Origin: Cenococcum geophilum
Lineage: Eukaryota
Length of the DNA stretch: 64,000 nucleotides
Direction: 5' to 3'
NCBI GenBank assembly: GCA_050273025.1
Contig: CP158635.1
Location: 11,780,001-11,844,000 of the forward strand
In this document: one piece after another, positions 1-64,000 of the stretch
How positions within the stretch are numbered: the first letter of the stretch is position 1
How the letters are laid out: each line of letters starts with the position of its first letter
Made by a program: the position numbers and the translations under genes
The notes under the pieces: model-generated
Told to the model about the DNA's origin: nothing
What the model saw: the letters and a program-made list of their open reading frames with translations, nothing else
Databases searched by the model: none

Positions 1-215
1 AAGAAGGAGAAGAAGAAGGAGAAGAAAAAGAAAAAGAAGGAAAAGAAAAGGAAGAAAAAGAAAAAGGAAAAAAAGAAGAAGGAAAAGGAGAAGGAAAAAA
101 AGAGGAAGGAAAAGAAAAAGAAGAAAAAGGAGGAGGTAAAGAAGAAAAAGAATAAAGAGAAGAAGAAGAAAAAGAAAAATAAGAAGAAGAAAAAAAAAAA
201 TAGGGAAAAGGAAAG
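1..215. repeat. Purine-rich (AAG/GAA/GAG)n low-complexity tract
   Basis: Almost exclusively A/G with triplet periodicity (aagaaggagaagaagaaggagaag...). Confidence 0.9.
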
Positions 216-1729
216 AATAAATCTAAGTAAGTTCTAGTATAGTAGTATTAAAGTAGTTCTAATATTAATAGGGTATAGAGATTCTAAAATCGTATTATAA
301 GACGCTAAAGAAATGTTAAAAGGGTTTCTTAATAGTTTAGGGGAGTATAAATATCTAGAGGATAGTATATTAAAAATGCTAAAAGGAGGGCTTAATAAAT
401 TATATATAGAGATAAAAAGAGATATAAAAATAGATAAAAAGAGAAGAAATTAAATGCTAGTAAAAATTAAAGTAATAAAAAAGGAAATAGATATTAACGC
501 GGAACTATAGTACTAGCTAGTCTAGTATTATTAAATAGAAATTAATTAATAATCTTTTAAGCCAAATTTTATTATTTTCTACTTATCTCCTCTAAGAAAG
601 AAGAATAGCTCTAGAAGTAAAAGTTAGCTAAAAGATAGTAATATAGAGGAGATAATATTCGCGAAGTTTATTTTACGTAAGAATTATCTTATAAATTAGA
701 CGCCCTATAGTAAAATTCGGTTATAGGGCAGGGAAAGTATATATATACGGCTATCCCCTATAAAGTAGAGAATTTGTTAGTAAGGAGCGGTTAGTTTATA
801 AGAACTTAGCAAACCTTAGCTTCGCTAAGACCCCTAACCTTTACCTTAAAGGGCCTTATTTTCTTCTTATTCTTATCTTTTCTTATACCACACCTCCCCC
901 TCTTCTTATTACTTATTACCGTCGTATTAAAATATATTCGCCCCTTAGCGCTAATATATATATAAGTATCCATTTTATATCTTTAACTAATAATTAATGT
1001 AGTTAATTACGGCCTTTCCTTTAGCCTCTTCTAACTCTAGCCTTTAGTATTAGCAACTTTCCAACGCTTATTAAGTTCTTTTAGTACTACCTCTATCCTC
1101 TTAGCGCGTATATATCCTTATAATTCCACTTTCTCTTTTACCTCTCTTTTTTTAATTCCTAATTAAGACTACTCCGTAGTCATTTATATGCCCTTCCTAG
1201 GTAGGGATAGATAGGCGTACCGCCTCGCCCCGCCTTCTTTACTAAGTTAAGTATACGTTATATAATTTAATTACGCGCTCTTTTCCCCTAGGATGCATTA
1301 TATAGAGCCAATAGCTTTAGCGTCTGCTAATAGTTAAAGCCGCCTATATTATAAGGATATACTACTAGGTTACTTAGTAGAAACCTAGCTAAATATCTAA
1401 GCGGCTATACCCTACTAGGCTATTAGAACTAGACCTCGTAAGTAGTATTTTAGGTAGCTATATACGTATACCTATCTGCCTATATAGTTATATTAAAACG
1501 GGTATTTTAAGGACGCCGTGCGGTCTATAGGCTTAGGCGTAAAGGACTATCTAGCTACCTTACCACTTATAAGACGTTTAAGCGGTAAAGGTTTAGTCTT
1601 TTAGGTCAGAGTATATAACTGCAAAGGATTAATACCAGCCAGTCTATATTAGGAGGGTAAGTATTACGCAGTATTCTATACCGCCTATTACTAATATATC
1701 TAGGTTATTTAATAGAGCCTTACTTACTA

Positions 1730-2105
1730 CGCAGCAGGTCTAGATTACTTAGTATAGCTAACAGACGTACTAGTAATAAAGTAATTAGTATTAGAGGGTC
1801 CTGCTTACCGCTAGTAGGTTACTTAATTATATAGGCGGTAGGCGTACTAGTGATAAAGCAATTAGCATTTAAGAGCTTCGCTCGCTACTAGTAGATCTAA
1901 ATTACTTAATAATGCGGGAGGGTAGGCGTATTAGTGGTAGAGGGGTTAATAGGGAGCTACTAGTATACTTAAATTATTTAATAATTATATATGTAGTAGG
2001 CGTCTTAGAGTAAAAGCCCTACTTACTACTAGTAGGTCTAGATTACTTAATGCGGGCGGTAGGCGTATTAGAGTAGTTAGTATTAAGGGGCTCCGCTCAC
2101 TACTA
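1730..2105 (+). repeat. Degenerate ~70-80 bp tandem repeats, probably within a RIPped cargo gene
   Basis: Recurring ggcggtaggcgta(c/t)tag, gctccgct/gcttcgct and gtaggtctagattacttaa motifs. Confidence 0.6.
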
Positions 2106-2699
2106 ATAAGAATACTATCTCCTTTTATTATAGATATTTAGCAATATATACGCATATTAGGCTTTATATCTAGCTAATAATTAATATAAGAGATTAATTC
2201 TATTAGGTTAGAGTAGACATATTAGCGCTGCTATTTATTAAGAAATACCGATATAACGGCCTTATTAGAGCTAAATATTCTAGCTATGTAGGCGGGGCGC
2301 TATTCTAACCGTAATTTGCTAAAGGTATTAATCAGGCAGCAGGTCTAGGCCATTTTAGACCTTTACCCCGCAAATAGTATATATTAGATACCTTAGCTAG
2401 TTAAGAAGTCTAGGCTATAGGCGAAAGCTAGCGGTAAAGGCAGGACTAGCGCGTATTTTAAAATCCTATAATTCCCCTTAAGCAACAGCGACAAATACTG
2501 TTTCTCTTTAGAAATTTCATTTAATTAATTTCTATACTACTACTTAAGAAAAGCTAAAAGCCCCTTACCAGTATTATATAACCTATAGCCCTAATAATAA
2601 GCGCGGGTATATTTTAGAGGAAGTCTAATAGACCTCATTTTTACCTAAAAGATAATCCTAAGGCGTATTAAGCTTTACTACTCTTAGGTACTCCGCTCT

Positions 2700-4250
2700 A
2701 TATAGGGCCTTAATTTAAATATTCCGCCTAATAAAGCATCTATAGATTCCGAATACAATTATAAGAAAAATAATAATAAGGATAACGGGGATAGCGAGGA
2801 TAAAGATATCTGCGATGCGAGTAGCAGTAGGGGAAGTAGTTAAGGTAATTCATCCTAGCACTTTCCTATTATTTTCTAGTATCTATATATATCTAATAAG
2901 TAGTAGCGGATCCAATAGTTATTAAAGATAGCGTAGCTAACTTAGACCTAAAAGCTAAAGATTATAGAAATAATAGCAGCGATAATAATGATAAGTTACC
3001 CTTATTAGAAGCGTTAGAAGAGCTCTCCTATATACCTACACGTAGCTATATTAAACCTATATTACTAGATAGCAATAACCTAGCTAACGGCCGTTATAAT
3101 GGAACCACTCTATAGCTTAGTTAGGAACCTATAATATTAGTCGCTAGTTAAGAGTCTTTAGGAGCTAAAAGAGTAGAGGGCACTAGTAAGTTATAAAGAC
3201 TGCGATTACTATAACCTTAGACTAATAAATATAAATATAGATAACCTATTAGCTAATAAGGGTGGGCGTAAGAAGATAAACTTAAGAAGTATATTATTAA
3301 CATTAAAGAAGCGGAGACTTAATTAGCTTAAGTAACTAAAAAATATTAATTATAGCTCTAATAATTCCAAGAACCTTAGGCCCACAAAGTAACAAAAATT
3401 ACCCTCCTATAAAACCTTTCCTCCTAGTCCTATCCTTAACCTTTACGACTATACTAACGACCGGGCGGCCTCCGCTGCGCGACCTACTAGCCCTTCCCTT
3501 TAGCACTTCTCTCCCTGTAATACTACACCACCCTATAATAAGGTTAATAACTATCTAAATTAAGTTCTCTATAATCCTACTAACGATTTAACTAAAGCTA
3601 AAAACTATAATAATGGTAGTGGCGATATAAATAATAAAGGCGAGGGTAATAATATCTATAAGTATATAGTGCAACTGTCGACGCCTATCGGCAGTTAGTT
3701 AAACTTAAAGCGCGCTGTAAAGTATCGTCTTCAGTAGACTTACCATTCCCCATCTATATATAAGTTATCCCCTACACATAATTGCCGCACCTAAAAACCG
3801 CTATTAAACTCCGCTTCTAATTCTAATGCTAATCTAAAAGAACTATTATTCCTAGTTGTTTTAGGGCGTAAGAAAAACGGGTCTTATATTATAGAAGTTC
3901 CTTTAAATAACCTTCCTTAATTATTAAACTCTGCCTCTAATCCTGAAGTAAGACTAAGAGCTACGTTAAATACTAGAGAATGGTTATTCCTAGTAGTCCT
4001 TAGGTGCGAAAAAAATAGATCCTATATTATAGAAATTCCCCTAAACGACCTTCCCTACTTATTAGGCGGTCTCTAGAGCTAAATCCTAGAAATAAGTTAA
4101 AAGAGGAATAGAGTTATAGGATTAAAGACCGCGTTCTAAAACGACGTCTTAGATTAGTATAGATGCGTTATTACTTAAAGTTAGGGGCCCGGCTACTATA
4201 AGTTTCAGTCCTTTCCCTTTAGAGCCACCCCTTACTTTGCCTTTAGTATT
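2700..4250 (+). pseudogene. RIPped hypothetical cargo gene, acidic/low-complexity, with internal duplication
   Basis: Reads DSSDDDDELPSLEALEEL near 2975-3025; GT..AG introns near 2844-2903 and 3186-3240; duplicated EWSF-x-VVL...ITEVPLNDLP unit at 3803-4064. Boundaries approximate. Confidence 0.4.
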
Positions 4251-4690
4251 ACTTTACTACTACCCTTAATAATTTATTAGGAAATATAGTTATTATTATT
4301 AATAAAATATAGTTATTTATTTAAGTTTTTGGTACTAACCTCTAAGTATAAAGTAATGTATTTCTCTATTGTAGTAGTAAATAAAGTAAAAAATAGTATA
4401 TTAAATGTCTGTAAAGAATACCCTTAGCTCTATATTGCTAATCTATATCTTTATTATTAATGCTAAAAGCTATCTATAATTTAGATATAATTAATTTTAG
4501 AGGAAGATATAATTAAGGGGACTTATTAGTAAAAGGATTTAATAGGGCTGATTTCCGGACCCTATCTATAAGGTATTAGTTCCTTACATTTAAGAGCTAT
4601 ATAAGGTTGTCTTTAAGGATAAATTTTATACTAAAAATATATTAAATGCTAAGCGTAAATACTAGCGGAATAATATTCCTAGAGCACTTT

Positions 4691-4910
4691 TTTTAGAGTA
4701 TAGGTTATTCTAGAGTATAGGTTATTTTAAAGTATAGGTTATTTTAGAGCACGGGTTATTCTAGAACATGGGTTATTTTAGAGTATAGGTTATTCTAGAG
4801 TACGGGTTATTCTAGAGTATAGGTTATTCTAGAGTATAGGTTATTTTAGAGTATAGGTTATTTTAAAGTACGGGTTATTTTAAAGCATAGGTTATTCTAG
4901 AGTATGGCTT
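4691..4910 (+). repeat. 17-bp tandem array, ~13 copies (TTCTAGAGTATAGGTTA variants)
   Basis: Directly visible; copies differ essentially by C/T and G/A transitions; inverted partial copies at 4968-4979 and 4982-5000. Confidence 0.95.
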
Positions 4911-5189
4911 TAAATCCCCTACGGGATTTTAATAAATAGGGGAAAATATTCCTTACGCTTAAATTTGCCGTGCTTTAGAGTAAGCCATACTCTAAAATAT
5001 TTTTACTAAGGTTATTTATAGCTTAGCCTAATTTATTACAAAAATAAATAGATATTTATTCTTAATATAATTTTATATAAATAAGATTTAATACACCCAT
5101 TTTATAATAAATATGAATTTTAAAGATAGAAATAATATAGGTAAATTGCTATAGACATTTTTATAACTATTAGAGTTGTGTTTACTTTT

Positions 5190-8100
5190 GCGTAGTATCT
5201 TTTAGGGAACTAAAACGTCTTTTTAAGGAAACCTCCGCTATATAATAGCGAGAGTAAGTAACTAATTTAGGTATACTATGATTAGAAACACTAAAAGGAG
5301 TATTAAGTTGTTATTGCCGAATAAACTAGAATATACTTTACGGAAACCCACTAATTCTAATACGAATATCTTTGTCTACTTTAAGGTATATTATAATAGT
5401 TTTAGAAGGGTATCTTATATAAAACACTACTGGTTTCCTAAACCTTAGGCATAAGGTATAAACACCTTAAGCACCCTTAAAGGTCGCTAGGGTGACTAAA
5501 TTAGTAACGAATTCTATTACTAAAGGGAATATGCGACCAATCGTGTTAGTAATTGCGCTAATTTGGTTTCGGCAGCGAATTAATCCCTTATATTTATAAA
5601 ATCCTGCATTAAATTTTAGGGCGTAGTCTAGCTTAAAAAAAAAGGATAAAGCTAAGAGTAATAGGACCAATCTTTGACGCTCCGCAGCTCCGTAAGGCTA
5701 CATCTATACTATCTCCCGCAGCTTAGCTATAATTAAAGTATTATTAATAGCTATCGATTTCTCTAGCTTTACGTTAAAACGAAAGTAGTTCGCTTTTGAA
5801 TTGTCGTCTAAGTGTGTAGTAAGATCCCTTTATATTCTTTCGCTATTAAAAGAAGAAAGCTATAATTAATAGAGTCTCGGAATAAACCCATTGTTAAAGA
5901 TATGCCTAAAATGTGGAGCTTGAGGTGACTGGCTCTCTATAGTGCCAGTTCTAAGAGATAGGACTATATTAGCCCTATAGTCTTTAGACTAAATATAACG
6001 ACTCTCGCAAAGTCTAAGGCTTATTGGATTATTATACTTTAATCCCCTATCTTAAAAGGCGCTAAATGATTTTAGTTCTATAGCCCGGAATAATCTTATT
6101 AATTAATTAGTAGGTAGTAAAAGAGAAGATTAAAGGGCTTTAAATATATATACTGGGGCGGTAGAGGTAGCCCTAGCACTGTTTAGTGATTAGCGTAAGA
6201 AGCCTAGTTTATTAAAGGTTAACTTACGCTTACTAGACGTACAGAATCTCTTTAATACCGTTCTCTTTTGGTTTAGTGTGCTTATAGCCTACTAGAAGCC
6301 TTAGTTATATTATTTACTTTACTAGTATTGTTATTAGATAAACCACTTATCTTCTCTACGGAAGGGTTATAATTAGAAAATAAGAAAGGTGCTACGTCTA
6401 AGATATTGGTAGCTGTTACGGCTACCTTTATACCTAAGTAAGCCGAAGCTATTAGATCTATTAAGCGTCTTATTAGCCCAAAGATATTTTTAAAGTATTT
6501 TTCTAAAGCCGTAGCGTCGTACCGACCGTCCGAAAGCTATGTATAGAGATAACCGCGTAAACGCGAGAGGAATGACTTAGATGTAGGCCTTTAGCTTTTA
6601 AAAAATTGCGTAAGGGTTTAGTTAAATGTTTCGCTATACTGGGCAACGTTCTATTTATAAAGAAATATAAGTAAGGCTTCTAGGCCGCCTATTTTTATAA
6701 GCGCCGTATTAGATAATAGATAGATTACTTACCGGAGCTTGTGCCGATAACTATATTAAAGAAGTCCTGGATAACGCAGGACCTAAGTAAATTTTAGGTT
6801 TGTAAGAGGAACTCTAAAGGTATTACGCCTCTTATGCCACTACCGTTAATTCTAAGGATACGGATACCATAAGTAGGCGGCTTTAGCTTTGCAGTTAAAG
6901 AGCCTGTGGATAAAACTGCTTTGTAGAGAATATAGGCATTAATAGTGTATTTATACTCTGCTCCTATTACTACATCGCTAAATATTTAAACGTAGATGTT
7001 GTAAATAGTATGGCCGCAATTAAGCATATACTAAGGAGTTTGAAAGCAATAGAATAGGTATATCTTATTTGTTTTAATATAGGCCTAATATAGACAAATA
7101 TCTAGAGCTTAGGCTTTTGCAAAAGGTATATTTTATAATAATTTGAAAAGACTATAGATATGCTTTTCAGCTTGGCGGCTCTAATACTCTTTTATACTTT
7201 TGTTAAAGACTTCTAATAACGTATAAATAAATGCAGATTGATATAGTAAACGGTAAATTTGCCTTAGTGCAAAATCTAGTAAAATAGTTAGTTAAAAGAA
7301 ATGGTATAAAGAAGGTGACTTTACTATATACTTGTGGAGGATATATATTTATTAAAATACTTAATATAACGAACTTAGTAATGTCTTTATAAAGGATCTT
7401 CCCCTCCCTCTTAAGCCTTATAATGGTTTTTATATAACTACTAAGATCCTTATATATATAATACTTTCGAGTTGCTTAAATAATATTAAAGGGCTCTATG
7501 GCGGTTGTGGCTGTATATAGTAGCGCTGCCTAATAGAGCGTATTGAGGTGATGTGTAGTAAATAATCGGTATTTAAGCCGTAAATAATATCTAATCTCGT
7601 TGACTTATCTTAGTATTTCCTCCTTTAAAGGCCTATAGCCTACTAGAGGAGATAGAGAGCCGTCTATCTTAAGCGCGGCAATTTGCGAGAAAATCTTTAT
7701 AGTGTAAGTACTTATACAAACGGCTCTAGCTTCCGTTATATTCTTTTATAAAGAAATAATAATTAAACTAGGGCTGGTCCTTAGGAGGACACCTACGTAA
7801 CTGCTAATATTAGCCCATTGTTTAAAAAAGGTAGAAATTTGTTTAATAGAATTAAAGTTATTAATAAATACGGTAAGAACTATAATAAAAGGTAGTACGA
7901 TATAAGCAAATATAGCGTTAATAACTAACTGTCCGCTAGGGGGCTGCCAAGCCACTATATAAGTAGTGCTCTTATAGTAGGACGTAGGCGCTAGGTAAGA
8001 TGGGATAGCGCTAGTAAAATCGCCGTCTATAAAGATAATTAGGTTGTTATACGCTGTTAAAGATATATTAATTCGGATATTTAAGACTCCCTTAGAGCTA

Positions 8101-8330
8101 TGCCTCTTAAAGTTATTATATAGAAATAGCTGCTGCAAAGTAATGTTTTTACTTCTTTTGCCTAGGAATAGAAGTAAACTCAGCGTCTGTAAAGCAGAGT
8201 TCGGTAAGGCTTAAATAATATGGCCTAGCTAAGAAGTATTATTAATTATAAAGCTAGTGGATCCAGCCACTTATAGCTATATAGCGTGGTTTTTACAAAA
8301 TATAATTATTAAGTAGAAGAGAATTTATTA
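5190..8330 (-). pseudogene. Patatin-like phospholipase (Starship PLP type), RIPped
   Basis: Minus strand: GIRIL-x-IDGGGVRGVIPLEFL (~6870-6805), IQDFFD..IGTSSG nucleophile elbow (~6773-6730), ARATSAAP (~6178-6153), FQDGGLKHNNP (~6058-6025). Track ORFs 5467..5670 and 7746..8138 are fragments. Ends approximate. Confidence 0.85.
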
Positions 8331-8948
8331 CTTTATTTAGTAAGTACGCAAGAGTATTTAAATATAGCTAAGTTTAGGCGTTATACTCTTATAGGAATCT
8401 TTATATTAGCTTTATAATAGAATAGTTTTAATAATATTAGTATTTAAGGTAAAAAAAGCTATTTATAGAGAGAGAGAAGATATAAAGGCAACTAGGACCC
8501 TCTCTCTCTCTATAGAAACTATTTTATATAAAGAAAGGAAAAAAGGCGTTTTTTCTATTTCTAGATAGGATAGAAATAGCTGCGAGAAAGTGGCTAATAA
8601 CAGTAGGATCCTTAGAAGGAGGTAACTTCTACTAAGCTCTTAGTAGATAGATATTATAGAGTAAAAGGATAGAAATAAGCTATAAATAGGATATAGATAG
8701 GCGTTAGGATCTCTTAATTTCTTATAGTCTTTTCTACTATTTTTAAACCACCTATTAGTTATTAGCAACCTAATATTTTACTAAAGACCGGTAAACCCCT
8801 AGTTTAGAGGTATATATTATTATATATAGTATAATATAACGGATATAAAAAAATAAAAAAGCTATTTATATATTGTAATAAAAATAGAACAAACCTATTT
8901 TAACTAGAAAATGCTTTAATATACCTAGAAAGGCTAAAGTTAAAGGTA

Positions 8949-11340
8949 ATAGATTCTAAGTTAGAGCGCGACTTATCTCTCTTTAATAAGAAATAGAGTT
9001 ACTTTTATAGGGATATAAAGATCCGCTTATTATTTCTAAAGTTTAAGGACTAGAAGGTTAAAGAAGCTCGGACCCTTAATTGGGAAAACGTTCTCCAACT
9101 TATTAACATCTTTAAGATAGAAGGCTGCTACCGCTTAGAGCTGGAACACTATATATTAGCTCTAATTAGTTAAGAGACCCTTAATAAAGGTCTATATAAG
9201 TCTAACTTAATATAGGTAGGTCTTTTAGACTGTTAAAGCGAGCCGCTAGAACTACTGCTTGATAATAACTCTATAGTAGTTTGCTTATATAGTTAACATT
9301 GTATTAAAGTAGGTAAAGCTTACCTTGTCTTAAGGGAAAAGTAGTAGGTTATAAGGTTGTATCTTAATAGTAAGTTAACCTAAGGTATAGAATAACGTAA
9401 TCTAAAACCAATCTATAAAGGCCTTTTATTGAGTTATATCTTAGAACTTTGAATGGAATATTTAAATAAACGCCTATTTTGCGACGGCGATATATTTCGA
9501 CACCTTTGATATTTCTAGCGTCGCGTAAATCTTATATAAGAAAATAAATAGCTTTTTAGGCTTTCTAAAAGCAAAAAAAAGGATATTAAAAAACTGCTTA
9601 AAAAAATGCCGTGTCTCCGCAATGTATTTAATAACCTTTTTCTACTTATTAGGCTTTGGCCGGCACTTTAGCTGGGCACTTTATATTATATCCTTATTTT
9701 AAAATGCGATGAGGTAATTATAATAATTAAAGCCGGCTAAAATTTATAACTAACATTGTATAGGAGCTCATTTACTATCTTAACTATATTTATAGTTTAT
9801 AGTTATATATACTTAACAATAACAAAGCCCTTATACCTCTCTTAGATTCTTGTATAGTTTTTCTTATTAAGCTTTTTATTCCCCGAGGTTCATTATATAA
9901 TAGATTAGAGATTGAAAATCTTATAAAGGATAGTTAACTCTTCTTAGCCGTTATTTCTTATTAAGTATAAAGTGGAATCTTAGAGCGCCTAAAGAATTTC
10001 CTAGGACAAATTCCTTCTCTATATACATTTTTTAAGGATATAAAATATCTTAAACCGTGCTCTAAGGTGGTTAAAAGACTTCTACTAAATAAATTTAAAG
10101 GTATAGTATAGATAGCTATAGGACGAGCCTATCTAGGATTAAATTAAGGCCAAATAAGTATATAAACAGTAGAAAGCGTTTACACTATAGAAGAAAGTAA
10201 TTTAAAGGAATTAAACTTTAGGCTCGGCTACCTGTAAATTTAGCTTTTTGCTATACGACACTTTCCTTAACTTACTAGTATAATACCCCAGAAGGACCTC
10301 AGTAAGCCTAAACTAGAGGTTAAGCTATATAATATATTATAGGAATAGCTAGGATTCCTTATATAAAGACTAGGCTTTAGCTTTAATAAGATTACTTAGT
10401 TAATATATATAAATTATATAGAGAATATAATAGAAGACTTCCTTAGTATAACTTACCTTGGAACTCTCTCTAAGCTTAAGCTAAGTCTTATACTTTAGCA
10501 AGTGTAGCGGATTTGTTAAATAATTAGAGATATACTAAGTCGCTATCCTTATATAAGTTTCCCATTTCTTATAAATAACTCTATTTGTTAGCTAAAAATA
10601 CACTAATATAGTCGACCGTTTAAACAATCCCATATTACTAATAGGAAATATTTATTTATTAAAAATATAAACAGTTAGCAGCCTATTTAGGTAAAGCAAT
10701 ATACCTTAATATTTTATATTAAGCGAGATATATTCTATGCTTTTTTTAGGGTTTCCGATAAACCTTTAAAGCCGCTTATTTAAAGACTAAGCGGTAGGCC
10801 ACTAGGTACTCTCTTAAACCCTAACTTAGAGCCTCCCTTAAGCTCTAACTTAGGAGCCTTAGGCCCTAGCATAGGGAACCCCTTAGGTTGTGATATGAAG
10901 AATATAACGAACCCCAAGTTAGAAGCTAGTTAAAGGCCAACTACTAATATACCCTTAAGCGAGAACGACCTAATACCCTTACCCGATAACTCTACGTTCT
11001 TAGAAATGATTTAGGAAAAGCTAATTATTCTATATCTTTATACAAATCGCAGGCTTTATATATTCTTAGCGTTATCTTTAAGATTTAAATCCACTTTAGT
11101 GGATTTAGTGAATACTAGGCATAATTTTTTTATTGCCAATAGAGAGCGTTTTAAGTAGATAGGTGTGGGAGGTATAGGGGAGATAAAAAAAGGGTTGGTC
11201 TTTATGGGGGATACGAATAGGCTAGGGGGAAATACTTAGTCCTTAAATCCAATTCCCGATGAAACAGCCTATAAGATACGCCGAATCTCTTATTTTATTT
11301 AAAGTGGAGATAATATAAATACTCTACTGCGTTAATGGCC
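8949..11340 (+). pseudogene. DUF3723 family protein, RIPped
   Basis: LDWENVLRLIDIFKIEGCYRLEPEHHISALI (~9075-9170), CLHGQHRIEAG..WWVVRLYLD (~9282-9370), FCDGDIFRHL (~9477-9507), LVGLWPALQLGTLH (~9645-9690); introns with GTAAG/GTAAT donors. 3' end approximate. Confidence 0.85.
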
Positions 11341-11516
11341 TTTTAACTAGATCCCTAAATAAATATATATATTTTTAGATATCTTATATATAGTGTTAAA
11401 AGAGCTGTTTTAAATTTATATAATATTCTAATATTTATTTTATTTTAAGAATTCTTTTTTTAGAAGAAGTATATATATACATTATAGTAAAGTATAATTT
11501 TTTAATAAAGAGAAAA

Positions 11517-12650
11517 ATGTCTTTATAAAGACGGGTTACTAAATTCCTAGCATATAAAAAAAACGCTGAAATGATTAAACCTACTGCGAATAAGGATTAG
11601 AATCGGCCTAATATACTTATAAAATAAAAGTACATTTATAAGCGCAAGCGTATACCGTTCTATATTCTACTTAAAGTTAATAAAGATTTAGGGCTCTTCT
11701 TATTATTATTTACTACTAATAGTAAAAAAACCGCTCTACTATTAAAGGAACTAGAGACCCTTATAGTCTTAGGAAGTCCATAGAACTACTACCGCAAATT
11801 GCTTAAAGAAGATTAGGCAGGACCTGTAGTTATTACCTTTAAAATAGAGCCAACTTTCCCTATTATAGTTATTAAAATAAGAGTAATAAGTAAGACAGTA
11901 AACGGTTTAGAATGCTCAAAGTTACCTCACCTTAATATTATCAATATTCTAGAAGTATTTAAAGAGGGCAAAATGGTATATCTAATATACGAGTGCCTGT
12001 CTGTATCGTTAGCAGATATCTAGGCCAGCCCTTCTAAAACATTAGTAGAGTTTGAAATTGCTATAGTCTATAAGGAGGTAATATAGCTATTCTATTTAAA
12101 ACCAGCCTCTAATTTTAAATATAGGTAATCTAAGGACTTCTATTTATCTATAGCATTTATGTTATTTATGGCTTATTAAATTGCCAAAATCTCCTAATTT
12201 TAAGGAGTAGGGAAATTAAGATTAGTAAGTACCTAACGGTTATTCTAAAATAAAAAGCTAACGGTTAAGTAGTAAATATAGGTAAAAGTATACTTTAAGC
12301 GGCTTTTTATTCGGAGGATATTAATATAAAGGCTATTAGCTATATTATAATGCAATTAATAGAGCCCGGAACGGTTTTATAGTAACTAATTAGCCTTACT
12401 CTATAAAACCTAGAACGCTGGTCAGATATAGCTTAGGACTTCCTTAATGGAACCTCTTTACAGCCACTATTTTCTCTTAGTGAAGTATAGTTTCTAGGTT
12501 TTATCTCTTATTATGGGTTTAACGGTATAGTAGGACAAGTTTTTACTTAAATCACCGGGCCCGTCGTGCCTAATCCTATATATTTAGGTAGCTAAAAGGA
12601 TAATAAGGCGGAAGTGGAAGATATTTCCGGCCTTATTCTAACTTTAGATA
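11517..12650 (+). pseudogene. Protein kinase-like (possibly pseudokinase) gene, RIPped
   Basis: H-x-NIINILEVF..YLIYECLSVSLADI (~11928-12020), EFEIAIVCKE, IQGLLFIHS..HGSLNCQNLLI..GEIKI (~12128-12225); several short introns. Confidence 0.7.
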
Positions 12651-12939
12651 CAGCGCTAAATTAGTTAGTTATAGTATAACGCATATAGACGCTAGAATTA
12701 GTTAAGATATAACTTAGCATACCTAAAATGTTATAGGGGGTATTAGAGCGGCTAATGCATAAGATATATAAGTTTTCACTCTTCCCACTTTTTAATAACT
12801 AAGCCCTATTATTAATAGCTATACATTAATTAAGAACTTTTATAATCCTTCCACTAGTTATATTGCATATTACTATATAAGCTAGCGTCCAATCTTAATA
12901 AATCTACTTAACTAACTAGCCGCTATAGCTACATCCTAT

Positions 12940-13490
12940 AAAGCAAGGTAGAAAAGTTAGAAAAGTCTCTAAACCTCTTTATAATACGATATAAGCCGTA
13001 TAACGGTACCTAAAGAGGGGTGCTAGGGCTACTTCAGCTGATTATTTTATAAAGTGGCAATATACATATAAGGCGCGGCTAGAAGCATTTGCGCAGCAAT
13101 AAAAGACATTAGTAAAGACTTTAGAAGACCTTGGAAAATAGGTTTAACAACTTAGAGCTAAGTAATAGCAAAGTGGGTATGTCTATTCTAATTGTTATAA
13201 GGCAATTAATAAAGAATAGGAGGAGTTAGAAAATTTCGCGTGTTAACTACAGGATATTAAAACTAGCGTTAGCGATTTGGATTATAATATGTTAATTCTT
13301 AATTTTAATTATAAAACATTTAAGTGGATAGCTAGGCGATGTAATTATAGGATAGAGGTGGTAATAAAGAAGGTCCTTAAGATTAAGGAGAGACTAAATA
13401 ATATAGATGAATAGGTTAACTAGTCATTGGGTGCTTTAATGGAATAGAGTATAGTTAGTAGGAATATAATCTCTAAAGCAAAATAATAAA
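12940..13490 (+). pseudogene. Hypothetical coiled-coil protein, RIPped
   Basis: One frame with only TAA/TAG (ex-Gln) interruptions reads ...RLEAFAQQQKTLVKTLEDLGKQVQQL...EELENFARQLQDIETSVSDLD..., heptad-like. Confidence 0.45.
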
Positions 13491-13612
13491 CTTAATTAAA
13501 GATGCGTTAAATAGCTAAAAGTACAACTTATAGAAACACGCCTCGGGTTTAATCTAGATAAAGCCGTAGCTCGTCTTTTACTTAGCTAGCAGCTTACTTA
13601 TTTACGCTAAAT

Positions 13613-13712
13613 GCTTACCTAGCTTACCCTAGGCGCTTACCCTAGGCGCTTATTTAGCTTACCCTAGGCGCTTATTTAGCTTACCCTAAGCGCTTACCTA
13701 GCTTATACTAGA
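13613..13712 (+). repeat. Short tandem repeat (GCTTACCCTAGGC / GCTTATTTA units)
   Basis: Directly visible, ~9 sub-units beginning GCTTA. Confidence 0.85.
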
Positions 13713-14099
13713 CACCTTAAGTCGCCTGGTAGCCTTTATAATAGCCTATACCCTAGTCCTTTTTTTGCTATATAGCTTAGGAACTTTTAAAAGTTCTATA
13801 TAAGAAATAACTTCACTAAGATCTATATACTTCCCTACCTTGCCTACAATGTCTTATTGTCGGCAACTCTCTATATTAGAGACGTTGATACTAAACCTAC
13901 TTAAAGAACACATCTGTAAATATTAGTACTGCACACCTATACTTAAAAAGAGGTGCTTTATTAGCTAGCAACTAATTTATAATACTGTTAATATAGTATA
14001 TAAGGGATTGGACGGTTAAATATATAGTAATGTAAAAGAGGACAATATGCTAGTGTGGGTAGAGTTACCGCCAAAGTATTTTATTGTTTGTAGAGTACT

Positions 14100-16671
14100 T
14101 TAGTTAAATACTTTAGCTAGGAATTAGATAGCGCTAAGAGATATAACTCTACTAAAGGCCTGCGACTAAATAGAGCTAAGTTATTAAGATATAGCATTAG
14201 TTGGTTAAAAAAAGGTGTATTTTGTTTTATAGATACTAGGGTATAACTACAAACGGTTGCTACTGTATTGCCTCTTCAATATTAGACATATTAGGCCCCT
14301 TAGCATCCTTAGTCTTCTTTACCTTCTCCGTCAACTAAGCATAATAGTGGACTTATAAACTTACCTAGGTTTGATCTAGGAATTCCTTTACAATATCCTT
14401 TTACCGGACGTTATTGCTCCTTAATAGAATTAGCTTGTTGTTATCCTTTTTTATAAATGCTTATCTTGTTTATTAGGGTAAACCTAATAATTAAGAAGAT
14501 GCGGGCGAACGGGAACCCAATAATGCGCGTGAATAGGAAATTGGTTTTTGGGATAATACGGGTCGAGGGCTTCCGTGTAATAAGGTTGGATGGTTTTTTA
14601 TAGGTAAGAGGTACTGGTCGTATATTCAATTCCTAACGGTAATAGTTCCAGCCTAAGTTAAACATCCTTATATAATTATTAGCTCTACTAAAAAGCGAGG
14701 AGATAGAGTGTTAGGTAATAAATAAAGCTTAGCATTTATTAGGTATTATAAAGTCGTCTCCTTAGAATAGATTAAAGGGTTAAGCTCGGCGAACTTCTTT
14801 AACTATAGTTCTCGCTTTATTTTAGGAGGATTGTTATTATTAAATCCAACTATAGTCCCCGGGCTACTGCATTCTAGTAAATTAAGACTATCGGTCTTAC
14901 TATTGGGATTAAAGGCGGGATAATTAAGACTTTCGCTCCGTATATTCGTAAGGGCCTTTATAAAGTTATTAATATACAGTTTATAGGTTAGGGTGGGGAT
15001 TAGGGTCCTTAGGCCTAACCTATAGCATTAAATATATAATTGGGGCTTATAGTCCTAGACTCTAATATAGAATGCATTCTAGTAAATAAAAGATATATAC
15101 TATAAGGGGGTAATGCTTAAAAACTGCTAGCGAAAGCAGAAGCTTTATATCTTATAATCTGGGGTAATAGTTTGGAATCGCCTTTTTAGGGCTCGCTAAT
15201 GCAGATAGACTTACTAGATGCTATATACAGCCTCTAGCCACTAATACTTATACTTTAGAGATAAGCATATTAGTGGCGACGTTTATTATTTAAGTAAAAT
15301 ATTATAGAGGTAAAGGCGCTATATACTGGGTTCAAATTCAATTTTATATACTGTAGTCTATTATATAGTTTAAGTGTCCCTTAGACTTAGCGCTCTAGCT
15401 CACAAATCTACTATTAAGTTAATATTTATATAGTGTGCGCTAGTGGCGGATAGGTAGCGACTAGAGTCTTATAGATGCTTCTAGCTCTATATATTAGGTC
15501 GCCTATATACCTAAAAGTTGGCAATATATAAATAAAGGATGCCGTGTCCGTAGTGGTAAGCGGAGCTCTCTAGTGTAACCGCTATAGGATTAACTCGCCT
15601 ACCGCCTACTTTATTATCATATAATTAGACTTAATAGTGGCGGGCAGGGCTCTCTAGAGATCGCTATATAACCAACGCGCCTACTACCCACTTTATTGTC
15701 GTATAGTTAGGCCTAGTAGTATTAAGCGGAGCTCTTTAGTATAATCACTGTATTACTAATACGTCTGCCACCTACTTAATTATTGTCACCTAATTAAGCC
15801 TGCTGCCTTGAGATTCTTTAAGGACTTACTCTGCTATTAGAGAGACTCTATTGCACTAAAACTTAGCTATCTTATAGCTTATTAGCTCGTAAACTAGTTT
15901 AGATTCTAGCCTTAATACACTAGCTATTAACCCCACTCGCCTTAATATAATAAGATATAGGATCTGCCGTAACCTAGGAGAAAATTCTTATCTTAGCGCC
16001 TTATAGCACTATTATAGCGATTTAGCCAACGGCCTTAGGCATAAGATGGCTTTAAGGGGTTGCTTAAACTTTGCTATTTTATTTTATAGTCTATAGTAAA
16101 AACGGGTTATCCGTACTTACTCCCTAACACTCCCTATACTATATAGTAGTACTACTATTAAGAGGTCTAGATTATATAATTACCATGCCTATAGGGAGAC
16201 TTTGCTTAGGCTTTATCCTTACAGCTTATAATACGTTAAGTAGCTCCGCTCGCTAATATAGGCGTATAATTTAAGACGCTAAAGTAATTAGAAGATAATG
16301 CTGTCCGATTTAAAAGTTAAATCGCGCTACTAACCTAGGTTTTTCGCTGCATGACCATCTTAAGTAGGGAAAGCGCTGGCGTAACGGTGGTGTGTAAAGC
16401 TAAACGCTAGAGTTACTCACCGTAATGAGGATCCTGTAAGTTAATCCTTATAGATTATTAAACGGCGGCTTAATTAGCCGTGGTGGCCCAAAATATAATT
16501 ACCTAATCCTGTTAGTTATAAAGGACTAACTTGCTAATATATACTAAGCTAAAAGATATAAGGCAATTTATATCGCTAGTTAGGGCTCTATCTTACCTAA
16601 CGTAGAGGATTTTAGTAAAGCCCTTTAAGCATTACACGTTACTATAAGGAAGGAATGTTTAAGCTTACCAT
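14100..16671 (-). pseudogene. Multi-intron hypothetical cargo gene, RIPped, with ~78-bp tandem repeats
   Basis: ATG at 16671, short exons bounded by GTAAG/GTGAG/GTTAG donors, CxxC-like motifs after RIP reversal (CGECQ, GGSCISC), repeats at 15545-15810. 3' extent uncertain; may be two genes. Confidence 0.4.
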
Positions 16672-17654
16672 AGTTAAAGGCGTAGTAATATCTTTTATGT
16701 TATTAGCAGCAGTATTTAAATTAAAATAAAGGGGTGTAGTTTATACGTAGTTTTACTATTAAAGGATATCTAGAACTATAGAAGGAATAGAAAAGGACTA
16801 GCGGTATAGGTAGTATAGACGGTATAAAACTGCGGGAGAGGAATAGTAGTTAAAACTAGAAATAAAACGGCGATAGAAACTATGCTTTTATAGGCGACGT
16901 TAACGTATAGGCCTTTAAAAGCGGCGGTGTTCGCCTATAAATTTATAGTTCTTATTTACTTAGGGGCAAATACTTGAAAAAATATTACTTTTAACCTAGG
17001 GTTTTAATAACTAGTAGTCCTAACACAATATAATTTCTGTTAAGAAGGGCTTAATAAATTGCTATATCCCCAATTTATATAGGGCCACGTTTTGTTTACT
17101 TATGGAAAAATGAAGCTTATAAAAGGTACTAAGTATTTCTAGAGTAGGCCTATACCTATATAAGGAAACTAGATTCTAAAAGCCATTTTGAAAAGCCTTC
17201 CTTCTACATTTTCTGCCTAATGTTCTTAAATATCACGCCGTACTTAACCCGTTTAAATTTAAGCTACGCAAGACTATACGGTAATCTCGATAACTAGCCA
17301 GGCTTTTGCTATAGTTTTTGCTAATATCTTTACTATGTTTCTTTGCGATTACCTAAAAGAAATTATCTATTAGCCACATTTATTGGGCATCTTTTTTAGG
17401 TCTTATAGTATTTTATACACTAAGCTTTTACTATATATTGGAGATTAGTATACTTATAGTAAACTTGGATATAATCGCACATCTAGTGGCGTATAAATGA
17501 GTAGGAATAATATATTAACTACGGAACAGTTCGCTTGCCCTATACTGTTTTACATACGTTTTAACTAAGGCTACTACCTAGCCTTCGCCGCCTAAATCTC
17601 TGTAAAACTTTACTTATGTATAGAAGAGCATAAGATAATAAAATATTATTCTAT

Positions 17655-20051
17655 CTACTCTACTAGTACCTTTAGATCCTTCCTTACTTCCTAAAGCACC
17701 TCCTTTATTTAAGAAGGAAGTTTTTTATCCTTTTCCTTTTGCCTCCTACCGCCTAAAAATACTACCTTCCGTAATCTGTTGACCTAAGGGATTAGTGGCT
17801 AATAGTACGGTGAAAAGTTATCGTCTGCACTTTTAAGAAAATCCCCTTTATTATCCACTTCTCCTTTCTTTATCTTAGCTAGCTCTTCCGTATTTATAGA
17901 ATTCCACTTATTAAACCTATTAACAACGTTGCCTTTCTTATTAGGTCTATTATAGTAAATGTATATCCAGAATAGCACCTAAAAGAACGACTTAAGATTA
18001 TGCCAAGCTAAGTATATCTTGCCTAGGAGCACTCTAATCGCCATAAACGCTCTTATACCGGTCTTGCCCCGCGCTCCTAAAGGCCCTTCTTACTACTCCT
18101 TAATTGCAAGATTAAAGTCGATTAAGAATGCCGGCTAAGAAGGATTATTGTCTTCCTTATTTATTATAAGGTTGCCTATTAAAATATTATATTAGATAAT
18201 GCCGGCCCGCGTATATAAAGACTTATATCCTTTAATACTACCCTTTAGTATAGTAAGCATTGTAGCCTAAGAGCTTGCCTTGTAAAGAGGCTTTCCGTAG
18301 TCCCTAGTAATAATATATTAATATACTCAATTTAAGGTTATAGGGTACCTTTCGCCTTTAGGTAGAGAGCCTAAATATATGCGCTTGCTAGGCGGTAATG
18401 GGGTATTAGTATAGCTAGACGACCTCTTTCTGCTAGAACTTTAGCCTTTTTTGATTTTTACTCTAGCCGGTTTTAGAGGCATTATTAAGTTTTCTGGCTT
18501 ATAGTTTATCGCTCTTGTAATATCTAGCCCCTTACGGACGTTATTGTAAATATTATCTTCTTTACCGCCTATATAAACTGTCTTGTAGTGATAGTACCTG
18601 GCTACGTTAACTACTTCTTTCTCCATTACCTTATATAGCAGTTTACCTTCTTCCTTACATTATAGGTACTGCTATAAGTCTTTAATAACAAGGGGTATCT
18701 TAGAGGTATCCCCCTTACGGTATACTTTCTAGCAAGTAGTTACTTAACTGGCGATACAGCGTGCCCACTTTATAGATTTGTTAAGGATGAGATACTTAGT
18801 CTAATTATTGCGTACGACCTTAATATATTGTTTACTGTCTAATGTTAAAATAGTAGGGTTAAACCTAAGCTGCTCCTTATTTATTTAGAGAAATCCTAAT
18901 ATTACTAAGGTAAATTATAGTCCGTCTTTATTAATATTAAATAGTAATAATATAATGCCTCCTACCCGGTTATACTCCTATAGCCGTATAATAGATTTAT
19001 AGAGGGTAAAGCCTAAGATAAAGCGACGAGTGTCTTAAGCGGTAAAGACTTCTCTTATATATTTCCCTAAATTAAACCATACCTATAAGGGTATATTAGA
19101 GTTTAGATTACTCTTTAGCTCTTTTAGTATAAGTATATATAACTAATAGTATTAAGAGCTTTTGCTAGCTATTGGATTATCTATAAAACTAATATCTAGT
19201 TTTCGCTTTGCTATAGACCCTTATAAGGGCTGCTTAGTATATGTGATAAGCGTTTATTATATCTTTGGGGCGGACCCGTGCTCCTCTATAAAGCCTAAAA
19301 TTAATTTAATTAGGCTACTAAACCACTCTAGGATATTATCTTGCTCTATACTTTTAGGCCAGTTACGCCAGCCGCCCTTGGCGTATAGTAGATTATTCCC
19401 TTCCTTACATTTCTTAAAAACAGCAGCGCTTACCTCTTTAAGACCTTTTACTCCTTTAAAGAATGCTTTATAAAAGCCAGGAATCCCTATATAAAAAGGG
19501 CCTAGCTCCTCCTTTAGAATATAATCTACGTATTCCCTACATTTAGACGAGTTAGTAAAGCTGCTTATATTGCGTAAATATGGGGTTTATTAAATATGGA
19601 GTGGTAGCAGTTAGGGGGGAGGCGTAGACTCTATTATAGTGGTAATAGTATTACTCTAAACGTCCTTATCTAATTCGCGATTAATAACTGTTTTTAGGAG
19701 AGGGGTAAACTATTTAATATTAAAGTCGTTAGAATTAACTAAAGGGAGGAGTTAAAAAAGGTTACTATGAAGAGTGCCGCGGCCAGCGCTAGACGGGAGT
19801 AGTTAAGCAGTGAGAAGGTTTTATAATGCCAGGATAAGGTCGACTATAAGATTTTTAAGCCCTATATATGTTAGAAAGAACCTATAACAGATAAATTAAT
19901 AATTACCTTTATTGCCTATCTAGCGTAACAAGTCTAGAGAGCTAGGGATGCCTAGATCCTAATAAGTTAAGTTAAATAAATTAAGAAAGCTATTTAGTCC
20001 TTCCCTAATAGGGTTTATTTTAATTATCTCTAATTTAAAGAGATTTGCCAT
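17655..20051 (-). pseudogene. FunK1 (fungal protein kinase family) gene, RIPped
   Basis: ATG at 20051; QDTRRFVLGFTLCGSIMRLWEYDRVGGI (~19040-18955), GIIQCDIS.GNLMM..AFLIDFDLAI (~18207-18100), KTGTRAFMAIGVL, HDLESFFWVLFWICIHY (~18003-17955). Confidence 0.9.
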
Positions 20052-20582
20052 TGCAAGCGAACGCGCTAAAAGCTACGTTGGGAGGGCGGGTAGGCAGGCG
20101 GGGAGGGAAGGTTAAAGAGGCTAGTATATAAGGACGGTATAATAGCAAATAAATATAGGGAGGTTAAGAATATATCGGGCGCGTCTTATAATAAGGAAAT
20201 AACTAGGGAGAAAAGTATAAGGAAGAAAGCAAGATGCGAGTAAATATAAGGATTAAAGATTGGGCGTAAAAAAGTTAAGCTAACCTAACGTGGCTTAGAT
20301 TAAGGCTTTGTAAGGCTTAGTTAAAATACTAAGCTATAATATAAGGAGGCAGCGTTTTCTAGTCTATAATTATTGGTTTTAGTTTATTTTATAACGCGTG
20401 AGGCTTATATAGCGAGGCTAAAGAGGAGCCCTTATCTCTTACCCTACCTATTACCCCTTTTAGACAAATTACAAAATCCTAGTTATTATGTCTATTCTAT
20501 TAAATACTATAATAGGATTAAATAATAATAGACTAAAGTAAAATAAAAAGTGGTAAAGAATAATAAGATAAGCGCGTAATAA

Positions 20583-23101
20583 CTAGGAAAAGGTCCTATA
20601 TACACTAAGCGCATAGTTTTAAAAATGCATTTTATACTTAAGGGTCACTTCGCAAACGTTATATCTAATCTTACCCTACTATAGGAGTTTGGAGAGATAA
20701 CTGCCTTAGAAATGTTTTATAACAGCAGCTGGAGTATAGAACTTATATATATGCTTACTAATTGCGAGCTTTTTATTCCCGAGGCAGATAAAGCATATTT
20801 TTAGTCTTTTCTCCTTATATAAGGATAACCTTGCCCTTTTTAGCGCTTTAGCCGCTTCTAAAATCTCAGTATCTTCTTTAATCTTAACTTGGCCAAGGGC
20901 GACATCTATTCTAGACTGTCTCTGGCAATGACTTGGCCGGTACGCTCTGCCCTCCTTAATATTACAGTAATCTACGACCGCATTAATGGCATTATTGTAT
21001 CTACGTATTTTATCTTCTAGTGATATACTAGGTAGCGTTATAATTACTTTAATAAGGCGTTTGTATTCGACCAATCTATTATTACTAGATTTTAAGGTTA
21101 CTTTAATATCCTCGCTAAATATAACCCCGGAAAGTTGCCGCTTAATATCAATTATAGCTTATTCGTTATCCTAATTCTTCTTAATATTTTTTAATAGCGC
21201 ATTTCTCTAACGTTGCCTTTTATTTATGATTTCTCGGCTAAGCTTTTAGTATTCTGTACTTTCTATAGTTTTGCGCTTAAGGCTAAGCTTTAGCTTATTT
21301 TAAACTTTAATTAAGGAACAAATACGCAGGTTCTCGTTTACCGATAAGGATTATTCTATTATTAGGTGCTGTGGCCGCCACAGGTCAATTGATTAGCTTA
21401 TTTAGTATACTACTTTTATTAACTTTTCTTAAGGCTCTAAGCCTTAAATGATTACCTATATATCTACACCAATACGCCGCGGAAGGTAGTGCTTTAGGAA
21501 TGTTTAAGTGTTGGTATGCTATATTATCAGGTTTTGGAGGGCGTTACTTACATTACCTAGGTAGTATAGGCGTTAGAAAGGTTTTAGTAGAACTAGCTCT
21601 ATATAATAAAACTTACTATTTTTGTTAAATGCCTTACCTGCGCCGTAATGGAGACTATATAGGCGCGCAACTTGCTAAAATCCCGTAATTGCGCCAAGGT
21701 CCTTAATCTAGGGCAAAAGAGTTAAGTATAGTAAAGGCTCGTTGAGTAAGACCTTATGGCCGTAGGGGGTTTTAATTAATTGCTAAAATATAGGGATATT
21801 ATCTAGGTTTAAACGGAGTAGTAGCGGTAACTTGTTACGCCTAGGCTTAATATATAGCTTACTAAGCTACTCTATAGACGTTAGATTAGGAGGTGCAAAA
21901 GCTTAGTCAGTAAAGAGAAGGCCTAGGAAAAAGACGTAAGGGCTAAGAATAAGTAAAGGGTTGAAGATAATCTCAGGAATTGGGAAAGTATTACTAGTTC
22001 TCTATAAGCATAAGGTAAGAGGAATAAGGTAGAAAGAGAATATACGCTTCTTTTATACTAAGATATTCCTTAGTGAATTTAAATATAAACTTAAGCATGA
22101 TCTTGTAAGGCCCGCCTTTTAGGTCGCGAATAAATATAACTATTATATATTAGTAGCATAGATTAAGAAGAGCTTTAGGTTGGCTTATAGTGCAAAAGCC
22201 TAGCTATAGTAAGAAATGGACTTGTATCCGATGTCGCCTAACTATATATCTTTTTCTTGTTATAACTAAGTTGGTCTTAAGAACTAGGGCGAGATCCTCT
22301 GCGTTTATAATAGGCTTTTCTCGCTTCTTATTACTTAAGCCATGTTTCTTTACTAGTTTCCGAAGTACCTAGAAAAGATATTTTAGCTCCGCCTTACTTT
22401 ACTAGGCTAAAGGGTTAACTAGGAATGTAATTACCTTATATATCTAGCGGGTTAATTTACTAGCAATTTTCCTATTAGTTACTCTCTTATATATAAGGCG
22501 ATAGTACTTCTAGTATATACTAAGCGAGCTAGAAAGCTTTATCCCGTACTATTTCCTACTCCCCTTCCCTTATTTCTAATTTAGGAGCCAGTTAAAAAAG
22601 CTATAAAGTAGCCGAAGCGAGAGGACTTAGTACATTTTCTTAGGGTCTTTCCTTATATAGGTGTAGTATCTAGAAATAGTTAGCTCTAGGTTAAGCCTAA
22701 GAGAAAGCCGCAGAATAGGTTATTACTTACTAATACTATTAATCTTTAATGCGGTCAAGGAGATTCGTACTACTATTAGCGTAGTCCTACGTCGTAAAAT
22801 TAGATTCCTTAAACTCTTCTAACTATTTAAGGTAGTATTTTAGTAGATAATCTTAATCCTTATAAAGCTATACTTAAGCGGGCGCTTCGTAAGCATTGTT
22901 AGATTTAGCGATACTATTAGCGTTATAGTTAATGCCACTATCGGCATCGCAGTCGGCGTTACTATCGGCATTACTGTCGGTATTACTGTTAAAGACGGTT
23001 AGTTCTGTCCTGTAGCTGTTACCGTCGCTATCTATATCTATATACTTATTATCGGTGACGCTAGACAATAAGCTATAATCTAATAATTAAGCGCGCCGTA
23101 T
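20583..23101 (-). pseudogene. DUF3435 tyrosine recombinase (Starship captain) with C-terminal C2H2 zinc fingers, RIPped
   Basis: LLPWIKDLGAITGF.QVARPYSLRYGAGKAFN (~21720-21623), intron, NVSDALQNLIMQHANTRTFLKHYLPRRIG (~21555-21468), C-terminal KICFICLGN..KHF..CDVC..HKMHFQNHA..H; acidic N-terminus (ORF 22874..23068). Confidence 0.9.
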
Positions 23102-26100
23102 TCTAGGGAGCTAGAAGAGAACTTAGGGTAATGGCGGCGGGAGGGACCTAGAGGGTAATAACGGCGGGAAGGATCTAAAGAGCAATATGGGGTTAAGGAG
23201 ATGGGGGGGTAGAGAATAAGAGAAACGGGGCCTAGATTAAACGGATTAGAGGTAGGAGCTATAGAGTTATATAGCTTTAGCGCCAGGCGCGTGGAAGATT
23301 ATAGTCTACCTATTAAAAAGCAAGGGCATAGGGCGGTAAGCGAGAGGCTTAACGTTAGACCGGCAAGCAGGAGGCTTAGGGCGGCGGGGAGTTTTAGCGA
23401 CGTAACTTCTAAAAACGGCGACAGAACCCTCCAAAACCGGCAGTTAGATCTCCATTTTCTTTTTTAAAAGAGGAAAACTTATAAAAGGGATATATTAGAC
23501 TATTATAGTTATTAGCGGGTTATCTAGTACTATTTATACTAAAGAAGAATAGTAAACTTAGGCTATATATTAACTATAGATAGTTAAACAGCATTACTTA
23601 GAAGGATAGGTATCCTTTACCCTTAATTAGCAAAATCTAAAATAGGATAGGTAATATATAAATCTTTATAAAGATAGATCTAAGATAGGCATACCATTAG
23701 ATTAGAATTAAGGAAGGCAATAAATAGAAGGCAGCCTTTAGGTTAAAGGAAGGACTATATAAACCATTAGTTATGCAATTTAGGCTTATAAATACACTAG
23801 TAACATTCTAAAAGCGTATTAACAATATATTAAAAGAACACTTAGATAAATTTGTTATAGTATACCTTAGCGTCTTAGAAGGAATATATAGGAAGCTAGT
23901 TCCCCTCTAGAGAAGAACTAGCAATTAGTCTCTAAATAGAAGTGGTTAGAAGTATTTATCCTTTAATATATAAAAACTTATTCTACCTTCTACTTACCTT
24001 TAATATACCTTTAACTTACCTTCTACTTACTAGTAATACTATTAATTAGATAATTATACGTTCTAGTTAAGCTAGCTTCTTATAATTCTAATTACTTATA
24101 ATCCGTTAGGAACGTATAGCTATTAATTAACAATAACGGACTATACTCCTATACCCTATAAAGCAACGCCCTTACCGCAAGAGGCTTAGAGAGTCTCCTT
24201 AGAGGAGCGCATTCCCTCTACTTATAAAAGAGTAGACTAAGAAGCCACGGCTAGTCCGTCTAACTTTGCAAGACCTTTAGGAATAATTACCGCGGGGGAA
24301 TTATTAGAGAGGTCGCTATATAAGACCCTATAAAAAACAAAGGAGTTAGAGATACAATTAAGATAAGTATATTAAAACTACTAAGAATAATTGTAAGGAC
24401 AATTAGGGGAAGTATAGACACCCTAAACACAAAGCGGACTTAAAGGGGTAACGCTATACTACGCTGTGACGTTAAAAAAACCTAAATTTCGCATAAAGGA
24501 ACTTAATAAGTACTATAGTGATAGTCTCCGGAACTATAATTGTTTTATCCGTTAATGCAAAACTAAGTTTTAGCTAGATTTAAAACGTTACTCTAATAAG
24601 TATAATTAGATATTAATTGCTTCTACCTTTCTACGTGGCACCGTTAAGAGTTTATAGATACGCTACGAGAAGAAACTTACTACACCCTTTAAATTTAGCG
24701 AACTTAGGACCTGGTTAGTTAATCAGGTCTAAGACCCTACTAATTAAGGGATAGACTATAACTAGCGATACCACAACGCCAAATAGCGGGATGGTTAGAC
24801 TATAGTCCAGTTTATAAACTACTTAGAAGAACTAAAAGACAATATACCCTACTTAAATCTATAGGATAACGCTATATAACTTTACTAGCTACTTATTAAG
24901 CTATAACCTAAGATTTAATAGGCTATATAAGAGAAGGGCAAAATTCCTACCTTTTAAGAAAAGCTTATCTCTAAAGCTACTTGGATTAAGAATACTAAAA
25001 GAGACTATCTAGGTAAGCGAAAGGAATAAGACGCTGACGATAAAGAGCGTAGGACTAGATCTAGCTTTAATAATAGAGGCAGATTCTAACCTAACTACTC
25101 TACAGAAGGATAACGTAAGTAGGCCTTACAGCCCTAGAGCAACGCTAATTAACTCTAAAATAATAATAGGTAGAGACTCAATCCGCAGAAGGGGAACTAG
25201 AAGACACGTACCTATTATAACTGTAGTAAGAAGGGCTATATAAGCCGCTTTTGCTAATAAAAGAAGTAAGAGTTAGCCTAATTAGGAAAAGAGACAGCCT
25301 AGTAAATCTTTACTCCCTTATACTAGGCTAGCAAGAAAAGGAGGGAGTAGACTACCGTATGGTTATTCCTGTCTCTATTTAAGTTAATAATAAATAGGTA
25401 ACGTAAGACTGCCTTATAGACAGCGGCGCGAGTATAGGGTTTATTTTTTAATTACTAGTAAAAGAATTAGATTTGGACCTTAGTGGCTTATAGGTGCGCA
25501 CTATTTAAAGTATTAGAGGCTACTAGATTCCGTGCTATAGGGAATAAACGTTTTCTATTACTAGCTAGGACTATAACGGTCTATAGAACACGTAGGAAAT
25601 ACGCTTCTGCGCCGCAGAAATTAAAGGGTATAACCTTATTTTAGGATACCTATAGCTTCGCCAAGTTAACCCAGATATTAATTGGCCTTTAGCCTCGTAT
25701 TAACACCAAAAGTCTTAATCACGCATTATAATTAAGGATTAAGAGACTTTCCTAAGCCATATATAAGAAGAAGGGTGGGCATATACTATATATGCCACTC
25801 TTAACCCCAAGAATAAAGATATAGGGTAGTTATTTTCGGATATCCGGCTATATACAGTTAAGGAACTAGAGATTCTATAGAAATATACGGACCTAGAAGA
25901 GGTTTCTAATAAAGAGGCTATATAAACCTTACTTAACCCTATATTAGTTAAGCATAAGATAGATATAGGGGACAAGCAACCTTCTTTTAGACTACTATAT
26001 AACTTGTTAGAAAATAAGCTAGCTATATTACGTTAGTATATAGTAGATAATCTTTAGAAAGGATAGATTTGGCCCTCTATAAGCCTAGCAGGGGCACCAA

Positions 26101-28427
26101 TTATATTTGTACTAAAGAAGGACGGGACCCTTTGCCTCTGTGTTAACTATTAGGCGCTTAATAGGATTACTATAAAGAATTGCTACCTACTACCCTTAAT
26201 AGGGGAGCTTATTAACAGGCTGTTAGGCGCAAAGATATTTATAAAACTAGATTTAAAAGATATATACCATCGAATCCGGATTAAAGCCGGCGATAAGTAG
26301 AAAACAGCGTTCCAAATACAGTACGGCCACTTTAAGGACCTAGTAATGCTATTTAGGCTCACTAACGCACCGGTAATATTTTAGGCCTATATTAATAAGG
26401 CATTATTAGGCCTATTAGATATAATATATATAGTCTACCTTAACAATATTATAGTCTACTTTAATAATTACAAAGTATATACGTACTATATATAAATAGT
26501 ACTAGAAAGACTACGGGAATATAAGCTCTATATAAACCTAAAAAAAATGCTCTTTCTATATTACTAGTATTAATTTTCTAGGCTTTATTATTAGCGTTAA
26601 TGGAGTGTTAATAAAGAAAAGCTAGGTAGACACTATTAGGGAATAGCTATACCCTATAACGTTTAGGGAAGTATAGGTTTTTTTAGGCACAGCAAACTTC
26701 TACTAAAGGTTTATTGTTTACTATTTATAAGTAATACTCCTAATTACCAATCTACTAAAAGGATCTAAGAATAGTAAGAAGTTAGGACCCTTTATATTTA
26801 GAGAAGCTACTAAGTAGGTAATAGACCGGTTAAAGGATTTATTTACGTCGGCGCCTATTCTAATACACTTCTGCTAGGAGCTATATATATACCTTAAAAC
26901 GGATACATCCGGCTTTACCCTAGAGGTAATTATATCTTAATTAAAAGACGGAGAATGGCATCCTATGGCGTTTTAGTTAAGGAAAATAACCCCTATAGAG
27001 CAGCGTTATATAACGCACGACTAGGAGCTGCTTATAATAATTACAGTAATAAAGTACTAGTAATATTATTATATAGGAAGCAATTATCCTATTAAAGTCC
27101 TTATAGACTATAATAACCTAGAATACTTTATAACTATAAAGATATTAAGCGGTTAATAGGCGAAATAGGCAGAGGCACTATTATAGTACGACTTTAAAAT
27201 TACGTACCGCCTAGGAAAGATAAATCCTGCTAATGGGTTATTAAGACGTCTAGATTATAAAATAGGGAGGATCTAGGACAGCATAGGGGAAATAATCCCT
27301 ATATTACAAAATTTGCTTAGGAAGAAAGAAGACTCTTTCCCTAAAACTATAGAATTTTATAGTAGGGTAGAGGTCCTAGTAATACAGCTATAAAGCAATA
27401 TAATTATGGAGCCGTAGGATATAGTTATAGACTAGGTTATAGACTAAGCAGACATTATAAAGTTAGCGTACCCTAGAATTAGCGAGAATTCTGTGGGATA
27501 TACTAGAGGTATCGCGGCACCTTTAACTTAACAGCGTATTAGCTATAAGTTTTCGGATCTAAGGGGGATAGGTAAGATACCTATCCGCAGCGTGGCACAC
27601 TATATAATAGTAGGAGAATCTACTAGCACTAATAGTTCGAAACGTCTTATGCCACGCCTTAAGTCTATAATAGCGGCAGGCGAAATAGAAGTAAGTAATC
27701 TATATAAAACTTTTCTAGATTTTCTTTTTTAAGCTTAATAAAGGGACGCCTTTGCCTCTAGGGAGAGGTAGAAAGATATAGTAGAGACTAACTTAGCTAG
27801 AGTTACTAAGAAGCTATAGCAGCAAGACTAAAAGGGTCTATTACGCTTTAAGGGTGTATATATATCCTAAAGGACCAAGTAATTTAAGATAAAATTTTAA
27901 AGGTCTTCTATAATAACCCTTTTAGGGGTTACTATAGTGCTAATAGAACCCTTAAGGCCGTTTAAAGGAAATACTTTTAAAATAGAATATCTAAAGAGGT
28001 TAAGGACTATATATTAAGGTATAATACGTGCTAAAGAATATAGATATTTAGGTATTACCTATACAGCAAGTTATTAATACTTCCTATTCCGTAGGGACCT
28101 ATATTAGAATTAACAATAGATTTTATTATAGGCTTACCCCCTACTAAAATAAGAACTAGAGAGGTTGCTAATACTATCCTAGTAATTATTAATAGGTATA
28201 TAAAGTTTTTAGGATACTTTACTATTATAATAACGATTATAGTAGTAGAACTAGCAGACCTATTTTTAAAACAGTAGCTCTTATTTAGCATACTAAGGGG
28301 AATTATATCTAACAGAGGTACTATATTTAATAGTACATTTTAATCTTTATTCTATTTTTTATTAATAATATAGTAAAGAATAAGCACTGCCTTTTACCTA
28401 TAAACAGACGGGCTAATAGAGCGTCTA

Positions 28428-31400
28428 TGTCACGGAACCCCACCGCAGGGGCCTCTATAGGAGAGCCCCGTACTCTTACGTACACCTTACGTACAGCTTA
28501 TGTCAGCTACGCGTAGGTATATCACCTCCTTACGCCCTCAACCCTTACGATTGATCGCGTAACGTCTTGTAGACTCCTTGAATACATACGTCTTATAGCC
28601 ACTGCCCCGTCCCATGACATTACGTTACGCCTTTTTACCACTAACACCTAGCCTATAACCAATTCTACGTCTCTGTAATATTATAGGCGCTGCCAAAAAC
28701 AACATGCCTATAAGTTACCTCACTTTATACTTCTAAGGAACCCACAATAGTAAGACAATATTCCTTACTAGCTACTATGTTAAACCTAAAGAATAATCCA
28801 ATACCTACACTTAACCTACGACGCCAATTAATCCCAGAAGAATTTGATTTATTAGCCCTAGCCTTAACCCCTAAGGAGATGAACACTAATAATATCTTAT
28901 CTTTTATTAACTATATAACTACGGATAAGTAAGCGGAAGGGCTATTACCTATTAAAATTAAAATATAAGACGCTAAGACGTTTGCAAAAATGGTAGCATA
29001 AGAACCTAATAAATACTACCACCTTCTACAGAACTACCACCTAAAGCTTATATAAGCCGAGATGTATACTGCCTAAGATCGCGATATTATCTAAGACCTA
29101 TAAGCTTATAAGGCGCTCGCCGATAATACGCGTTAAGAAACTAAAGATAACCTCCACGTGTCTAAACGCGACGTCCAATAGTTAAAGAAGGCTAAAATCA
29201 CACTTATTGCTACAGTTACTAAAAGAGAAGGCATAATTAAATACCTATAATTTTAGCTTAATAAGCACATTTATAACAACGCTAGACACCTCTCTACTGT
29301 ATATAACGCCACTTAAGTCTCTACGCCCCTAGCAACTTTACCTACTTAACACTTAATAAAGAGTTAGCGCTAAGCAGCCTTACCTAACAGGAACCCTTAT
29401 TAAAGCGATAATAAAAGCTATAACAACTAAACCTAAGCTGCTACTATAGGGTCTAATATATATTACCTTAATCCCCTAGTTTTTTAGGGAGACCGCAAAG
29501 AATATAACCACTAAAAGATATAAATCCGCAAGAAACTAACTTAGAGCGCCTGCCTTTTTCCTACGGAAGACACTAAGATTAGCTACATTATTAGGCGAAT
29601 AAAGGGTATACTATTTAACAGACTCTTCGCCCAATAGGAGACCAATAGCCCCTAGAAGTAGCAGTCCCACTAAGAAGTTCTTAATAATCTTAACCTAATA
29701 TACCGCGACTATAACCTACTGGCTACTAACCAAGCTAAACTACGTACCCTAAAGATAAGCCCTACTAAATTATTTAATAAGTTCTATGTTAAATTCCAGG
29801 AATACACCGGAGCTCTCACCTAAGATAATACTAAAGACTAAAAAGATCTCCTTAAAAAAGTCACTTATTGCCTTAGTTACGCAGCCGCCAGCTATAACTA
29901 TAATAATATTTATAATATAGTAGCAGCTATATAGAAGATTAAACGACAACTAAATTAGATTGCTACTATAAACCCTTACCTAAAGACCTCCCTATAGAAG
30001 CCCTCCGGACCTACTAAACCACTAACGCCTACTACCTTAAGCAACACTACTGGTCCTAATATTAACCTTTTTATACTAACCTTCCTATAGAAGCTACTAA
30101 ATAGAAAATATAAGCTACTCTAGAAGCTAAAGCATTGCTATAGATATTATTAAGAAGGCTGTTATAGCTATAGCCTAAACTGCCTAATAGCTAGGTTTAG
30201 TAGCCGCCGCCTAATACCTAATCTAGTACCTCAAATACTAAATACGTTACTACGTACTACTACTATATAAGACGAAGACGTAGCAATAGCGGTAGAGTCA
30301 GATACGGAAACGGAAAACGCCAAGTCCTAGCCCTAAGTCATAGGTTAGGACGCCCTAATAATAAGGGGATCTACATATCGGCCTGCTTAATAGATAACTT
30401 AGTAAAGATAAATAGACGGAAATAAATAGTTTTACCTATAATAGGAACTACTGCTAAAAAATAATATAAAAGCCGTTCTATAATTAATTGCGGAGCTACT
30501 AATAAATTTATAGATACCTAATTTATATACACTTATAACCTACCTACCTTACCCCTTACTAAAGCCCGCGCCCTATAACTCGCCAACGGTAGTTATACCG
30601 CATAGAAGATTACCTATATAGTACAACTCTACCTAGATATAAATAGGCACCAGGAAGAACTCTGGGCCTATATTACACCACTTACTAACTACCCTATTAT
30701 CCTTAGAATAAACTGGCTTAAATAATATAACCCCGCCATTAACTGGAAAAAGAGAGAAGCAACCTTTAACTCTAAATACTATAGAAAGACCTGCCTAGGA
30801 TATAGCCTAGCCGCCTCTATTTACTCCCTAGGATACCAACCTAAGGAACCCCTTATTACCTTACCCACAACCAACTGCTACTATATAAGTGCCGCGACCT
30901 TCTACCGCATAGCACGTAGGAAAGGCTAGACCGTTACCGCAGCCTCCCAATTACGACTATATAAGCTTAATAAAGAACAAAACCACGTTCTCTATAGTAA
31001 TAGGATAGATATAGTTAACCTCCTAGAAAACAATGCCCCCGTAAAACTCTACGGACTTTTACCTTTAGACTTTAAGAAGTTTATAAAGCTTAAAAAAGGA
31101 CTTACCAATAAGGAACTCCGTAAGCTCCTCCCTAAGAGGTACTATAACTTTATTAACGTATACTTATAAAAGAGCGCAGATATACTCCCCCTATATTGAC
31201 CTAATAACTATACCATTAATATTAAATAAGGAAAAACGCCACCCTATAAGAGACCCTACCTAATGTTAAAAGACGAACTTCTAGTTGTTAAAAAGTATAT
31301 CAACAAACACCTTGATAAAGGGTTTATTCGCCCTAGTATATCCCTAGCAGCCGCCCCTATCCTCCTTACTAAGAAGCTAGGAGGAGGTATTTAATTCTAC

Positions 31401-34400
31401 ATTAACTATAGAGGACTTAACGCTATTACGATTAAGAACCAATACCCCGTACCACTTATATATAAGACTCTTAAGTGGCTTAGCTAAGCCAAAATCTATA
31501 CCAAGCTTAATATTATTGCCGCCTTTAACTACCTCTAAATACAAGAAGGTAACAAATGGAAAACCGCATTCGTATTACGCTTTAGCCAATTCAAATATAC
31601 TATTATGCCCTTTAGCGTATATAACGGCCCAGGCAGCTTCTAAAGCTATATTAATAACGCCTTATAGGACTACCTTAACGACTTCTACTCTACATACCTA
31701 GACGATATACTTATTTATAGCGATAACCCTTTTAAGTATACCAAGCATGTTTAAAAGGTCCTATAGCGCCTTAGGGATGCAGGACTTTATATTAATTTAA
31801 AGAAGTGCGAATTCTCAGTCATAGAAGTAAAATACCTTAGACTAATTATTACTATTAAGGGTATCCGTATAGACCCTAAAAAGGTACGCATAATTACTAA
31901 ATAGTAAACCCCTAACTGCATTAAAGACGTATAAGCTTTCCTCGGTTTTGCTAACTTCTATTAAAAATTTATATATAACTTCTCAGGTATTATAGTACCA
32001 TTTATAGCAATAATGTGAACAAAGGGCCTTTCTATAAAAGGAAGAAAAACATATCTATATTTTATCTAGACGCCTAAATGCGAGAAGGCGTTCTAAGACC
32101 TTAAAGATGCTTTTACTAAAGCACCTATTCTAGCTTACTTTATACTAGGACGATAACTCTATCTTAAGACTAACTCCTTAGACCACATTAACGTAGGCAT
32201 CCTCTCCTAGATAGGTAATAACGGTCTCCTCTACCTAGTCGCATTCTATTTATCTAAGCTTATACTATAAGAATATAACTACAAGATCTATAATAAGGAA
32301 CTTCTTATAATTATATAAGCGTTTAAGAAATTCTAACCAGAACTCTCCTTAGTAGAACCTAACTAGCTAACTAAAGTCCTTATAGATTATCGCAACCTTA
32401 AGTACTTTATAACTATAAAATAGCTAAACTAACGCCAAGCACGCTAAAACGAGTTCCTCTCTAGTTTTAACTTTAAAATTATATATAGGCTAGGAGTATA
32501 AGGTACTAAGCCTAATAGCCTAATACGCCGCTTATAAGACCTTCCTTAGTCTAAAGATAACCCCCGCAACTAGTTCCAATAATAGACAATCCTAAAAGCA
32601 CGGAATTTGGCCCTAGGTATACTACCTATAATAGAGCTAACTATACCTTAGCTCTATACTACAGAACTAAAATTACCTTCTAAAATTAACGAGCTTATTA
32701 CCACGGCATATAATACCTCTGTTAACCCATTACTACATTAACTTATTGCCGCAAAGACCGCTAGCGCCCGTATACTACTAACTAAACTCCAAAGCTTAGG
32801 CCAGATTAATATAGCAGCCTTAGAAGTAAAAGAGAATAGGCTCTATTATAGAGGCCGTCTATTTATCTTTAACTTAGAAAATCTATAACGGTAACTAATC
32901 TAAATGGCCTACGACCTCCGATTAAGCGGCCACCTAGGTAGAAGAGGAACCTATAAGCTTCTTAGCCGATACTACTTCTAGCCTAAAATAATAGACTTAG
33001 TTAAACGCTTTATAGGTGCCTACTATAGTTATAAGCGCGCTAAGGCCTTTAATACAAAGTACTAAGGACTACTGCACCCTCTACTAGTACCTATATAACA
33101 ATGGGCAGATATTACTATAGATTTCGTTGTTAACCTACTACCCTATAAGCGACATGGCCGTACCTATAAGAACATCCTTATAATAATATGCCGACTTATA
33201 AAAGAGCGCCACTACGTCCTAACTAAAGGCATAGCCGTCAACGATGTTACTAACGCCTTCCTTTGCGAAATCTACCGATTACATAGGTTACCTGACTTAA
33301 TTACATCCAACTAAGGTATATAGTTCGGCTCTAATATATAGAGACAAATCTGCTAACGCCTTGGCATCTCTATTAAGATATCTACATCCTTCTATTATAA
33401 AACTACTAGGCAACCAGAAAACGCTAATACTAGCATAAAAGCGTACCTACGATAGGTAGTCGCCTATAGTTAAGATAACTAGGTAGATCACCTCCTACTA
33501 GGTAAATTTGTAGTAAATAACTACGTCTTAACTACTACAGGACTTACCCCGTTCTTCGCAAATAAGGGATATTACCCCCAATCCGGCATAGAACCACTAG
33601 AACCTATTAATAAGAAACTACTATATAGAAAACGCCTTAAGATGCTACTTACTAACCAGCATGTAGACTATATAAAAAATCTACTTAACTACTGCAAGGG
33701 AGAAATGGCCTAGGCTTAAGTAAAGCAGGCCTACTTCGCCAACCATCATAGAACGCTACTACCGGAGATGCGTGTTAGCGACTAGGTATAGCTAGATGTA
33801 CGCAATATCTCTATATAGAGGCCTATAAAGTCACTTGATTATAAGAACCTCAGCCCCTACCTAATTAAATAAGTCATTAATAGGGGAGCCGCATATAAGC
33901 TAGAGCTCCTACCTACCCTAGCCACCCGCGGGATATAGCCTATATTTTACCTATAGCTACTATACCTTTACCAGCCTAACCCCTTACCAGGGCAGATATA
34001 GCCTAAACCCCTACTAGTACTAATCTAAGACGAGAATAAAGATGAGAACCACAAGGAGTAGACCGTTAAACAAATTATTAACTCTAAATACTTTAGCAAA
34101 GGCAGAGGACGACGGCTCTACTATAGAGCTATATACACAGAATTCGACATAGACTAGCTAGAATAGCAACTATAGGAAGACTTCAAAAATGCAAAGGATC
34201 TAATTAGCGACTTTTACCACGCAAACCTATAGAAACCGGGCCTAAGCAGAGATTTTATACCTAATCCTCTATAGGAGCCCTTATAGAGTTAAACCGTTAT
34301 ACATTACCATATAGGGGCAAATTGCCGTTAGATTACCGTTAGATTGCGGCAAAGTGCGATTACGTGACTAGAATATTATTAAGATGTCCAGGAACTTCAA

Positions 34401-34772
34401 CCAGCGGTTAAAGTTATCTAATTAATTAGATTCTTAGATGCTAAGCCTTATTACATGACGTTGTTTTAAGCCTTTAGCAATACCCCCCTTTTCTTCTTTT
34501 CTATACCCTAAGTGTCCCTTCTATATATATATAGTAACCACAGCGTCGCCAGAGCTCCGCCTCTATAGGAGAGGGGGTAGTATCACGGAACCCTACCGCA
34601 GGGGCCTCCATAGGAGAGCCCCGTGCTCTCGCGTACACCTCGCGTACAGCTTATGTCAGCTACGCGTAGGTATATCACCTCCTTACGCCCTCGACCCTTA
34701 CGATCGATCGCGCAACATCTTGTAGACTCCTTGAATACATACGTCTTATAGCCACTGCCCCGTCCCGTGACA
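28428..34772 (+). mobile_element. Full-length Ty3/Gypsy element C nested in B integrase
   Basis: 192-bp LTRs 28428-28619 and 34581-34772 (TG..CA), TSD GTCTA at 28423-27 and 34773-77, PPT ggagagggggtag; gag, protease LIDCGAT (~30478), RT YLDD (31695-31706), RNase H, integrase, chromodomain (~34055-34230). Confidence 0.96.
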
Positions 34773-35965
34773 GTCTAAATGCGTTGTTAGAACACTACCT
34801 CCGCTACTATATTAATTATTAACAGAATAATTAGATATTATAGTTAGCTTTAGCGCAGTATATATATAATATAAGCATCTATAGTAGTATAAAAATAACC
34901 CCTTATAAAGCATTGTTTGGGGTAAAAGCAAATAACCCCTAGAATGTTAAGAATATCGTTCCTAAAAGAAAGGCACTAGTAGCGTCCAAAAGAATTAAGC
35001 AAATAAGAATTCGTAAAGAAGAACTTAAAAAGCACTTACTAGACGCCCAGGCCGTATAAAAAAGGTACTATAACAAAAAATATATACCAAAAGAATTCGA
35101 GATAAGAGACGAAGTCTTACTATTTATAAAAAATATCTAAATAAAACGTATTAAGAAGAAGCTGGATTACCGGTAGCTTAGACCCTTTAAGATAGTTAAG
35201 AAAACTAAAGGAAACTAAGCCTATAAATTAGAATTACTAAAATCTTATCTATTACTAGAGCTATACCGGAGAAGAGATAGTGCGGAACCGCCCCTACCTA
35301 GCGAAATTAATAGGGAACTAGAATGGAATATAGAAGACATTTTAGACTAAAGATGGCGCTAAAAAAAGCGCGAATTTTTAGTTTATTAAAAAGGATACTC
35401 TTAGGCGTATAATAGTTAGGAACCTAAGGAGTACCTTTAGCTAGGATACAATACCGTAATTAAAACCTTCCTAAGAACTAAAGGTAAAGATTTAGAAATA
35501 GTTCCGGATATACCATAGGTAAAGTAATAGGGAAGACCCCGCAAATTAAAACTATAGGATTAAGTATAGGCATTAAGAATAAAAACGTTTTACTATTATA
35601 ATAGGGATCCTAAAATCCTATAAGAGGAAGCCTATAGGGATCTATAGGAGAACCACTAGGGATACTATTTAAAGGAGACGCTCTTTAAGAAGGAGTAGTA
35701 GTACTATAAGAAGTAGCCTTGGGGATTTAGAAGGATCCCCTAAGGATAAAAGAAGAGTATTTAGCCTAGCACTAGAGATATATAGTAAAGTTAATAGTAC
35801 AAAGAGGAGTAAAAGGACAGCCTATAAAGAATTAAAAATTTTAAGAAATTATAAGGTACCTATAGGAATACTACCCATTTATTATATATAGGGATTATAG
35901 TAGTATACTGCGTTTATATAGATTATTACCAAAGCTTAGAATAAAGGTATCCCTAAAGTATAAAG

Positions 35966-36874
35966 TTAATTCCTAATAATAGGGCATCCTAGAGGCACCT
36001 GAAAAATACTATATAAAGCTATTCTATAAAAAGAAGGAAAAGAGCTAGGTAATAACTTAAATACTAGTAGTAGTAATAGGAGCCTCTTCTTCCATCTTAA
36101 CGTTATTATTAACGGTATTATTAGCTTCTCTATCCCTAGAAGTATTAGTACTTCCACTAATATTCTTCTTAGAACGATAGGTACTAGAAGAACTAGCATA
36201 GGCGGGAGACTAGCAAGGAGAACGTTTATCTTAACCTTTATTACTATCCTTAGTATCCCTAGGTTCTAAATTAGCGTCTAAGCAGGGATTAGAGAGATAT
36301 TAGCTAAAGAAGTTAGCATAGTTCCTAAGCGAGTTACTAGAGAAACTTACCTAGCTAGAATAGCCCGCGTAAGAGTATAAATGTTATTATTAATAAGGAT
36401 AAGCTGTTCGTATATACGCTTCTAGACACTATATATCCGAGATTATTACGTCTTTATAGCAGTAGAAACCCTTATTAAATTAAAGAGTCTATAAGTAAAG
36501 GAAGATACCTTCTATCCCCGCCTGTTACTATTAGGATATTAGCGGAAATCTTAAATAGCGCGTTAAAGCCTATAAGTCTTATATATATAAATAGTAGGGA
36601 TCTAGTATAATTAGCGAAATCTAGAATAGGACGGAATAGGAAATACTAGGATATAGGTCTTTCTCCTACTGCGATAATAGGAGTACTTAGATTTATTTTT
36701 GCTAGAGTAAGGCATCTTATAGACGTAAAAAGGATCTTACGTAAGAGCATAAACACAGCAATAATAGTATTTTAGGGAAACTGCCGTAGGAGTAATAGAC
36801 GCTGTTTAGGGCGTTACTGGGAGAGGAACGATACTACTACTAGTCTGAAGACGTGTAGAAGAACCATAAGCCAT
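35966..36874 (-). pseudogene. Antisense spliced accessory gene of gypsy B, N-terminal Cys6 cluster
   Basis: ATG 36874; after RIP reversal C-x2-C-x11-C-x11-C-x2-C-x6-C; intron 36646-36602 (GT..GCTAAT..AG); second GTAAGT donor ~36350. 3' end approximate. Confidence 0.6.
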
Positions 36875-39299
36875 TATAAAAGAATACTTTAAGAAGTTAG
36901 CATTATTATAAGAGATAAGGTGGAAATCCTATTGCTTATAAACGCGTTAAAAAAAGATAATAAGGTAGTAATAGAAGTACGGCTAGAGATACAGAAGCTG
37001 AAAGGCAAGATATAATAAAAACAGCCTGTTTAAGAACGAGACGAATAGTATTATTAATAGAAGGATAAGGGAGAGACAATAACTTATAAACAGAAAAAAA
37101 TTAAAATAAAAGACGTTATTATTAAAGCCCATTTAGGTAAATAGGGTTAGTAGTTAGTTAACGCGTTATACTAGATAACCTCTAAATCTATTTATAACAA
37201 ATTCCTAAAATTAGAGAGGTAAATCCCACCAAATTTTTATTACTATTATTAAAATTCTATTATAAAAGCACTATAAGGAGCTAGGGTAAGAGAAGAGTAG
37301 AGGAATAAAAGATAAAGTAAAGTTCCGCGCTAGTAAAGAGCTAGCGATAAGTCGCATTATAAAGTACCTTTCTACTAAGGGTTTCCCTAGTAGTCTTAGC
37401 TGGAACTCTATAAAGGCTTAGTAGAGGTAAAGTCTTAGAGGACTAAGACCCTAGGAGGGGAGGTAATTATAATAAAATCCCCTAGGAGGTATATATCTAA
37501 TAAGACGGTAGGAGGTTTTATCTATATCCTATCTATATTCTAGAAGATATAGTTAGATAGGTTAGGGGCAAAAGGTTTTACTAGCGTTTTAGAAGGAATA
37601 TATAGGAAGCTGGTTTCCCTCTAGAGAAGAACTAGCAATTAGTCTCTAAATAGAAGTAGTTAAAAGTATTTATCCTTTAATACGTAAAAACTTATTCTAC
37701 CTTCTACTTACCTTTAACGTATCTTTGACTTACCTTTTACTTACCGGTAACACTGTTGATTAGATAATTATACGTTCCGGTTAAGCTGGCCTCTTACACT
37801 AAACTATAAAATAATAAAAAGCCATTAGGGGCTTTACTGCGAAAAAACATAGACGGATTAATTAGGTATAATTATCTAAAAATTATAGTAACTTAGGAAG
37901 AACTAAAGAGAATTTATAAGTTACTAAAGAGCTTTTAGGTATAAAGAATTCTAAAAGCATAGCTAGAAGATCTATAGACGGATATATATAAAAATCGAGA
38001 AGTAAAGTATATCCTAAGAAGCATAACAGAATAATTTATAGAGGAATTCTATAAAGGATTAACTTAAGGATATAATAAAGCTATAGGCTTAGTATTAAGA
38101 CTTTAAAAGGAGTATATTATTAATAGAATCTAGGGCTTAGCGCGAAAAGTTATAAGAAAATATCTAGATTATTAAAGAAATAAACTAATAAGGCATAAGC
38201 TATACGGAGGGCTACAACCTATTAAAATACTAGAAAGACTATGGGAGGTTATATTATAGGACTTTATTATTAAGTTACTAAAGTTAAGAAACCCTATTAC
38301 CGGATAAGATTATAATGCAATCTTAGTAATAATAGATAAGCTTATAAAGTAGGGATACTTTATAGTATACATAGAAGAAATATTAGTAGAAGATATCGCT
38401 AAAATCTATATTAAGGAAGTATTTATAAAATATAAAGCACTAAGTAAGGTTATATCGGATAGAGATCTAAAATTTATAGTAGTATTTTAGGAGGTATTCT
38501 TAGCGGAATAAGGAGTTAGAGTAGCAACTTCTATTATATATTATCTATAGATAGACAGCTAAATAAAAAGATTAAACTAGATATTAGAGCAGTATCTAAA
38601 GCATTATATTAATTATATATAGAATAATTAGGTATCGCTATTACTAATTATATAGTTTGTATATAATATAACACCACACAAAGGGATAGGTATATTACTA
38701 TTTAAGGCAAATTACGGATATAAGCTAAGAATATTGTTATTACTATAATAAGTAAAGAAAATAAATAGTATAGCTAAAGAAAGAATAAAGACGTTAATAA
38801 ATCTTTATATAAACCTTATAGAATTAGTAAAGAAAGTATAAAAGAGAATAAAAAAGTACTATAATGCTAAGAGATCTAAGGGACTAAATCTTAAGGAGGG
38901 AGATAAAGTATAGCTACTATATAAAAATTTTAAGAGTTAATAATTAAGTAAGAAGTTAAACCACGTTAGACTAGGACCTTTTAAAATTACGTAAAGGATT
39001 TCACCAATTACGTTTAAGTTAAACCTACTAGCTAAAATAAAGATCTACCCTATATAGTACATCGCAATACTAGAGCTAGTATATAAGAATATTAAGCTAC
39101 TAACCTATAAAGTAGACATGTATAGAGGATAGGAAGAAGATAAATAGTAAATTTTAAGGATTATTAGTTATAAGGACATTAATAATAAAATATAGTATAA
39201 GGTAAAGTAGATAGGCTATACTAAGACTACCTAGGAGCTACTAAAGAATTTAAAGAATGCTATAGGAAAGGTATAGGAGTATTAGAAGAAATTAGGTCA

Positions 39300-39933
39300 G
39301 GCAGTATTAATAAAAAAGGATCGCTAAAAAAATAAGTCACCTAAGGGGGACCTAAGAAGAGTAGTTGCCGAACTACTTAGATCTATTTCCTTCTCTATTA
39401 AAAGAGAATCCGTTCTTTTATTACTAAGTTCCTATAAACCCTATTTTATAAGTTTTTACTCCTTAGAATAAACCTTCTTACAGACCTTCTTAAGACGAAT
39501 TAACTAAGTAAACGCTATAAGATAAGAGTTAAGGGCTCTTTACTAAGCTTTAGCAGCCTCTTATTTAGCATTATAAGAACGGCGCAATTTCGCTAAAGTA
39601 ATAAATAGTTTATTATCTAGCTATATAGCAGCAGATTAAATACGGGACCCTAAGACAAATTAATTAGGGAACTAGACGACTATTAAGAGTAATAGGTCGC
39701 GTATATTTAGCATTAGAGATAGAGTAAATATTATAGGACGAATAAATATTTACTTTAGTGCACTCTAAATAAGAGGATAGTTATTATAAAGATGGGTTCG
39801 CTAACGCAATATAACTTAACCCCTTTTTTAAATAGCAAGAATATAGAGATAGCATAACCTCACTAAGAGACAGTATCGCAGTAATAGTGCAAATACGACG
39901 AGCAGTTAAAGAAGAAGAAATTGCTTTAGGTAT
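39300..39933 (-). pseudogene. Antisense accessory gene of gypsy A, Zn2Cys6-like cluster plus coiled coil
   Basis: After RIP reversal MPKAISSSSTARR..ILSLGEVMPSPCSRCSKKGLSCVALADPSSRQPSSCSECTKANIRSSCDV, then a helical AKLRRSHDAEREAAEAQ.. segment. 3' end approximate. Confidence 0.6.
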
Positions 39934-40041
39934 AATAAGCAATAATATTAACCAAATTAATTAGACGGATATTATACCTCTAGTAAATAACTTAAAGATA
40001 TTTAAAATCTTTAAGGACGAAAATAGAGAGGAGGGAAATGG

Positions 40042-40438
40042 TATTATGGACGCTTTAAGTATAATATTATAATTACTTAGAGAAGAGTTAAAAGAAGCTA
40101 GTTAGTTAATTTAGGTATAGTCTAAGATAAAGCCAATAGAACTATATAATAAGGAATAGTAACTAAGGTTATATAATATAATCTATAATAGAGTAAATAG
40201 AGTATATGTATATTATATATAAGAAGGATTTTATAGAAATACGGTTATGTATTTAAGGACCCTTAGTCCCTACCTAGATAGTTCCTTTCTTATAGTAATT
40301 CTTAGAATATAATTAAAGTTAATCTATTAGGCAACCACTCCACCAATTATTATTACGTTATTAACTTTAATTTATATCACCTATATACCTAGCCTATTAA
40401 CGAGCCTATTGTAGTTCTTGTTATAAGGTTCCGTTATA
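40042..40438 (+). repeat. 3' LTR of gypsy A
   Basis: Follows PPT; homologous to 59956-60375. Confidence 0.9.
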
Positions 40439-40440
40439 TA

Positions 40441-41050
40441 TAAAAAGTAAGCTCCTTAGCGCGGTAGAAAAGGTATATTAATATAAAACGTTCTAGCTGC
40501 CGTTAATTTTAATATAAACTTTATATACGTTCTAGCTAGATAGGAAGGTACCGCTTATAACTATAAAGTTATTAATTTAGTAAAGAAGAAAGGCTTTAAA
40601 GCTCTATAAGGTTAATATTATCTTACTAATACTAGTTATTTAAATACCTTTATAACGTTAGTACTATACTAAGGCGTTTAATATTATCTTTATAAATAAG
40701 CTTAGGTAAATATAAGGCCGTAGAATATAAAGGAGCTATTTAATCTACGTTATATAGGACTAAGAAATACTATTAAGCGTACCTTTAGAGTCTTTAAGAG
40801 ATAATTTTAATACTTTAAGGCGGTAAAATAGAACTTCCCTCTAGTAATATAGATTCTTTTAGTATATATATTAATAGCGGTATATAACTTCTTAAATATG
40901 CATAATCCGGATAATCTAGAGGACTATAGTATAGTAGAGGATAAGGAGGTTAATAAGGAGGACGCGTAGATAGTAGAGGAAAAGAGTAAGGTTGCTATAA
41001 ATTAAAAATAGGACGAAATTGCAAAGCTTATATAGAGAGGCTATTGTTAG
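40441..41050 (+). pseudogene. Harbinger DDE transposase (DDE_Tnp_4/HARBI1-like), C-terminal part
   Basis: WRGRKG..TQNVLAAVDFDMNFVYVLAGWEGTAHD..YYLADAGY..LVPYQGVRYHL..KELFNLRHAGLRNTIERTFGVFKRRF after RIP reversal. Confidence 0.9.
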
Positions 41051-41342
41051 GTAATTAGGAGGCCTTTATAATATATAGGTATATAATCTATAGATAAATT
41101 ACTATACTAAATTATATATTAATACATTTTACCGCTATATAGCGCGCTTTAGAAGAGCCTTTTAATATAACGACTTCCTAATAATTATATATAGAAAAGC
41201 GGTTACTTTAATTTTGTAAAGTATATTTATAATAGGTTTAAGGATTTACTAATTTATATATAAAATCCTTACTAAAAAATAAAATTATTAATAGTAAAGT
41301 AATTATAAACGCAAAGTAAAAGCAGCTACTAATTTTAACCCT

Positions 41343-42783
41343 TAATATCTTCCTTCTTCTTTATTTTTGCCAAAGTTCTATCTATTAGTCTCTTCCGTAA
41401 CGCCCCTAATATAATTAAAAAGGTTCTTACCGTTAATTTTATTTTAAAGGCTTCTAGAATAAGCACTTAATTATTAAGGTCTATATATAAGGGTACTTTT
41501 GGTCCCTTACTCGGCTACATCCCGGGAGCTCTCAGGGGCTGCCAAGGCTAGCCTTCGGCTAGGCCTTGGCTACCCCTTATAAGCTCCTCGGGCTTGCAGC
41601 CTCCTTCCTCCCCCATCGGTTCGTCTCTGTACTTAGGCTATTGCCTACCCTCATTACCATATCGTCCTCTTCCATCAACTCCCTATGTGACTCATGCTCG
41701 GCTTGCCTGCTCCCTACCGTACACCCTGGCAATACTGCCTTACACTATATTATTAAACTTATTAAGGAACTCTACTAAGGCCTTTTCTAGAGGTAGCTTT
41801 TAACTAAAAAGCTCTTACATAGCTCTAATCTCTTTTAATATTAGCTCTATAGTCTCTCCTAGTAGGTTCTTTATCCGTTACCTATTTCTAGGTTACTAAC
41901 GCTTTATATCTAGTTTATTTAATATAGCAGCTCGTTTAGCAGCGCGTTTTCTTATAGCTAGTAAAGACTTTTAAGTAGGCGTTAATGAAGGCGTATAATA
42001 AAGGCTTAGGCCTACTAAGGACGACGATTATTAACTAGAAGGTGTAGTAGAGCGATTATTTAAGGAAATATCACTAGCTAATAAAGCTGACTGACGCTGT
42101 TTTATAAAAGATTAAGGTTTATCCTTATTAGCTACCTTATCGCCTTCCTTATTATAAGACTTATCCTCCTCGCTCCTGCCGTCCTATATAGTAGCAGCGC
42201 TTTCCTCCTCTATTAGCGTAGGATTAATTGGCGGCCCATTCTCCATTTAATTAAGAGCTTTATTAACTATAAGAGTATAGTTACCCGTTGTAACTACGCC
42301 TTAAAATAGCTTATTAACCTACTTTAGGAAAGGCGGCGGAGCGTCTTAAAACTTCGCGGCGTTAGGATTGGCTTTAAAATATCTATCTATAACATCTTTA
42401 GAGGCAACTGGTATACCTTTATTATTGTCCTACCCCTAGCTAGATTAATTATAGAGCTCCTTCTACGCCTTCTAATCCCTTTTTTAACTATTATGCTTAC
42501 TTTTAAGCTGCCGTATAGTAATTAAATATCGAGTCTTTGCCTATACGGCGTCTAGAGCTATTTACTAGCCTTCTTTCTTATACAAGCTATTTGCGCGGAG
42601 CCCTTTCCAAACAGCCTCTACTAGGCCTTTAATCATAGCTTCTTCTATTTCATAAGTCCAGCTAATACGCTGTTTCTTTATAGTTACTTGGCGAGCCGTG
42701 GGCTGTATATAAAGGGGCGGAGGGCGCGAGGAACATAGTATATGCGCATTAGTGGCAGAAGTAGGGGTGGTAGTTATTAACAA
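41343..42783 (-). pseudogene. Harbinger Myb/SANT-like DNA-binding protein, interrupted by a solo LTR
   Basis: KQRISWTYEMEEAMIEGLVEAV.KGLRADSSYKKEGW..QLKSKHD..K.DWKAWKEL..S.WGWD (ORF 42565..42783 and continuation). Confidence 0.8.
41486..41744 (+). mobile_element. Solo LTR of family F
   Basis: 259 bp, homologous to 55806-56063 and 58291-58548; TSD CTATA at 41481-85 and 41745-49. Confidence 0.95.
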
Positions 42784-44974
42784 TATAGTAATAAGACACC
42801 GAAATAAGGAGCTGGTAGTAGAGGTTCGGTAGTAGGTACGTTTTAGCAGAGGATTAATTAATGTGGGCAGAAGACGTCGCTAATTTTAAGCCTCATCTAA
42901 GGCCTTTTTAGAACGATCAACCGAACAGTCGGCTTCATTTCAGATTGAGTACGACTACCAGATTAAGCGCCACTAATTATCTACTAATTGACGCCGGCGA
43001 AAGCACAGATCAACGTCAGATTGAAAAAGCTCCAGATTGCAACCGAACACGCCCTAAGCTAGCGACTGCCAGTGGTTTAGGTTACTCGATGGTGAATATT
43101 TTTTTGGTCTTGGATTTGCTAGCAATTTTTCCTCGAGACTGCGTTCTATAGTTAATGCTGGGATAAAGAATCCCATAGGGTATGCCTTGTGGTGTACGTA
43201 TAGCACTATCGCTATTCGATGGTTCTTTGACACGGGTTGTCTAGTGAATGTAATTCGACCGCTTTGGATGATCGGATAATGGAAGCTTGCCCCCATCTTT
43301 GTGCCGCCGAGATAGCAGAAGGACTCTTTACCACTAGTCCATATATTCGGCGGTCTATCTGTATAAGTCCAAGTCGTTACACATGGCCATGTCGATCACT
43401 AGTTTGGTCCATTCCTTCGGCCCGTCAAACAGTTTTGCGCCACGGAAACGCTTTTAGTGGAGTGTGAAAGGAGCGGAGGAAAAGACCAAGGTCGGATGCG
43501 ATACGCATGGCTTTTGCTTCCCTGGTATGGGCTTGGTGATGCTTTGTCCACTTGACTGATGAGCACTCCGCGGCTAGAGAAGAAGTGACTGACGCCGTTT
43601 CCCTCGCATTGGATGTACTCCAGAAAGTGCACGATACACAAGAATGGAGAGGAGTGGAGTGAGTGCTTCGATTGTATCTGGTGGCCTGAGTTCGGCGACC
43701 TGAGCTAGCCTGGAAGGTCTAGACTGCAGTCTCAATTGGGCCCTGGCTCACCGATGTTAGCTTAAATCATGTCATTATGCAAGGCCCTAGGTATGCTGGA
43801 GTCTCTTTCTGTGTAATAATTTATGATCAGAACTTGAAAGGAGCTGGCGAGTTGCAGTTGCGGAATGCAGAAAAATTAGGGATGTGTTTAAGATTTCAAG
43901 ACATTTCCTATGAGAGCACCACGATGAGCCGAGAGACTTATGAAATGTACAAGCGAAGAGGTTACTGTAATAGGCAAGCTCTCACGAGAGGACCGCCATC
44001 AGCTTACAGTATGAGAGCCATTAGTTTATCCCAACATTGACGCGCGCCGTGTGGTGGAGCTGAAATGGAGCGAACGGTTCAATGAAAGATAATCTTATCA
44101 ATCCCGGTATTCTAGACCGAGGGGTTGGATGTGGCTTTGGACTCAGCTAGACAAGGATTAGAAATTGCATGGAACGGGGCGTGAAACAAACAAACTTCGT
44201 TCTCGCGTTTCACCGCCCCTAGATTGAAGCGAGATACAAAATCGGCAGGTGGCTGGTTGGGAGTGGATGGTAGGTAAGAATGAATAAGGCTGGCTAGAGC
44301 GGCACAGTGGGCTGATAATTGATTCATTGCATTGCAGGGTACTGCAGCATTTTCGTGGTGGCTCAGCGCATTACTCTTTGCCACGTTCTGTCGACAGCTC
44401 TAGCCACGCCGCCATCAGTTTTTCCAGAGTTGCGCAAGTGTCAATGCAACGAAGCCCCGTTCAGCTGCCGCGTACGTTCCAAGAGAAGCTAGAAAGATGA
44501 AAAATAGAAAAGTATGGGCTAGCTCCAGCGGCGCAGGGCGATGATGTCGCAGCGGTGCCTCTGCCCTGAATAATCCCTCACTTGACGCCACGTAAGCTAC
44601 TTGACCGCGGTTTGCCAACGAAGCTTGGTTGAGCTTAGAATGACTTATTGGGCAGCTAAGCAGGCATCCTCAAAGCTTGGGTGGCGCGGCAAGAGCTTGG
44701 AGAGCTTGGAGAAGGCCGAGCTTACCCCAATCAGGGATTTATTCGCCATGTGGGGCTGTGTTGGCTCGCATTGATGCGATCGGGCAGGGCTCCCTTGCAA
44801 AACGTGCATCACTAGTGGCTGTATTTGTGAACACACATTGGCTACGTTGTTGGTGGGGTTTGCGGGTTCAGGGCCTGCTGAGACGAAGTTGCAGGCAGGT
44901 GCGTTGCAGGCAGGATTTCCTGAAGGGCTGAGGACCGAGGGGGGCCGCAAGTAGATAAGGGGCGCTTCACTCGC

Positions 44975-45168
44975 TTTAAACCTGCTTTCTGACTCCACCT
45001 CCACATCAACAACCTCCAACTCATCAACAAACAACAACTTCTTCTTCGAGCCAGCCCTCAATCACTCTACAAGTAAGCTACTCATAAACCATTGACACAA
45101 TCGTACCAGGCACTGATTCAAAGGCCAGACAACTACCTCACGACCTCAAATCACTCACTTCATTCAAC
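44975..45168 (+). promoter_or_regulatory. Core promoter and 5' UTR with a 56-nt intron (45073-45128) of the CAAX-peptide gene
   Basis: TTTAAA at 44975, C/A-rich leader, GTAAGC donor 45073, ACTGAT branch-like ~45112, CAG acceptor 45126-28, TCAAC-ATG start context. Confidence 0.6.
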
Positions 45169-45285
45169 ATGCCTGCCAGCGCTGCTTCTTCCATTACCTC
45201 CATCGTCAAGCCTAAACCCATCAAGTGCGGCGAGTCCTGTGACTGCTGCGGCTGTGACGAGTCCTGCTGGTGCGTCGTCATGTAA
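45169..45285 (+). CDS. 38-aa Cys-rich CAAX-terminated peptide (a-factor-like lipopeptide pheromone precursor or prenylated metallothionein-like): MPASAASSITSIVKPKPIKCGESCDCCGCDESCWCVVM
   Basis: Intact ATG..TAA, good Kozak context, strongly C/T-ending codons, C-terminal CVVM, AATAAA at 45439-45444, lies in non-RIPped DNA. Confidence 0.8.
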   Translation: MPASAASSITSIVKPKPIKCGESCDCCGCDESCWCVVM

Positions 45286-47256
45286 GGAAATTGAAAGAGA
45301 TACCCGACTTGCGAAGGTTCATCATCGGCGGGCTATTCTATTGGCGGTGGAATACATGGTGGGATACCTGGCGGAACTTGGGTTATGGAGACACTGTCTA
45401 CTTAATCAAATCACCAATTGAGATATACCACCTCTACCAATAAACCCTTCTTTGGAGAACCCTATTTCAAATAATTGCGTCTTCATTTACGAGGTGTGAC
45501 TCAATTGTGACTTCAAAACTTGATGGCCAACATGTCTGACATTACGTCAATATGCCAAGCATAGTAGGCTATCTAATTATCTGCCAAGTGCTTCTTATCG
45601 AAAACCTCCGCTTCCAAGTCGTAATATGAGAGTACCCTAACGGTACCAAATGATCGCAGCAATCGGCCAACTGGTGTCTGTAACTTAGATAGGCTCCTAC
45701 CAGTACAACAAACCAGAAAATAGGCCTTTCTCTTCGCACAGGTTCGCGAAAAGCCGCGGGTGAAGACAGGTGTCAGAGAATCATGTTGACACATTGGTTA
45801 AGACATTATCATTCAATCAACTTCTAAGACTTTTGTTTGAACATTACAAGATTGATTACTTAGTGTTTGCTTCTCTTAACGCTGTTAGCATGTTTTGAAG
45901 CTCAAGATGGCTGGGCGCTTAACAGTGACATATCCGAGCTTCCTCCGAGTCACTTTCTTCGCCATAAAGCTTAATACCATCTTTCCGCAAATAGGCTTAA
46001 AATCAGCTCTTTCTCTCATATTTTCATGTTTTAAGGCTGAAATTACAAAGAAAAAAGAAGGAAAAAAAAGGGTGTGGCTTTTTAGGCACTCTGCCTTTTT
46101 ATACCGTGCAGCTAGGGAGCAAATTGGCAGTCCTCGTCCAGACTCTCCTCAACTACCTTTCAAAACCGCAAGAATGCTCCAACTACCAACCCGACCTCGC
46201 TAGTGTATCCGGAGTCTATGGGCAAGGTGCTGTCTTTGTTTGACTGACTAAATCCGTTGCAGCTCTTTGCCATGACGAATTCGGCGTATTGGAAGAAAAG
46301 AAACTCTACCCTGCGCATTGCTACCAAAGACCATATCGGGAATTGCTGAAACCCTCATGGTATTCCTTATCTATTTCTTGCCGGATATACTTCTATTTGG
46401 ACGTGACCGCGCGCTTCTTTGGCTCGCTAGCGCTAGCTGTCACCGAAAAGATAGTCACAGGTGGAGTGCTAAAAACTACCAGAGCTAGGAGAAACCGGTG
46501 ATCATTTGGAGGTTTCCTGGGGTTTCTATAATAATGGGCTGATATGTGCTTGGCAGTGATATGTGGTAGTTGACGGAGTGATGGACTTGCAGTTTTGCCC
46601 CTTGTCTGGCAAGTTTTGATCAAGCCATCGCTTTTAGTGTAGTCTTGCCGACTCCTATAATGCCTATTCTTTTCAAAAACTATCGAGTGGCAATGAACGG
46701 AGATGTGAATTAGTAAGTGACCTATGCACCGCTAGTCTGAGTTTCGGCGTTGAGGCAGCTGGGTTATTCTTTTAGAGACTTACGTTAGATTTGTGCAGAT
46801 ATTGGTCAGATGGCCTGCTTAAATGTACCTCGACTTAATTAGCACGCTCATGGCACGTATGGTTACTGAAATGCTGAAGATATCTTCCACGAATGCTCTC
46901 TACAAACTCAATTGGTGTCGTTTCCCCGGCCAGGATCCAGACAGTAACTCTTGGCAGTAACTTTGCTGTCCGAATCTTCTGCCAAGTTTCATTCTGCCAG
47001 TGCAAAATTAGTGGCTTAGAGCTTATTTTTTAGAGTTGTAGCTTAATTTAGCACGGTCTACCCCTAGAGGTACCTCCTCTATGCCTTGATATCTGTTGAA
47101 CGGACAATAAGGATTAGGACCCCGTCTATTAAAGAGGGCTCTAGAAGCTCTCTATATACATTAGGTAGGTCCAGGCAACTGAGACAAAATAGGTAATGAG
47201 ACGTTCGATGAGACGTTTAGTCATAAGTTAAGAGACAACTAAGACAAAGTACGTAA

Positions 47257-47788
47257 GGAAGTGTTCGGTTCGGGGTTCAGAAGCGATCTGGAGCTCCAAT
47301 CTGATCTGGAGGCGGGTGTTCGGTGTATCTGGCGACTTTTCAATCTGAAGCTCCTCCAGATCGGCAAGCGCGTCAAATTCGCACGCCATACCGTATATAG
47401 TAGTTGAACTGAAGCTCTTGGCGTCAGATCAATAAGGAGCCCTCAGTTTCGGTTCCAGATTCTAGATTGAATCTGAAGCTCTGCTCGTGCATGCGCCCAA
47501 TCGTCCACCCTACCCAGTATGCCCCCACCACCCCTCCCACCGACGATATTGCTGCTGCAGTTGCAGGCCCTATGCGACGTCTGGGTGAGTGGTGATTAAT
47601 GTGCAGAGACTTCGCTAATTCTAATTTTCATCTGAGGCTTTCTAGAGCGCTCAACCGAACACTCGGCTTCAGATCAGATCGAGTACGACTACCAGATCAA
47701 GCGCCGCTAAATATGTACTAGTTGACGCCGGTGAAAGCACGGAGCAACCTCAGATTGAAAAAACCTCAGATTGCAACCGAACACTCCC
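47257..47788. mobile_element. Tourist-like Harbinger MITE (532 bp) nested in the MULE
   Basis: 14-bp TIRs GG(A/G)AGTGTTCGGTT, TAA on both sides (47254-56, 47789-91); last ~195 bp homologous to 42858-43054. Confidence 0.92.
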
Positions 47789-47899
47789 TAAATATGATCT
47801 GGGTCGACAATATCCCGGCGCCTTTACGTCTTTGTGTCTACATCTGTCTCTACGCCTCTCTACCTAACCTCCCATAAGACGTGCAAAGAAACGCACAAG

Positions 47900-48255
47900 G
47901 AGACACTGGCAGAGATAGGGCAGAGACACGGACAGAGACACGGGCAGAGCCACGAGCAGAGCCACGAATAGAGGGAGGAGTAAAGAGAGAAGTAAAGAGA
48001 AGTAAAGAGAGAAATAAAACGGGCAGTCGAGATAGGAAAGTGGGTCGGTGGGGGTGAGTCTAGATAAACAATGCGCAGTTAATCTACAGGGTAAATTAAG
48101 GCTTAGCTTTAATATTCCCTTTCTAGACACCCCTTTCTGCCTCTACGCCTCGCACCTCTGCTCGTAGTTCTACTCGTGGCTCTACTCGTGGCTCTGCTCG
48201 TGGCTCTGCTCGTGGCTCTGCTCGTGGCTCTGCTCGTGGCTCTACTGCCCGTATC
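47900..48255. repeat. 12-bp tandem repeats in inverted arrangement (AGAGCCACGAGC / GCTCGTGGCTCT)
   Basis: Purine-rich 12-mers at ~47900-48015 and ~7 complementary copies at 48156-48245. Confidence 0.85.
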
Positions 48256-51200
48256 TCGCCCGTTGCTCACTTATATAAAAAGAGAGACACGTAGAAAGAG
48301 ACGCGTAAGGGAAAACGCGTAAAGCATAAGAAAGAGTAAAAATAGATACCGGGAAAGCTAAAATAGGCCCCGAGTAGTGTCTTGGCATCTTTTACCTGAC
48401 CAAAAGATTTGGACAGTAAAGTTACTGCCAAGAGTTACTCTCCGGATCCTGTCCGTCGTTTCCCCATGCCACAATCATAAAGGTCTTCTATCACGGTAAA
48501 GTTCTTTGAAACCGGCTATCGATATACCTGATTTTAAGCTCATTCATATTTAGTCGCCACGCTATACAAGCGACCAGTATGCCGCATAAATCTGCATTGA
48601 TTCTTAACTCAACTATGTAGATTGCGTAGTTAAGCAGAAGTTTCAATTTCTGTCAATAGTACCGCCACTACAAAGCTTGAGCTTCCCGCCAAGCTGCCCG
48701 AGTTTTCGTACCACCCAGTATTTCCTCGTCTTTAACATCCTAGATTTATATAGAAAAACTCTCAAAATAACAGTTGGAATTCCGTCTTTAATAACCAACT
48801 TTAACAATACATGCTGCAAAGTTATTTCGCTCCGGTGTCAGCCTGTCGATCCAGGTCGGGTTTTGGGACAACTTTCCCTACCACCGTCTTACTACTATCT
48901 CGGTCAGCGACTCGGTCAGCGGCTCGGTCACCAAGATAGTCTACTGTCCCTTCTTCTTATGCATACATAGAGGCTACAGAGCCACATTCAATAGACAGAG
49001 TTCTTATTCTTTTCTTATAATCGGTGCACGGACTACCAATTAACAGTTATAAGCCTGGGTGACTTGCCATATTATACCTATTGATTTAATTAATCGAACC
49101 TCTTATTAAATACTTTATTCGTCTTTGCAAGCACCTCTTAATATAACTTCTTAACCTACTCAAGCTATTACTATAATGGTAATATTATTGAGCTAAGCTA
49201 ATGTGAGGTGAGGATGTGGATAGGGAGTCCAATGATAGAACAATAGGTATATTGTATAGACAGAGACGAATCCTTAAAGGAAAAGGAGGAGTCTGTGTGC
49301 GAGGTAGGAAGGGTTTTCCCTAGGCACGTGCTCTGCACGTGCCTTACGGGCGAGTTACCCCTGGGTTGCCCTAGGGTCGCCCGTATCTTGCGGCTATATA
49401 ACTATCTACTTAGGTTTTACCTAACAATGCCCCCTCCTTTAAAAAGGGTCGTCCCCAATCCTTTATATACTTAAGCCTTAATAAAACCCTATAAAAAACC
49501 TTAGTAAGGAAAAAATTTAGAGGGAAAAAAGCGTTTTAATTTTGCGTATGGAGAGATAGGTAGTACATATACGCGGCGCGAAGATGTTAAGGAACTTTAA
49601 CCGGCGGTTAAAGTTATCTAATTAGTTAGATTTACCTTACTAAGACTCCCCCGCATTTAACTAAGCTAGTAGTAATTTTATATACCCGGTATAGAAAATC
49701 CTAATTAGTTTATTTAATAGGTAGAGCTAATAGAGCTTAATACTATTACCTAAATTTGGTAGACTAGAAGTATTCTAAAAGCTTACTTATATAGGTAGGT
49801 TGCTAGTACCTTATAGGTTAGTTATAGGTTATTTACATATAGCTAGATTTATAGACGGTAAGGCTATATACCTATTAAATCCGCCGCTAACCCTGCTTTA
49901 GCCTTATACTATACCGGCGTAGCGCTATATATACTTCGCGGGTAGGTTATAGGTTACTTATATATAGCTAGGTTTAGGACGGTAAGGCTATATACCTATT
50001 AAATCCGCTACTAGCCTATACTTTAGCCTTACGCGTTATCTATATAGTATATATATAGAATAGTATAAGTTATTAGTATAGGTTGTTACTAGTAGGTTAC
50101 TAGTAGGTTATAAACCCTAGTTAAATAGACCTCGGTTATAAATAGGCCTATTCTCTAATATATAAATAATCTGCTTAGCTAGTATAGAGTAATAGACTAG
50201 GTCTAGAAAGGGTGCTTTTTAAATTAAGCTTTATTGCTAGTATATACTATAGCCTTACTAGTATCGCCGAGTTATATTAGAGTGTAGCTTATATAGGATA
50301 TTAATAAATTAAAACTTTACCCTATATATACGCCGCAGTTCTTATAGCAATTATTACTTATTTTTTAATCCCTTAGGATATCCTCTACTTCGCTTTAATA
50401 TAGGTTATATTTTAATAGTGGCGCTTACTTTTCGCCTACGCTTTAGCTATAAGGCTAGGGTATTCCGCTTATAGTACTTATCTAATAGTTATTAACAATT
50501 CTTAAGTTCTATCTTATATTTCTATTTATTATACTAATTTAGCCATCCTAGCTATTTAATAAGGTACTGTGGTTATCTAGTATAATCCTAGTAGGCGATA
50601 ATTGCTTCTACTTCCTAGCTACCTTCCTTAAGCTCTTTTACTACTAGGGGTTAAAACCTAGGGCGTAACCTATAAGGCTCTAGTAGGGAGATATAAAAGA
50701 CTAGGTAAAGCTATACTATAGTAAGTAGGAGCTCTAGCTTATATACTTACTACCCTATACACTCTAAGATCTAAAACGGTCCTATAAACTTATAGTTAAG
50801 CTTTTTATAGGGACATTTTATATAGATATTCTTAGAGGAGAGCAGGACTTATTTACCAACGGCGAAGTGCTTGGCTAGGTAGTAACAATTATAGTATTTT
50901 ACCTAAAGCTTTTAGGCGTGCATTATTAACGCCGCCGCTACCTTATATATAAGGCGCAGGCGTTATAAATACGTCTCTATAAGTTAGATATTTATTAACT
51001 TAAACCCCTCCCTACCTTATTAGGCGTCTTAAACGCTGTCTAGAACTCTATTTAGGATGTTTAGTAGCTAGCTATAGGCGAGCTTAATAGGGGAACGCTT
51101 TATTATAGTATAAACCTTAAAGTTATAGGTAAAGGCTGCTTCTTTAAGTAGGGAGGCCTAATTAGACTATTCCTAGTTTATAAGTATATATAGGTATACC

Positions 51201-54200
51201 TTAAGCTTCTAGTTCTAACGCTCCGTCTAACTATCTATCTATAGGTAGAATGCGGTACTAAGTTTATATTAAACGCGGAGATAGTAGTATATAGTGCTTT
51301 AGTACTCGCTTATAAATATACTACCCCTATTAGAGATAATATTATCTAGAGGCCCTATTTATATAAAGACTCTAAATAAGAGTTCTGCGAGTTATATAGC
51401 ATTAATTATCTTACGCACTAGATAATAGCGCACTAGCTTTATAAAATGGTCTATAAGAATAAGGACGGAGTTATACCCTACGCTATTAGGAGTCTTAAAC
51501 TCTAGGAAATCTATAATAAAGTTAAGTAAATAATGCCGCTAGGCTTAAGTAGGGGCCTAAAGAGGCTATAGCTTACTATAGGGTTTATAATGGCGCGATT
51601 TAGAGCGTTAGTAGGTATTATAATTATCTAGGTATTTATAGAGGTCCTAGGTAAGGCTATTCTAAGTATACTTTTACGCGATTACCTTAAAAGTATGGTT
51701 AAAACTATAGTGGCCGCCTATAGGATCGTCATAATTCCGCTTAAGAATCTCCTATTATAGTAGTATATAATTTAGCACCTAGACCTTATTATTTTGCCTT
51801 AAGAGTCCCTAATTATTAAGGGTATAGTCCTTATTACTAGTAGGAACTTATTCCTAGGTTAACTAATTATATATAGAGCGTATAAAGGCGTCCCTTTTTA
51901 TACTCTATAAATAAAATTAACTAGTAACTTAGGGGGGTATTCTATAAACGCCGTTTCGGCTAAAGCAGTTACTACTACCTCTTACTATAGCACGAGACTC
52001 TACGTAAAGTTAGTGCTAGTAAAGTAATATATAATATATAGGTAACTTGCCGGGTTATTATAGGGGATTATAGCCTAGGCTAATAGGTCTTCCCTAGGGT
52101 TAAGCGCTATTAGGCTAGTTAAAGTAGTCTTAAAGAGAATAGTAGAATACTCTAGTCCGCCGGCGTTAAGTTTATAAGGGTTACTTATATACTATACGCA
52201 TACTACTTACTAATATAGTATAGTAATACTAGGGCCGCCCACAAGGCCTATAACCCGCAAATTTTGCTATAATATAGGTAGTATAGTATTAAGGAGTATC
52301 CTTTTACTACTATCTTTAAAGCTTTTGGTATAATCTAGGCGCTAAAATAGTATATTAGCGGAATTTACTTTACCTAGCTTATATTTAATTTTAAAATTAA
52401 ACTTAGCTAGTTTCTTAGTATACTAGGCCTAGTAAGTAGATAAGCTCTTAGTGGTTATAAAGTACCTAAGATTATTATAATCGCAGAGTACGCGCGTTAC
52501 ATACGCGGCGTATTTAAGGTAATAGCGCCACGTCTTAAAGCATTATACTATAGCGAGTAGTTCTTTATTATACGTATTATACTATACTTCTAGGCTAGTA
52601 AGCTTCTAACTATAATAAGTAATTAGGTGCTAGTAGAGTTAATCTTCTTACCCTAAAGGCTAGAGAAGTATACCGCTATAGGCATAATTAGAAGCGTTAG
52701 TAATTACTATTAGGGGTAAATTAGGGTTAAAGTAGCGAAGTAGAGGAGCCTATATAAATATAGCGCGTAGCTTACGGAACGCCTACTGCGCGTTATTAGG
52801 CTAGGACTAAGGTTAATGCCATTTAGTAGGCCCTTTTAACTTATACTTTTTCTTCTTCTCCCTATCTAACGTTAGGTTATAATATACCTATGCAAAATAT
52901 ATATATAGGGGGTATACGGTATCTAAGTAGTTTTAGATAAATTACTTATAGAAGTTAGTAAAGCTAAAGAAGACCTAGATATCCTTATAGGGCTTAGGCT
53001 TAGGCTATTCCTTAATAGCTTTTACGCGGTTAGGGTCTATTATAATACCCCTAGGGGTAATAATAAAGCCTAGGAACTTAACGTTCTTAATATAAAAAAT
53101 ATATTTTAATAGTTTGGCGTATAGGCCCTAAGTATAGAGCTATTATAGTACGTACTTAACGTACTTAACGTACTTATCCTTATTATTTAAGTAGATAAGA
53201 ATATTATCTAGGTAAACTATATAGATAGTATTTACTAGGGTTTCTAGAGCTTTATAAATATAGCTCTAAAAAGTTATAGGGGCGTTAGTAAGACTAAAGG
53301 GTATTACTAGGTACTTAAAGTAACTATAGCGTGTCTTAAATACGGTTTTCTATTTATCTCCCTTTTTGATATAAATCCTATAGTACGTATTATAAAGATC
53401 CAGCTTTATAAATATCTTTGCATAGCTAAGCCTATTAAAGAGTTCGCTAACTAGCAGTAAAGGGTACAGATTTTTAATTATAATCTTATTTAGACGTCTA
53501 TAGTTAACGTATAGCCGTATTATACCGTCTGCTTTTAGCATAAAGAGGATAGGCGCTTTAGTAGGCGACTTGCTAGGCCTAATCTAGCCCTTTTTAAGAG
53601 CACTGTCTAGGTACTCTTATAAGATCTATAACTCTTTCTATCAGAGGCTATAGAGGGGTATTTATAGTAGTATTTTACCTTCTTCTAAGTCAATTATATG
53701 GTTATACTTAGGGTTCTATAATAGTATACTTGCTAGCTTATTAAAGAAGATATTAATTTCCTCCTTATATATATCTAATAGGCTAGGGGCTATAGAGGTT
53801 AAAGCAACTATTATATAATAGTGTGCTTCCAGAAGCCAGTAAAGAGAAGGGTGCGGCTAATATACGTTTTATAGGTATACTTGTACTAAGAGTGTATATA
53901 GCTCTACTATAGTATACTTAATAGTTTTAGGGTTTTAATTACCTCCCCCTTATATATAGGTAATCTACGCTAGCACTGGAGGGTCTCTATAGGTACTTGC
54001 TACTAGTAACGGCAGGTCCTTTACTATATTTAGAACCGGTATCTCTATATTTAGAGGGTCTGTATAGGTACTTACTACCAGTAATAATAGGTCCTTTATT
54101 ATATTTATAACTAGCATAAAGAAGGGGTCTTCTAGCTATAGCGAATAGACTATTTCGCTAGCCTTAATGTTTACTAGAAGAGTATTAAGGGTAACTATTT

Positions 54201-55805
54201 AGAGGCGTCTAGGGTCTAAAGTACCTAAATAAACTATCTAAAACGGAAGCTAATTAATAGATCTACTTCCGCAAGCTAATCCTATTTAAAAACTATATTA
54301 TAACTATTAAATAAGCCGCCCTAAAAGGTCTGCGGGCTAATAGTACGAGGGGTACCCTAGAAGTCACTAGTGGTAACTATTAAATTATAAGCGTCCTAGA
54401 TTATTATCTAGTTACTATTAAGGAAATATATAATAAGTTTATATAAATATAGCGCGTAGTATGTAGGTAGGTTAAACCTATAGACGATATCTTAATTAAT
54501 AAGGTTAATTTAGCACCTATTATTATATAAAGTATATAGGCGGACTTTACCCTAGGGCGTATTTATTACGACGTATACTATAATACGTTTCTTCTCTCCC
54601 TTTATATTAGGCCCTAGTTATAGTTAAAAGAGATACGTTACTAGGGCTTTAGGTTTTCCAAAGCCTAAGCTAACTTCTCTTTATTAGCCTACTTCTAGTA
54701 TTCCTTATAGTAGCCGCCTCGGTCCTTTAACTTACCTACGTAGTACTAGCGCCTGGGGGGTCCCCTAAGCCATCTAACTTTTAGGTAATCTCCCTAGGAG
54801 TTTACTTAGAAAAGCGTTGCCCTTTTTAGGTTTTATTCCCTAAGCCTAACTCTATAAAGCCTATACTGCGACCGCGTTTTATACGCAATAATTTGCCGCT
54901 ACTACTTACGCGATCTTCTATAAGCTTTATGGTGTTAAGCAATTACTCTACACAGCGGATTTCGTTAAAGAGGTCTTTAGCGGTTCTTACCTATTGGGCG
55001 AAGTTCTAGCGGAAGAGCTTTACTTATAGGTGGACTAGGAAATATAAGAACTAAAAGTCTACCTATTGTTTAGGATTAATAAAAGGGGTATATAAGAAGA
55101 GGTCCTTTAAGCTACGTATATAGGCTAGGAAGACGTTAAACCTCTAGTTCTCCTTTATAACAGCCGTATAGTATATTATAGTGTTATTAAAGCGTCTTAC
55201 TATAGGGTTCCTAATCTAGTCTTAGACTATAGTCTTAAACTTATCCTATAGTAAAGGACCCTTATCCTTAGTGCCTAACCGGCAATAAACTAGTTAAGTA
55301 ATTGTCTTCTCTTTTATAAGACCTTTAATGGCCTAGCACGTGCGTCGCTTACAGTTATAGTTAGCGTTATTAACCTTACTAAATTAGTTCTTAATTGCGG
55401 CAATCCACCGGTTAAAATACTGTTAAGTAGTACCGCTAATATTAGGTAGTGACTTCTTAACTAGGGTATTAAGATTTAATCGACGTATACGTTCGCTATA
55501 TAACTTATACTCTTTACTAAAGAGGTAACGGAAGGGCTTTATTAAATTAATAATGCTCTATAAGTTGGCTATTTTCTTAGCTAGCTTATCTAGCTCCTTT
55601 ATATTAGCGGTATTAGGTAGGACGCTAGTAACCTTACTAAGCTCCTATTAAGCCTAGGTATATAAATTAAACTAGTCTTTAGCGTTCGTAGATGTCTAAT
55701 CATTTTAAGATTTAGAAAATAGCTTAGATGCTGCTAGTATACTTCTAGCGGTTTCGTTTACACTAGATCCTAAGGCGTTCTGCGGTTATATCGCCAGCGT
55801 ATTAC

Positions 55806-58548
55806 TGTAAGGGTTATTTTGGCCCTTACTCGGCTGCATCGCCTAGGGGCTCTTAGGGGTCGCCAAGGCTAGCCTTTGGCTAGCCCTTGGCACCTCCTTA
55901 TAAGCACCTCGGGCTTGCAGCCCTTCCCTCCTCATCGGTTCGTCTCTGTACCTAGGCTATTGCCTACCCTTATTACTATATCGTCCTCTTCCATCGACTC
56001 CCTATGTGACTCATGCTTGGCTTGCCTGCTCCCTACCGTACACCCTGGCAATACTGCCTTACATTCGAACCGATCCTACACCCTTGCGGGTGGTAGCCTG
56101 CAGCAAGCTGAGGGCTGCGCCCTTGAGCAATTTCACGATCCTCTATTTTTACCTAGGACGATCGCGTTTACTGCGACACAGCAGGTACACCAGCAGACGC
56201 CTGGCAGATCGCATCCGCATATAAAGGTTCATTGGAATACGGATCGAGTCCTCTACCTTACCTAGGACGATCGCGTATGCTGTAGAGCAGCTACACTAGC
56301 AGACGCCTGGTAGATCGCATCCGCATATTACGGTTGGTAGATATAGATTAGGAGAAAAAAGGAATTCTTAATCCTTTCCCTTTTACCTAGGCCGATTAGT
56401 TCACTGTAATAAGTAGGTATACTAGCAGATATCTGGGATCGCGTCTGCTAATAACGGTTATGGAATACGGATTAGAGAAGGGAGACCAGATCGGACGCGA
56501 TCACCTCCTAAGGAGACTGGTAACGCTCTCTAGGCCAACCGCGGTTTACTCGCGATAGAGGTCCCACTAACAGAGATTGGAAGGTTGAACGTCCTTAAAA
56601 GAGATGCAAAGAGCTACGGCTCTTAGATCGTTCGCGATCGCTTAAGGGCTACGGCCCGACCCGGAGACTCTCCGGCTGTCAGCCTGAGGGCTGCCGAGAC
56701 TAAACTGTAGGCGGTTGTCTCTTAGAGCTACGGCTTACCTCGAGCTTCGGCTTAAAGATCCTACGCGATTAAGCTTGTAAATACTTAATAGGTTAACCAC
56801 GGTTTACTCGCAACAGAGGTCCTACTAATAGAGGTTGGAAGGTTGAACGTCCTTAAAGAGATGCAGCTACCCTGGAGGCTATCTGATTGCTATTTAATGG
56901 CTATCCGAAGAACTGATGGCTAGTTTTTAAAGCTACAGCTACTACCATGCGCTTCCAGATTAAATGTAATTAAGGGCTACTGCCTAATTAGCCATAGAGC
57001 TGCCGAGACTAAATCGAAAGCGATTGTCTCTTAGAGCTACGGCTTGTCTTAGGGCTACTGCCTAATTAGCTAAAGGGCTGCCGAGACTAAACCGTAGGCG
57101 GTTGTTTTTCATTAAGCTACGGCTTACCTTAAGAGCTTCGGCTCAGAGATCCTATGTGATCTTATAAGCTACTGCTTGCTTTAAGAGCTACTGCTCTTAG
57201 ATCGTTCGCGATCGCTTAAGGGCTACGGCCACCCGGAGACTCCGGATACCAGCCATGGGGCTGCCGAGACTTAATCGTACGCGATTGTCTCTTCTAAAGT
57301 TATAAGCTCAGCTTATGAGATCCTATTGCGGTTAAATGCCATCCTTAAGCTATAGCTACAGCTTTAAGAGCTACGGCTCATTGAGATCGTAGGTGGTCTC
57401 GTAAGCTACTGCTTGCCTTAAGAGCTACGGCTCGTCCTTGAGCTACGGCTTAAAGATCGTACGTGATTATCTTTCGGCAAGGCTTTGGTTGCTCTAAGAG
57501 CTCTAGCTTGTATTAAGAGCTACAGCTTGCCTAAGAGAATGGCAGCAGCTTAAAGATTGTACGCGATCATCTTTTGGCAAGGCTTTGGTTGCTCTAAGAG
57601 CTCCAGCTTGCATTAAGAGCTACAGCTTGCCTAAGAGAATGGCAGCAGCTTAAAGATCGTACGCGATTATCTCTCTGTAAGGTTTTGGTCGCTCCAAGAG
57701 CTCCAGCTTGTATTAAGAGCTATAGCTTGCCCAAGAGAATGGCAGCAGCTTAAAGATCCTACGCGATCTCTTAGCAAAGCTTTAGTTGCTCTAAGAGCTC
57801 CAGCTTGCTTTAAAAGCTCATAAGACCCTATTACGGTTAAATACCGATATCTCTCCGAACCCCTTCCGGGACGAGCCCTCTATAATCTCCCGCTACCGCA
57901 AGGTAATGGAGGGGGCTGACCGCAAGAAGGGGGGGGGGGTAATGTAAGGGATATTCTTGCGATCAAGCCGGCTCCAAGTGGAGACTATCTGGCTGTTAGC
58001 CATAGAGCTGTCGAGACTTAATCGCAGGCGATTGTCTCTTCAAGACTGATCGTATACGATCAAGTCTTACCCCACTAGCAGACGCTCTTTTCCTACCTAA
58101 AATAGGCCCTTTTTCCCACTGGGTTTTGGCTATAGGTTAAGGTTTTTATCAAGGCTGCTTAGCTAGTCCTTTTCCCCTATTTCTTTATTCCCCTGTATAA
58201 GCAAGGCTTCTGCACTGCTTACCTTTCTATATATAGAATTAATCTATTGGGATACGGGCTGGGGGCCAGCCCTAACCAAGGGGGGGGCAATGTAAGGGTT
58301 ATTTTAGCCCTTACTCGGCTGCATCGCCTAGGGGCTCTTAGGGGTCGCTAAGGCTAGCCTTTAGCTAGCCCTTGGCACCTCCTTATAAGCACCTCGGGCT
58401 TATAGCCCTTCCCTCCTTATTGGTTCGTCTCTGTACCTAGGCTATTACCTACCCTTATTACTATATTGTCCTCTTCTATTAACTCCCTATATAACTTATA
58501 CTCGGCTTACCTACTCCTTACTATATACCCTAGCAATACTGCCTTATA
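55806..58548 (+). mobile_element. Non-autonomous, non-coding LTR retroelement F (TRIM/LARD-like, 2.74 kb)
   Basis: 258-bp LTRs 55806-56063 and 58291-58548, TSD ATTAC (55801-05, 58549-53), PPT aagggggggg before the 3' LTR, repetitive interior with no gag/pol. Confidence 0.93.
56064..58290 (+). ncRNA. Putative highly structured RNA interior of element F (hairpin arrays)
   Basis: Many RRGC-T(A/T)CG-GCYY, GATCG-NNNN-CGATC and GAGAC..AATCG-NNNN-CGATT.GTCTC hairpins inside ~97-120 bp higher-order repeats. Confidence 0.5.
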
Positions 58549-59164
58549 ATTACCGTTAGGTATAGGCGTCGGTTTTCTTTTTAGAGGCATTATAGAAAAA
58601 TTAAACCGGCTATCCTCTTAAGGGGATTAGTAAGGATTTAAATGTAAGGTAAAAATATAGATAGGGAGTCTAATAATAGAACAATAGGTATATTGTATAG
58701 ACAGAGACAAATCCTTAAGGGAAAAGGAGGAGTCTGTATATAAGGTAGGAAGGGTTTTTCCTAAGTATATATAGAGCACGTACCTTATAGGCAAGTTACC
58801 CCTAAGTTGCCCTAGGGTCGCCTATACCTTACGGCTATATAATTATTTACTTAGGTTTTACCTAATAGCTAATTAGGACGAATAGATTAGCCTTATTAGG
58901 CTTTAAGCCTAATTAGAAGACGTATAGAAATATATTAACCCCTTAACTAAAAAGAATAAGTTATTCTAATTAATTAAACTAATCTTTTCTAGGCCTTAAG
59001 ATATAAAGCTAGGAATAACCTTATATATAGCTCTCTTTAAGAATAAGAAGGACAAGCTTTAAATTCTCTATAAGAGGTATAAGATAGTAAAGAAGGAATA
59101 TAAGAAGTAGAAGGCAGCTTTAACCTCCCTATAAAGCTATATTACTAGTATAGTAGTTAGAAAC

Positions 59165-59955
59165 TATTATAGGACACCCTCGTAACACCTTACACACGTC
59201 TACCTATTTCTACTAACTTAGCAATTAAAAACTAATCGCGAAATAGCAATTTAATGGCAATCTAATGGCAATCTAACGGCAATTTACGGCATTCTACTAT
59301 ATTTTACTAAGTTCTACTAAATTCTACTAAGTTCTGCTATGACTATAACCTAAACCCTATTCTACCCTATATACGTATTAATTAAGTAACTAAGTTAATA
59401 ATATATACCCTTTCTTCTTGTTTTTCTACCTTCTTTCCTTATATAACGTCTTAACCTCCTTATACAGTTTATATATATAGCTTAATAATATCTACCTTGC
59501 TATATATTATCGCCGCTTATACTTACTCCGTAACACTATATTATGTTAACTTTATATACCATCTCCAAAATACAGAACAGCCCTAAAGCCCCTATAACGG
59601 CCGCTGGTATTATATTTACACTCTAAGAATAACTAGTAGAAATATAAAAGTCTTTTATAAACGCCCTTATATAAAACTAAGCTACTCTAAATTAATAATA
59701 AGCTAAATAAGAAGCATAATACTAGCAATTAATTAAGGACCTCTAAGAAGAAATCCTTAAGACTAAACACTATCTCTAGAGATAAATACGCGGAACGCGA
59801 GCCCTAAACCTATATCAACTGTCTACCTTAAACCGACTACTATACTAAAACAATCTAAATAACTACTAAATCCCCTAGTATTTACTAGTAAATAATAAAA
59901 ACTCTAATTATTTTTAAGCTAGCTTAAAAATAAGCTAACTTATAACGCTAACTGT
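59165..59955 (+). mobile_element. LTR retrotransposon G, 5' LTR (59165-59535) and gag start, interrupted by A'
   Basis: RIPped TGTTACGG...CCGTAACA termini, internal 11-bp and 10-bp tandem repeats, followed by a gag-like coiled-coil ORF. Confidence 0.65.
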
Positions 59956-62900
59956 TATTATAGACGCTTTAAGTATAATATTATAACTACTTAGAGAAGA
60001 GTTAGAAGAAGCTAGTTAGTTAATTTAGGCACGGTCTAGGATGGAGCCGATAGAGCTATATAATAAGGAATAGTAACTAAGGTTATATAACGTTGTACGT
60101 AGTATACGCAGTGTACGAAGGGAATGTACGTATAATACGTATAACACGTACTTTACGTACAAAGGGGATTTCTTAGGAGTACGGTTGTGTATTTAAAGGA
60201 CCACAGTCCCTACCTAAATAGTTCTCTCCTTTGTAGTAAATCTTAGAATATAATTAGAGTTAATCTATTAGGCAACTACTCCACTAGTTATTATTACGTT
60301 ATTAACTTCTTATTTACCTATATACCTAGCCTATTAATAAATCCACCGTAGTTCCTACTACAAGGCTTTATTATATATTTACTACTAAGGTTATAGTATT
60401 AATAAAGTCAAATAATATACCACTAAAAGTACCAGCTATAACGCTATTAACGGCGGCAACTACTTTAAGGTTAGGTAACGACACTAATATAGTAGATACT
60501 AACTTATAGTAACCTATAACGGTCGGACAGCTATAAGAGATAGTCGACCAGTTAATAGAAAATAATGTGATGTTAGAAAATAGGATTAACGGGATAGGAG
60601 TAGCAAAGATTAAGCTACTATTAATCGAAAGGTACTTAGGGGAAAGATTAAAACTTAAAGGATTCCTTACGTAAATGCACTTTAAGGTTATATAAGAAGG
60701 GGCAAAGCTACTAATACCTATAAATTAAATAGCATATGCGGGACTATTCCTATTAGGAAGGGCACTTAAATAGTTTAAACTTTACCTTATAGAAATATAA
60801 GCGAATGGTATAATAACCACTAACTAAGACGTATGGTTTATATTTATAAGGGTTTACGGAACAACTTATATAGATATTTAGAGACCTAAAGGCGGTAACT
60901 ATAGCGAAAAGAAAACTCTAAGACATTATATAATAAACCTTAGTAATTAAGTATATAATGCGGTTCTAAACGTTAGTAATATAAGTAGAGTAGAATAATA
61001 AGGCGCTTATAGTATAGTATAAGTAAGGACTTAAGGCTAAAGTCTAGGATGTAATTATCCTAATAGAAGATACGGACACCCTAAGGGAATTAATAAATTA
61101 AGTAATTAAGATTAACAATTAGATCTACTAAAGGGAATAGGCCAAGAGAGGCTAGGATAGAGTTTTATAGTTATATAAGGCGTAGAGTACGTAATAACTA
61201 AAGCTAAGTTAGAAACTATAGTATAGCGTAGAGCCGATAGACCTAAGTAGTATTAAAGAAAATAAGAAATAAAATAAACGACTATAGAAACCCAGAGAAC
61301 AAGGATTAAGTAATTAAAGGTTTAAGAAGTAGAGGCTAAACTAGGGATCTTAGTAGTAGAAGATATTTAGGCGGACTTTATAGCAAGAAAAATGGTTTAA
61401 AGAGGGAGCTTATATAAATTACGGAAAATAGGGTTATTATATTAGAGACTGTAGAAGTAGGTAGAGTTACTATATAGTAAAAGGCATAAGACTAGCAGAC
61501 AATATACACGTATAAAGGGATAATAATATACTGCAAGGAACAAAAGAATGTTTAATTAAAAGTTTTGTGTTTTATTATAATAATATATACCAAATTTATA
61601 AGAACGCTAAGTATAGTATAAGCTATTAGCTATAAGAGCTAGCACCTATAAGATATAGAGGAACTAACGAACTAGTTTATAGATCGGATATTAAGGATGA
61701 TAAATTTAATATAGGCGAAATATTTTATAATAATAAGGCAATATAGGCCGCTTACTAGGAGCGAGTAGACCTCGGAAATGTTATACTAGAGGCAGAGGAT
61801 AATTCCACTATAAAATAGGGAATATTAGTAAGGATTAAGACCCCACTAGACATAATATCTATTGCTTTATAAGATATAAGAGAAGTAAGATAGTAAACCA
61901 CTTTAGTATTTAATAAAGGCAAAAGGCCAAAAGCTTAAGATTCTTAAAATAAGATATAAGATAACCAAGATTCTTAAGACAAGATAAAAACACTAAGTAA
62001 GCCTAGTTAGACTAAGGCTAGAGCAAAGCTTAAGATAGAAGCAAGCTTAGGATTAAGAATCCTATAGGGCTAAGAATTCGGAGTATAAATAAGGACACCT
62101 ATAAATAAGAAGTAAGAGGCTTTCTTATAGATTAGAGAATCTATAGCATAAACAGCAATTAGACTAGAAGATAGATATATAAACCTAGAAGATTTACTAG
62201 GAGAATATAGTGTTTAGCCTAAAGATTAAAATATTAATACTAAGATTAAGAAGTAGGAAGACTTTAAAGATCTAAGCGCGAGACGCAAACTAAAAGAAAC
62301 TATAAAAGAATTTAGACGAAGAATTATCGCATAGTAAGAACAGAAACTAGATAAGAGATCTAGTATATTAGGACGTATAAGGGATAAAGCGCTAGTATAA
62401 AGAATTACTAATAGGCCTAGGGCAGGCATATTAAGAGCTAAGTAGCTTACTAAACTGGAAGACGAAGAGGATTTAGGGATCCCTACTAGGTTCGAAGAAC
62501 GATATATAAAAGGCTATTATAACGCAGTAATAAGAAGATACTTCCTTACGGATAAGCCGTATATACTCTAATAGCTATACTAAAAGTGGTATAGGCAGCG
62601 ACATAACGACGAGTAGGAAGATTTCTATATATAGTTAGATGAACGAGTTATCTAAAACCACCTAATTATAGAGAAGGCCATAACGTATATTAAAGGAGCC
62701 TTAATTATAACATTAAAGGATCTAGAGGAATAATTAGAGGACTAGAGAAGCAAGAGACGTATCTTAGTACCTATAAACAAAGTTATAACGTTTAGATTAG
62801 TACAATAAAGGTTTAAACTTAAGGATAAAGATAAGTTAAGAGTTAACCTAAAGCACCTAGTATACTATACGCTATTATAGATTGTATACGTGAATAATAT

Positions 62901-64000
62901 ATATAAAATGCATAAGAATCTAAAGGAAAAGAATCGGAAATACCTTATAAGGATATATTAGATAATAGATAAACAATAATATAGAAATGCTAAGTATATA
63001 TATAGATAGCATCTAGCAGAAGTTTAAGAGGAAGGAAATTTAATACTTTAACTAGAAAGATTTCTTATAGAAAAATGCTTAGACGGATAATAGTAGTAGG
63101 AATGCCTAAAGAATATATGTCTATAGTATATTAAAGATAAAAAGCGAACTAGGTATTAGCTAAAGAGTAAGCTAAGTATAATAGGATTAAGCAGCTAATA
63201 GTTAGGAAAAGTAGAGGCCTATAGGACTAAAGGGAGCTAGTAGTAGAGCCTTAAACCCTTAAAGGAATTTAAGGATAACACCTAAATTTAAGAGTTAATT
63301 AGTAAGATTAGTAGTTTAAAGCGCTAATAGATAGTAGAGTAACGCGGAACTATATCTTACTAGCAGTAGTTAAGAGAATGGGATTACCTTATAGATAGAA
63401 GGAATAACCTTACCTATTAGTTATAATTTTAGAAGATCTAATAGCCTATAGAGAAGGGATTATTAATATTAAAACAGGACCTATTTAAATAATTATTAAA
63501 GAAAAACGAATTAAGACGTCTTTTAATATCCTACTATTAGAACGGGATAAGGCAGTATTAGGTATGCCTTAGTTATAGAAATACAATCTAAGGATTAATT
63601 AAATTATAGGTTAAGTTAATATTAGAAATACTTAACGCTATAAGATGCAATAGTAAACTAAGTTAGTATAGTACTAAGTTAAAGTAATATATAAAGAGAT
63701 TAAGCGAGGCTTAAGTTATATACTAAAGAGATACTATAAGTATAGCAAGAAACTATAGAGCCTAAAAAGTAAAAAGCTGGTAGATTATATAGTATAGGAC
63801 TATAAGATAGAGTTAGAACTAGGAATAAGTCTAAGGTTCTTCCTAACCTATAAGCTTACTTAAGAGAAGGCGAGCGTACTTAAAGAGTTTGTCTAGGAGA
63901 ACTTATGAAAGAGATACATTAGACTATTATAGTTATTAATAGGTTATCTAGTACTATTTATACTAAAAAAGAATGGAAAGCTTAGGTTATATATTAACTA
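59956..64000 (+). mobile_element. Second copy of gypsy family A (A'): 5' LTR, gag, protease, start of RT; runs off the window
   Basis: LTR 59956-60375 homologous to 40042-40438; Zn knuckle ~61411-61452; protease region with LGMPWL..NP.IDW ~63558-63603; 63895-64000 aligns with 23470-23577. Confidence 0.9.

Follow-up and report, generated by a model that had tools for sequence, protein, structure and literature searches.

A RIP-inactivated Starship-like region from a multi-copy family in Cenococcum geophilum

The first 23.47 kb of the analysed window (the whole stretch of 64,000 nucleotides from contig CP158635.1 of Cenococcum geophilum) contain a set of pseudogenes and several featureless stretches (Table 1). 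The original prediction was of more than 20 kb of intron-containing genes in positions 1–23469, and four pseudogenes were indeed found there, but 231–5205 and 12.7–17.5 kb contain no recognisable gene and the first 230 bp are a microsatellite. The former stretch, in which a 17-bp tandem array was registered by TRF at 4694–4905, may fall outside the element; in the latter part, a six-frame search of 12001–17702 did not match any Pfam family at E ≤ 1. tRNA, 5S and other Rfam matches were absent from the window, so that no RNA-gene target site was seen in it. It had also been claimed that no open reading frame survives, which is true for 231–23469, where the longest frame starting with ATG encodes 62 amino acids and the longest stop-free run comprises 154 codons.

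Table 1. Features of the region and the evidence by which they were assigned
Position	Strand	Feature	Evidence
1–230		Purine microsatellite	
231–5205	.	DNA without recognisable gene, more heavily RIP-mutated	No Pfam match at E ≤ 0.1
5206–8297	−	Patatin-like (PLP) pseudogene, ~950 codons, four aligned pieces	Homologues, tblastn
9126–10747	+	DUF3723 pseudogene in two frames (9126–9719, 9761–10747)	PF12520
11817–12080	+	Weak kinase-like fragment, subdomain IV-V-like	Pkinase E 0.13
12726–17657	.	RIP-mutated DNA, no gene recognised; lower-level genomic repeat	
17658–20051	−	Full-length FunK1 (Pkinase_fungal) pseudogene, one frame, no intron	PF17667
20590–23080	−	DUF3435 tyrosine-recombinase (“captain”) pseudogene, ~830 codons	PF11917, tblastn
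23081–23470	−	5′ upstream region of the captain, G+C-richer	
23470–23471	.	Sharp junction; the captain upstream region gives way to an unrelated repeat of far higher abundance, which is cut on its left	

The captain is the outermost of these genes and faces inward. At least three frames are needed to read it, and stops are numerous (19 in 343 codons, 2 in 92 codons). Translations of the minus strand with X read-through matched PF11917 in three pieces, at 22299–22024 (profile positions 2–93, E 3.5e-12), 21995–21618 (86–211, E 5.3e-52 for the frame) and 21557–20967 (212–418, E 2.3e-48), thereby covering positions 2–418 of the 418 in the profile. Its 27 homologues are 784–872 amino acids long (best E 5.5e-55, 32% identity), and residues 95–802 of intact ones map by tblastn to 22671–20586. 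Since weak N-terminal matches extend up to 23080 (E 0.004–0.02 in a 1.2-kb database), the gene starts approximately 360–390 bp inside 23470, which agrees well with the predicted inward-facing DUF3435 gene about 370 bp from a sharp boundary. No second captain was found in the window, where captain homologues match 20–22 kb only. A 27-bp tandem duplication (23125–23178) and related GGCGGCGGG-type motifs were registered in the upstream region of the captain.

The FunK1 gene, which had been predicted as cargo, lies directly downstream of the captain and is recognisable over its full length. PF17667 matches it with E 2.2e-77 over profile positions 2–386 of 387, residues 1–797 of homologue P0034 map to 20051–17658, and the best of 578 homologues registered at E ≤ 0.001 reaches E 5.2e-257 with 57% identity and 100% cover, despite 34 stops in 703 codons. 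An extra kinase gene in the cargo, also predicted, remained unconfirmed: the fragment at 11.8–12.1 kb matches Pkinase with E 0.13, of its seven PDB matches the two best are to other proteins and the remaining five to protein kinases (E 0.5–0.9), and FunK1 homologues give no match at this place.

The DUF3723 and patatin-like pseudogenes, expected as further cargo, were both recovered and are oriented head to head. Two frames of the former match PF12520 with E 2.4e-24 (profile positions 1–181) and 3.9e-42 (positions 179–507), with 14 stops among 198 codons in the first frame and 22 among 329 in the second. The latter was identified through its homologues: a protein of 951 amino acids spans 8297–5206 (tblastn, E 7e-125), residues 3–938 of homologue P0154 map to 8297–7338, 7273–6731, 6689–6366 and 6180–5206, E ≤ 0.001 was reached by 486 library proteins (best 7.3e-22), and PF01734 is present in 10 of the 10 homologues scanned. 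A GxGxRG-type motif at 6827–6850 is followed by GTSSG. The Patatin domain itself gave no direct Pfam match in any frame, phmmer against PDB returned only patatin/CapV at E 0.1–0.28 for the first piece and nothing for the second, and no homologue came from a word-based search in which the N-terminal 536 codons of the frame served as query. Gaps compatible with introns are confined to the patatin-like gene, and only for this gene does the prediction of intron-containing genes hold as a possibility, FunK1 being one gapless frame and the captain showing frame changes. DUF3723 and patatin-like genes are classic companions of captains and form an auxiliary pair typical of Starships.

All these genes lie in DNA with a strong RIP signature. 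In every 1-kb bin of positions 1–43000 TpA/ApT was 1.36–2.1 and (CpA+TpG)/(ApC+GpT) was 0.20–0.68, versus 0.75–0.95 and 1.23–1.55 in the non-RIP stretch at 43–47 kb. RIP was thus registered throughout the region for which it had been proposed, and it also continues far beyond 23469, to ~43 kb, across LTR-retrotransposon debris. The indices do not weaken from the edges of the 23 kb towards its middle. The second of them is 0.32 in 231–5205 vs 0.48–0.53 in 5206–23470, with a gradual shift near 5.2 kb, which is too soft to fix the left end.

Repeats of 231–23469 are absent from the window. Public contigs of the species from three samples (runs X1, X5 and X6, of which X1 may represent the sample of the window's origin) were aligned to positions 10000–29999. 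At ≥88% identity 34707 (X1), 33119 (X5) and 30585 (X6) contigs were placed on these 20 kb, those covering the genes being 88–99% identical to the window. In X1 the differences are transitions at 2559 places and transversions at 80 (~97% transitions), and the pattern in X5 and X6 is dominated by transitions in the same way. Contigs with a letter other than that of the window numbered up to 9, 7 and 9 per site (X1, X5 and X6) at 11.0–17.5 kb, and up to 26, 23 and 25 at 18.5–22.7 kb. Several to ~26 distinct variants per site, seen in three runs and differing almost purely by transitions, bear out the idea that the element was duplicated, while its genes look single-copy, as originally described, only inside the window and according to the contig variants are repeats in the genome. 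In at least two contigs the sequence passes from 20528 or 20688 to the start of a Gypsy LTR at 28428/28435, so that other copies carry nested insertions of their own. Run X22 gave 0–4 variant contigs per listed site in 10000–23339 and none at the 13 listed sites in 12423–17469, but low cover does not prove absence, and no presence/absence conclusion is drawn from this run. Run shares, which carry no weight here, were 0.15–0.18 in 13 runs (including two with the label root metagenome) and 0.00–0.03 in X21–X24.

At the right-hand side the region is limited by a sharp discontinuity. The flanking repeat starts exactly at 23471 and has its second copy at 63895–64000 (94 matches, 11 transitions and 1 transversion). 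Among the loose contig ends listed, 17 contigs of X1 and 14 contigs of X6 terminate before 23471 with a consensus matching 63865–63894, and summed contig depth of X1, which is not copy number, rises from 2579 to 138926 between neighbouring bins at 23470/23471. The left half of this repeat is absent from all of 1–23470, and a simple insertion into it is therefore not demonstrated. Position 23470 is presumably the true end of the element; upstream boundaries of the Starships described in PMC11162782 are within 2–7 kb of the captain start. Neither target-site duplication nor left end nor empty site could be defined, and inverted or direct repeats between the candidate ends of the head block (17150–17650 and 23250–23480) scored within the range of shuffles. 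Neither an FRE nor an NLR gene was found.

With DUF3435, DUF3723 and PLP genes within 18 kb and no target-site duplication found, the locus by the criteria of PMC9156397 is a “Starship-like” region, RIP-inactivated and originating from a multi-copy family. Since terminal repeats, target-site duplication, left end and empty site are not shown, this term is preferred to Starship in the strict sense. Thus, the originally proposed Starship stands as far as a captain beside DUF3723 and patatin-like genes, all of them RIP-dead, is concerned, but not in respect of terminal repeats, left end and empty site. With a probability of roughly 0.7 we consider ~5.2–23.47 kb to be a single dead copy from a Starship-like family of mobile elements of this ascomycete. 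What is shown is which genes are present, that they bear a RIP signature, that they exist in multiple copies and that the sequence breaks off on the right-hand side; the head (captain with FunK1) would have moved with the cargo part as one unit.

However, the region may comprise more than one unit, because the captain–FunK1 block (~17.5–23.47 kb) is represented by more variants and higher depth than 10–17.5 kb. Summed contig depth of X1, again not to be taken as copy number, is 337 at 17363, 208 at 17469 and 5545 at 18570, the step being located between 17469 and ~17800, near the FunK1 stop at 17658. Both depth and variants are several-fold higher in the block, which means that most captain–FunK1 copies (at ≥88% identity) are not attached to this cargo. 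The step and the variant numbers on its two sides are what one would expect if two repeats adjoin here, namely a ~6-kb captain–FunK1 transposon of high copy number and an unrelated lower-copy Starship remnant with the DUF3723 and patatin-like genes. This explanation is possible, yet clearly the less probable one: there is no other captain in the window able to move the DUF3723/patatin part, which consists of classic captain companions, no left half of the flanking repeat that is cut at 23471 was found at ~17.5 kb, and the block is not bounded by terminal repeats. Captain-less cargo regions of Starships described in PMC9156397 are in its favour, while the smallest Starship described in PMC11162782, 15,020 bp, argues against it. 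A bolder and equally tentative idea is that the block represents a self-sufficient miniature Starship lineage, which, with FunK1 as its standing partner, would have reached about a hundred copies in a single species before its death by RIP; if true, at ~6 kb this lineage would be far below the smallest described Starship (15 kb).

The size of ~6 kb and the high copy number of the block are also more like those of small DNA transposons, but a Crypton-type tyrosine-recombinase transposon instead of a Starship relative is quite improbable, given the match of the recombinase to practically the whole DUF3435 profile, the DUF3723 and patatin-like genes alongside, and the position of DUF3435 captains in a clade apart from Crypton and DIRS recombinases (PMC9156397). 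Still harder to believe is that accessory genes which never were duplicated suffered from RIP leaking out of neighbouring repeats: the region is indeed unrepeated within the window and bordered by highly repeated LTR-element debris, but its numerous contigs per site in X1, X5 and X6 differ by transitions at 88–99% identity, and RIP is equally strong in its middle and at its edges.

For the favoured Starship-like family the following history can be suggested. The captain, read inward from ~370 bp inside the right-hand junction at the head of the element, would cut and rejoin the element ends and thereby move the element, by analogy with Starship captains, for which such cutting and rejoining is established (PMC10104507). 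Behind it the element would have carried FunK1, ~7 kb of unrecognisable DNA with the weak kinase-like fragment, and then the DUF3723/patatin-like pair. The family would have multiplied in the species, the cargo part to several copies and the captain–FunK1 head to many more. Only after this spread would RIP have acted on the copies in sexual cycles, because they were repeats, turning CpA into TpA on either strand. Dozens of stop codons are now present in every gene of this copy, which is inert and lies within a RIP-mutated island of LTR-retrotransposon debris. RIP of duplicated Starships was demonstrated experimentally in PMC10104507.

Dead Starship relics are already known, and the single unusual point here is the compact, higher-copy captain–FunK1 head; apart from the FunK1 pairing, the copy number and the RIP silencing, the locus does not stand out among dead transposons lying in repeat islands. 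Nevertheless, the locus appears to be a clear case of a Starship-type family multiplied beyond the usual low copy numbers and then silenced wholesale by RIP, and is relevant to the conflict of Starship mobility with genome defence that Urquhart et al. have discussed. Such relics escape gene callers and domain scans of open reading frames altogether, and were revealed by read-through translation alone. The pairing of captain and FunK1 was not found in the main text of the papers, to which the search was confined. Among distinct metagenome relatives of the captain, FunK1 was present within 10 kb in 0 of 7 and DUF3723 in 1 of 7 (11 loci with at least 4 kb downstream, from 20 loci), but these relatives are 31–41% identical to the RIP-damaged captain translation and have little bearing on the family itself. 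The pairing gives a testable lead on lineage-specific FunK1 expansion: if FunK1 commonly rides captain-type elements, its patchy, lineage-specific expansions in non-syntenic DNA would be explained.

Such expansions, described for Onygenales by Desjardins et al. (2011; PMC3203195), share the Pfam family with the element described here, and their lineage specificity and enrichment in non-syntenic regions fit genes riding mobile DNA. That paper makes no FunK1–transposon link, and the link proposed here concerns one element family in one species. In Starships and Starship-like regions the DUF3435 captain is outermost and inward-facing near a boundary, with the cargo 3′ of it (PMC9156397, PMC11162782); here the captain is likewise outermost and inward-facing, near a discontinuity that may be the element end, with putative cargo 3′ of it. 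Some Starship families also reside in AT-rich, TE-rich DNA. DUF3723 and patatin-like genes are co-located there too, having consecutive locus tags in Voyager (PMC9156397, Table 2). Unlike Starships, the element has no shown terminal repeats, left end, empty site, FRE or NLR, and has a FunK1 kinase directly behind the captain. Starships described in PMC9156397 and PMC11162782 are present in 0–5 copies per isolate, a low number being expected, whereas here up to 7–9 variants per site were registered in the cargo and up to 23–26 in the head, and summed depth suggests far more. In Hephaestus and in remnant Starships, which are called common by Urquhart et al. 2023 (PMC10104507), duplication exposes the element to RIP and both captain and cargo are destroyed, as they are here; in Hephaestus, however, RIP followed an experimental cross with two copies, while the decay seen here, with dozens of stops per gene, is old, heavy and common to many copies. 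“Derelict” Starship regions of PMC9156397 resemble the present one in that auxiliary genes persist as decayed repeats, but they lack the DUF3435 gene, whereas here the dead captain is still in place.

The best reading of this stretch, based on the window itself, protein libraries, public contigs and papers, is a copy of a multi-copy Starship-like family inactivated by repeat-induced point mutation (RIP), as indicated by its gene set, the position of its DUF3435 captain and the published RIP of duplicated Starships. The DNA is fungal, and its three AT-rich blocks (1-43000, 49000-56000 and 58000-64000; GC 25-40%) carry the RIP dinucleotide signature. For all 1-kb bins of 1-43000 the TpA/ApT ratio is 1.36-2.1 and (CpA+TpG)/(ApC+GpT) is 0.20-0.68, while at 43-47 kb these values are 0.75-0.95 and 1.23-1.55, respectively. 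The islands 43000-49000 and 56000-58000 have normal composition (GC 45-53%) and lack this signature; they contain no stop-free frames longer than 138 codons, and Pfam gave no match for their six longest ORFs. Segments 42857-43057 and 47595-47791 are joined by short repeats. At the window start sequence type changes at about 230, marked by a purine-only (AAG/AAAAAG)n microsatellite (1-230; TRF periods 15, 21 and 27).

The longest ATG ORF within 231-23469 has only 62 aa, as expected from the original prediction that no reading frame survives there. All frames were therefore translated with stops as X and then scanned with Pfam, which registered RIP-mutated DUF3435, FunK1 and DUF3723 genes.

Features of the window and the matches on which their assignment is based
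Feature	Position	Strand	Evidence
DUF3435 captain	about 23080 to 20590	-	PF11917, profile 2-418 of 418; pieces 22299-22024 (E 3.5e-12), 21995-21618 (5.3e-52), 21557-20967 (2.3e-48)
FunK1	20051 to 17658	-	PF17667, E 2.2e-77, profile 2-386 of 387
Kinase-like fragment	about 11.8-12.1 kb	+	only Pkinase at E 0.13
DUF3723	9126-10747	+	PF12520; pieces 9126-9719 (E 2.4e-24), 9761-10747 (E 3.9e-42)
Patatin-like	8297 to 5206	-	PF01734 carried by homologues
Tandem array	4694-4905		17-bp unit, 12.5 copies, 85% matches
Tandem repeat	15550-15739		82 bp, 2.3 copies
Direct repeat pair, probably LTRs	23868-24084, 37582-37798		217 bp: 195 matches, 22 transitions, 0 transversions
Gypsy element	28428-34772	+	RVP_2, RVT_1, Integrase_H2C2 (integrase zinc domain); 192-bp LTRs: 179 matches, 13 transitions, 0 transversions
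Second RIP-mutated Gypsy-type reverse transcriptase/RNase H	52546-54225	-	RVT_1 E 7.8e-18, RT_RNaseH_2 E 3.2e-15

The 27 captain homologues listed are DUF3435 proteins of 784-872 aa (25-32% identity) from Histoplasma, Blastomyces, Emmonsia, Penicillium and Aspergillus. Their residues 95 to about 800 map to 22671-20586, and their acidic N-termini match weakly as far as 23080. At least two frame changes and no clear intron were found in the captain. FunK1 is complete and lies directly downstream on the same strand; a 797-aa homologue aligns with it over full length in a single frame (56% identity). Among 578 homologues the best 120 (library proteins P0034-P0153) are 44-57% identical to the RIP-damaged translation and span at least five ascomycete classes, named matches belonging to Dothideomycetes, Lecanoromycetes, Sordariomycetes, Eurotiomycetes and Leotiomycetes; many of these matches lie on short contigs. 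Such a patchy yet conserved distribution would be in keeping with carriage of the gene by mobile elements. GC-rich GGCGGCGGG-type motifs, immune to RIP because of their sequence context and including a 27-bp tandem duplication, occur upstream of the captain (23125-23178 and 23372-23388) and between captain and FunK1 (20091-20105); recombinase sites or promoter sites are candidate roles for them.

The patatin-like gene is head to head with DUF3723. A direct Pfam scan of its frames gave no match. When the segment bearing GxGxRG-type and GTSSG motifs was used as the query, full HMMER gave 486 matches (best 7.3e-22). PF01734 was present in all ten homologues scanned, exceeding the curated cut-off in nine. 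Residues 3-938 of a 951-aa homologue align in four pieces (E 7e-125); either short introns or frame changes may account for the gaps between them. Stop codons number 34 in 703 codons of FunK1, 19 in 343 and 2 in 92 of captain pieces, 14 in 198 and 22 in 329 of DUF3723 pieces. As for the additional kinase at about 11.8-12.1 kb, the Pkinase score and PDB kinases (E 0.5-0.9) do no more than suggest it. Pfam scans of translations recognised no gene in 231-5205 or 12.7-17.5 kb. About 300 bp downstream of the patatin-like gene lies the 17-bp array, and the 82-bp repeat is within the unassigned part of the element.

The sharp boundary noticed originally is real. Position 23471 is the exact start of a repeat whose other copy closes the window (63895-64000; 94 matches, 11 transitions, 1 transversion). 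In 17 contigs of public sequencing run X1 and 14 of X6 the sequence from 23471 onward is preceded by different, mutually similar DNA matching 63865-63894; hence an abundant repeat is truncated at 23471 in the window copy. A search of 1-23470 did not find its left half. Neither inverted nor direct terminal repeats were detected between 23.25-23.48 kb and 17.15-17.65 kb, and the 64-kb window gave no tRNA or Rfam match. Right of 23471 there are only retrotransposon remains: the 217-bp repeats probably bound a 13.9-kb outer LTR element, within which the Gypsy element is nested. Other copies have a purine-rich tract before 23868, as seen in contigs. Summed contig depth of the Gypsy element ranks second in 10000-29999, exceeded only by bin 23340-24006.

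Segment 13500-23499 is present in runs under one species label and a related one, with sampled-word shares of 0.61 (X1-X4, one sample), 0.47 (X5) and 0.22-0.23 (X6, X7). At ≥88% identity 34707 (X1), 33119 (X5), 30585 (X6) and 7586 (X22) contigs aligned to 10000-29999, mostly 90-95% alike. Differing places in X1 comprise 2559 transitions versus 80 transversions, and other runs are similar. Hence the region is repeated, and RIP-type changes set its copies apart. The predicted duplication is confirmed, but its starting point of single-copy genes is not. The original observation as a whole is confirmed and its interpretation supported in part. A non-window letter was carried by up to 9 (X1), 7 (X5) and 9 (X6) distinct contigs at 23 listed sites in 11.0-17.5 kb, by maxima of 26, 23 and 25 at 13 listed sites in 18.5-22.7 kb, and by 58, 62 and 57 at 24077. 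Summed word depth in X1, which is not equivalent to copy number, runs at 218-437 for 10000-17336 and at 2579-8138 for 17337-23339; eight listed X1 contigs have depths of 10-43 each. Depth at single sites is 337 at 17363, 208 at 17469 and 5545 at 18570, so the rise falls between 17469 and about 17800, where FunK1 has its stop codon (17658). Thus the left part has several copies and the captain+FunK1 block clearly more, perhaps about a hundred in order of magnitude; the wording is kept loose because summed contig depth does not measure copy number and the window may itself derive from the X1 sample. Two X1 contigs link 20528 or 20688 with the Gypsy LTR start, which shows other block copies with independent nested insertions.

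No left end of the element was found. That both variants and depth change several-fold where FunK1 stops could mean that captain and FunK1 (about 6 kb) form a separate compact element, which we consider rather unlikely. Three points favour a single longer element, many relatives of which would be head-only or differently loaded: captain homologues find no second captain in the window, DUF3723 and patatin-like genes are classic companions, and the flank repeat lacks its other half at 17.5 kb too. Head and cargo may in that case move together.

The Starship-like reading is in line with published descriptions. No target-site duplication was found, and co-location of DUF3435 with DUF3723 and patatin-like genes without it fits exactly the "Starship-like region" as outlined by Gluck-Thaler et al. 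(PMC9156397). The Voyager reference in the same source has DUF3723 and patatin-like genes with consecutive locus tags, and these are also neighbours here. With the junction at 23471 as a candidate element end, the position of the captain would fit the rule in PMC11162782, which puts the upstream boundary within 2-7 kb of captain start. According to PMC10104507, destruction of duplicated Starships by RIP is experimentally known and remnants are common. A search of main texts turned up no paper that has both DUF3435 and FunK1, or both Starship and Pkinase_fungal. Seven distinct metagenome relatives of the captain had enough flank; FunK1 was within 10 kb in none and DUF3723 in one, so the captain-FunK1 pairing is not general. 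FunK1 expansions in Onygenales are described in PMC3203195 as located in non-syntenic DNA, with which a mobile-element link is consistent, as a lead only. Described Starships span 15-511 kb (as given in PMC11162782) and are expected at low copy number, with 0-5 copies per isolate reported for Macrophomina phaseolina in PMC9156397. Compared with them, the family found here has more copies, and a FunK1 kinase comes directly after its captain; copy number and this captain-FunK1 head are what is notable about it.

What the first reader, a model, noticed from the sequence alone, without database searches (positions are those of the whole stretch)
45169..45285. Unannotated 38-aa Cys-rich CAAX peptide: a-factor-like pheromone / metallothionein hybrid candidate
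Seen: MPASAASSITSIVKPKPIKCGESCDCCGCDESCWCVVM*, below the ORF-track cutoff, with a 5'-UTR intron, CAAC-ATG context and AATAAA, and no signal peptide. Established: ascomycete a-factor-class precursors are tiny, begin with an MP-S/T/A-rich leader and end in CAAX (Neurospora MFA-1 ends CVVM). They are farnesylated, exported by Ste6-type ABC transporters, and remain unidentified in many Pezizomycotina lineages. Unusual here: seven Cys in the last 19 residues with an internal duplication (CGESCDC / CDESCWC), like a metallothionein or a multi-palmitoylation tail. It is either a new Cys-rich lipopeptide pheromone class or a membrane-anchored metal-binding micropeptide.
Basis: partly seen in the sequence, partly recalled or inferred. 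Interest (0 to 1): 0.88.

Follow-up and report, generated by a model that had tools for sequence, protein, structure and literature searches.

The report
Cysteine-rich CaaX micropeptide gene, putative a-factor
This is a real, spliced and strongly transcribed fungal gene for a 38-residue cysteine-rich peptide with a lipid-attachment tail; it belongs to a family published in 2023 as the possible missing mating pheromone of another fungal class, and its true role has not been tested.

Summary
The ORF is exactly as described (45169-45285, +). RNA data show a + strand transcript and removal of the predicted 56-nt 5'-UTR intron 45073-45128. The ATG is the first AUG of the mRNA.

The peptide is conserved. 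15 of 18 phmmer hits and 42 of 45 metagenome loci encode a 30-41 aa peptide with the same leader and Cys block. In the loci a stop follows directly after C-a-a-M. Divergence from the window is mostly synonymous (pS 0.43-0.78, pN 0.07-0.15). All named relatives are Dothideomycetes and are annotated as hypothetical.

By eye, the leader (SAASS..S.IVKP), KCxE.CD, CC and C[VT]VM match the Leotiomycete "putative a-factor" of Wilson et al. 2023. So this is not a new class. It is an apparently unpublished Dothideomycete branch of that family.

It is most likely a farnesylated lipopeptide precursor of the a-factor type (about 45%). A lipid-anchored, metal- or palmitoyl-bearing micropeptide that stays in the cell is a serious rival (about 30%). 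No metallothionein family matched.

The parts
44975..44980 (+). TTTAAA, a possible TATA-like element about 30 nt upstream of the main 5' read pile
   Evidence: Sequence. X21 reads pile up at 45008 (15 molecules). The promoter role is an inference.
45008..45072 (+). Exon 1, 5' UTR only. The 5' end is approximate, and RNA contigs reach back to 44967.
   Evidence: X21 depth rises from 5 to 99 across 44969-45050. The contigs of X8 and X14 begin matching at 44967.
45073..45128 (+). 5'-UTR intron, 56 nt, GTAAGC...CAG
   Evidence: a joint from 45072 to 45129 that skips 56 nt (GT..AG) is seen in contigs of X2, X8 and X14 and in 133 X21 reads. A strict GTAAG..YAG pattern starts 63-98 nt upstream of the ATG in 24 of 42 related loci (pattern only, no RNA evidence).
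45129..45400 (+). Exon 2: the rest of the 5' UTR, the CDS and the 3' UTR. The main 3' end lies at about 45360-45420.
   Evidence: X21 molecule ends at 45359 and 45396. X2 depth falls from 67,310 to 4,814 to 579 across 45338-45460. Contigs of X8 and X14 run on to at least 45800, where X14's depth is lower (1,446 against 11,500).
45169..45285 (+). CDS of the 38-aa precursor, stop TAA included
   Evidence: Conserved. Purifying selection.
45169..45225 (+). Leader MPASAASSITSIVKPKPIK. It holds the conserved S7, K14 and P15 and a spacer of variable length before C20.
   Evidence: Alignments A1 and A2. The same motif appears in the published Leotiomycete peptides (compared by eye).
45226..45273 (+). 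Cys block CGESCDCCGCDESCWC. C20, C24, C26, C27, C33 and C35 are invariant. C29 is variable.
   Evidence: The residue at -6 from the CaaX Cys is C in 35 of 43 peptides, I in 6, M in 1 and F in 1.
45271..45282 (+). CaaX box CVVM (C35 is the predicted farnesyl acceptor), followed directly by the stop
   Evidence: CVVM 22, CTVM 13, CIVM 4 and CVIM 4 of 43 peptides. The stop codon varies (TAA 32, TAG 6, TGA 4 of 42 loci) but its position does not. Farnesylation itself is inferred.
45439..45444 (+). It lies downstream of the main 3' end.

Best explanation
The gene encodes a CaaX-processed lipopeptide precursor. It is the Dothideomycete branch of the Cys-rich family that includes Botrytis BCIN_13g03330, the 'putative a-factor' of Leotiomycetes.

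**Shown here**
- It is a real, spliced mRNA on the + strand.
- Its first AUG opens a 38-codon frame.
- That frame is under purifying selection and always stops right after C-a-a-M.

**Inferred pathway**
1. Cys35 is farnesylated.
2. VVM is removed and the new C-terminus is methylated.
3. The conserved leader is cut off.
4. The Cys-rich farnesyl peptide is exported by a Ste6-type ABC transporter, without a signal peptide.
5. It acts as an extracellular lipopeptide signal on a Ste3-type receptor, as bona fide a-factor precursors do.

Family membership is about 0.9 likely. The pheromone-type function is about 0.45.
For: - **Transcript and splicing:**
- **First AUG of the mRNA:**
- **Homologues in the protein library:** 15 of 18 phmmer hits are homologues, and 11 of those 15 end in C-a-a-M.
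- **Metagenome loci:** 42 of 45 carry a complete 30-39 aa ORF that ends in C-a-a-M plus a stop.
- **Selection:** against the loci in the same register, pS is 0.43-0.78 and pN is 0.07-0.145.
- **Conservation peak:** the CDS is the best conserved segment in 36 of 37 distant loci.
- **Size and layout:** a 19-aa leader, a 16-aa core and aaX. By my recollection this resembles S. cerevisiae MFA1/MFA2.
- **Resemblance to Sordariomycete a-factors:** the start MPASAASS and the end CVVM resemble N. crassa and S. macrospora MPSTAAST...GYCVVM (supplement text, by eye).
- **Resemblance to the Leotiomycete family:** SAASS-ITSIVKP against SAASSTISSIVKP gives 11 of 12 aligned residues identical with one gap. 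KCxE.CD, CC and C[TV]VM are also shared (by eye).
- **Literature gap:** Wilson 2023 states that no a-factor gene was known in filamentous ascomycetes outside the Sordariomycetes.
Against: **From Wilson 2023 (passages), on the Leotiomycete homologues**
- 11 of 12 species without a functional STE3 still keep the gene.
- Conservation across genera is unusually high for a pheromone.

- The leader is the part best conserved between classes. That is odd for a pro-region that is thrown away.
- Five invariant non-CaaX Cys are not explained by the model.
- A profile search found no Leotiomycete protein at E up to 10. The link to that family therefore rests on comparison by eye.

**From earlier notes of this scan (unchecked)**
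- They report other CaaX pheromone candidates in Dothideomycetes: triple-CaaX precursors and a syntenic spliced CaaX gene. If these are real, they compete for the a-factor role.
Confidence: 0.45

Rival explanations
1. The peptide is an intracellular lipid-anchored micropeptide. It is farnesylated at C35 but stays on the cytosolic face of membranes. The upstream Cys are either palmitoylated, as in Ras-type anchors, or hold a metal-thiolate or redox cluster. That would make it a membrane-tethered metallothionein-like buffer or sensor.
For: - Six invariant Cys form CxC and CC motifs with invariant G21, E22, G28 and E31.
- SC-x-C-aaX is the same arrangement as the palmitoyl/farnesyl tail of H-Ras (recalled, not tested).
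- RNA is abundant in material with no evident mating context.
- The Leotiomycete homologues are expressed independently of mating type and are kept where STE3 is lost (Wilson 2023).
- Conservation over two classes fits a housekeeping role better than a mate-recognition role.
Against: - No Pfam family matched, metallothionein families included, at E up to 10.
- Trp precedes the CaaX Cys in 35 of 43 peptides. By my recollection that is atypical for metallothioneins.
- One Cys (C29) is replaceable by I, M, F, A or L.
- A conserved cleavable-looking leader plus a spacer of variable length is not needed for a simple anchor.
- No paper describing such a fungal protein turned up: the one paper holding all four terms (metallothionein, farnesylated, CaaX, fungus) is an autophagy review, seen in the listing only.
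Confidence: 0.3
2. The peptide is exported as a farnesylated lipopeptide, but its role is non-mating or structural. It could act in hyphal adhesion or conglutination, in self-signalling, or in host or partner interaction, rather than as a mate-recognition ligand.
For: - Wilson 2023 cites work in which N. crassa a-factor acts as a conglutination factor and its loss affects vegetative growth, and in which Fusarium oxysporum uses pheromone-pathway components outside mating.
- RNA is abundant in fungus-labelled metatranscriptomes, and a root-labelled one holds the stretch.
Against: There is no direct evidence. This reading shares all the untested export steps of the main explanation.
Confidence: 0.12
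3. The ORF is a chance frame in a non-coding or otherwise functioning transcript.
For: It is very short, and no other coding gene lies in the 8-kb island.
Against: - The frame, the start and the exact stop position are kept in 42 loci with 30 distinct DNA sequences among 43 CDS.
- Changes are mostly synonymous.
- The CDS is the conservation peak of the locus.
Confidence: 0.01

Closest known systems
Leotiomycete 'putative a-factor pheromone' (Botrytis cinerea BCIN_13g03330 and homologues in 111 species; Wilson et al. 2023, PMC10569646)
   Same: - A tiny protein without an evident signal peptide.
- The leader motif SAASS(T)IS.IVKP.
- K-C-x-E-(x)-C-D followed by CC.
- A C[TV]VM end directly before the stop.
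- Five non-CaaX Cys.
- High expression outside mating.

All sequence comparisons were made by eye from the text.
   Different: - The Leotiomycete peptides are 45-64 aa and carry about 15 extra N-terminal residues (MCTS..LVNRNGPG).
- Their Cys block is C-x2-C-x4-CCC-IPIP-C, with a GY/GF motif.
- Here the peptide starts directly at MPAS.
- Here the block is C-x3-C-x-CC-x-C-x3-C-W-C, with an internal 7-residue repeat and no IPIP.
- 'CWC' and 'CDCCG' occur 0 times in their S10 file.
- No Leotiomycete protein reached E 10 in the profile search.
Sordariomycete a-factor-type precursors (N. crassa mfa-1, S. macrospora ppg2, P. anserina and others)
   Same: - The MP-S/T/A-rich start (MPSTAAST against MPASAASS).
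- An aromatic residue directly before the CaaX Cys.
- An identical CVVM or CTVM end.
- Tiny size.

Sequences were read in the supplement text.
   Different: They are 21-24 aa and have no Cys other than the CaaX Cys. Their function as pheromones has been tested (recalled). That has not been done for this family.
S. cerevisiae MFA1/MFA2 a-factor precursors
   Same: A 36-38 aa precursor laid out as leader, mature part and CaaX, with export independent of a signal peptide (recalled).
   Different: There is no sequence similarity beyond the layout. The mature yeast peptide has a single Cys.
Fungal copper metallothioneins (for example the N. crassa Cu-MT type)
   Same: Small size, seven Cys and CxC motifs (recalled).
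   Different: - No Pfam match.
- Trp and several acidic residues are present.
- A CaaX tail and a 19-aa Cys-free leader are not metallothionein features.
Ras-type hypervariable C-terminal anchors (farnesyl plus palmitoyl)
   Same: The S-C-x-C-a-a-X arrangement at the extreme C-terminus (recalled).
   Different: There is no GTPase domain. The anchor-like tail is nearly the whole protein.

Membership tests
BCIN_13g03330-type Cys-rich CaaX peptides (Leotiomycete putative a-factor) | At most 100 aa, with a C-terminal CaaX/CPAX directly followed by the stop | tested here: met
   The definition is given in Wilson 2023.
BCIN_13g03330-type Cys-rich CaaX peptides (Leotiomycete putative a-factor) | S/T/A-rich leader with SAASS.IS.IVK(P) | tested here: met
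   Window residues 4-15 against the published sequences: 11 of 12 aligned residues identical with one 1-residue gap. The comparison was by eye, not computed.
BCIN_13g03330-type Cys-rich CaaX peptides (Leotiomycete putative a-factor) | Gly-Tyr (GY) motif near the C-terminus (87 of the Leotiomycete peptides) | tested here: not met
   There is no GY in the window peptide or in alignment A2. An aromatic W or Y sits before the CaaX Cys instead.
BCIN_13g03330-type Cys-rich CaaX peptides (Leotiomycete putative a-factor) | Statistically significant sequence similarity | tested here: inconclusive
   The A2 profile search returned 9 hits and no Leotiomycete protein at E up to 10 in a 5.8-billion-sequence database. 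A direct profile-profile comparison was not run, because the published sequences were not held as session proteins.
a-factor-class lipopeptide mating pheromone precursors | Small precursor with no signal peptide and a C-terminal CaaX | tested here: met
   The absence of a signal peptide is judged by reading the sequence only.
a-factor-class lipopeptide mating pheromone precursors | Farnesylation, aaX removal, carboxymethylation, N-terminal cleavage and Ste6-type export | not testable with these tools
   Inferred from the CaaX box with M at the X position.
a-factor-class lipopeptide mating pheromone precursors | Activates a Ste3-type receptor; expression controlled by mating type | not tested
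   No data here. For the Leotiomycete homologues, Wilson 2023 found no dependence on mating type.
Metallothioneins | Match to a metallothionein family profile | tested here: not met
   0 Pfam families at E up to 10. The only PDB profile hit is a spider toxin at E 0.091.
Metallothioneins | Metal-thiolate cluster formation; induction by metals | not testable with these tools
   Needs biochemistry or expression series under metal treatment.

The most novel reading that the evidence does not exclude
The family may not be a pheromone at all. It could be a previously unrecognised class of farnesyl-anchored micropeptide with a Cys cluster (metal-thiolate, redox or multi-palmitoyl). Such a peptide would be conserved across at least Leotiomycetes and Dothideomycetes and very abundantly expressed, and it would have been provisionally mis-assigned as 'a-factor' because it shares the CaaX tail and an S/T/A leader.
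Probability: 0.25. Interest if true: 0.8.

Novelty: new member of a known kind. Interest (0 to 1): 0.55.

Why it matters
The lipopeptide (a-factor-type) pheromone gene was reported only for Sordariomycetes and, as a putative candidate, for Leotiomycetes (Wilson 2023). My searches found no paper on one in Dothideomycetes, and no paper mentioning PTRG_09598.

This gene gives Dothideomycetes a concrete candidate that is conserved and expressed. That class contains many crop pathogens and symbionts. The candidate is hidden in public annotation as 'hypothetical protein', misnamed, or fused to a neighbouring dehydrogenase.

The gene also sharpens an open question. If the Cys-rich form is present in both Leotiomycetes and Dothideomycetes, there are two possibilities:
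- The ancestral a-factor was Cys-rich and Sordariomycetes simplified it.
- The family does something else, and the true a-factor is still missing.

Both possibilities can now be tested with a 16-residue synthetic peptide and one knockout.

Tried and rejected
- the 38-aa query was too short. I repeated it with the 40-aa in-frame reference.
- no whole genome is held for this window, so copy number, the MAT locus, Ste3, Ste6 and other CaaX genes could not be checked.
I did not try to recover the Leotiomycete proteins in any other way.

**Searches that gave nothing useful**
- the profile search found only Dothideomycete-type members.
- the ESM Atlas best hit scored 0.81, a 56-aa Ascomycota 'hypothetical protein' cluster. 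That is below the level that counts as evidence.
- there is no solved relative.
- AlphaFold2 on alignment A2 gave mean pLDDT 49.5 and no secondary structure, so no fold search was made.
- I used a neighbouring 351-aa ORF of L038 to name the taxon of the 'MNSTTSS...CG[IM].ESCGC' subgroup. It returned only unnamed proteins, so that subgroup's class is unknown.
- there are no earlier notes on this genome or on this sequence.

**Hits and rows set aside**
- P0003, P0004 and P0018 are long repetitive proteins. P0023 and P0035 are unrelated cluster members. All five were discarded.
- the short-chain dehydrogenase that follows the gene in Alternaria-type loci (L023) and is fused to it in the Stemphylium gene model (an Alternaria tenuissima model also joins the two) is not in the window.
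- In one search the rows L033, L036, L037 and L044 are one codon out of register in the ungapped comparison (pN about 0.41). I did not use them. They inflate the summed ratio of 0.377.

**Readings rejected or not counted**
- The antisense ORF 45138-45281 (47 aa) is rejected by the read strand and by the intron orientation.
- Runs X22-X24 carry the same species label as other holders but hold next to none of the words.

Full report
**Observation.** Positions 45169-45285 on the + strand encode MPASAASSITSIVKPKPIKCGESCDCCGCDESCWCVVM followed by TAA. Seven Cys lie in residues 20-35. The two heptads CGESCDC and CDESCWC share 5 of 7 residues and 15 of 21 bases. The start context is TCATTCAACATGC.

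**Setting.** The gene sits in a GC-normal island of about 8 kb (41-49% GC, roughly 42000-50000). The rest of the window is 28-37% GC and has almost no long open frames. No other coding gene is evident in the island.

**Transcript.**
- A k-mer search found 20 run rows in 16 studies that hold at least half of the sampled words. Six are on record as RNA, and all six are metatranscriptomes labelled fungus or root metagenome.
- I laid four runs on 44600-45800. In the raw stranded RNA-seq run X21, 925 of 9,287,142 records read were laid.
- In X21, first mates lie 400-700x on the - strand against 8-11x on the + strand. With a GT..AG intron on the + strand, this places the RNA on the + strand.
- The predicted intron 45073-45128 (56 nt) is removed in contigs of X2 (2), X8 (1) and X14 (1; the tool only guesses that X14 is RNA). 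It is also removed in 133 X21 reads, where the joint is reported 2 nt to the right (2 letters fit on either side). X21 comes from a relative: all 925 reads are 95-99% alike.
- Depth starts near 45008 in X21, while contigs reach back to 44967. Depth collapses between about 45360 and 45420. The AATAAA at 45439-45444 is therefore not shown to serve the main 3' end.
- Contigs of X8 and X14 run on to at least 45800; X14's depth there is lower.
- The spliced mRNA is about 337 nt, and the ATG at 45169 is its first AUG.
- The X21 strain differs in the CDS at three places. Two changes are synonymous (K16, D30) and one is S23A (codons read).

**Conservation in protein collections.**
- A full phmmer pass over 1.84 billion representatives gave 18 hits at E up to 0.001.
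- Three of them are long repetitive proteins. The other 15 are homologues with the core MP[AG]S..SS..S.I[IV]KP.P..CGE[SE]C[DE]CCG.[DE]ESC[WY]C..M.
- 11 of the 15 end in C-a-a-M. The other four are gene models that leave the frame or fuse to a neighbour.
- Upstream extensions differ completely between hits, so they are mis-called 5' UTR.
- Every member that carries a source name is a Dothideomycete: Ascochyta, Pyrenophora, Plenodomus, Stemphylium, Alternaria, Phyllosticta and Macrophomina. Most are called 'hypothetical protein'; others are called 'uncharacterized protein', misnamed 'gluconate 5-dehydrogenase', or fused to such a gene.

**Conservation in metagenome DNA.**
- A metagenome scan gave 45 loci. 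Of these, 42 carry a complete 30-39 aa ORF that ends in C-a-a-M plus a stop. L029 is cut by its contig end, L028 has a stop after 15 codons, and L045 is spurious.
- Among the 43 peptides (window included), the CaaX box is CVVM in 22, CTVM in 13, CIVM in 4 and CVIM in 4. The residue before the CaaX Cys is W in 35, G in 7 and R in 1. The Cys at -6 is replaced in 8.
- The 43 CDS comprise 30 distinct DNA sequences and 22 distinct peptides.
- Against the window, loci in the same register show pS 0.43-0.78 and pN 0.07-0.145. Four rows that are out of register were not used.
- The CDS is the best conserved segment in 36 of 37 distant loci. CDS identity is 74-85% in 35 of them. The 200 nt upstream are 46-66% identical and the 200 nt downstream 30-62%.
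- Invariant residues in alignment A2 are M1, S7, K14, P15, C20, G21, E22, C24, C26, C27, G28, E31, C33, C35 and V37 (peptide numbering).

This is a protein-coding gene under purifying selection.

**What it is related to.**
- Wilson et al. 2023 (PMC10569646; I read passages and searched supplement files 6, 7 and 14) state that no a-factor gene had been found in filamentous ascomycetes outside the Sordariomycetes. They propose B. cinerea BCIN_13g03330 and its homologues in at least 111 Leotiomycete species as a putative a-factor.
- The supplement text shows these peptides to be Cys-rich CaaX peptides of the form ...GPGSAASSTISSIVKPE..GKTKC[ILF]ECDG[YFV]ECCCIPIPC[TV]VM.
- By eye, window residues 4-15 (SAASS-ITSIVKP) match SAASSTISSIVKP at 11 of 12 aligned positions with one gap. 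A Phyllosticta member has an extra residue at that same place. K-C-x-E-(S)-C-D, a CC pair and C[TV]VM are shared as well.
- The same supplement lists N. crassa and S. macrospora MPSTAASTKVPQTTMNFNGYCVVM. Its first eight residues resemble MPASAASS, and its CaaX box is identical.
- I did not compute these comparisons, because the published sequences were not session proteins. The A2 profile search did not reach any Leotiomycete protein at E up to 10.
- 'CWC' and 'CDCCG' occur 0 times in the Leotiomycete file, so the Dothideomycete branch is distinct.

**What it is not.**
- No Pfam family matches at E up to 10, metallothionein families included.
- The only PDB profile hit is a spider toxin at E 0.091, which is Cys-composition noise.
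- AlphaFold2 predicts no fold (pLDDT 49.5).

**Mechanism.** A CaaX box with Met at X, kept in 43 of 43 peptides and always followed by the stop, argues strongly for farnesylation of C35, removal of aaX and methylation. That step is inferred, and it is common to all readings. From there two routes are open.

*Route 1, a-factor-type precursor (my best reading, about 0.45).* The leader is cleaved and the 16-residue Cys-rich farnesyl peptide is exported by a Ste6-type transporter. Support comes from:
- the layout;
- the resemblance to bona fide Sordariomycete precursors;
- the spacer of variable length between two conserved modules.

*Route 2, the peptide stays on membranes (about 0.3).* Its Cys would be palmitoylated or would bind metal. 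Support comes from:
- the five invariant non-CaaX Cys;
- the cross-class conservation of the 'leader';
- Wilson's findings that the Leotiomycete homologues are not expressed by mating type and persist in 11 of 12 species without a functional STE3;

**Earlier notes of this scan.** These are unchecked AI notes.
- Three notes reach the same family assignment for related genes in other genomes. I saw them only after I had made the link myself.
- Four notes describe different CaaX pheromone candidates in Dothideomycetes: triple-CaaX precursors and a syntenic spliced CaaX gene.
- I could not test co-occurrence, because no genome is held.

**Novelty.** The kind is published (2023, Leotiomycetes). The Dothideomycete branch appears unpublished. 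Searches found no paper on a Dothideomycete a-factor. One search found none mentioning PTRG_09598. One search found only Wilson 2023 for Bcin13g03330. One search returned only an autophagy review for metallothionein, farnesylated, CaaX and fungus together (listing only). The library lacks most subscription journals. The paper's figure supplements (pptx) and S3 Table were not read, and they could hold relevant detail.

**Verdict.** This is a new member of a known kind, and its function is still open.

Noticed in passing
window 1-41500 and 50000-64000 (except about 56000-58000): Most of the window is 28-37% GC, and only two frames of 150 aa or more are open in all six frames. This looks like degraded, RIP-type repeat sequence. 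The micropeptide gene is the only evident expressed gene in an 8-kb GC-normal island.
   Followed up: partly
window 42904-43057 and 47638-47791: A 154-nt direct repeat (87% identical, 4734 nt apart) brackets the gene. Its translations also resemble each other. It might mark the ends of a mobile or duplicated segment that carries the gene.
   Followed up: no
window 41552-41803 and 55873-56265: Two stretches give near-identical translated frames (...PHRFVSV.RLLPTLITISSSSI.SLCDSC.ACLLPTVHPGNTALH), both at the edge of a GC-normal island. They are probably copies of one repeat family.
   Followed up: no
window 44967 (RNA contigs of X8 and X14): The long RNA contigs carry at least 255 nt upstream of 44967 that do not match the window between 44600 and 44966. 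The first matched piece has 3 mismatches. This could be an alternative upstream exon, a second gene copy or a chimeric contig.
   Followed up: no
window 45195 back to 44997: 12 X21 reads from 8 start points join 45195 back to 44997 ('goes back 199'). Possible causes are a head-to-tail junction (circular RNA), template switching, or a tandem duplication in that strain.
   Followed up: no
L028:117-164: One metagenome copy has a stop after 15 codons (MPASVASSISTIIKP*). It is either a pseudogene or a sequence error.
   Followed up: no
L001 and L032 (contigs with the same metagenome prefix): Two variants occur on contigs with the same metagenome prefix. One is 100% identical to the window. The other has 96% CDS identity (D25G, D30E) and 84-85% identity in the flanks. 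They are either two lineages or two paralogues.
   Followed up: no
public records behind P0010, P0012, P0024 and P0031; locus L023:2337-3098: In Pleosporaceae a short-chain dehydrogenase gene lies just downstream on the same strand. Annotators have named the 39-aa peptide 'gluconate 5-dehydrogenase' or fused it to that gene. The dehydrogenase is absent from the window.
   Followed up: partly
L033-L039, L044; P0016, P0017, P0026: A divergent subgroup starts M[NTKL]STTSS, has I, M or L in place of the seventh Cys, and has G or S in place of Trp (CCG[IM].ESCGC). Its taxon is unknown.
   Followed up: partly

Follow-up and report, generated by a model that had tools for sequence, protein, structure and literature searches.

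What does a noncoding LTR retroelement do with an interior full of small hairpins? The question is raised by positions 55806-58548 of the window, the 64,000-nt stretch of Cenococcum geophilum DNA that was analyzed as a whole. The original prediction saw here a parasitic element whose RNA is selected for modular structure. We likewise consider that the RNA may be selected for structure, be it for packaging, as a decoy, or for evasion of RNAi. Our best reading, held with about even confidence, is that of a parasitic LTR element, a candidate for self-priming, whose stem-loop array would act in cis on the element's own RNA.

Identity and Ends of the Element

The segment is a complete, RIP-mutated, non-autonomous LTR retrotransposon, multicopy and noncoding. 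Its boundaries, and a solo relative in the window, are as follows:

55801..55805, no strand assigned: 5′ target-site duplication ATTAC, read directly and checked by script; ATTAC occurs again after the 3′ LTR
55806..56063, + strand: 5′ LTR of 258 bp, TGTAAGGG...CCTTACA (direct repeat D1; ends checked)
58278..58290, + strand: polypurine tract AAGGGGGGGGCAA, adjoining the 3′ LTR (letters checked; kept in aligned copies)
58291..58548, + strand: 3′ LTR, more RIP-mutated, ending in CCTTATA (direct repeat, LTR comparison, letters checked)
58549..58553, no strand assigned: 3′ target-site duplication ATTAC (letters checked)
41486..41744, + strand: family solo LTR with CTATA on either side (BLAST, 90% identity over 260 bases)

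Direct repeat D1 pairs the 5′ LTR with 58291-58546 at 91% identity, with ends TG...CA. Over 256 aligned bases, the two LTRs differ by 25 transitions and 0 transversions, and the terminal change from CCTTACA in the 5′ LTR to CCTTATA in the 3′ LTR is attributed to RIP. The interior (56064-58290) is exactly the span between both LTRs. The empty-site form was recovered from DNA-run contigs (three of X1 and one of X5) that run from 55800 straight to 58549, omitting 2748 bases, with five letters shared.

The predicted noncoding, parasitic nature of this retroelement was borne out by its LTRs, target-site duplication, and polypurine tract, together with the lack of any ORF or of a Pfam family at its cut-off. 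The longest stop-free frames measured 66-162 aa over 16 copies, lay mostly within the LTRs, and were not conserved in position; among eight frames compared with Pfam, seven had no match and one had a match far below the cut-off. With no ORF and no Pfam signal, a decayed coding repeat was ruled out as the origin of the interior. Gag, reverse transcriptase, and integrase would come from some autonomous element; no helper gag/pol with the same LTR was found in the window or in 94 kb of locus flanks. The only coding remnants in the window, a piece of DUF3435 and a weak one of RVT_1, both lie outside the element. Matches to GCTNCGGC at 6442, 6508, 13563, and 22611 were considered as family remnants and rejected (the first two were checked).

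Copies of the Family

Copies were gathered by one metagenome scan, and because its query pattern demanded one intact H4 stem (module types are given below), pairing in the H4 module is inflated. The scan fetched 43 loci of the family, and 15 copies are two-LTR or near-complete. Eight two-LTR copies, namely that of the window and L003, L016, L020, L029, L032, L033, and L035, have matching 5-bp duplications of their own. Copy length ranges from 1735 to 2741 bp, tandem LTR-interior-LTR-interior forms and solo LTRs occur, and in two DNA runs 5799 and 3896 contigs align to the element at ≥88% identity. LTR-pair identities of L010, L012, L018, L026, L035, L039, and L042 were excluded, one LTR being cut or differently bounded, and sequencing runs with a share below 0.2 were not counted as evidence. 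Paralogues and copies of common descent are included in all hairpin and pair counts. The 43 loci and the matching duplications agree with the predicted mobile, multicopy character and support a family with many copies at independent sites.

By the definitions in PMC13570524, TRIMs are <1 kb and LARDs >4 kb, and the gap of 1.5-4 kb is unnamed. The family has in common with both classes two LTRs, a primer site, a polypurine tract, a 5-bp target-site duplication, and no coding capacity, as well as solo LTRs, tandem LTR-interior-LTR-interior forms, and helper dependence, but at 1.7-2.7 kb it falls between the size classes and strictly into neither (PMC13570524). LARDs have been annotated in RIP-active ascomycetes. 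The interior also differs from those of TRIMs and LARDs in being a UNCG/NANG-capped stem-loop array, not degraded gag-pol, and our literature search found no description of such an array in an LTR element. With the Cassandra, Helenus, and Ajax TRIMs, as described in PMC10886601, the family has in common small size, the lack of coding sequence, fungal occurrence, 5-bp target-site duplications, and nonstandard primer sites; its LTR differs from theirs in having no tRNA- or 5S-like sequence, ARAGORN finding 0 tRNA genes and Rfam at E ≤ 1 no tRNA or 5S match over 55000-59500.

Primer Site and Transcript

Two short features bear on priming:

56064..56076, + strand: primer-binding region TTCGAACCGATCC, apparently not the standard tRNA 3′-end complement (conserved 13-nt block)
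55934..55942, + strand: LTR motif ATCGGTTCG, exactly complementary to 56066-56074 and a candidate for the self-primer and the R start (shuffles, conservation, RNA depth)

The primer-binding region is kept in 16 of 16 full-length copies except for RIP-type transitions, one copy having a two-letter swap, and ATCGGTTCG is retained in both LTR subfamilies. When the LTR was shuffled, a complement of at least 9 nt to the 16 nt past the LTR arose in 23 of 5000 shuffles (p about 0.005). Because the site adjoining the 5′ LTR is complementary over 9 nt to a motif of that LTR, Tf1-like self-priming instead of tRNA priming is suggested as a candidate mechanism. The element resembles Tf1 and Tj1, as PMC4600332 describes them, in that the sequence adjoining the 5′ LTR complements an LTR stretch that is possibly the transcript's 5′ end; it differs in having only 9 nt of complementarity, in being noncoding, and in a start placed by depth bin rather than by base. 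Most fungal Helenus families, according to PMC10886601, have primer sites complementary to tRNA anticodon loops, whereas the site here matches a motif of the element's own LTR.

A transcript, as predicted, is represented by sense-strand RNA reads at low depth. Raw-read depth is 11.7 in bin 55812-55917 and 76.4 in bin 55918-56023, an upward step inside the LTR, and we place the transcript start, by inference, within the LTR; no read-start cluster was reported in the low-depth RNA data. Stranded raw reads in the interior are almost all of one orientation (10.1 and 12.9 vs. 0.38 and 0.61 in bins 56554-56765). The interior drew few reads: 428 aligned, 401 of them only in part, and 89% continue into unlike sequence.

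The element had been likened to retrozymes. As described in PMC4918200 and PMC5680766, these share its general build of a non-autonomous, noncoding LTR element with structured RNA, and on this analogy the RNA would be processed, circularized, and replicated or accumulated as structured circular RNA. The analogy fails because no ribozyme was found and no sign of circular RNA among the joints listed. Rfam at E ≤ 1 returned nothing relevant and no hammerhead or other ribozyme over 55000-59500, and in six less-mutated copies it gave two weak matches far below thresholds, neither a ribozyme; 0 raw RNA reads fell on the 15 joints listed of 83, at low depth. As the same sources describe retrozymes, the family differs further in lacking an LTR hammerhead, in its fungal instead of plant host, and in its 5-bp target-site duplication (PMC4918200, PMC5680766). 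We regard this explanation as close to refuted.

Layout of the Interior

Between the LTRs, we distinguished the following parts, all on the + strand:

56064..56460: conserved leader, in which a repeat of about 106-126 nt occurs 2-3 times (repeats D16-D18; 20 copies align colinearly)
56489..57447: array made up of the short stem-loops H1-H4 (repeat, hairpin, and alignment analyses)
57448..57818: tandem repeat, 100 bp × 3.7 (Tandem Repeats Finder score 567, 87% matches; D2, D5)
57823..58290: conserved 3′ region (11 copies align with 84-97% identity over ≥400 nt)
57925-57952: internal polypurine run and LTR-start-like TGTAAGGGAT (letters checked)
57997-58038: single H3+H4 module in the 3′ region (alignment)
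58042-58068: bulged hairpin of 11 bp (alignment)

A variable, minisatellite-like stem-loop array is thus framed by a leader and a 3′ part that are both conserved. Its modules are of four types: H1, RRGC-UNCG-GCYY; H2, GATCG-UNCG-CGATC; H3, CAGCC-NNAG-GGCTG; and H4, GAGAC..AAYCG-NANG-CGRTT.GTCTC. Most of its stem-loops are capped by U-N-C-G or N-A-N-G, and all are oriented as the transcript. In the window copy, the array is partly duplicated (56531-56599 equals 56789-56857, and 56609-56656 equals 57183-57230), and each 100-bp unit that follows contains a single H2 hairpin plus two H1-like ones, whose loops are UCCA/UACA and whose end pair is G-U. The number of 100-bp units differs among copies. 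Module number and order in the array vary widely among copies, and therefore no fixed architecture is required.

This variability, together with the plain 100-bp tandem repeat that makes up part of the array, favors a serious rival that we hold to be a minority possibility, namely a neutral palindromic minisatellite in which the hairpin units are functionless and only the LTRs, primer site, and polypurine tract are needed. Short inverted repeats would cause polymerases or reverse transcriptase to stall, so that slippage or template switching expands them, and templated correction between the arms of quasi-palindromes, or the repeated copying of a few founder units, would keep the arms paired without selection. 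Against it, the array is kept in every copy, including those of diverged LTR subfamilies and the loci of several metagenome sets.

Hairpins and Loop Letters

Every hairpin listed in the original prediction was found in its place by direct check, on the + strand:

56609-56624: AAGAGC-TACG-GCTCTT
56626-56639 and 57200-57213: GATCG-TTCG-CGATC
56646-56657: GGGC-TACG-GCCC
56680 and 57250: CAGCC-TGAG/ATGG-GGCTG
57012, 57273, and 58020: AATCG-AAAG/TACG/CAGG-CGATT
57090: AACCG-TAGG-CGGTT
57113-57126: TAAGC-TACG-GCTTA
57133-57144: GAGC-TTCG-GCTC

The interior contains 29 perfect hairpins (stem ≥4 bp, 4-nt loop), compared with 10.7 ± 3.3 and a maximum of 22 in 1000 dinucleotide shuffles, and 10 of the 29 have UNCG loops (0.14 expected, maximum 2); as the modules are paralogous duplicates, this test overstates the number of independent occurrences. 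Elsewhere in the window, 24 of 26 other 2227-nt tiles have no UNCG hairpin and 2 have one. The motif GCTNCGGC occurs 16 times in the window (4.6 ± 2.1 expected), 11 of them within 56613-57449 and all of these on the + strand.

The modules are real, family-wide, and of one orientation: GC-UNCG-GC occurs 304 times in the sense and 0 times in the antisense direction, and CG-UNCG-CG 75 times vs. 2. UNCG loops with a 2-bp closure number 404 sense vs. 83 antisense in 67,938 nt, and the same hairpin-motif search in 93,996 nt of locus flanks gave only 7 matches. cUNCGg is an extra-stable RNA tetraloop, and a G-C closing pair is a less stable arrangement of the UNCG loop than C-G; the closing pair of the 404 loops is C-G (5′ C, 3′ G) in 315 and G-C in 82 (H2/H4 types). 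The UNCG folds of the array RNA are predicted on thermodynamic grounds.

The loop letters follow a pattern that tells against functionless units. Among 485 H1-type hairpins of the family, 246 have UACG and 36 UUCG loops; the first loop letter is U in 473, the third is C or U in 482, and the second can be any of the four bases, so that the H1 loop is of the UNCG pattern. In H4, loop position 2 was not constrained by the search pattern and yet is A in 97 of 98 instances; G at position 4 is also fixed. These specific letters persist amid transversions at neighboring loop positions. In the 42-nt module, 140 transversion cells fall in 12 unpaired columns vs. 14 in 30 stem columns, ∼25 times denser per loop column, a distribution that likewise argues against neutrality, as does the sharing of the same UACG/UUCG loops, in the same orientation, by stems of two or more unrelated types (RRGC/GCYY and RATYG/CRATY).

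Pairing, Covariation, and RIP

The claim that stems covary while loops vary was upheld, its two clearest switches lying in contexts rarely hit by the local RIP signature. Covariation outside RIP-prone contexts was looked for and found at both. H4 pair 26-35 is U-A in 63 and C-G in 35 of 98 instances, with no other state (r2 1.0), and either column, set against the 17 other variable columns, occurs in all four combinations with 15 of them, among them columns that lie between the two. Of 304 instances of the first H1 pair beyond the detection core, 258 are A-U, 41 are G-C, and 5 are neither (G-U 2, other 3). For either switch, the sites that must change are of the CpC/GpG type, with a RIP-like rate of 0.08-0.15 vs. 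0.31-0.35 at CpA/TpG, CpA-to-TpA being dominant.

In the 42-nt module, 94.3% of cells are paired, compared with 25-50% when partners are slid, and its covariation score of 0.162 (0.119 in shuffles) was reached in 0 of 500 shuffles; this control used the fold read from the sequence, RNAalifold giving another, weaker fold for the first hairpin. Some slots are mismatched in most copies, the H3 closing pair being C.A in 22 of the 98 instances and H4 pair 17-42 being A.C in 16. For the leader, RNAalifold on 20 aligned copies gave a conserved fold with a covariation term of only -1.25 kcal/mol, a comparison with little power because differences between copies are mostly post-insertion RIP.

Could RIP itself, as symmetric C-to-T mutation, have made the hairpins and their compensations? 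The compensatory changes are all transitions, the copy is heavily RIP-mutated, as its LTRs attest, and at the H3 closing pair the apparent compensation from C.A to U-A is CpA-context RIP on an ancestral mismatch. However, less-mutated copies have as many UNCG hairpins as the window or more (14 in L012, 9 in L016, and 9 in L020), and the clean pairs stand in low-RIP contexts with half-changed states in 0 of 98 and 2 of 304 instances, whereas independent RIP would yield far more singles than doubles. An artefact of RIP or coding decay is therefore refuted for the bulk of the signal, and we give it almost no credence.

Independent compensatory events were likely at least two and not many; the switches may stem from very few events, probably two or more. 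Few suffice because the instances are all related by duplication, and this small number, like the tolerance of ancestral mismatches in some slots, favors the neutral minisatellite.

The paired units might instead act as DNA. Inverted repeats could form an array of sites for a dimeric DNA-binding protein of the host or of an element (e.g., a fungal zinc-cluster protein with CGG/CCG half-sites). In the integrated copy, such an array would serve as an enhancer, an insulator, or a signal to chromatin, comparable to the array of Su(Hw) sites in Drosophila gypsy. The units are inverted repeats without strand bias in pairing quality, and some read CCG-N4-CGG (AACCG-TAGG-CGGTT) or CGG-N7-CCG (CCGGAGACTCTCCGG). 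We nevertheless judge this improbable: at least six distinct stem sequences are in use in the array, half-sites switch together from T-A to C-G, which a fixed half-site preference disallows, the commoner AATCG/CGATT variant (63 of 98) lacks the CGG-type arrangement, and a symmetric dimer site leaves the conserved asymmetric loop letters unexplained. Against action in cis on RNA, a constraint on DNA palindromes would give the same data.

Strand Asymmetry and Folding

Many mismatches had been described as G-U on the sense strand. This stood in the window (19 hairpins on the + vs. 13 on the - strand) but not across the family, where G-U-dependent hairpins number 457 sense vs. 512 antisense and the sense strand is ahead in 13 loci, the antisense in 23. 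In the central array, the counts are 268 sense vs. 185 antisense for 4-bp stems and 79 vs. 92 for stems of at least 5 bp. The second H1 pair outside the core has a G-U excess of 41 vs. 11, near the prediction from CpA context, which largely accounts for it. The G-U asymmetry was thus not robust in three tests.

Folding z-scores of both strands relative to shuffles were modest, with means of -0.63 (+) and -0.79 (-) over 120-nt windows. The core of the window copy folds with z of -3.47 in the sense vs. -1.50 in the antisense direction, an advantage that was not repeated in eight other copies, the sense strand being more stable in 3 of 8. Strand asymmetry is limited to the loop letters. The modest z-scores, and the lack of a consistent strand bias in G-U use or folding energy, are points in favor of functionless units.

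Proposed Function

If the array acts in cis on the sense RNA, its stem-loops would be reiterated protein-recognition hairpins, likeliest as extra binding or packaging sites, possibly also dimerization sites, for a helper's Gag. That partner is hypothetical because no helper element and no Gag was found. The size of the array would shift through unequal recombination or template switching, and an element free of ORFs could keep its function under RIP, which destroys coding elements.

In retroviral packaging and dimerization stem-loops and in the capsid-binding hairpins of ssRNA viruses, loops hold conserved letters while stems vary, and multiple hairpin copies raise affinity for coat or Gag protein. 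The array differs in having tens of tandem units in a noncoding parasite and in that its binding protein is hypothetical. With low confidence, we propose that it is a multimerized capsid (Gag) recognition signal, with which a gene-less parasite, carrying tens of copies of the loop-specific hairpin bound by the helper's Gag, would out-compete its helper for packaging. If so, engineered coat-protein hairpin arrays, and likewise the dispersed packaging signals of RNA viruses, would have a natural counterpart in this element, and the hairpin-only, ORF-free design would also keep the element active in a RIP-running genome.

To our knowledge, how non-autonomous LTR elements win helper machinery is poorly understood, common as these elements are, and we know of almost nothing on the packaging signals of fungal Ty3/Ty1-type elements. 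The family shows how a gene-less mobile element can persist under RIP. Should the hairpins prove functionless, it would still be a useful case of structure-prone repeats growing within a retroelement. For tests of Gag binding and packaging, the family provides a candidate signal that is clean, repetitive, and easy to mutate, with loops of fixed letters on interchangeable stems.

Structure and Coding Content of the Element

The interval 56064–58290, put forward in the original prediction as a noncoding LTR element, is exactly the interior between two LTRs. The parts of the element (55806–58548) and a related solo LTR are as follows.

Features of the LTR family in the window
55806–56063, + strand: 5′ LTR, 258 bp, TGTAAGGG...CCTTACA
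58291–58548, + strand: 3′ LTR, 258 bp, 91% identical to the 5′ LTR
Adjoining the 3′ LTR: polypurine tract AAGGGGGGGGCAA
Both outer ends of the element: 5-bp ATTAC duplication
41486–41744: solo LTR of the same family, CTATA on either side, 14 kb upstream of the element

No open frame in the element exceeds 130 aa, and the longest one sits mostly within an LTR. Pfam gave no match above its cut-off for any of eight frames drawn from the window and other copies, and neither Rfam (at E ≤ 1) nor ARAGORN gave a match in the element. The LTRs, the ATTAC duplication, the polypurine tract, and the absent ORF and Pfam signal bear out the predicted class: the element is a noncoding, mobile, multicopy LTR element.

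Using a pattern from the longest hairpin, we found 43 loci in one scan of metagenome contigs. Two LTRs, or nearly two, are present in 15 of these, with copies of 1.7–2.6 kb, and 7 of the 15 carry matching 5-bp duplications of their own (GTTAT twice, CTATA, TATAT, CTTAG, CCTAC, and GAAAG). Two DNA runs contained 5,799 and 3,896 contigs matching the element at ≥88% identity, and a few DNA-run contigs join 55800 to 58549 with five letters in common, corresponding to the empty target site. In size the family falls into the unnamed gap between TRIMs (<1 kb) and LARDs (>4 kb), as these classes are delimited in PMC13570524. All copies have the same three-part build: the leader and a 3′ part of ∼470 nt are conserved, whereas the modules of the middle differ in number and order, and there the window copy has an additional internal duplication.

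A second LTR subfamily (metagenome loci L012, L026, L035, and L042) is missing roughly 54 nt from the beginning of the window-type LTR and opens with TGTAAGGGATCTTTTGG; its primer site and hairpin types are the same as those of window-type copies. Two loci (L042, 1–2467, and L009, 202–1661) have the order interior–LTR–interior–LTR, that is, tandem elements with a common LTR, like forms described for other non-autonomous LTR families. At 57925–57952 of the window, ∼350 nt upstream of the true polypurine tract/LTR junction, a second polypurine run, AAGAAGGGGGGGGGGG, is followed by an LTR-start-like stretch, TGTAAGGGAT. Both are kept in other copies and may have been left by an earlier 3′ end or by recombination between subfamilies.

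The Hairpin Array

Every hairpin that had been named from the sequence was present at its position. The interior contains 29 perfect hairpins (stem ≥4 bp, 4-nt loop) compared with 10.7 ± 3.3 in shuffles, and 10 of the 29 have UNCG loops (0.14 expected; 0 or 1 in other window tiles). The motif GCTNCGGC has 16 matches in the window against 4.6 expected, 11 of them within the element on the + strand. Across the family (67,938 nt), GC-UNCG-GC occurs 304 times in sense and never in antisense, and CG-UNCG-CG occurs 75 times in sense and twice in antisense. As the modules are duplicated copies of each other, these counts reflect a design feature of the family and should not be read as hundreds of separate events. 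Locus flanks (93,996 nt) gave seven UNCG matches, mostly at interval edges. The array consists of hairpin modules of fixed orientation with coupled stem partners and patterned loops.

Modules of type H1 (RRGC-UNCG-GCYY) were detected by the inner two pairs and loop only, leaving the outer pairs unconstrained. The first pair beyond this core is A-U in 258 of 304 instances and G-C in 41, leaving 2 with G-U and 3 with other combinations; at the second, G-C is found in 184, A-U in 65, G-U in 41, and A·C in 11. In the 42-nt module made up of H3 (NNAG loop) and H4 (NANG loop), the H4 stem pair 26–35, both letters of which were left free by the search pattern, reads U-A 63 times and C-G 35 times among 98 instances (79 distinct), with no intermediates (r2 = 1.0 between the columns). 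At least two separate switches are likely: when either column of pair 26–35 is set against the other variable columns, all four combinations occur for 15 of 17, in-between and transversion columns among them, and near-identical modules within one LTR subfamily differ solely in this pair and a single bulge letter.

Differences between copies are mainly CpA-to-TpA and TpG-to-TpA (rates of 0.35 and 0.31 vs. 0.08–0.15 in other contexts), which is the signature of RIP. The element’s LTR pair differs by 25 transitions and 0 transversions over 256 aligned bases, and the LTR pairs of copies with two complete LTRs differ almost solely by transitions (seven rows with cut LTRs left out). RIP nevertheless does not account for the switches at the first outer H1 pair and at pair 26–35, because the sites that have to change are of the CpC/GpG type, with a low RIP-like rate, and because half-changed pairs are too scarce; had RIP hit the two partners independently, half-changed pairs should far outnumber fully changed ones. 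The stem covariation originally proposed stands for two coupled pairs in contexts that RIP rarely hits and falls for the H3 closing pair, where RIP does explain the change of an ancestral C·A to U-A through a CpA site.

As a tool control, 94.3% of cells in the 42-nt module were paired compared with 25–50% when partners were slid. The covariation score was 0.162 vs. 0.119 in shuffles, with 0 of 500 shuffles as high; pairs with any change on both sides (4 of 15) were no more frequent than in shuffles. Transversions, which RIP does not make, affect 140 cells in 12 unpaired columns but only 14 cells in 30 stem columns, the H4 stems being partly fixed by the search pattern. The loops vary as predicted, but their letters are constrained as well: U occupies position 1 in 473 of 485 H1-type loops, and C or U occupies position 3 in 482, with any of the four bases at position 2. 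In the N-A-N-G loop of H4, the A is kept in 97 of 98.

Strand Asymmetry and Possible Function

A predicted sense-strand excess of G-U pairs proved not to be general. Hairpins that depend on G-U number 457 in sense and 512 in antisense family-wide; in the central array, the counts are 268 vs. 185 for 4-bp stems and 79 vs. 92 for stems of ≥5 bp. At the one H1 pair with a G-U excess (41 vs. 11), RIP context predicts most of the bias, because C precedes A in about half of the instances. Computed folding energies in 120-nt windows were only modestly better than those of shuffles (mean z of −0.63 on the + strand and −0.79 on the − strand; controls, +0.1 to +0.3). In the densest 851 nt of the window copy, the computed sense fold is more stable by 33 kcal/mol (z of −3.47 vs. 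−1.50), but the sense strand is favored in just three of eight other copies, giving no consistent sense advantage.

This absent strand bias, like the variable array size, fits the main rival explanation, a functionless palindromic minisatellite in which complementarity is kept by duplication and templated correction. The loop pattern fits such a minisatellite less well, as do the UACG and UUCG loops common to unrelated stems. The hairpins could also be an array of binding sites at the DNA level, with which the many different stems agree badly. We favor a cis role on the sense RNA, where the hairpins would most naturally offer the Gag of a presumed helper repeated sites for binding or packaging, a proposal modeled on the packaging stem-loops of retroviruses and on the hairpins, scattered along the RNA, to which the capsids of RNA viruses bind.

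Priming and Transcription

Immediately downstream of the 5′ LTR, a 13-nt stretch, TTCGAACCGATCC, is conserved among copies and, as judged by inspection, does not resemble the tRNA 3′-end complement usual at such sites. Nine nucleotides of this primer site (56066–56074) are perfectly complementary to ATCGGTTCG at 55934–55942, a motif conserved in the LTR, and only 23 of 5,000 LTR shuffles had a match this long to the primer site. The same arrangement of an LTR-complementary primer site is described for the self-priming elements Tf1 and Tj1 in PMC4600332, and the noncoding element is a candidate for Tf1-type self-priming.

Sense transcription occurs at a low level and probably starts within the LTR. 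Depth in a stranded raw RNA run rose from 11.7 (bin 55812–55917) to 76.4 (bin 55918–56023, which holds the 55934–55942 motif). In the same bins an RNA-library contig set rose from 1,499 to 20,206, while a DNA run was flat (133,536 and 112,947). Interior reads of the stranded run have almost solely one orientation. The RNA support is sparse: the element drew only 428 RNA reads, among which no read-start cluster was reported; 401 are partial, and 89% continue into sequence that does not match, which points to relatives as the source of most of them.

Relation to Known Elements

Non-autonomous LTR elements are already on record, including in RIP-active ascomycetes. So are small-RNA-bearing TRIMs (PMC10886601), from which the lack of any Rfam or ARAGORN match separates the element, and retrozymes (PMC4918200). 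The proposed analogy with retrozymes failed on their defining feature: the Rfam search found no ribozyme in the window element or in six less-mutated copies, and no RNA reads crossed the 15 joints listed. Among the papers listed in literature searches on packaging-signal/stem-loop, tetraloop, and fungal TRIM/LARD topics, in a collection without most subscription journals and Repbase, none described an LTR element made of UNCG-type hairpin arrays.

Surroundings in the Window

The neighborhood of the element is AT-rich (∼30–35% G+C) and nearly without long frames. Two remnants of other mobile sequences were detected.

Remnants in the window
20709–21158, − strand: stop-free frame, match to the C terminus of DUF3435 (Pfam; above cut-off, E 1.2e-6)
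53353–53583, − strand: weak RVT_1 remnant, E 0.0028, below cut-off

The first is a RIP-degraded remnant of DUF3435, a domain of fungal tyrosine-recombinase mobile elements (Crypton/Starship type); no connection of the RVT_1 remnant to the LTR family was found. An island of 45–53% G+C at 43000–49000, amid 30–35% elsewhere, has no frame longer than 138 aa and no Pfam match among the frames tested and could be another noncoding or intron-rich feature. The metagenome contigs with the family are probably from the same fungus or from near relatives, because other window repeats (24922–27441, 38296–40442, and 58867–61350) match the flanks of metagenome loci; these repeats are probably common insertion neighborhoods.
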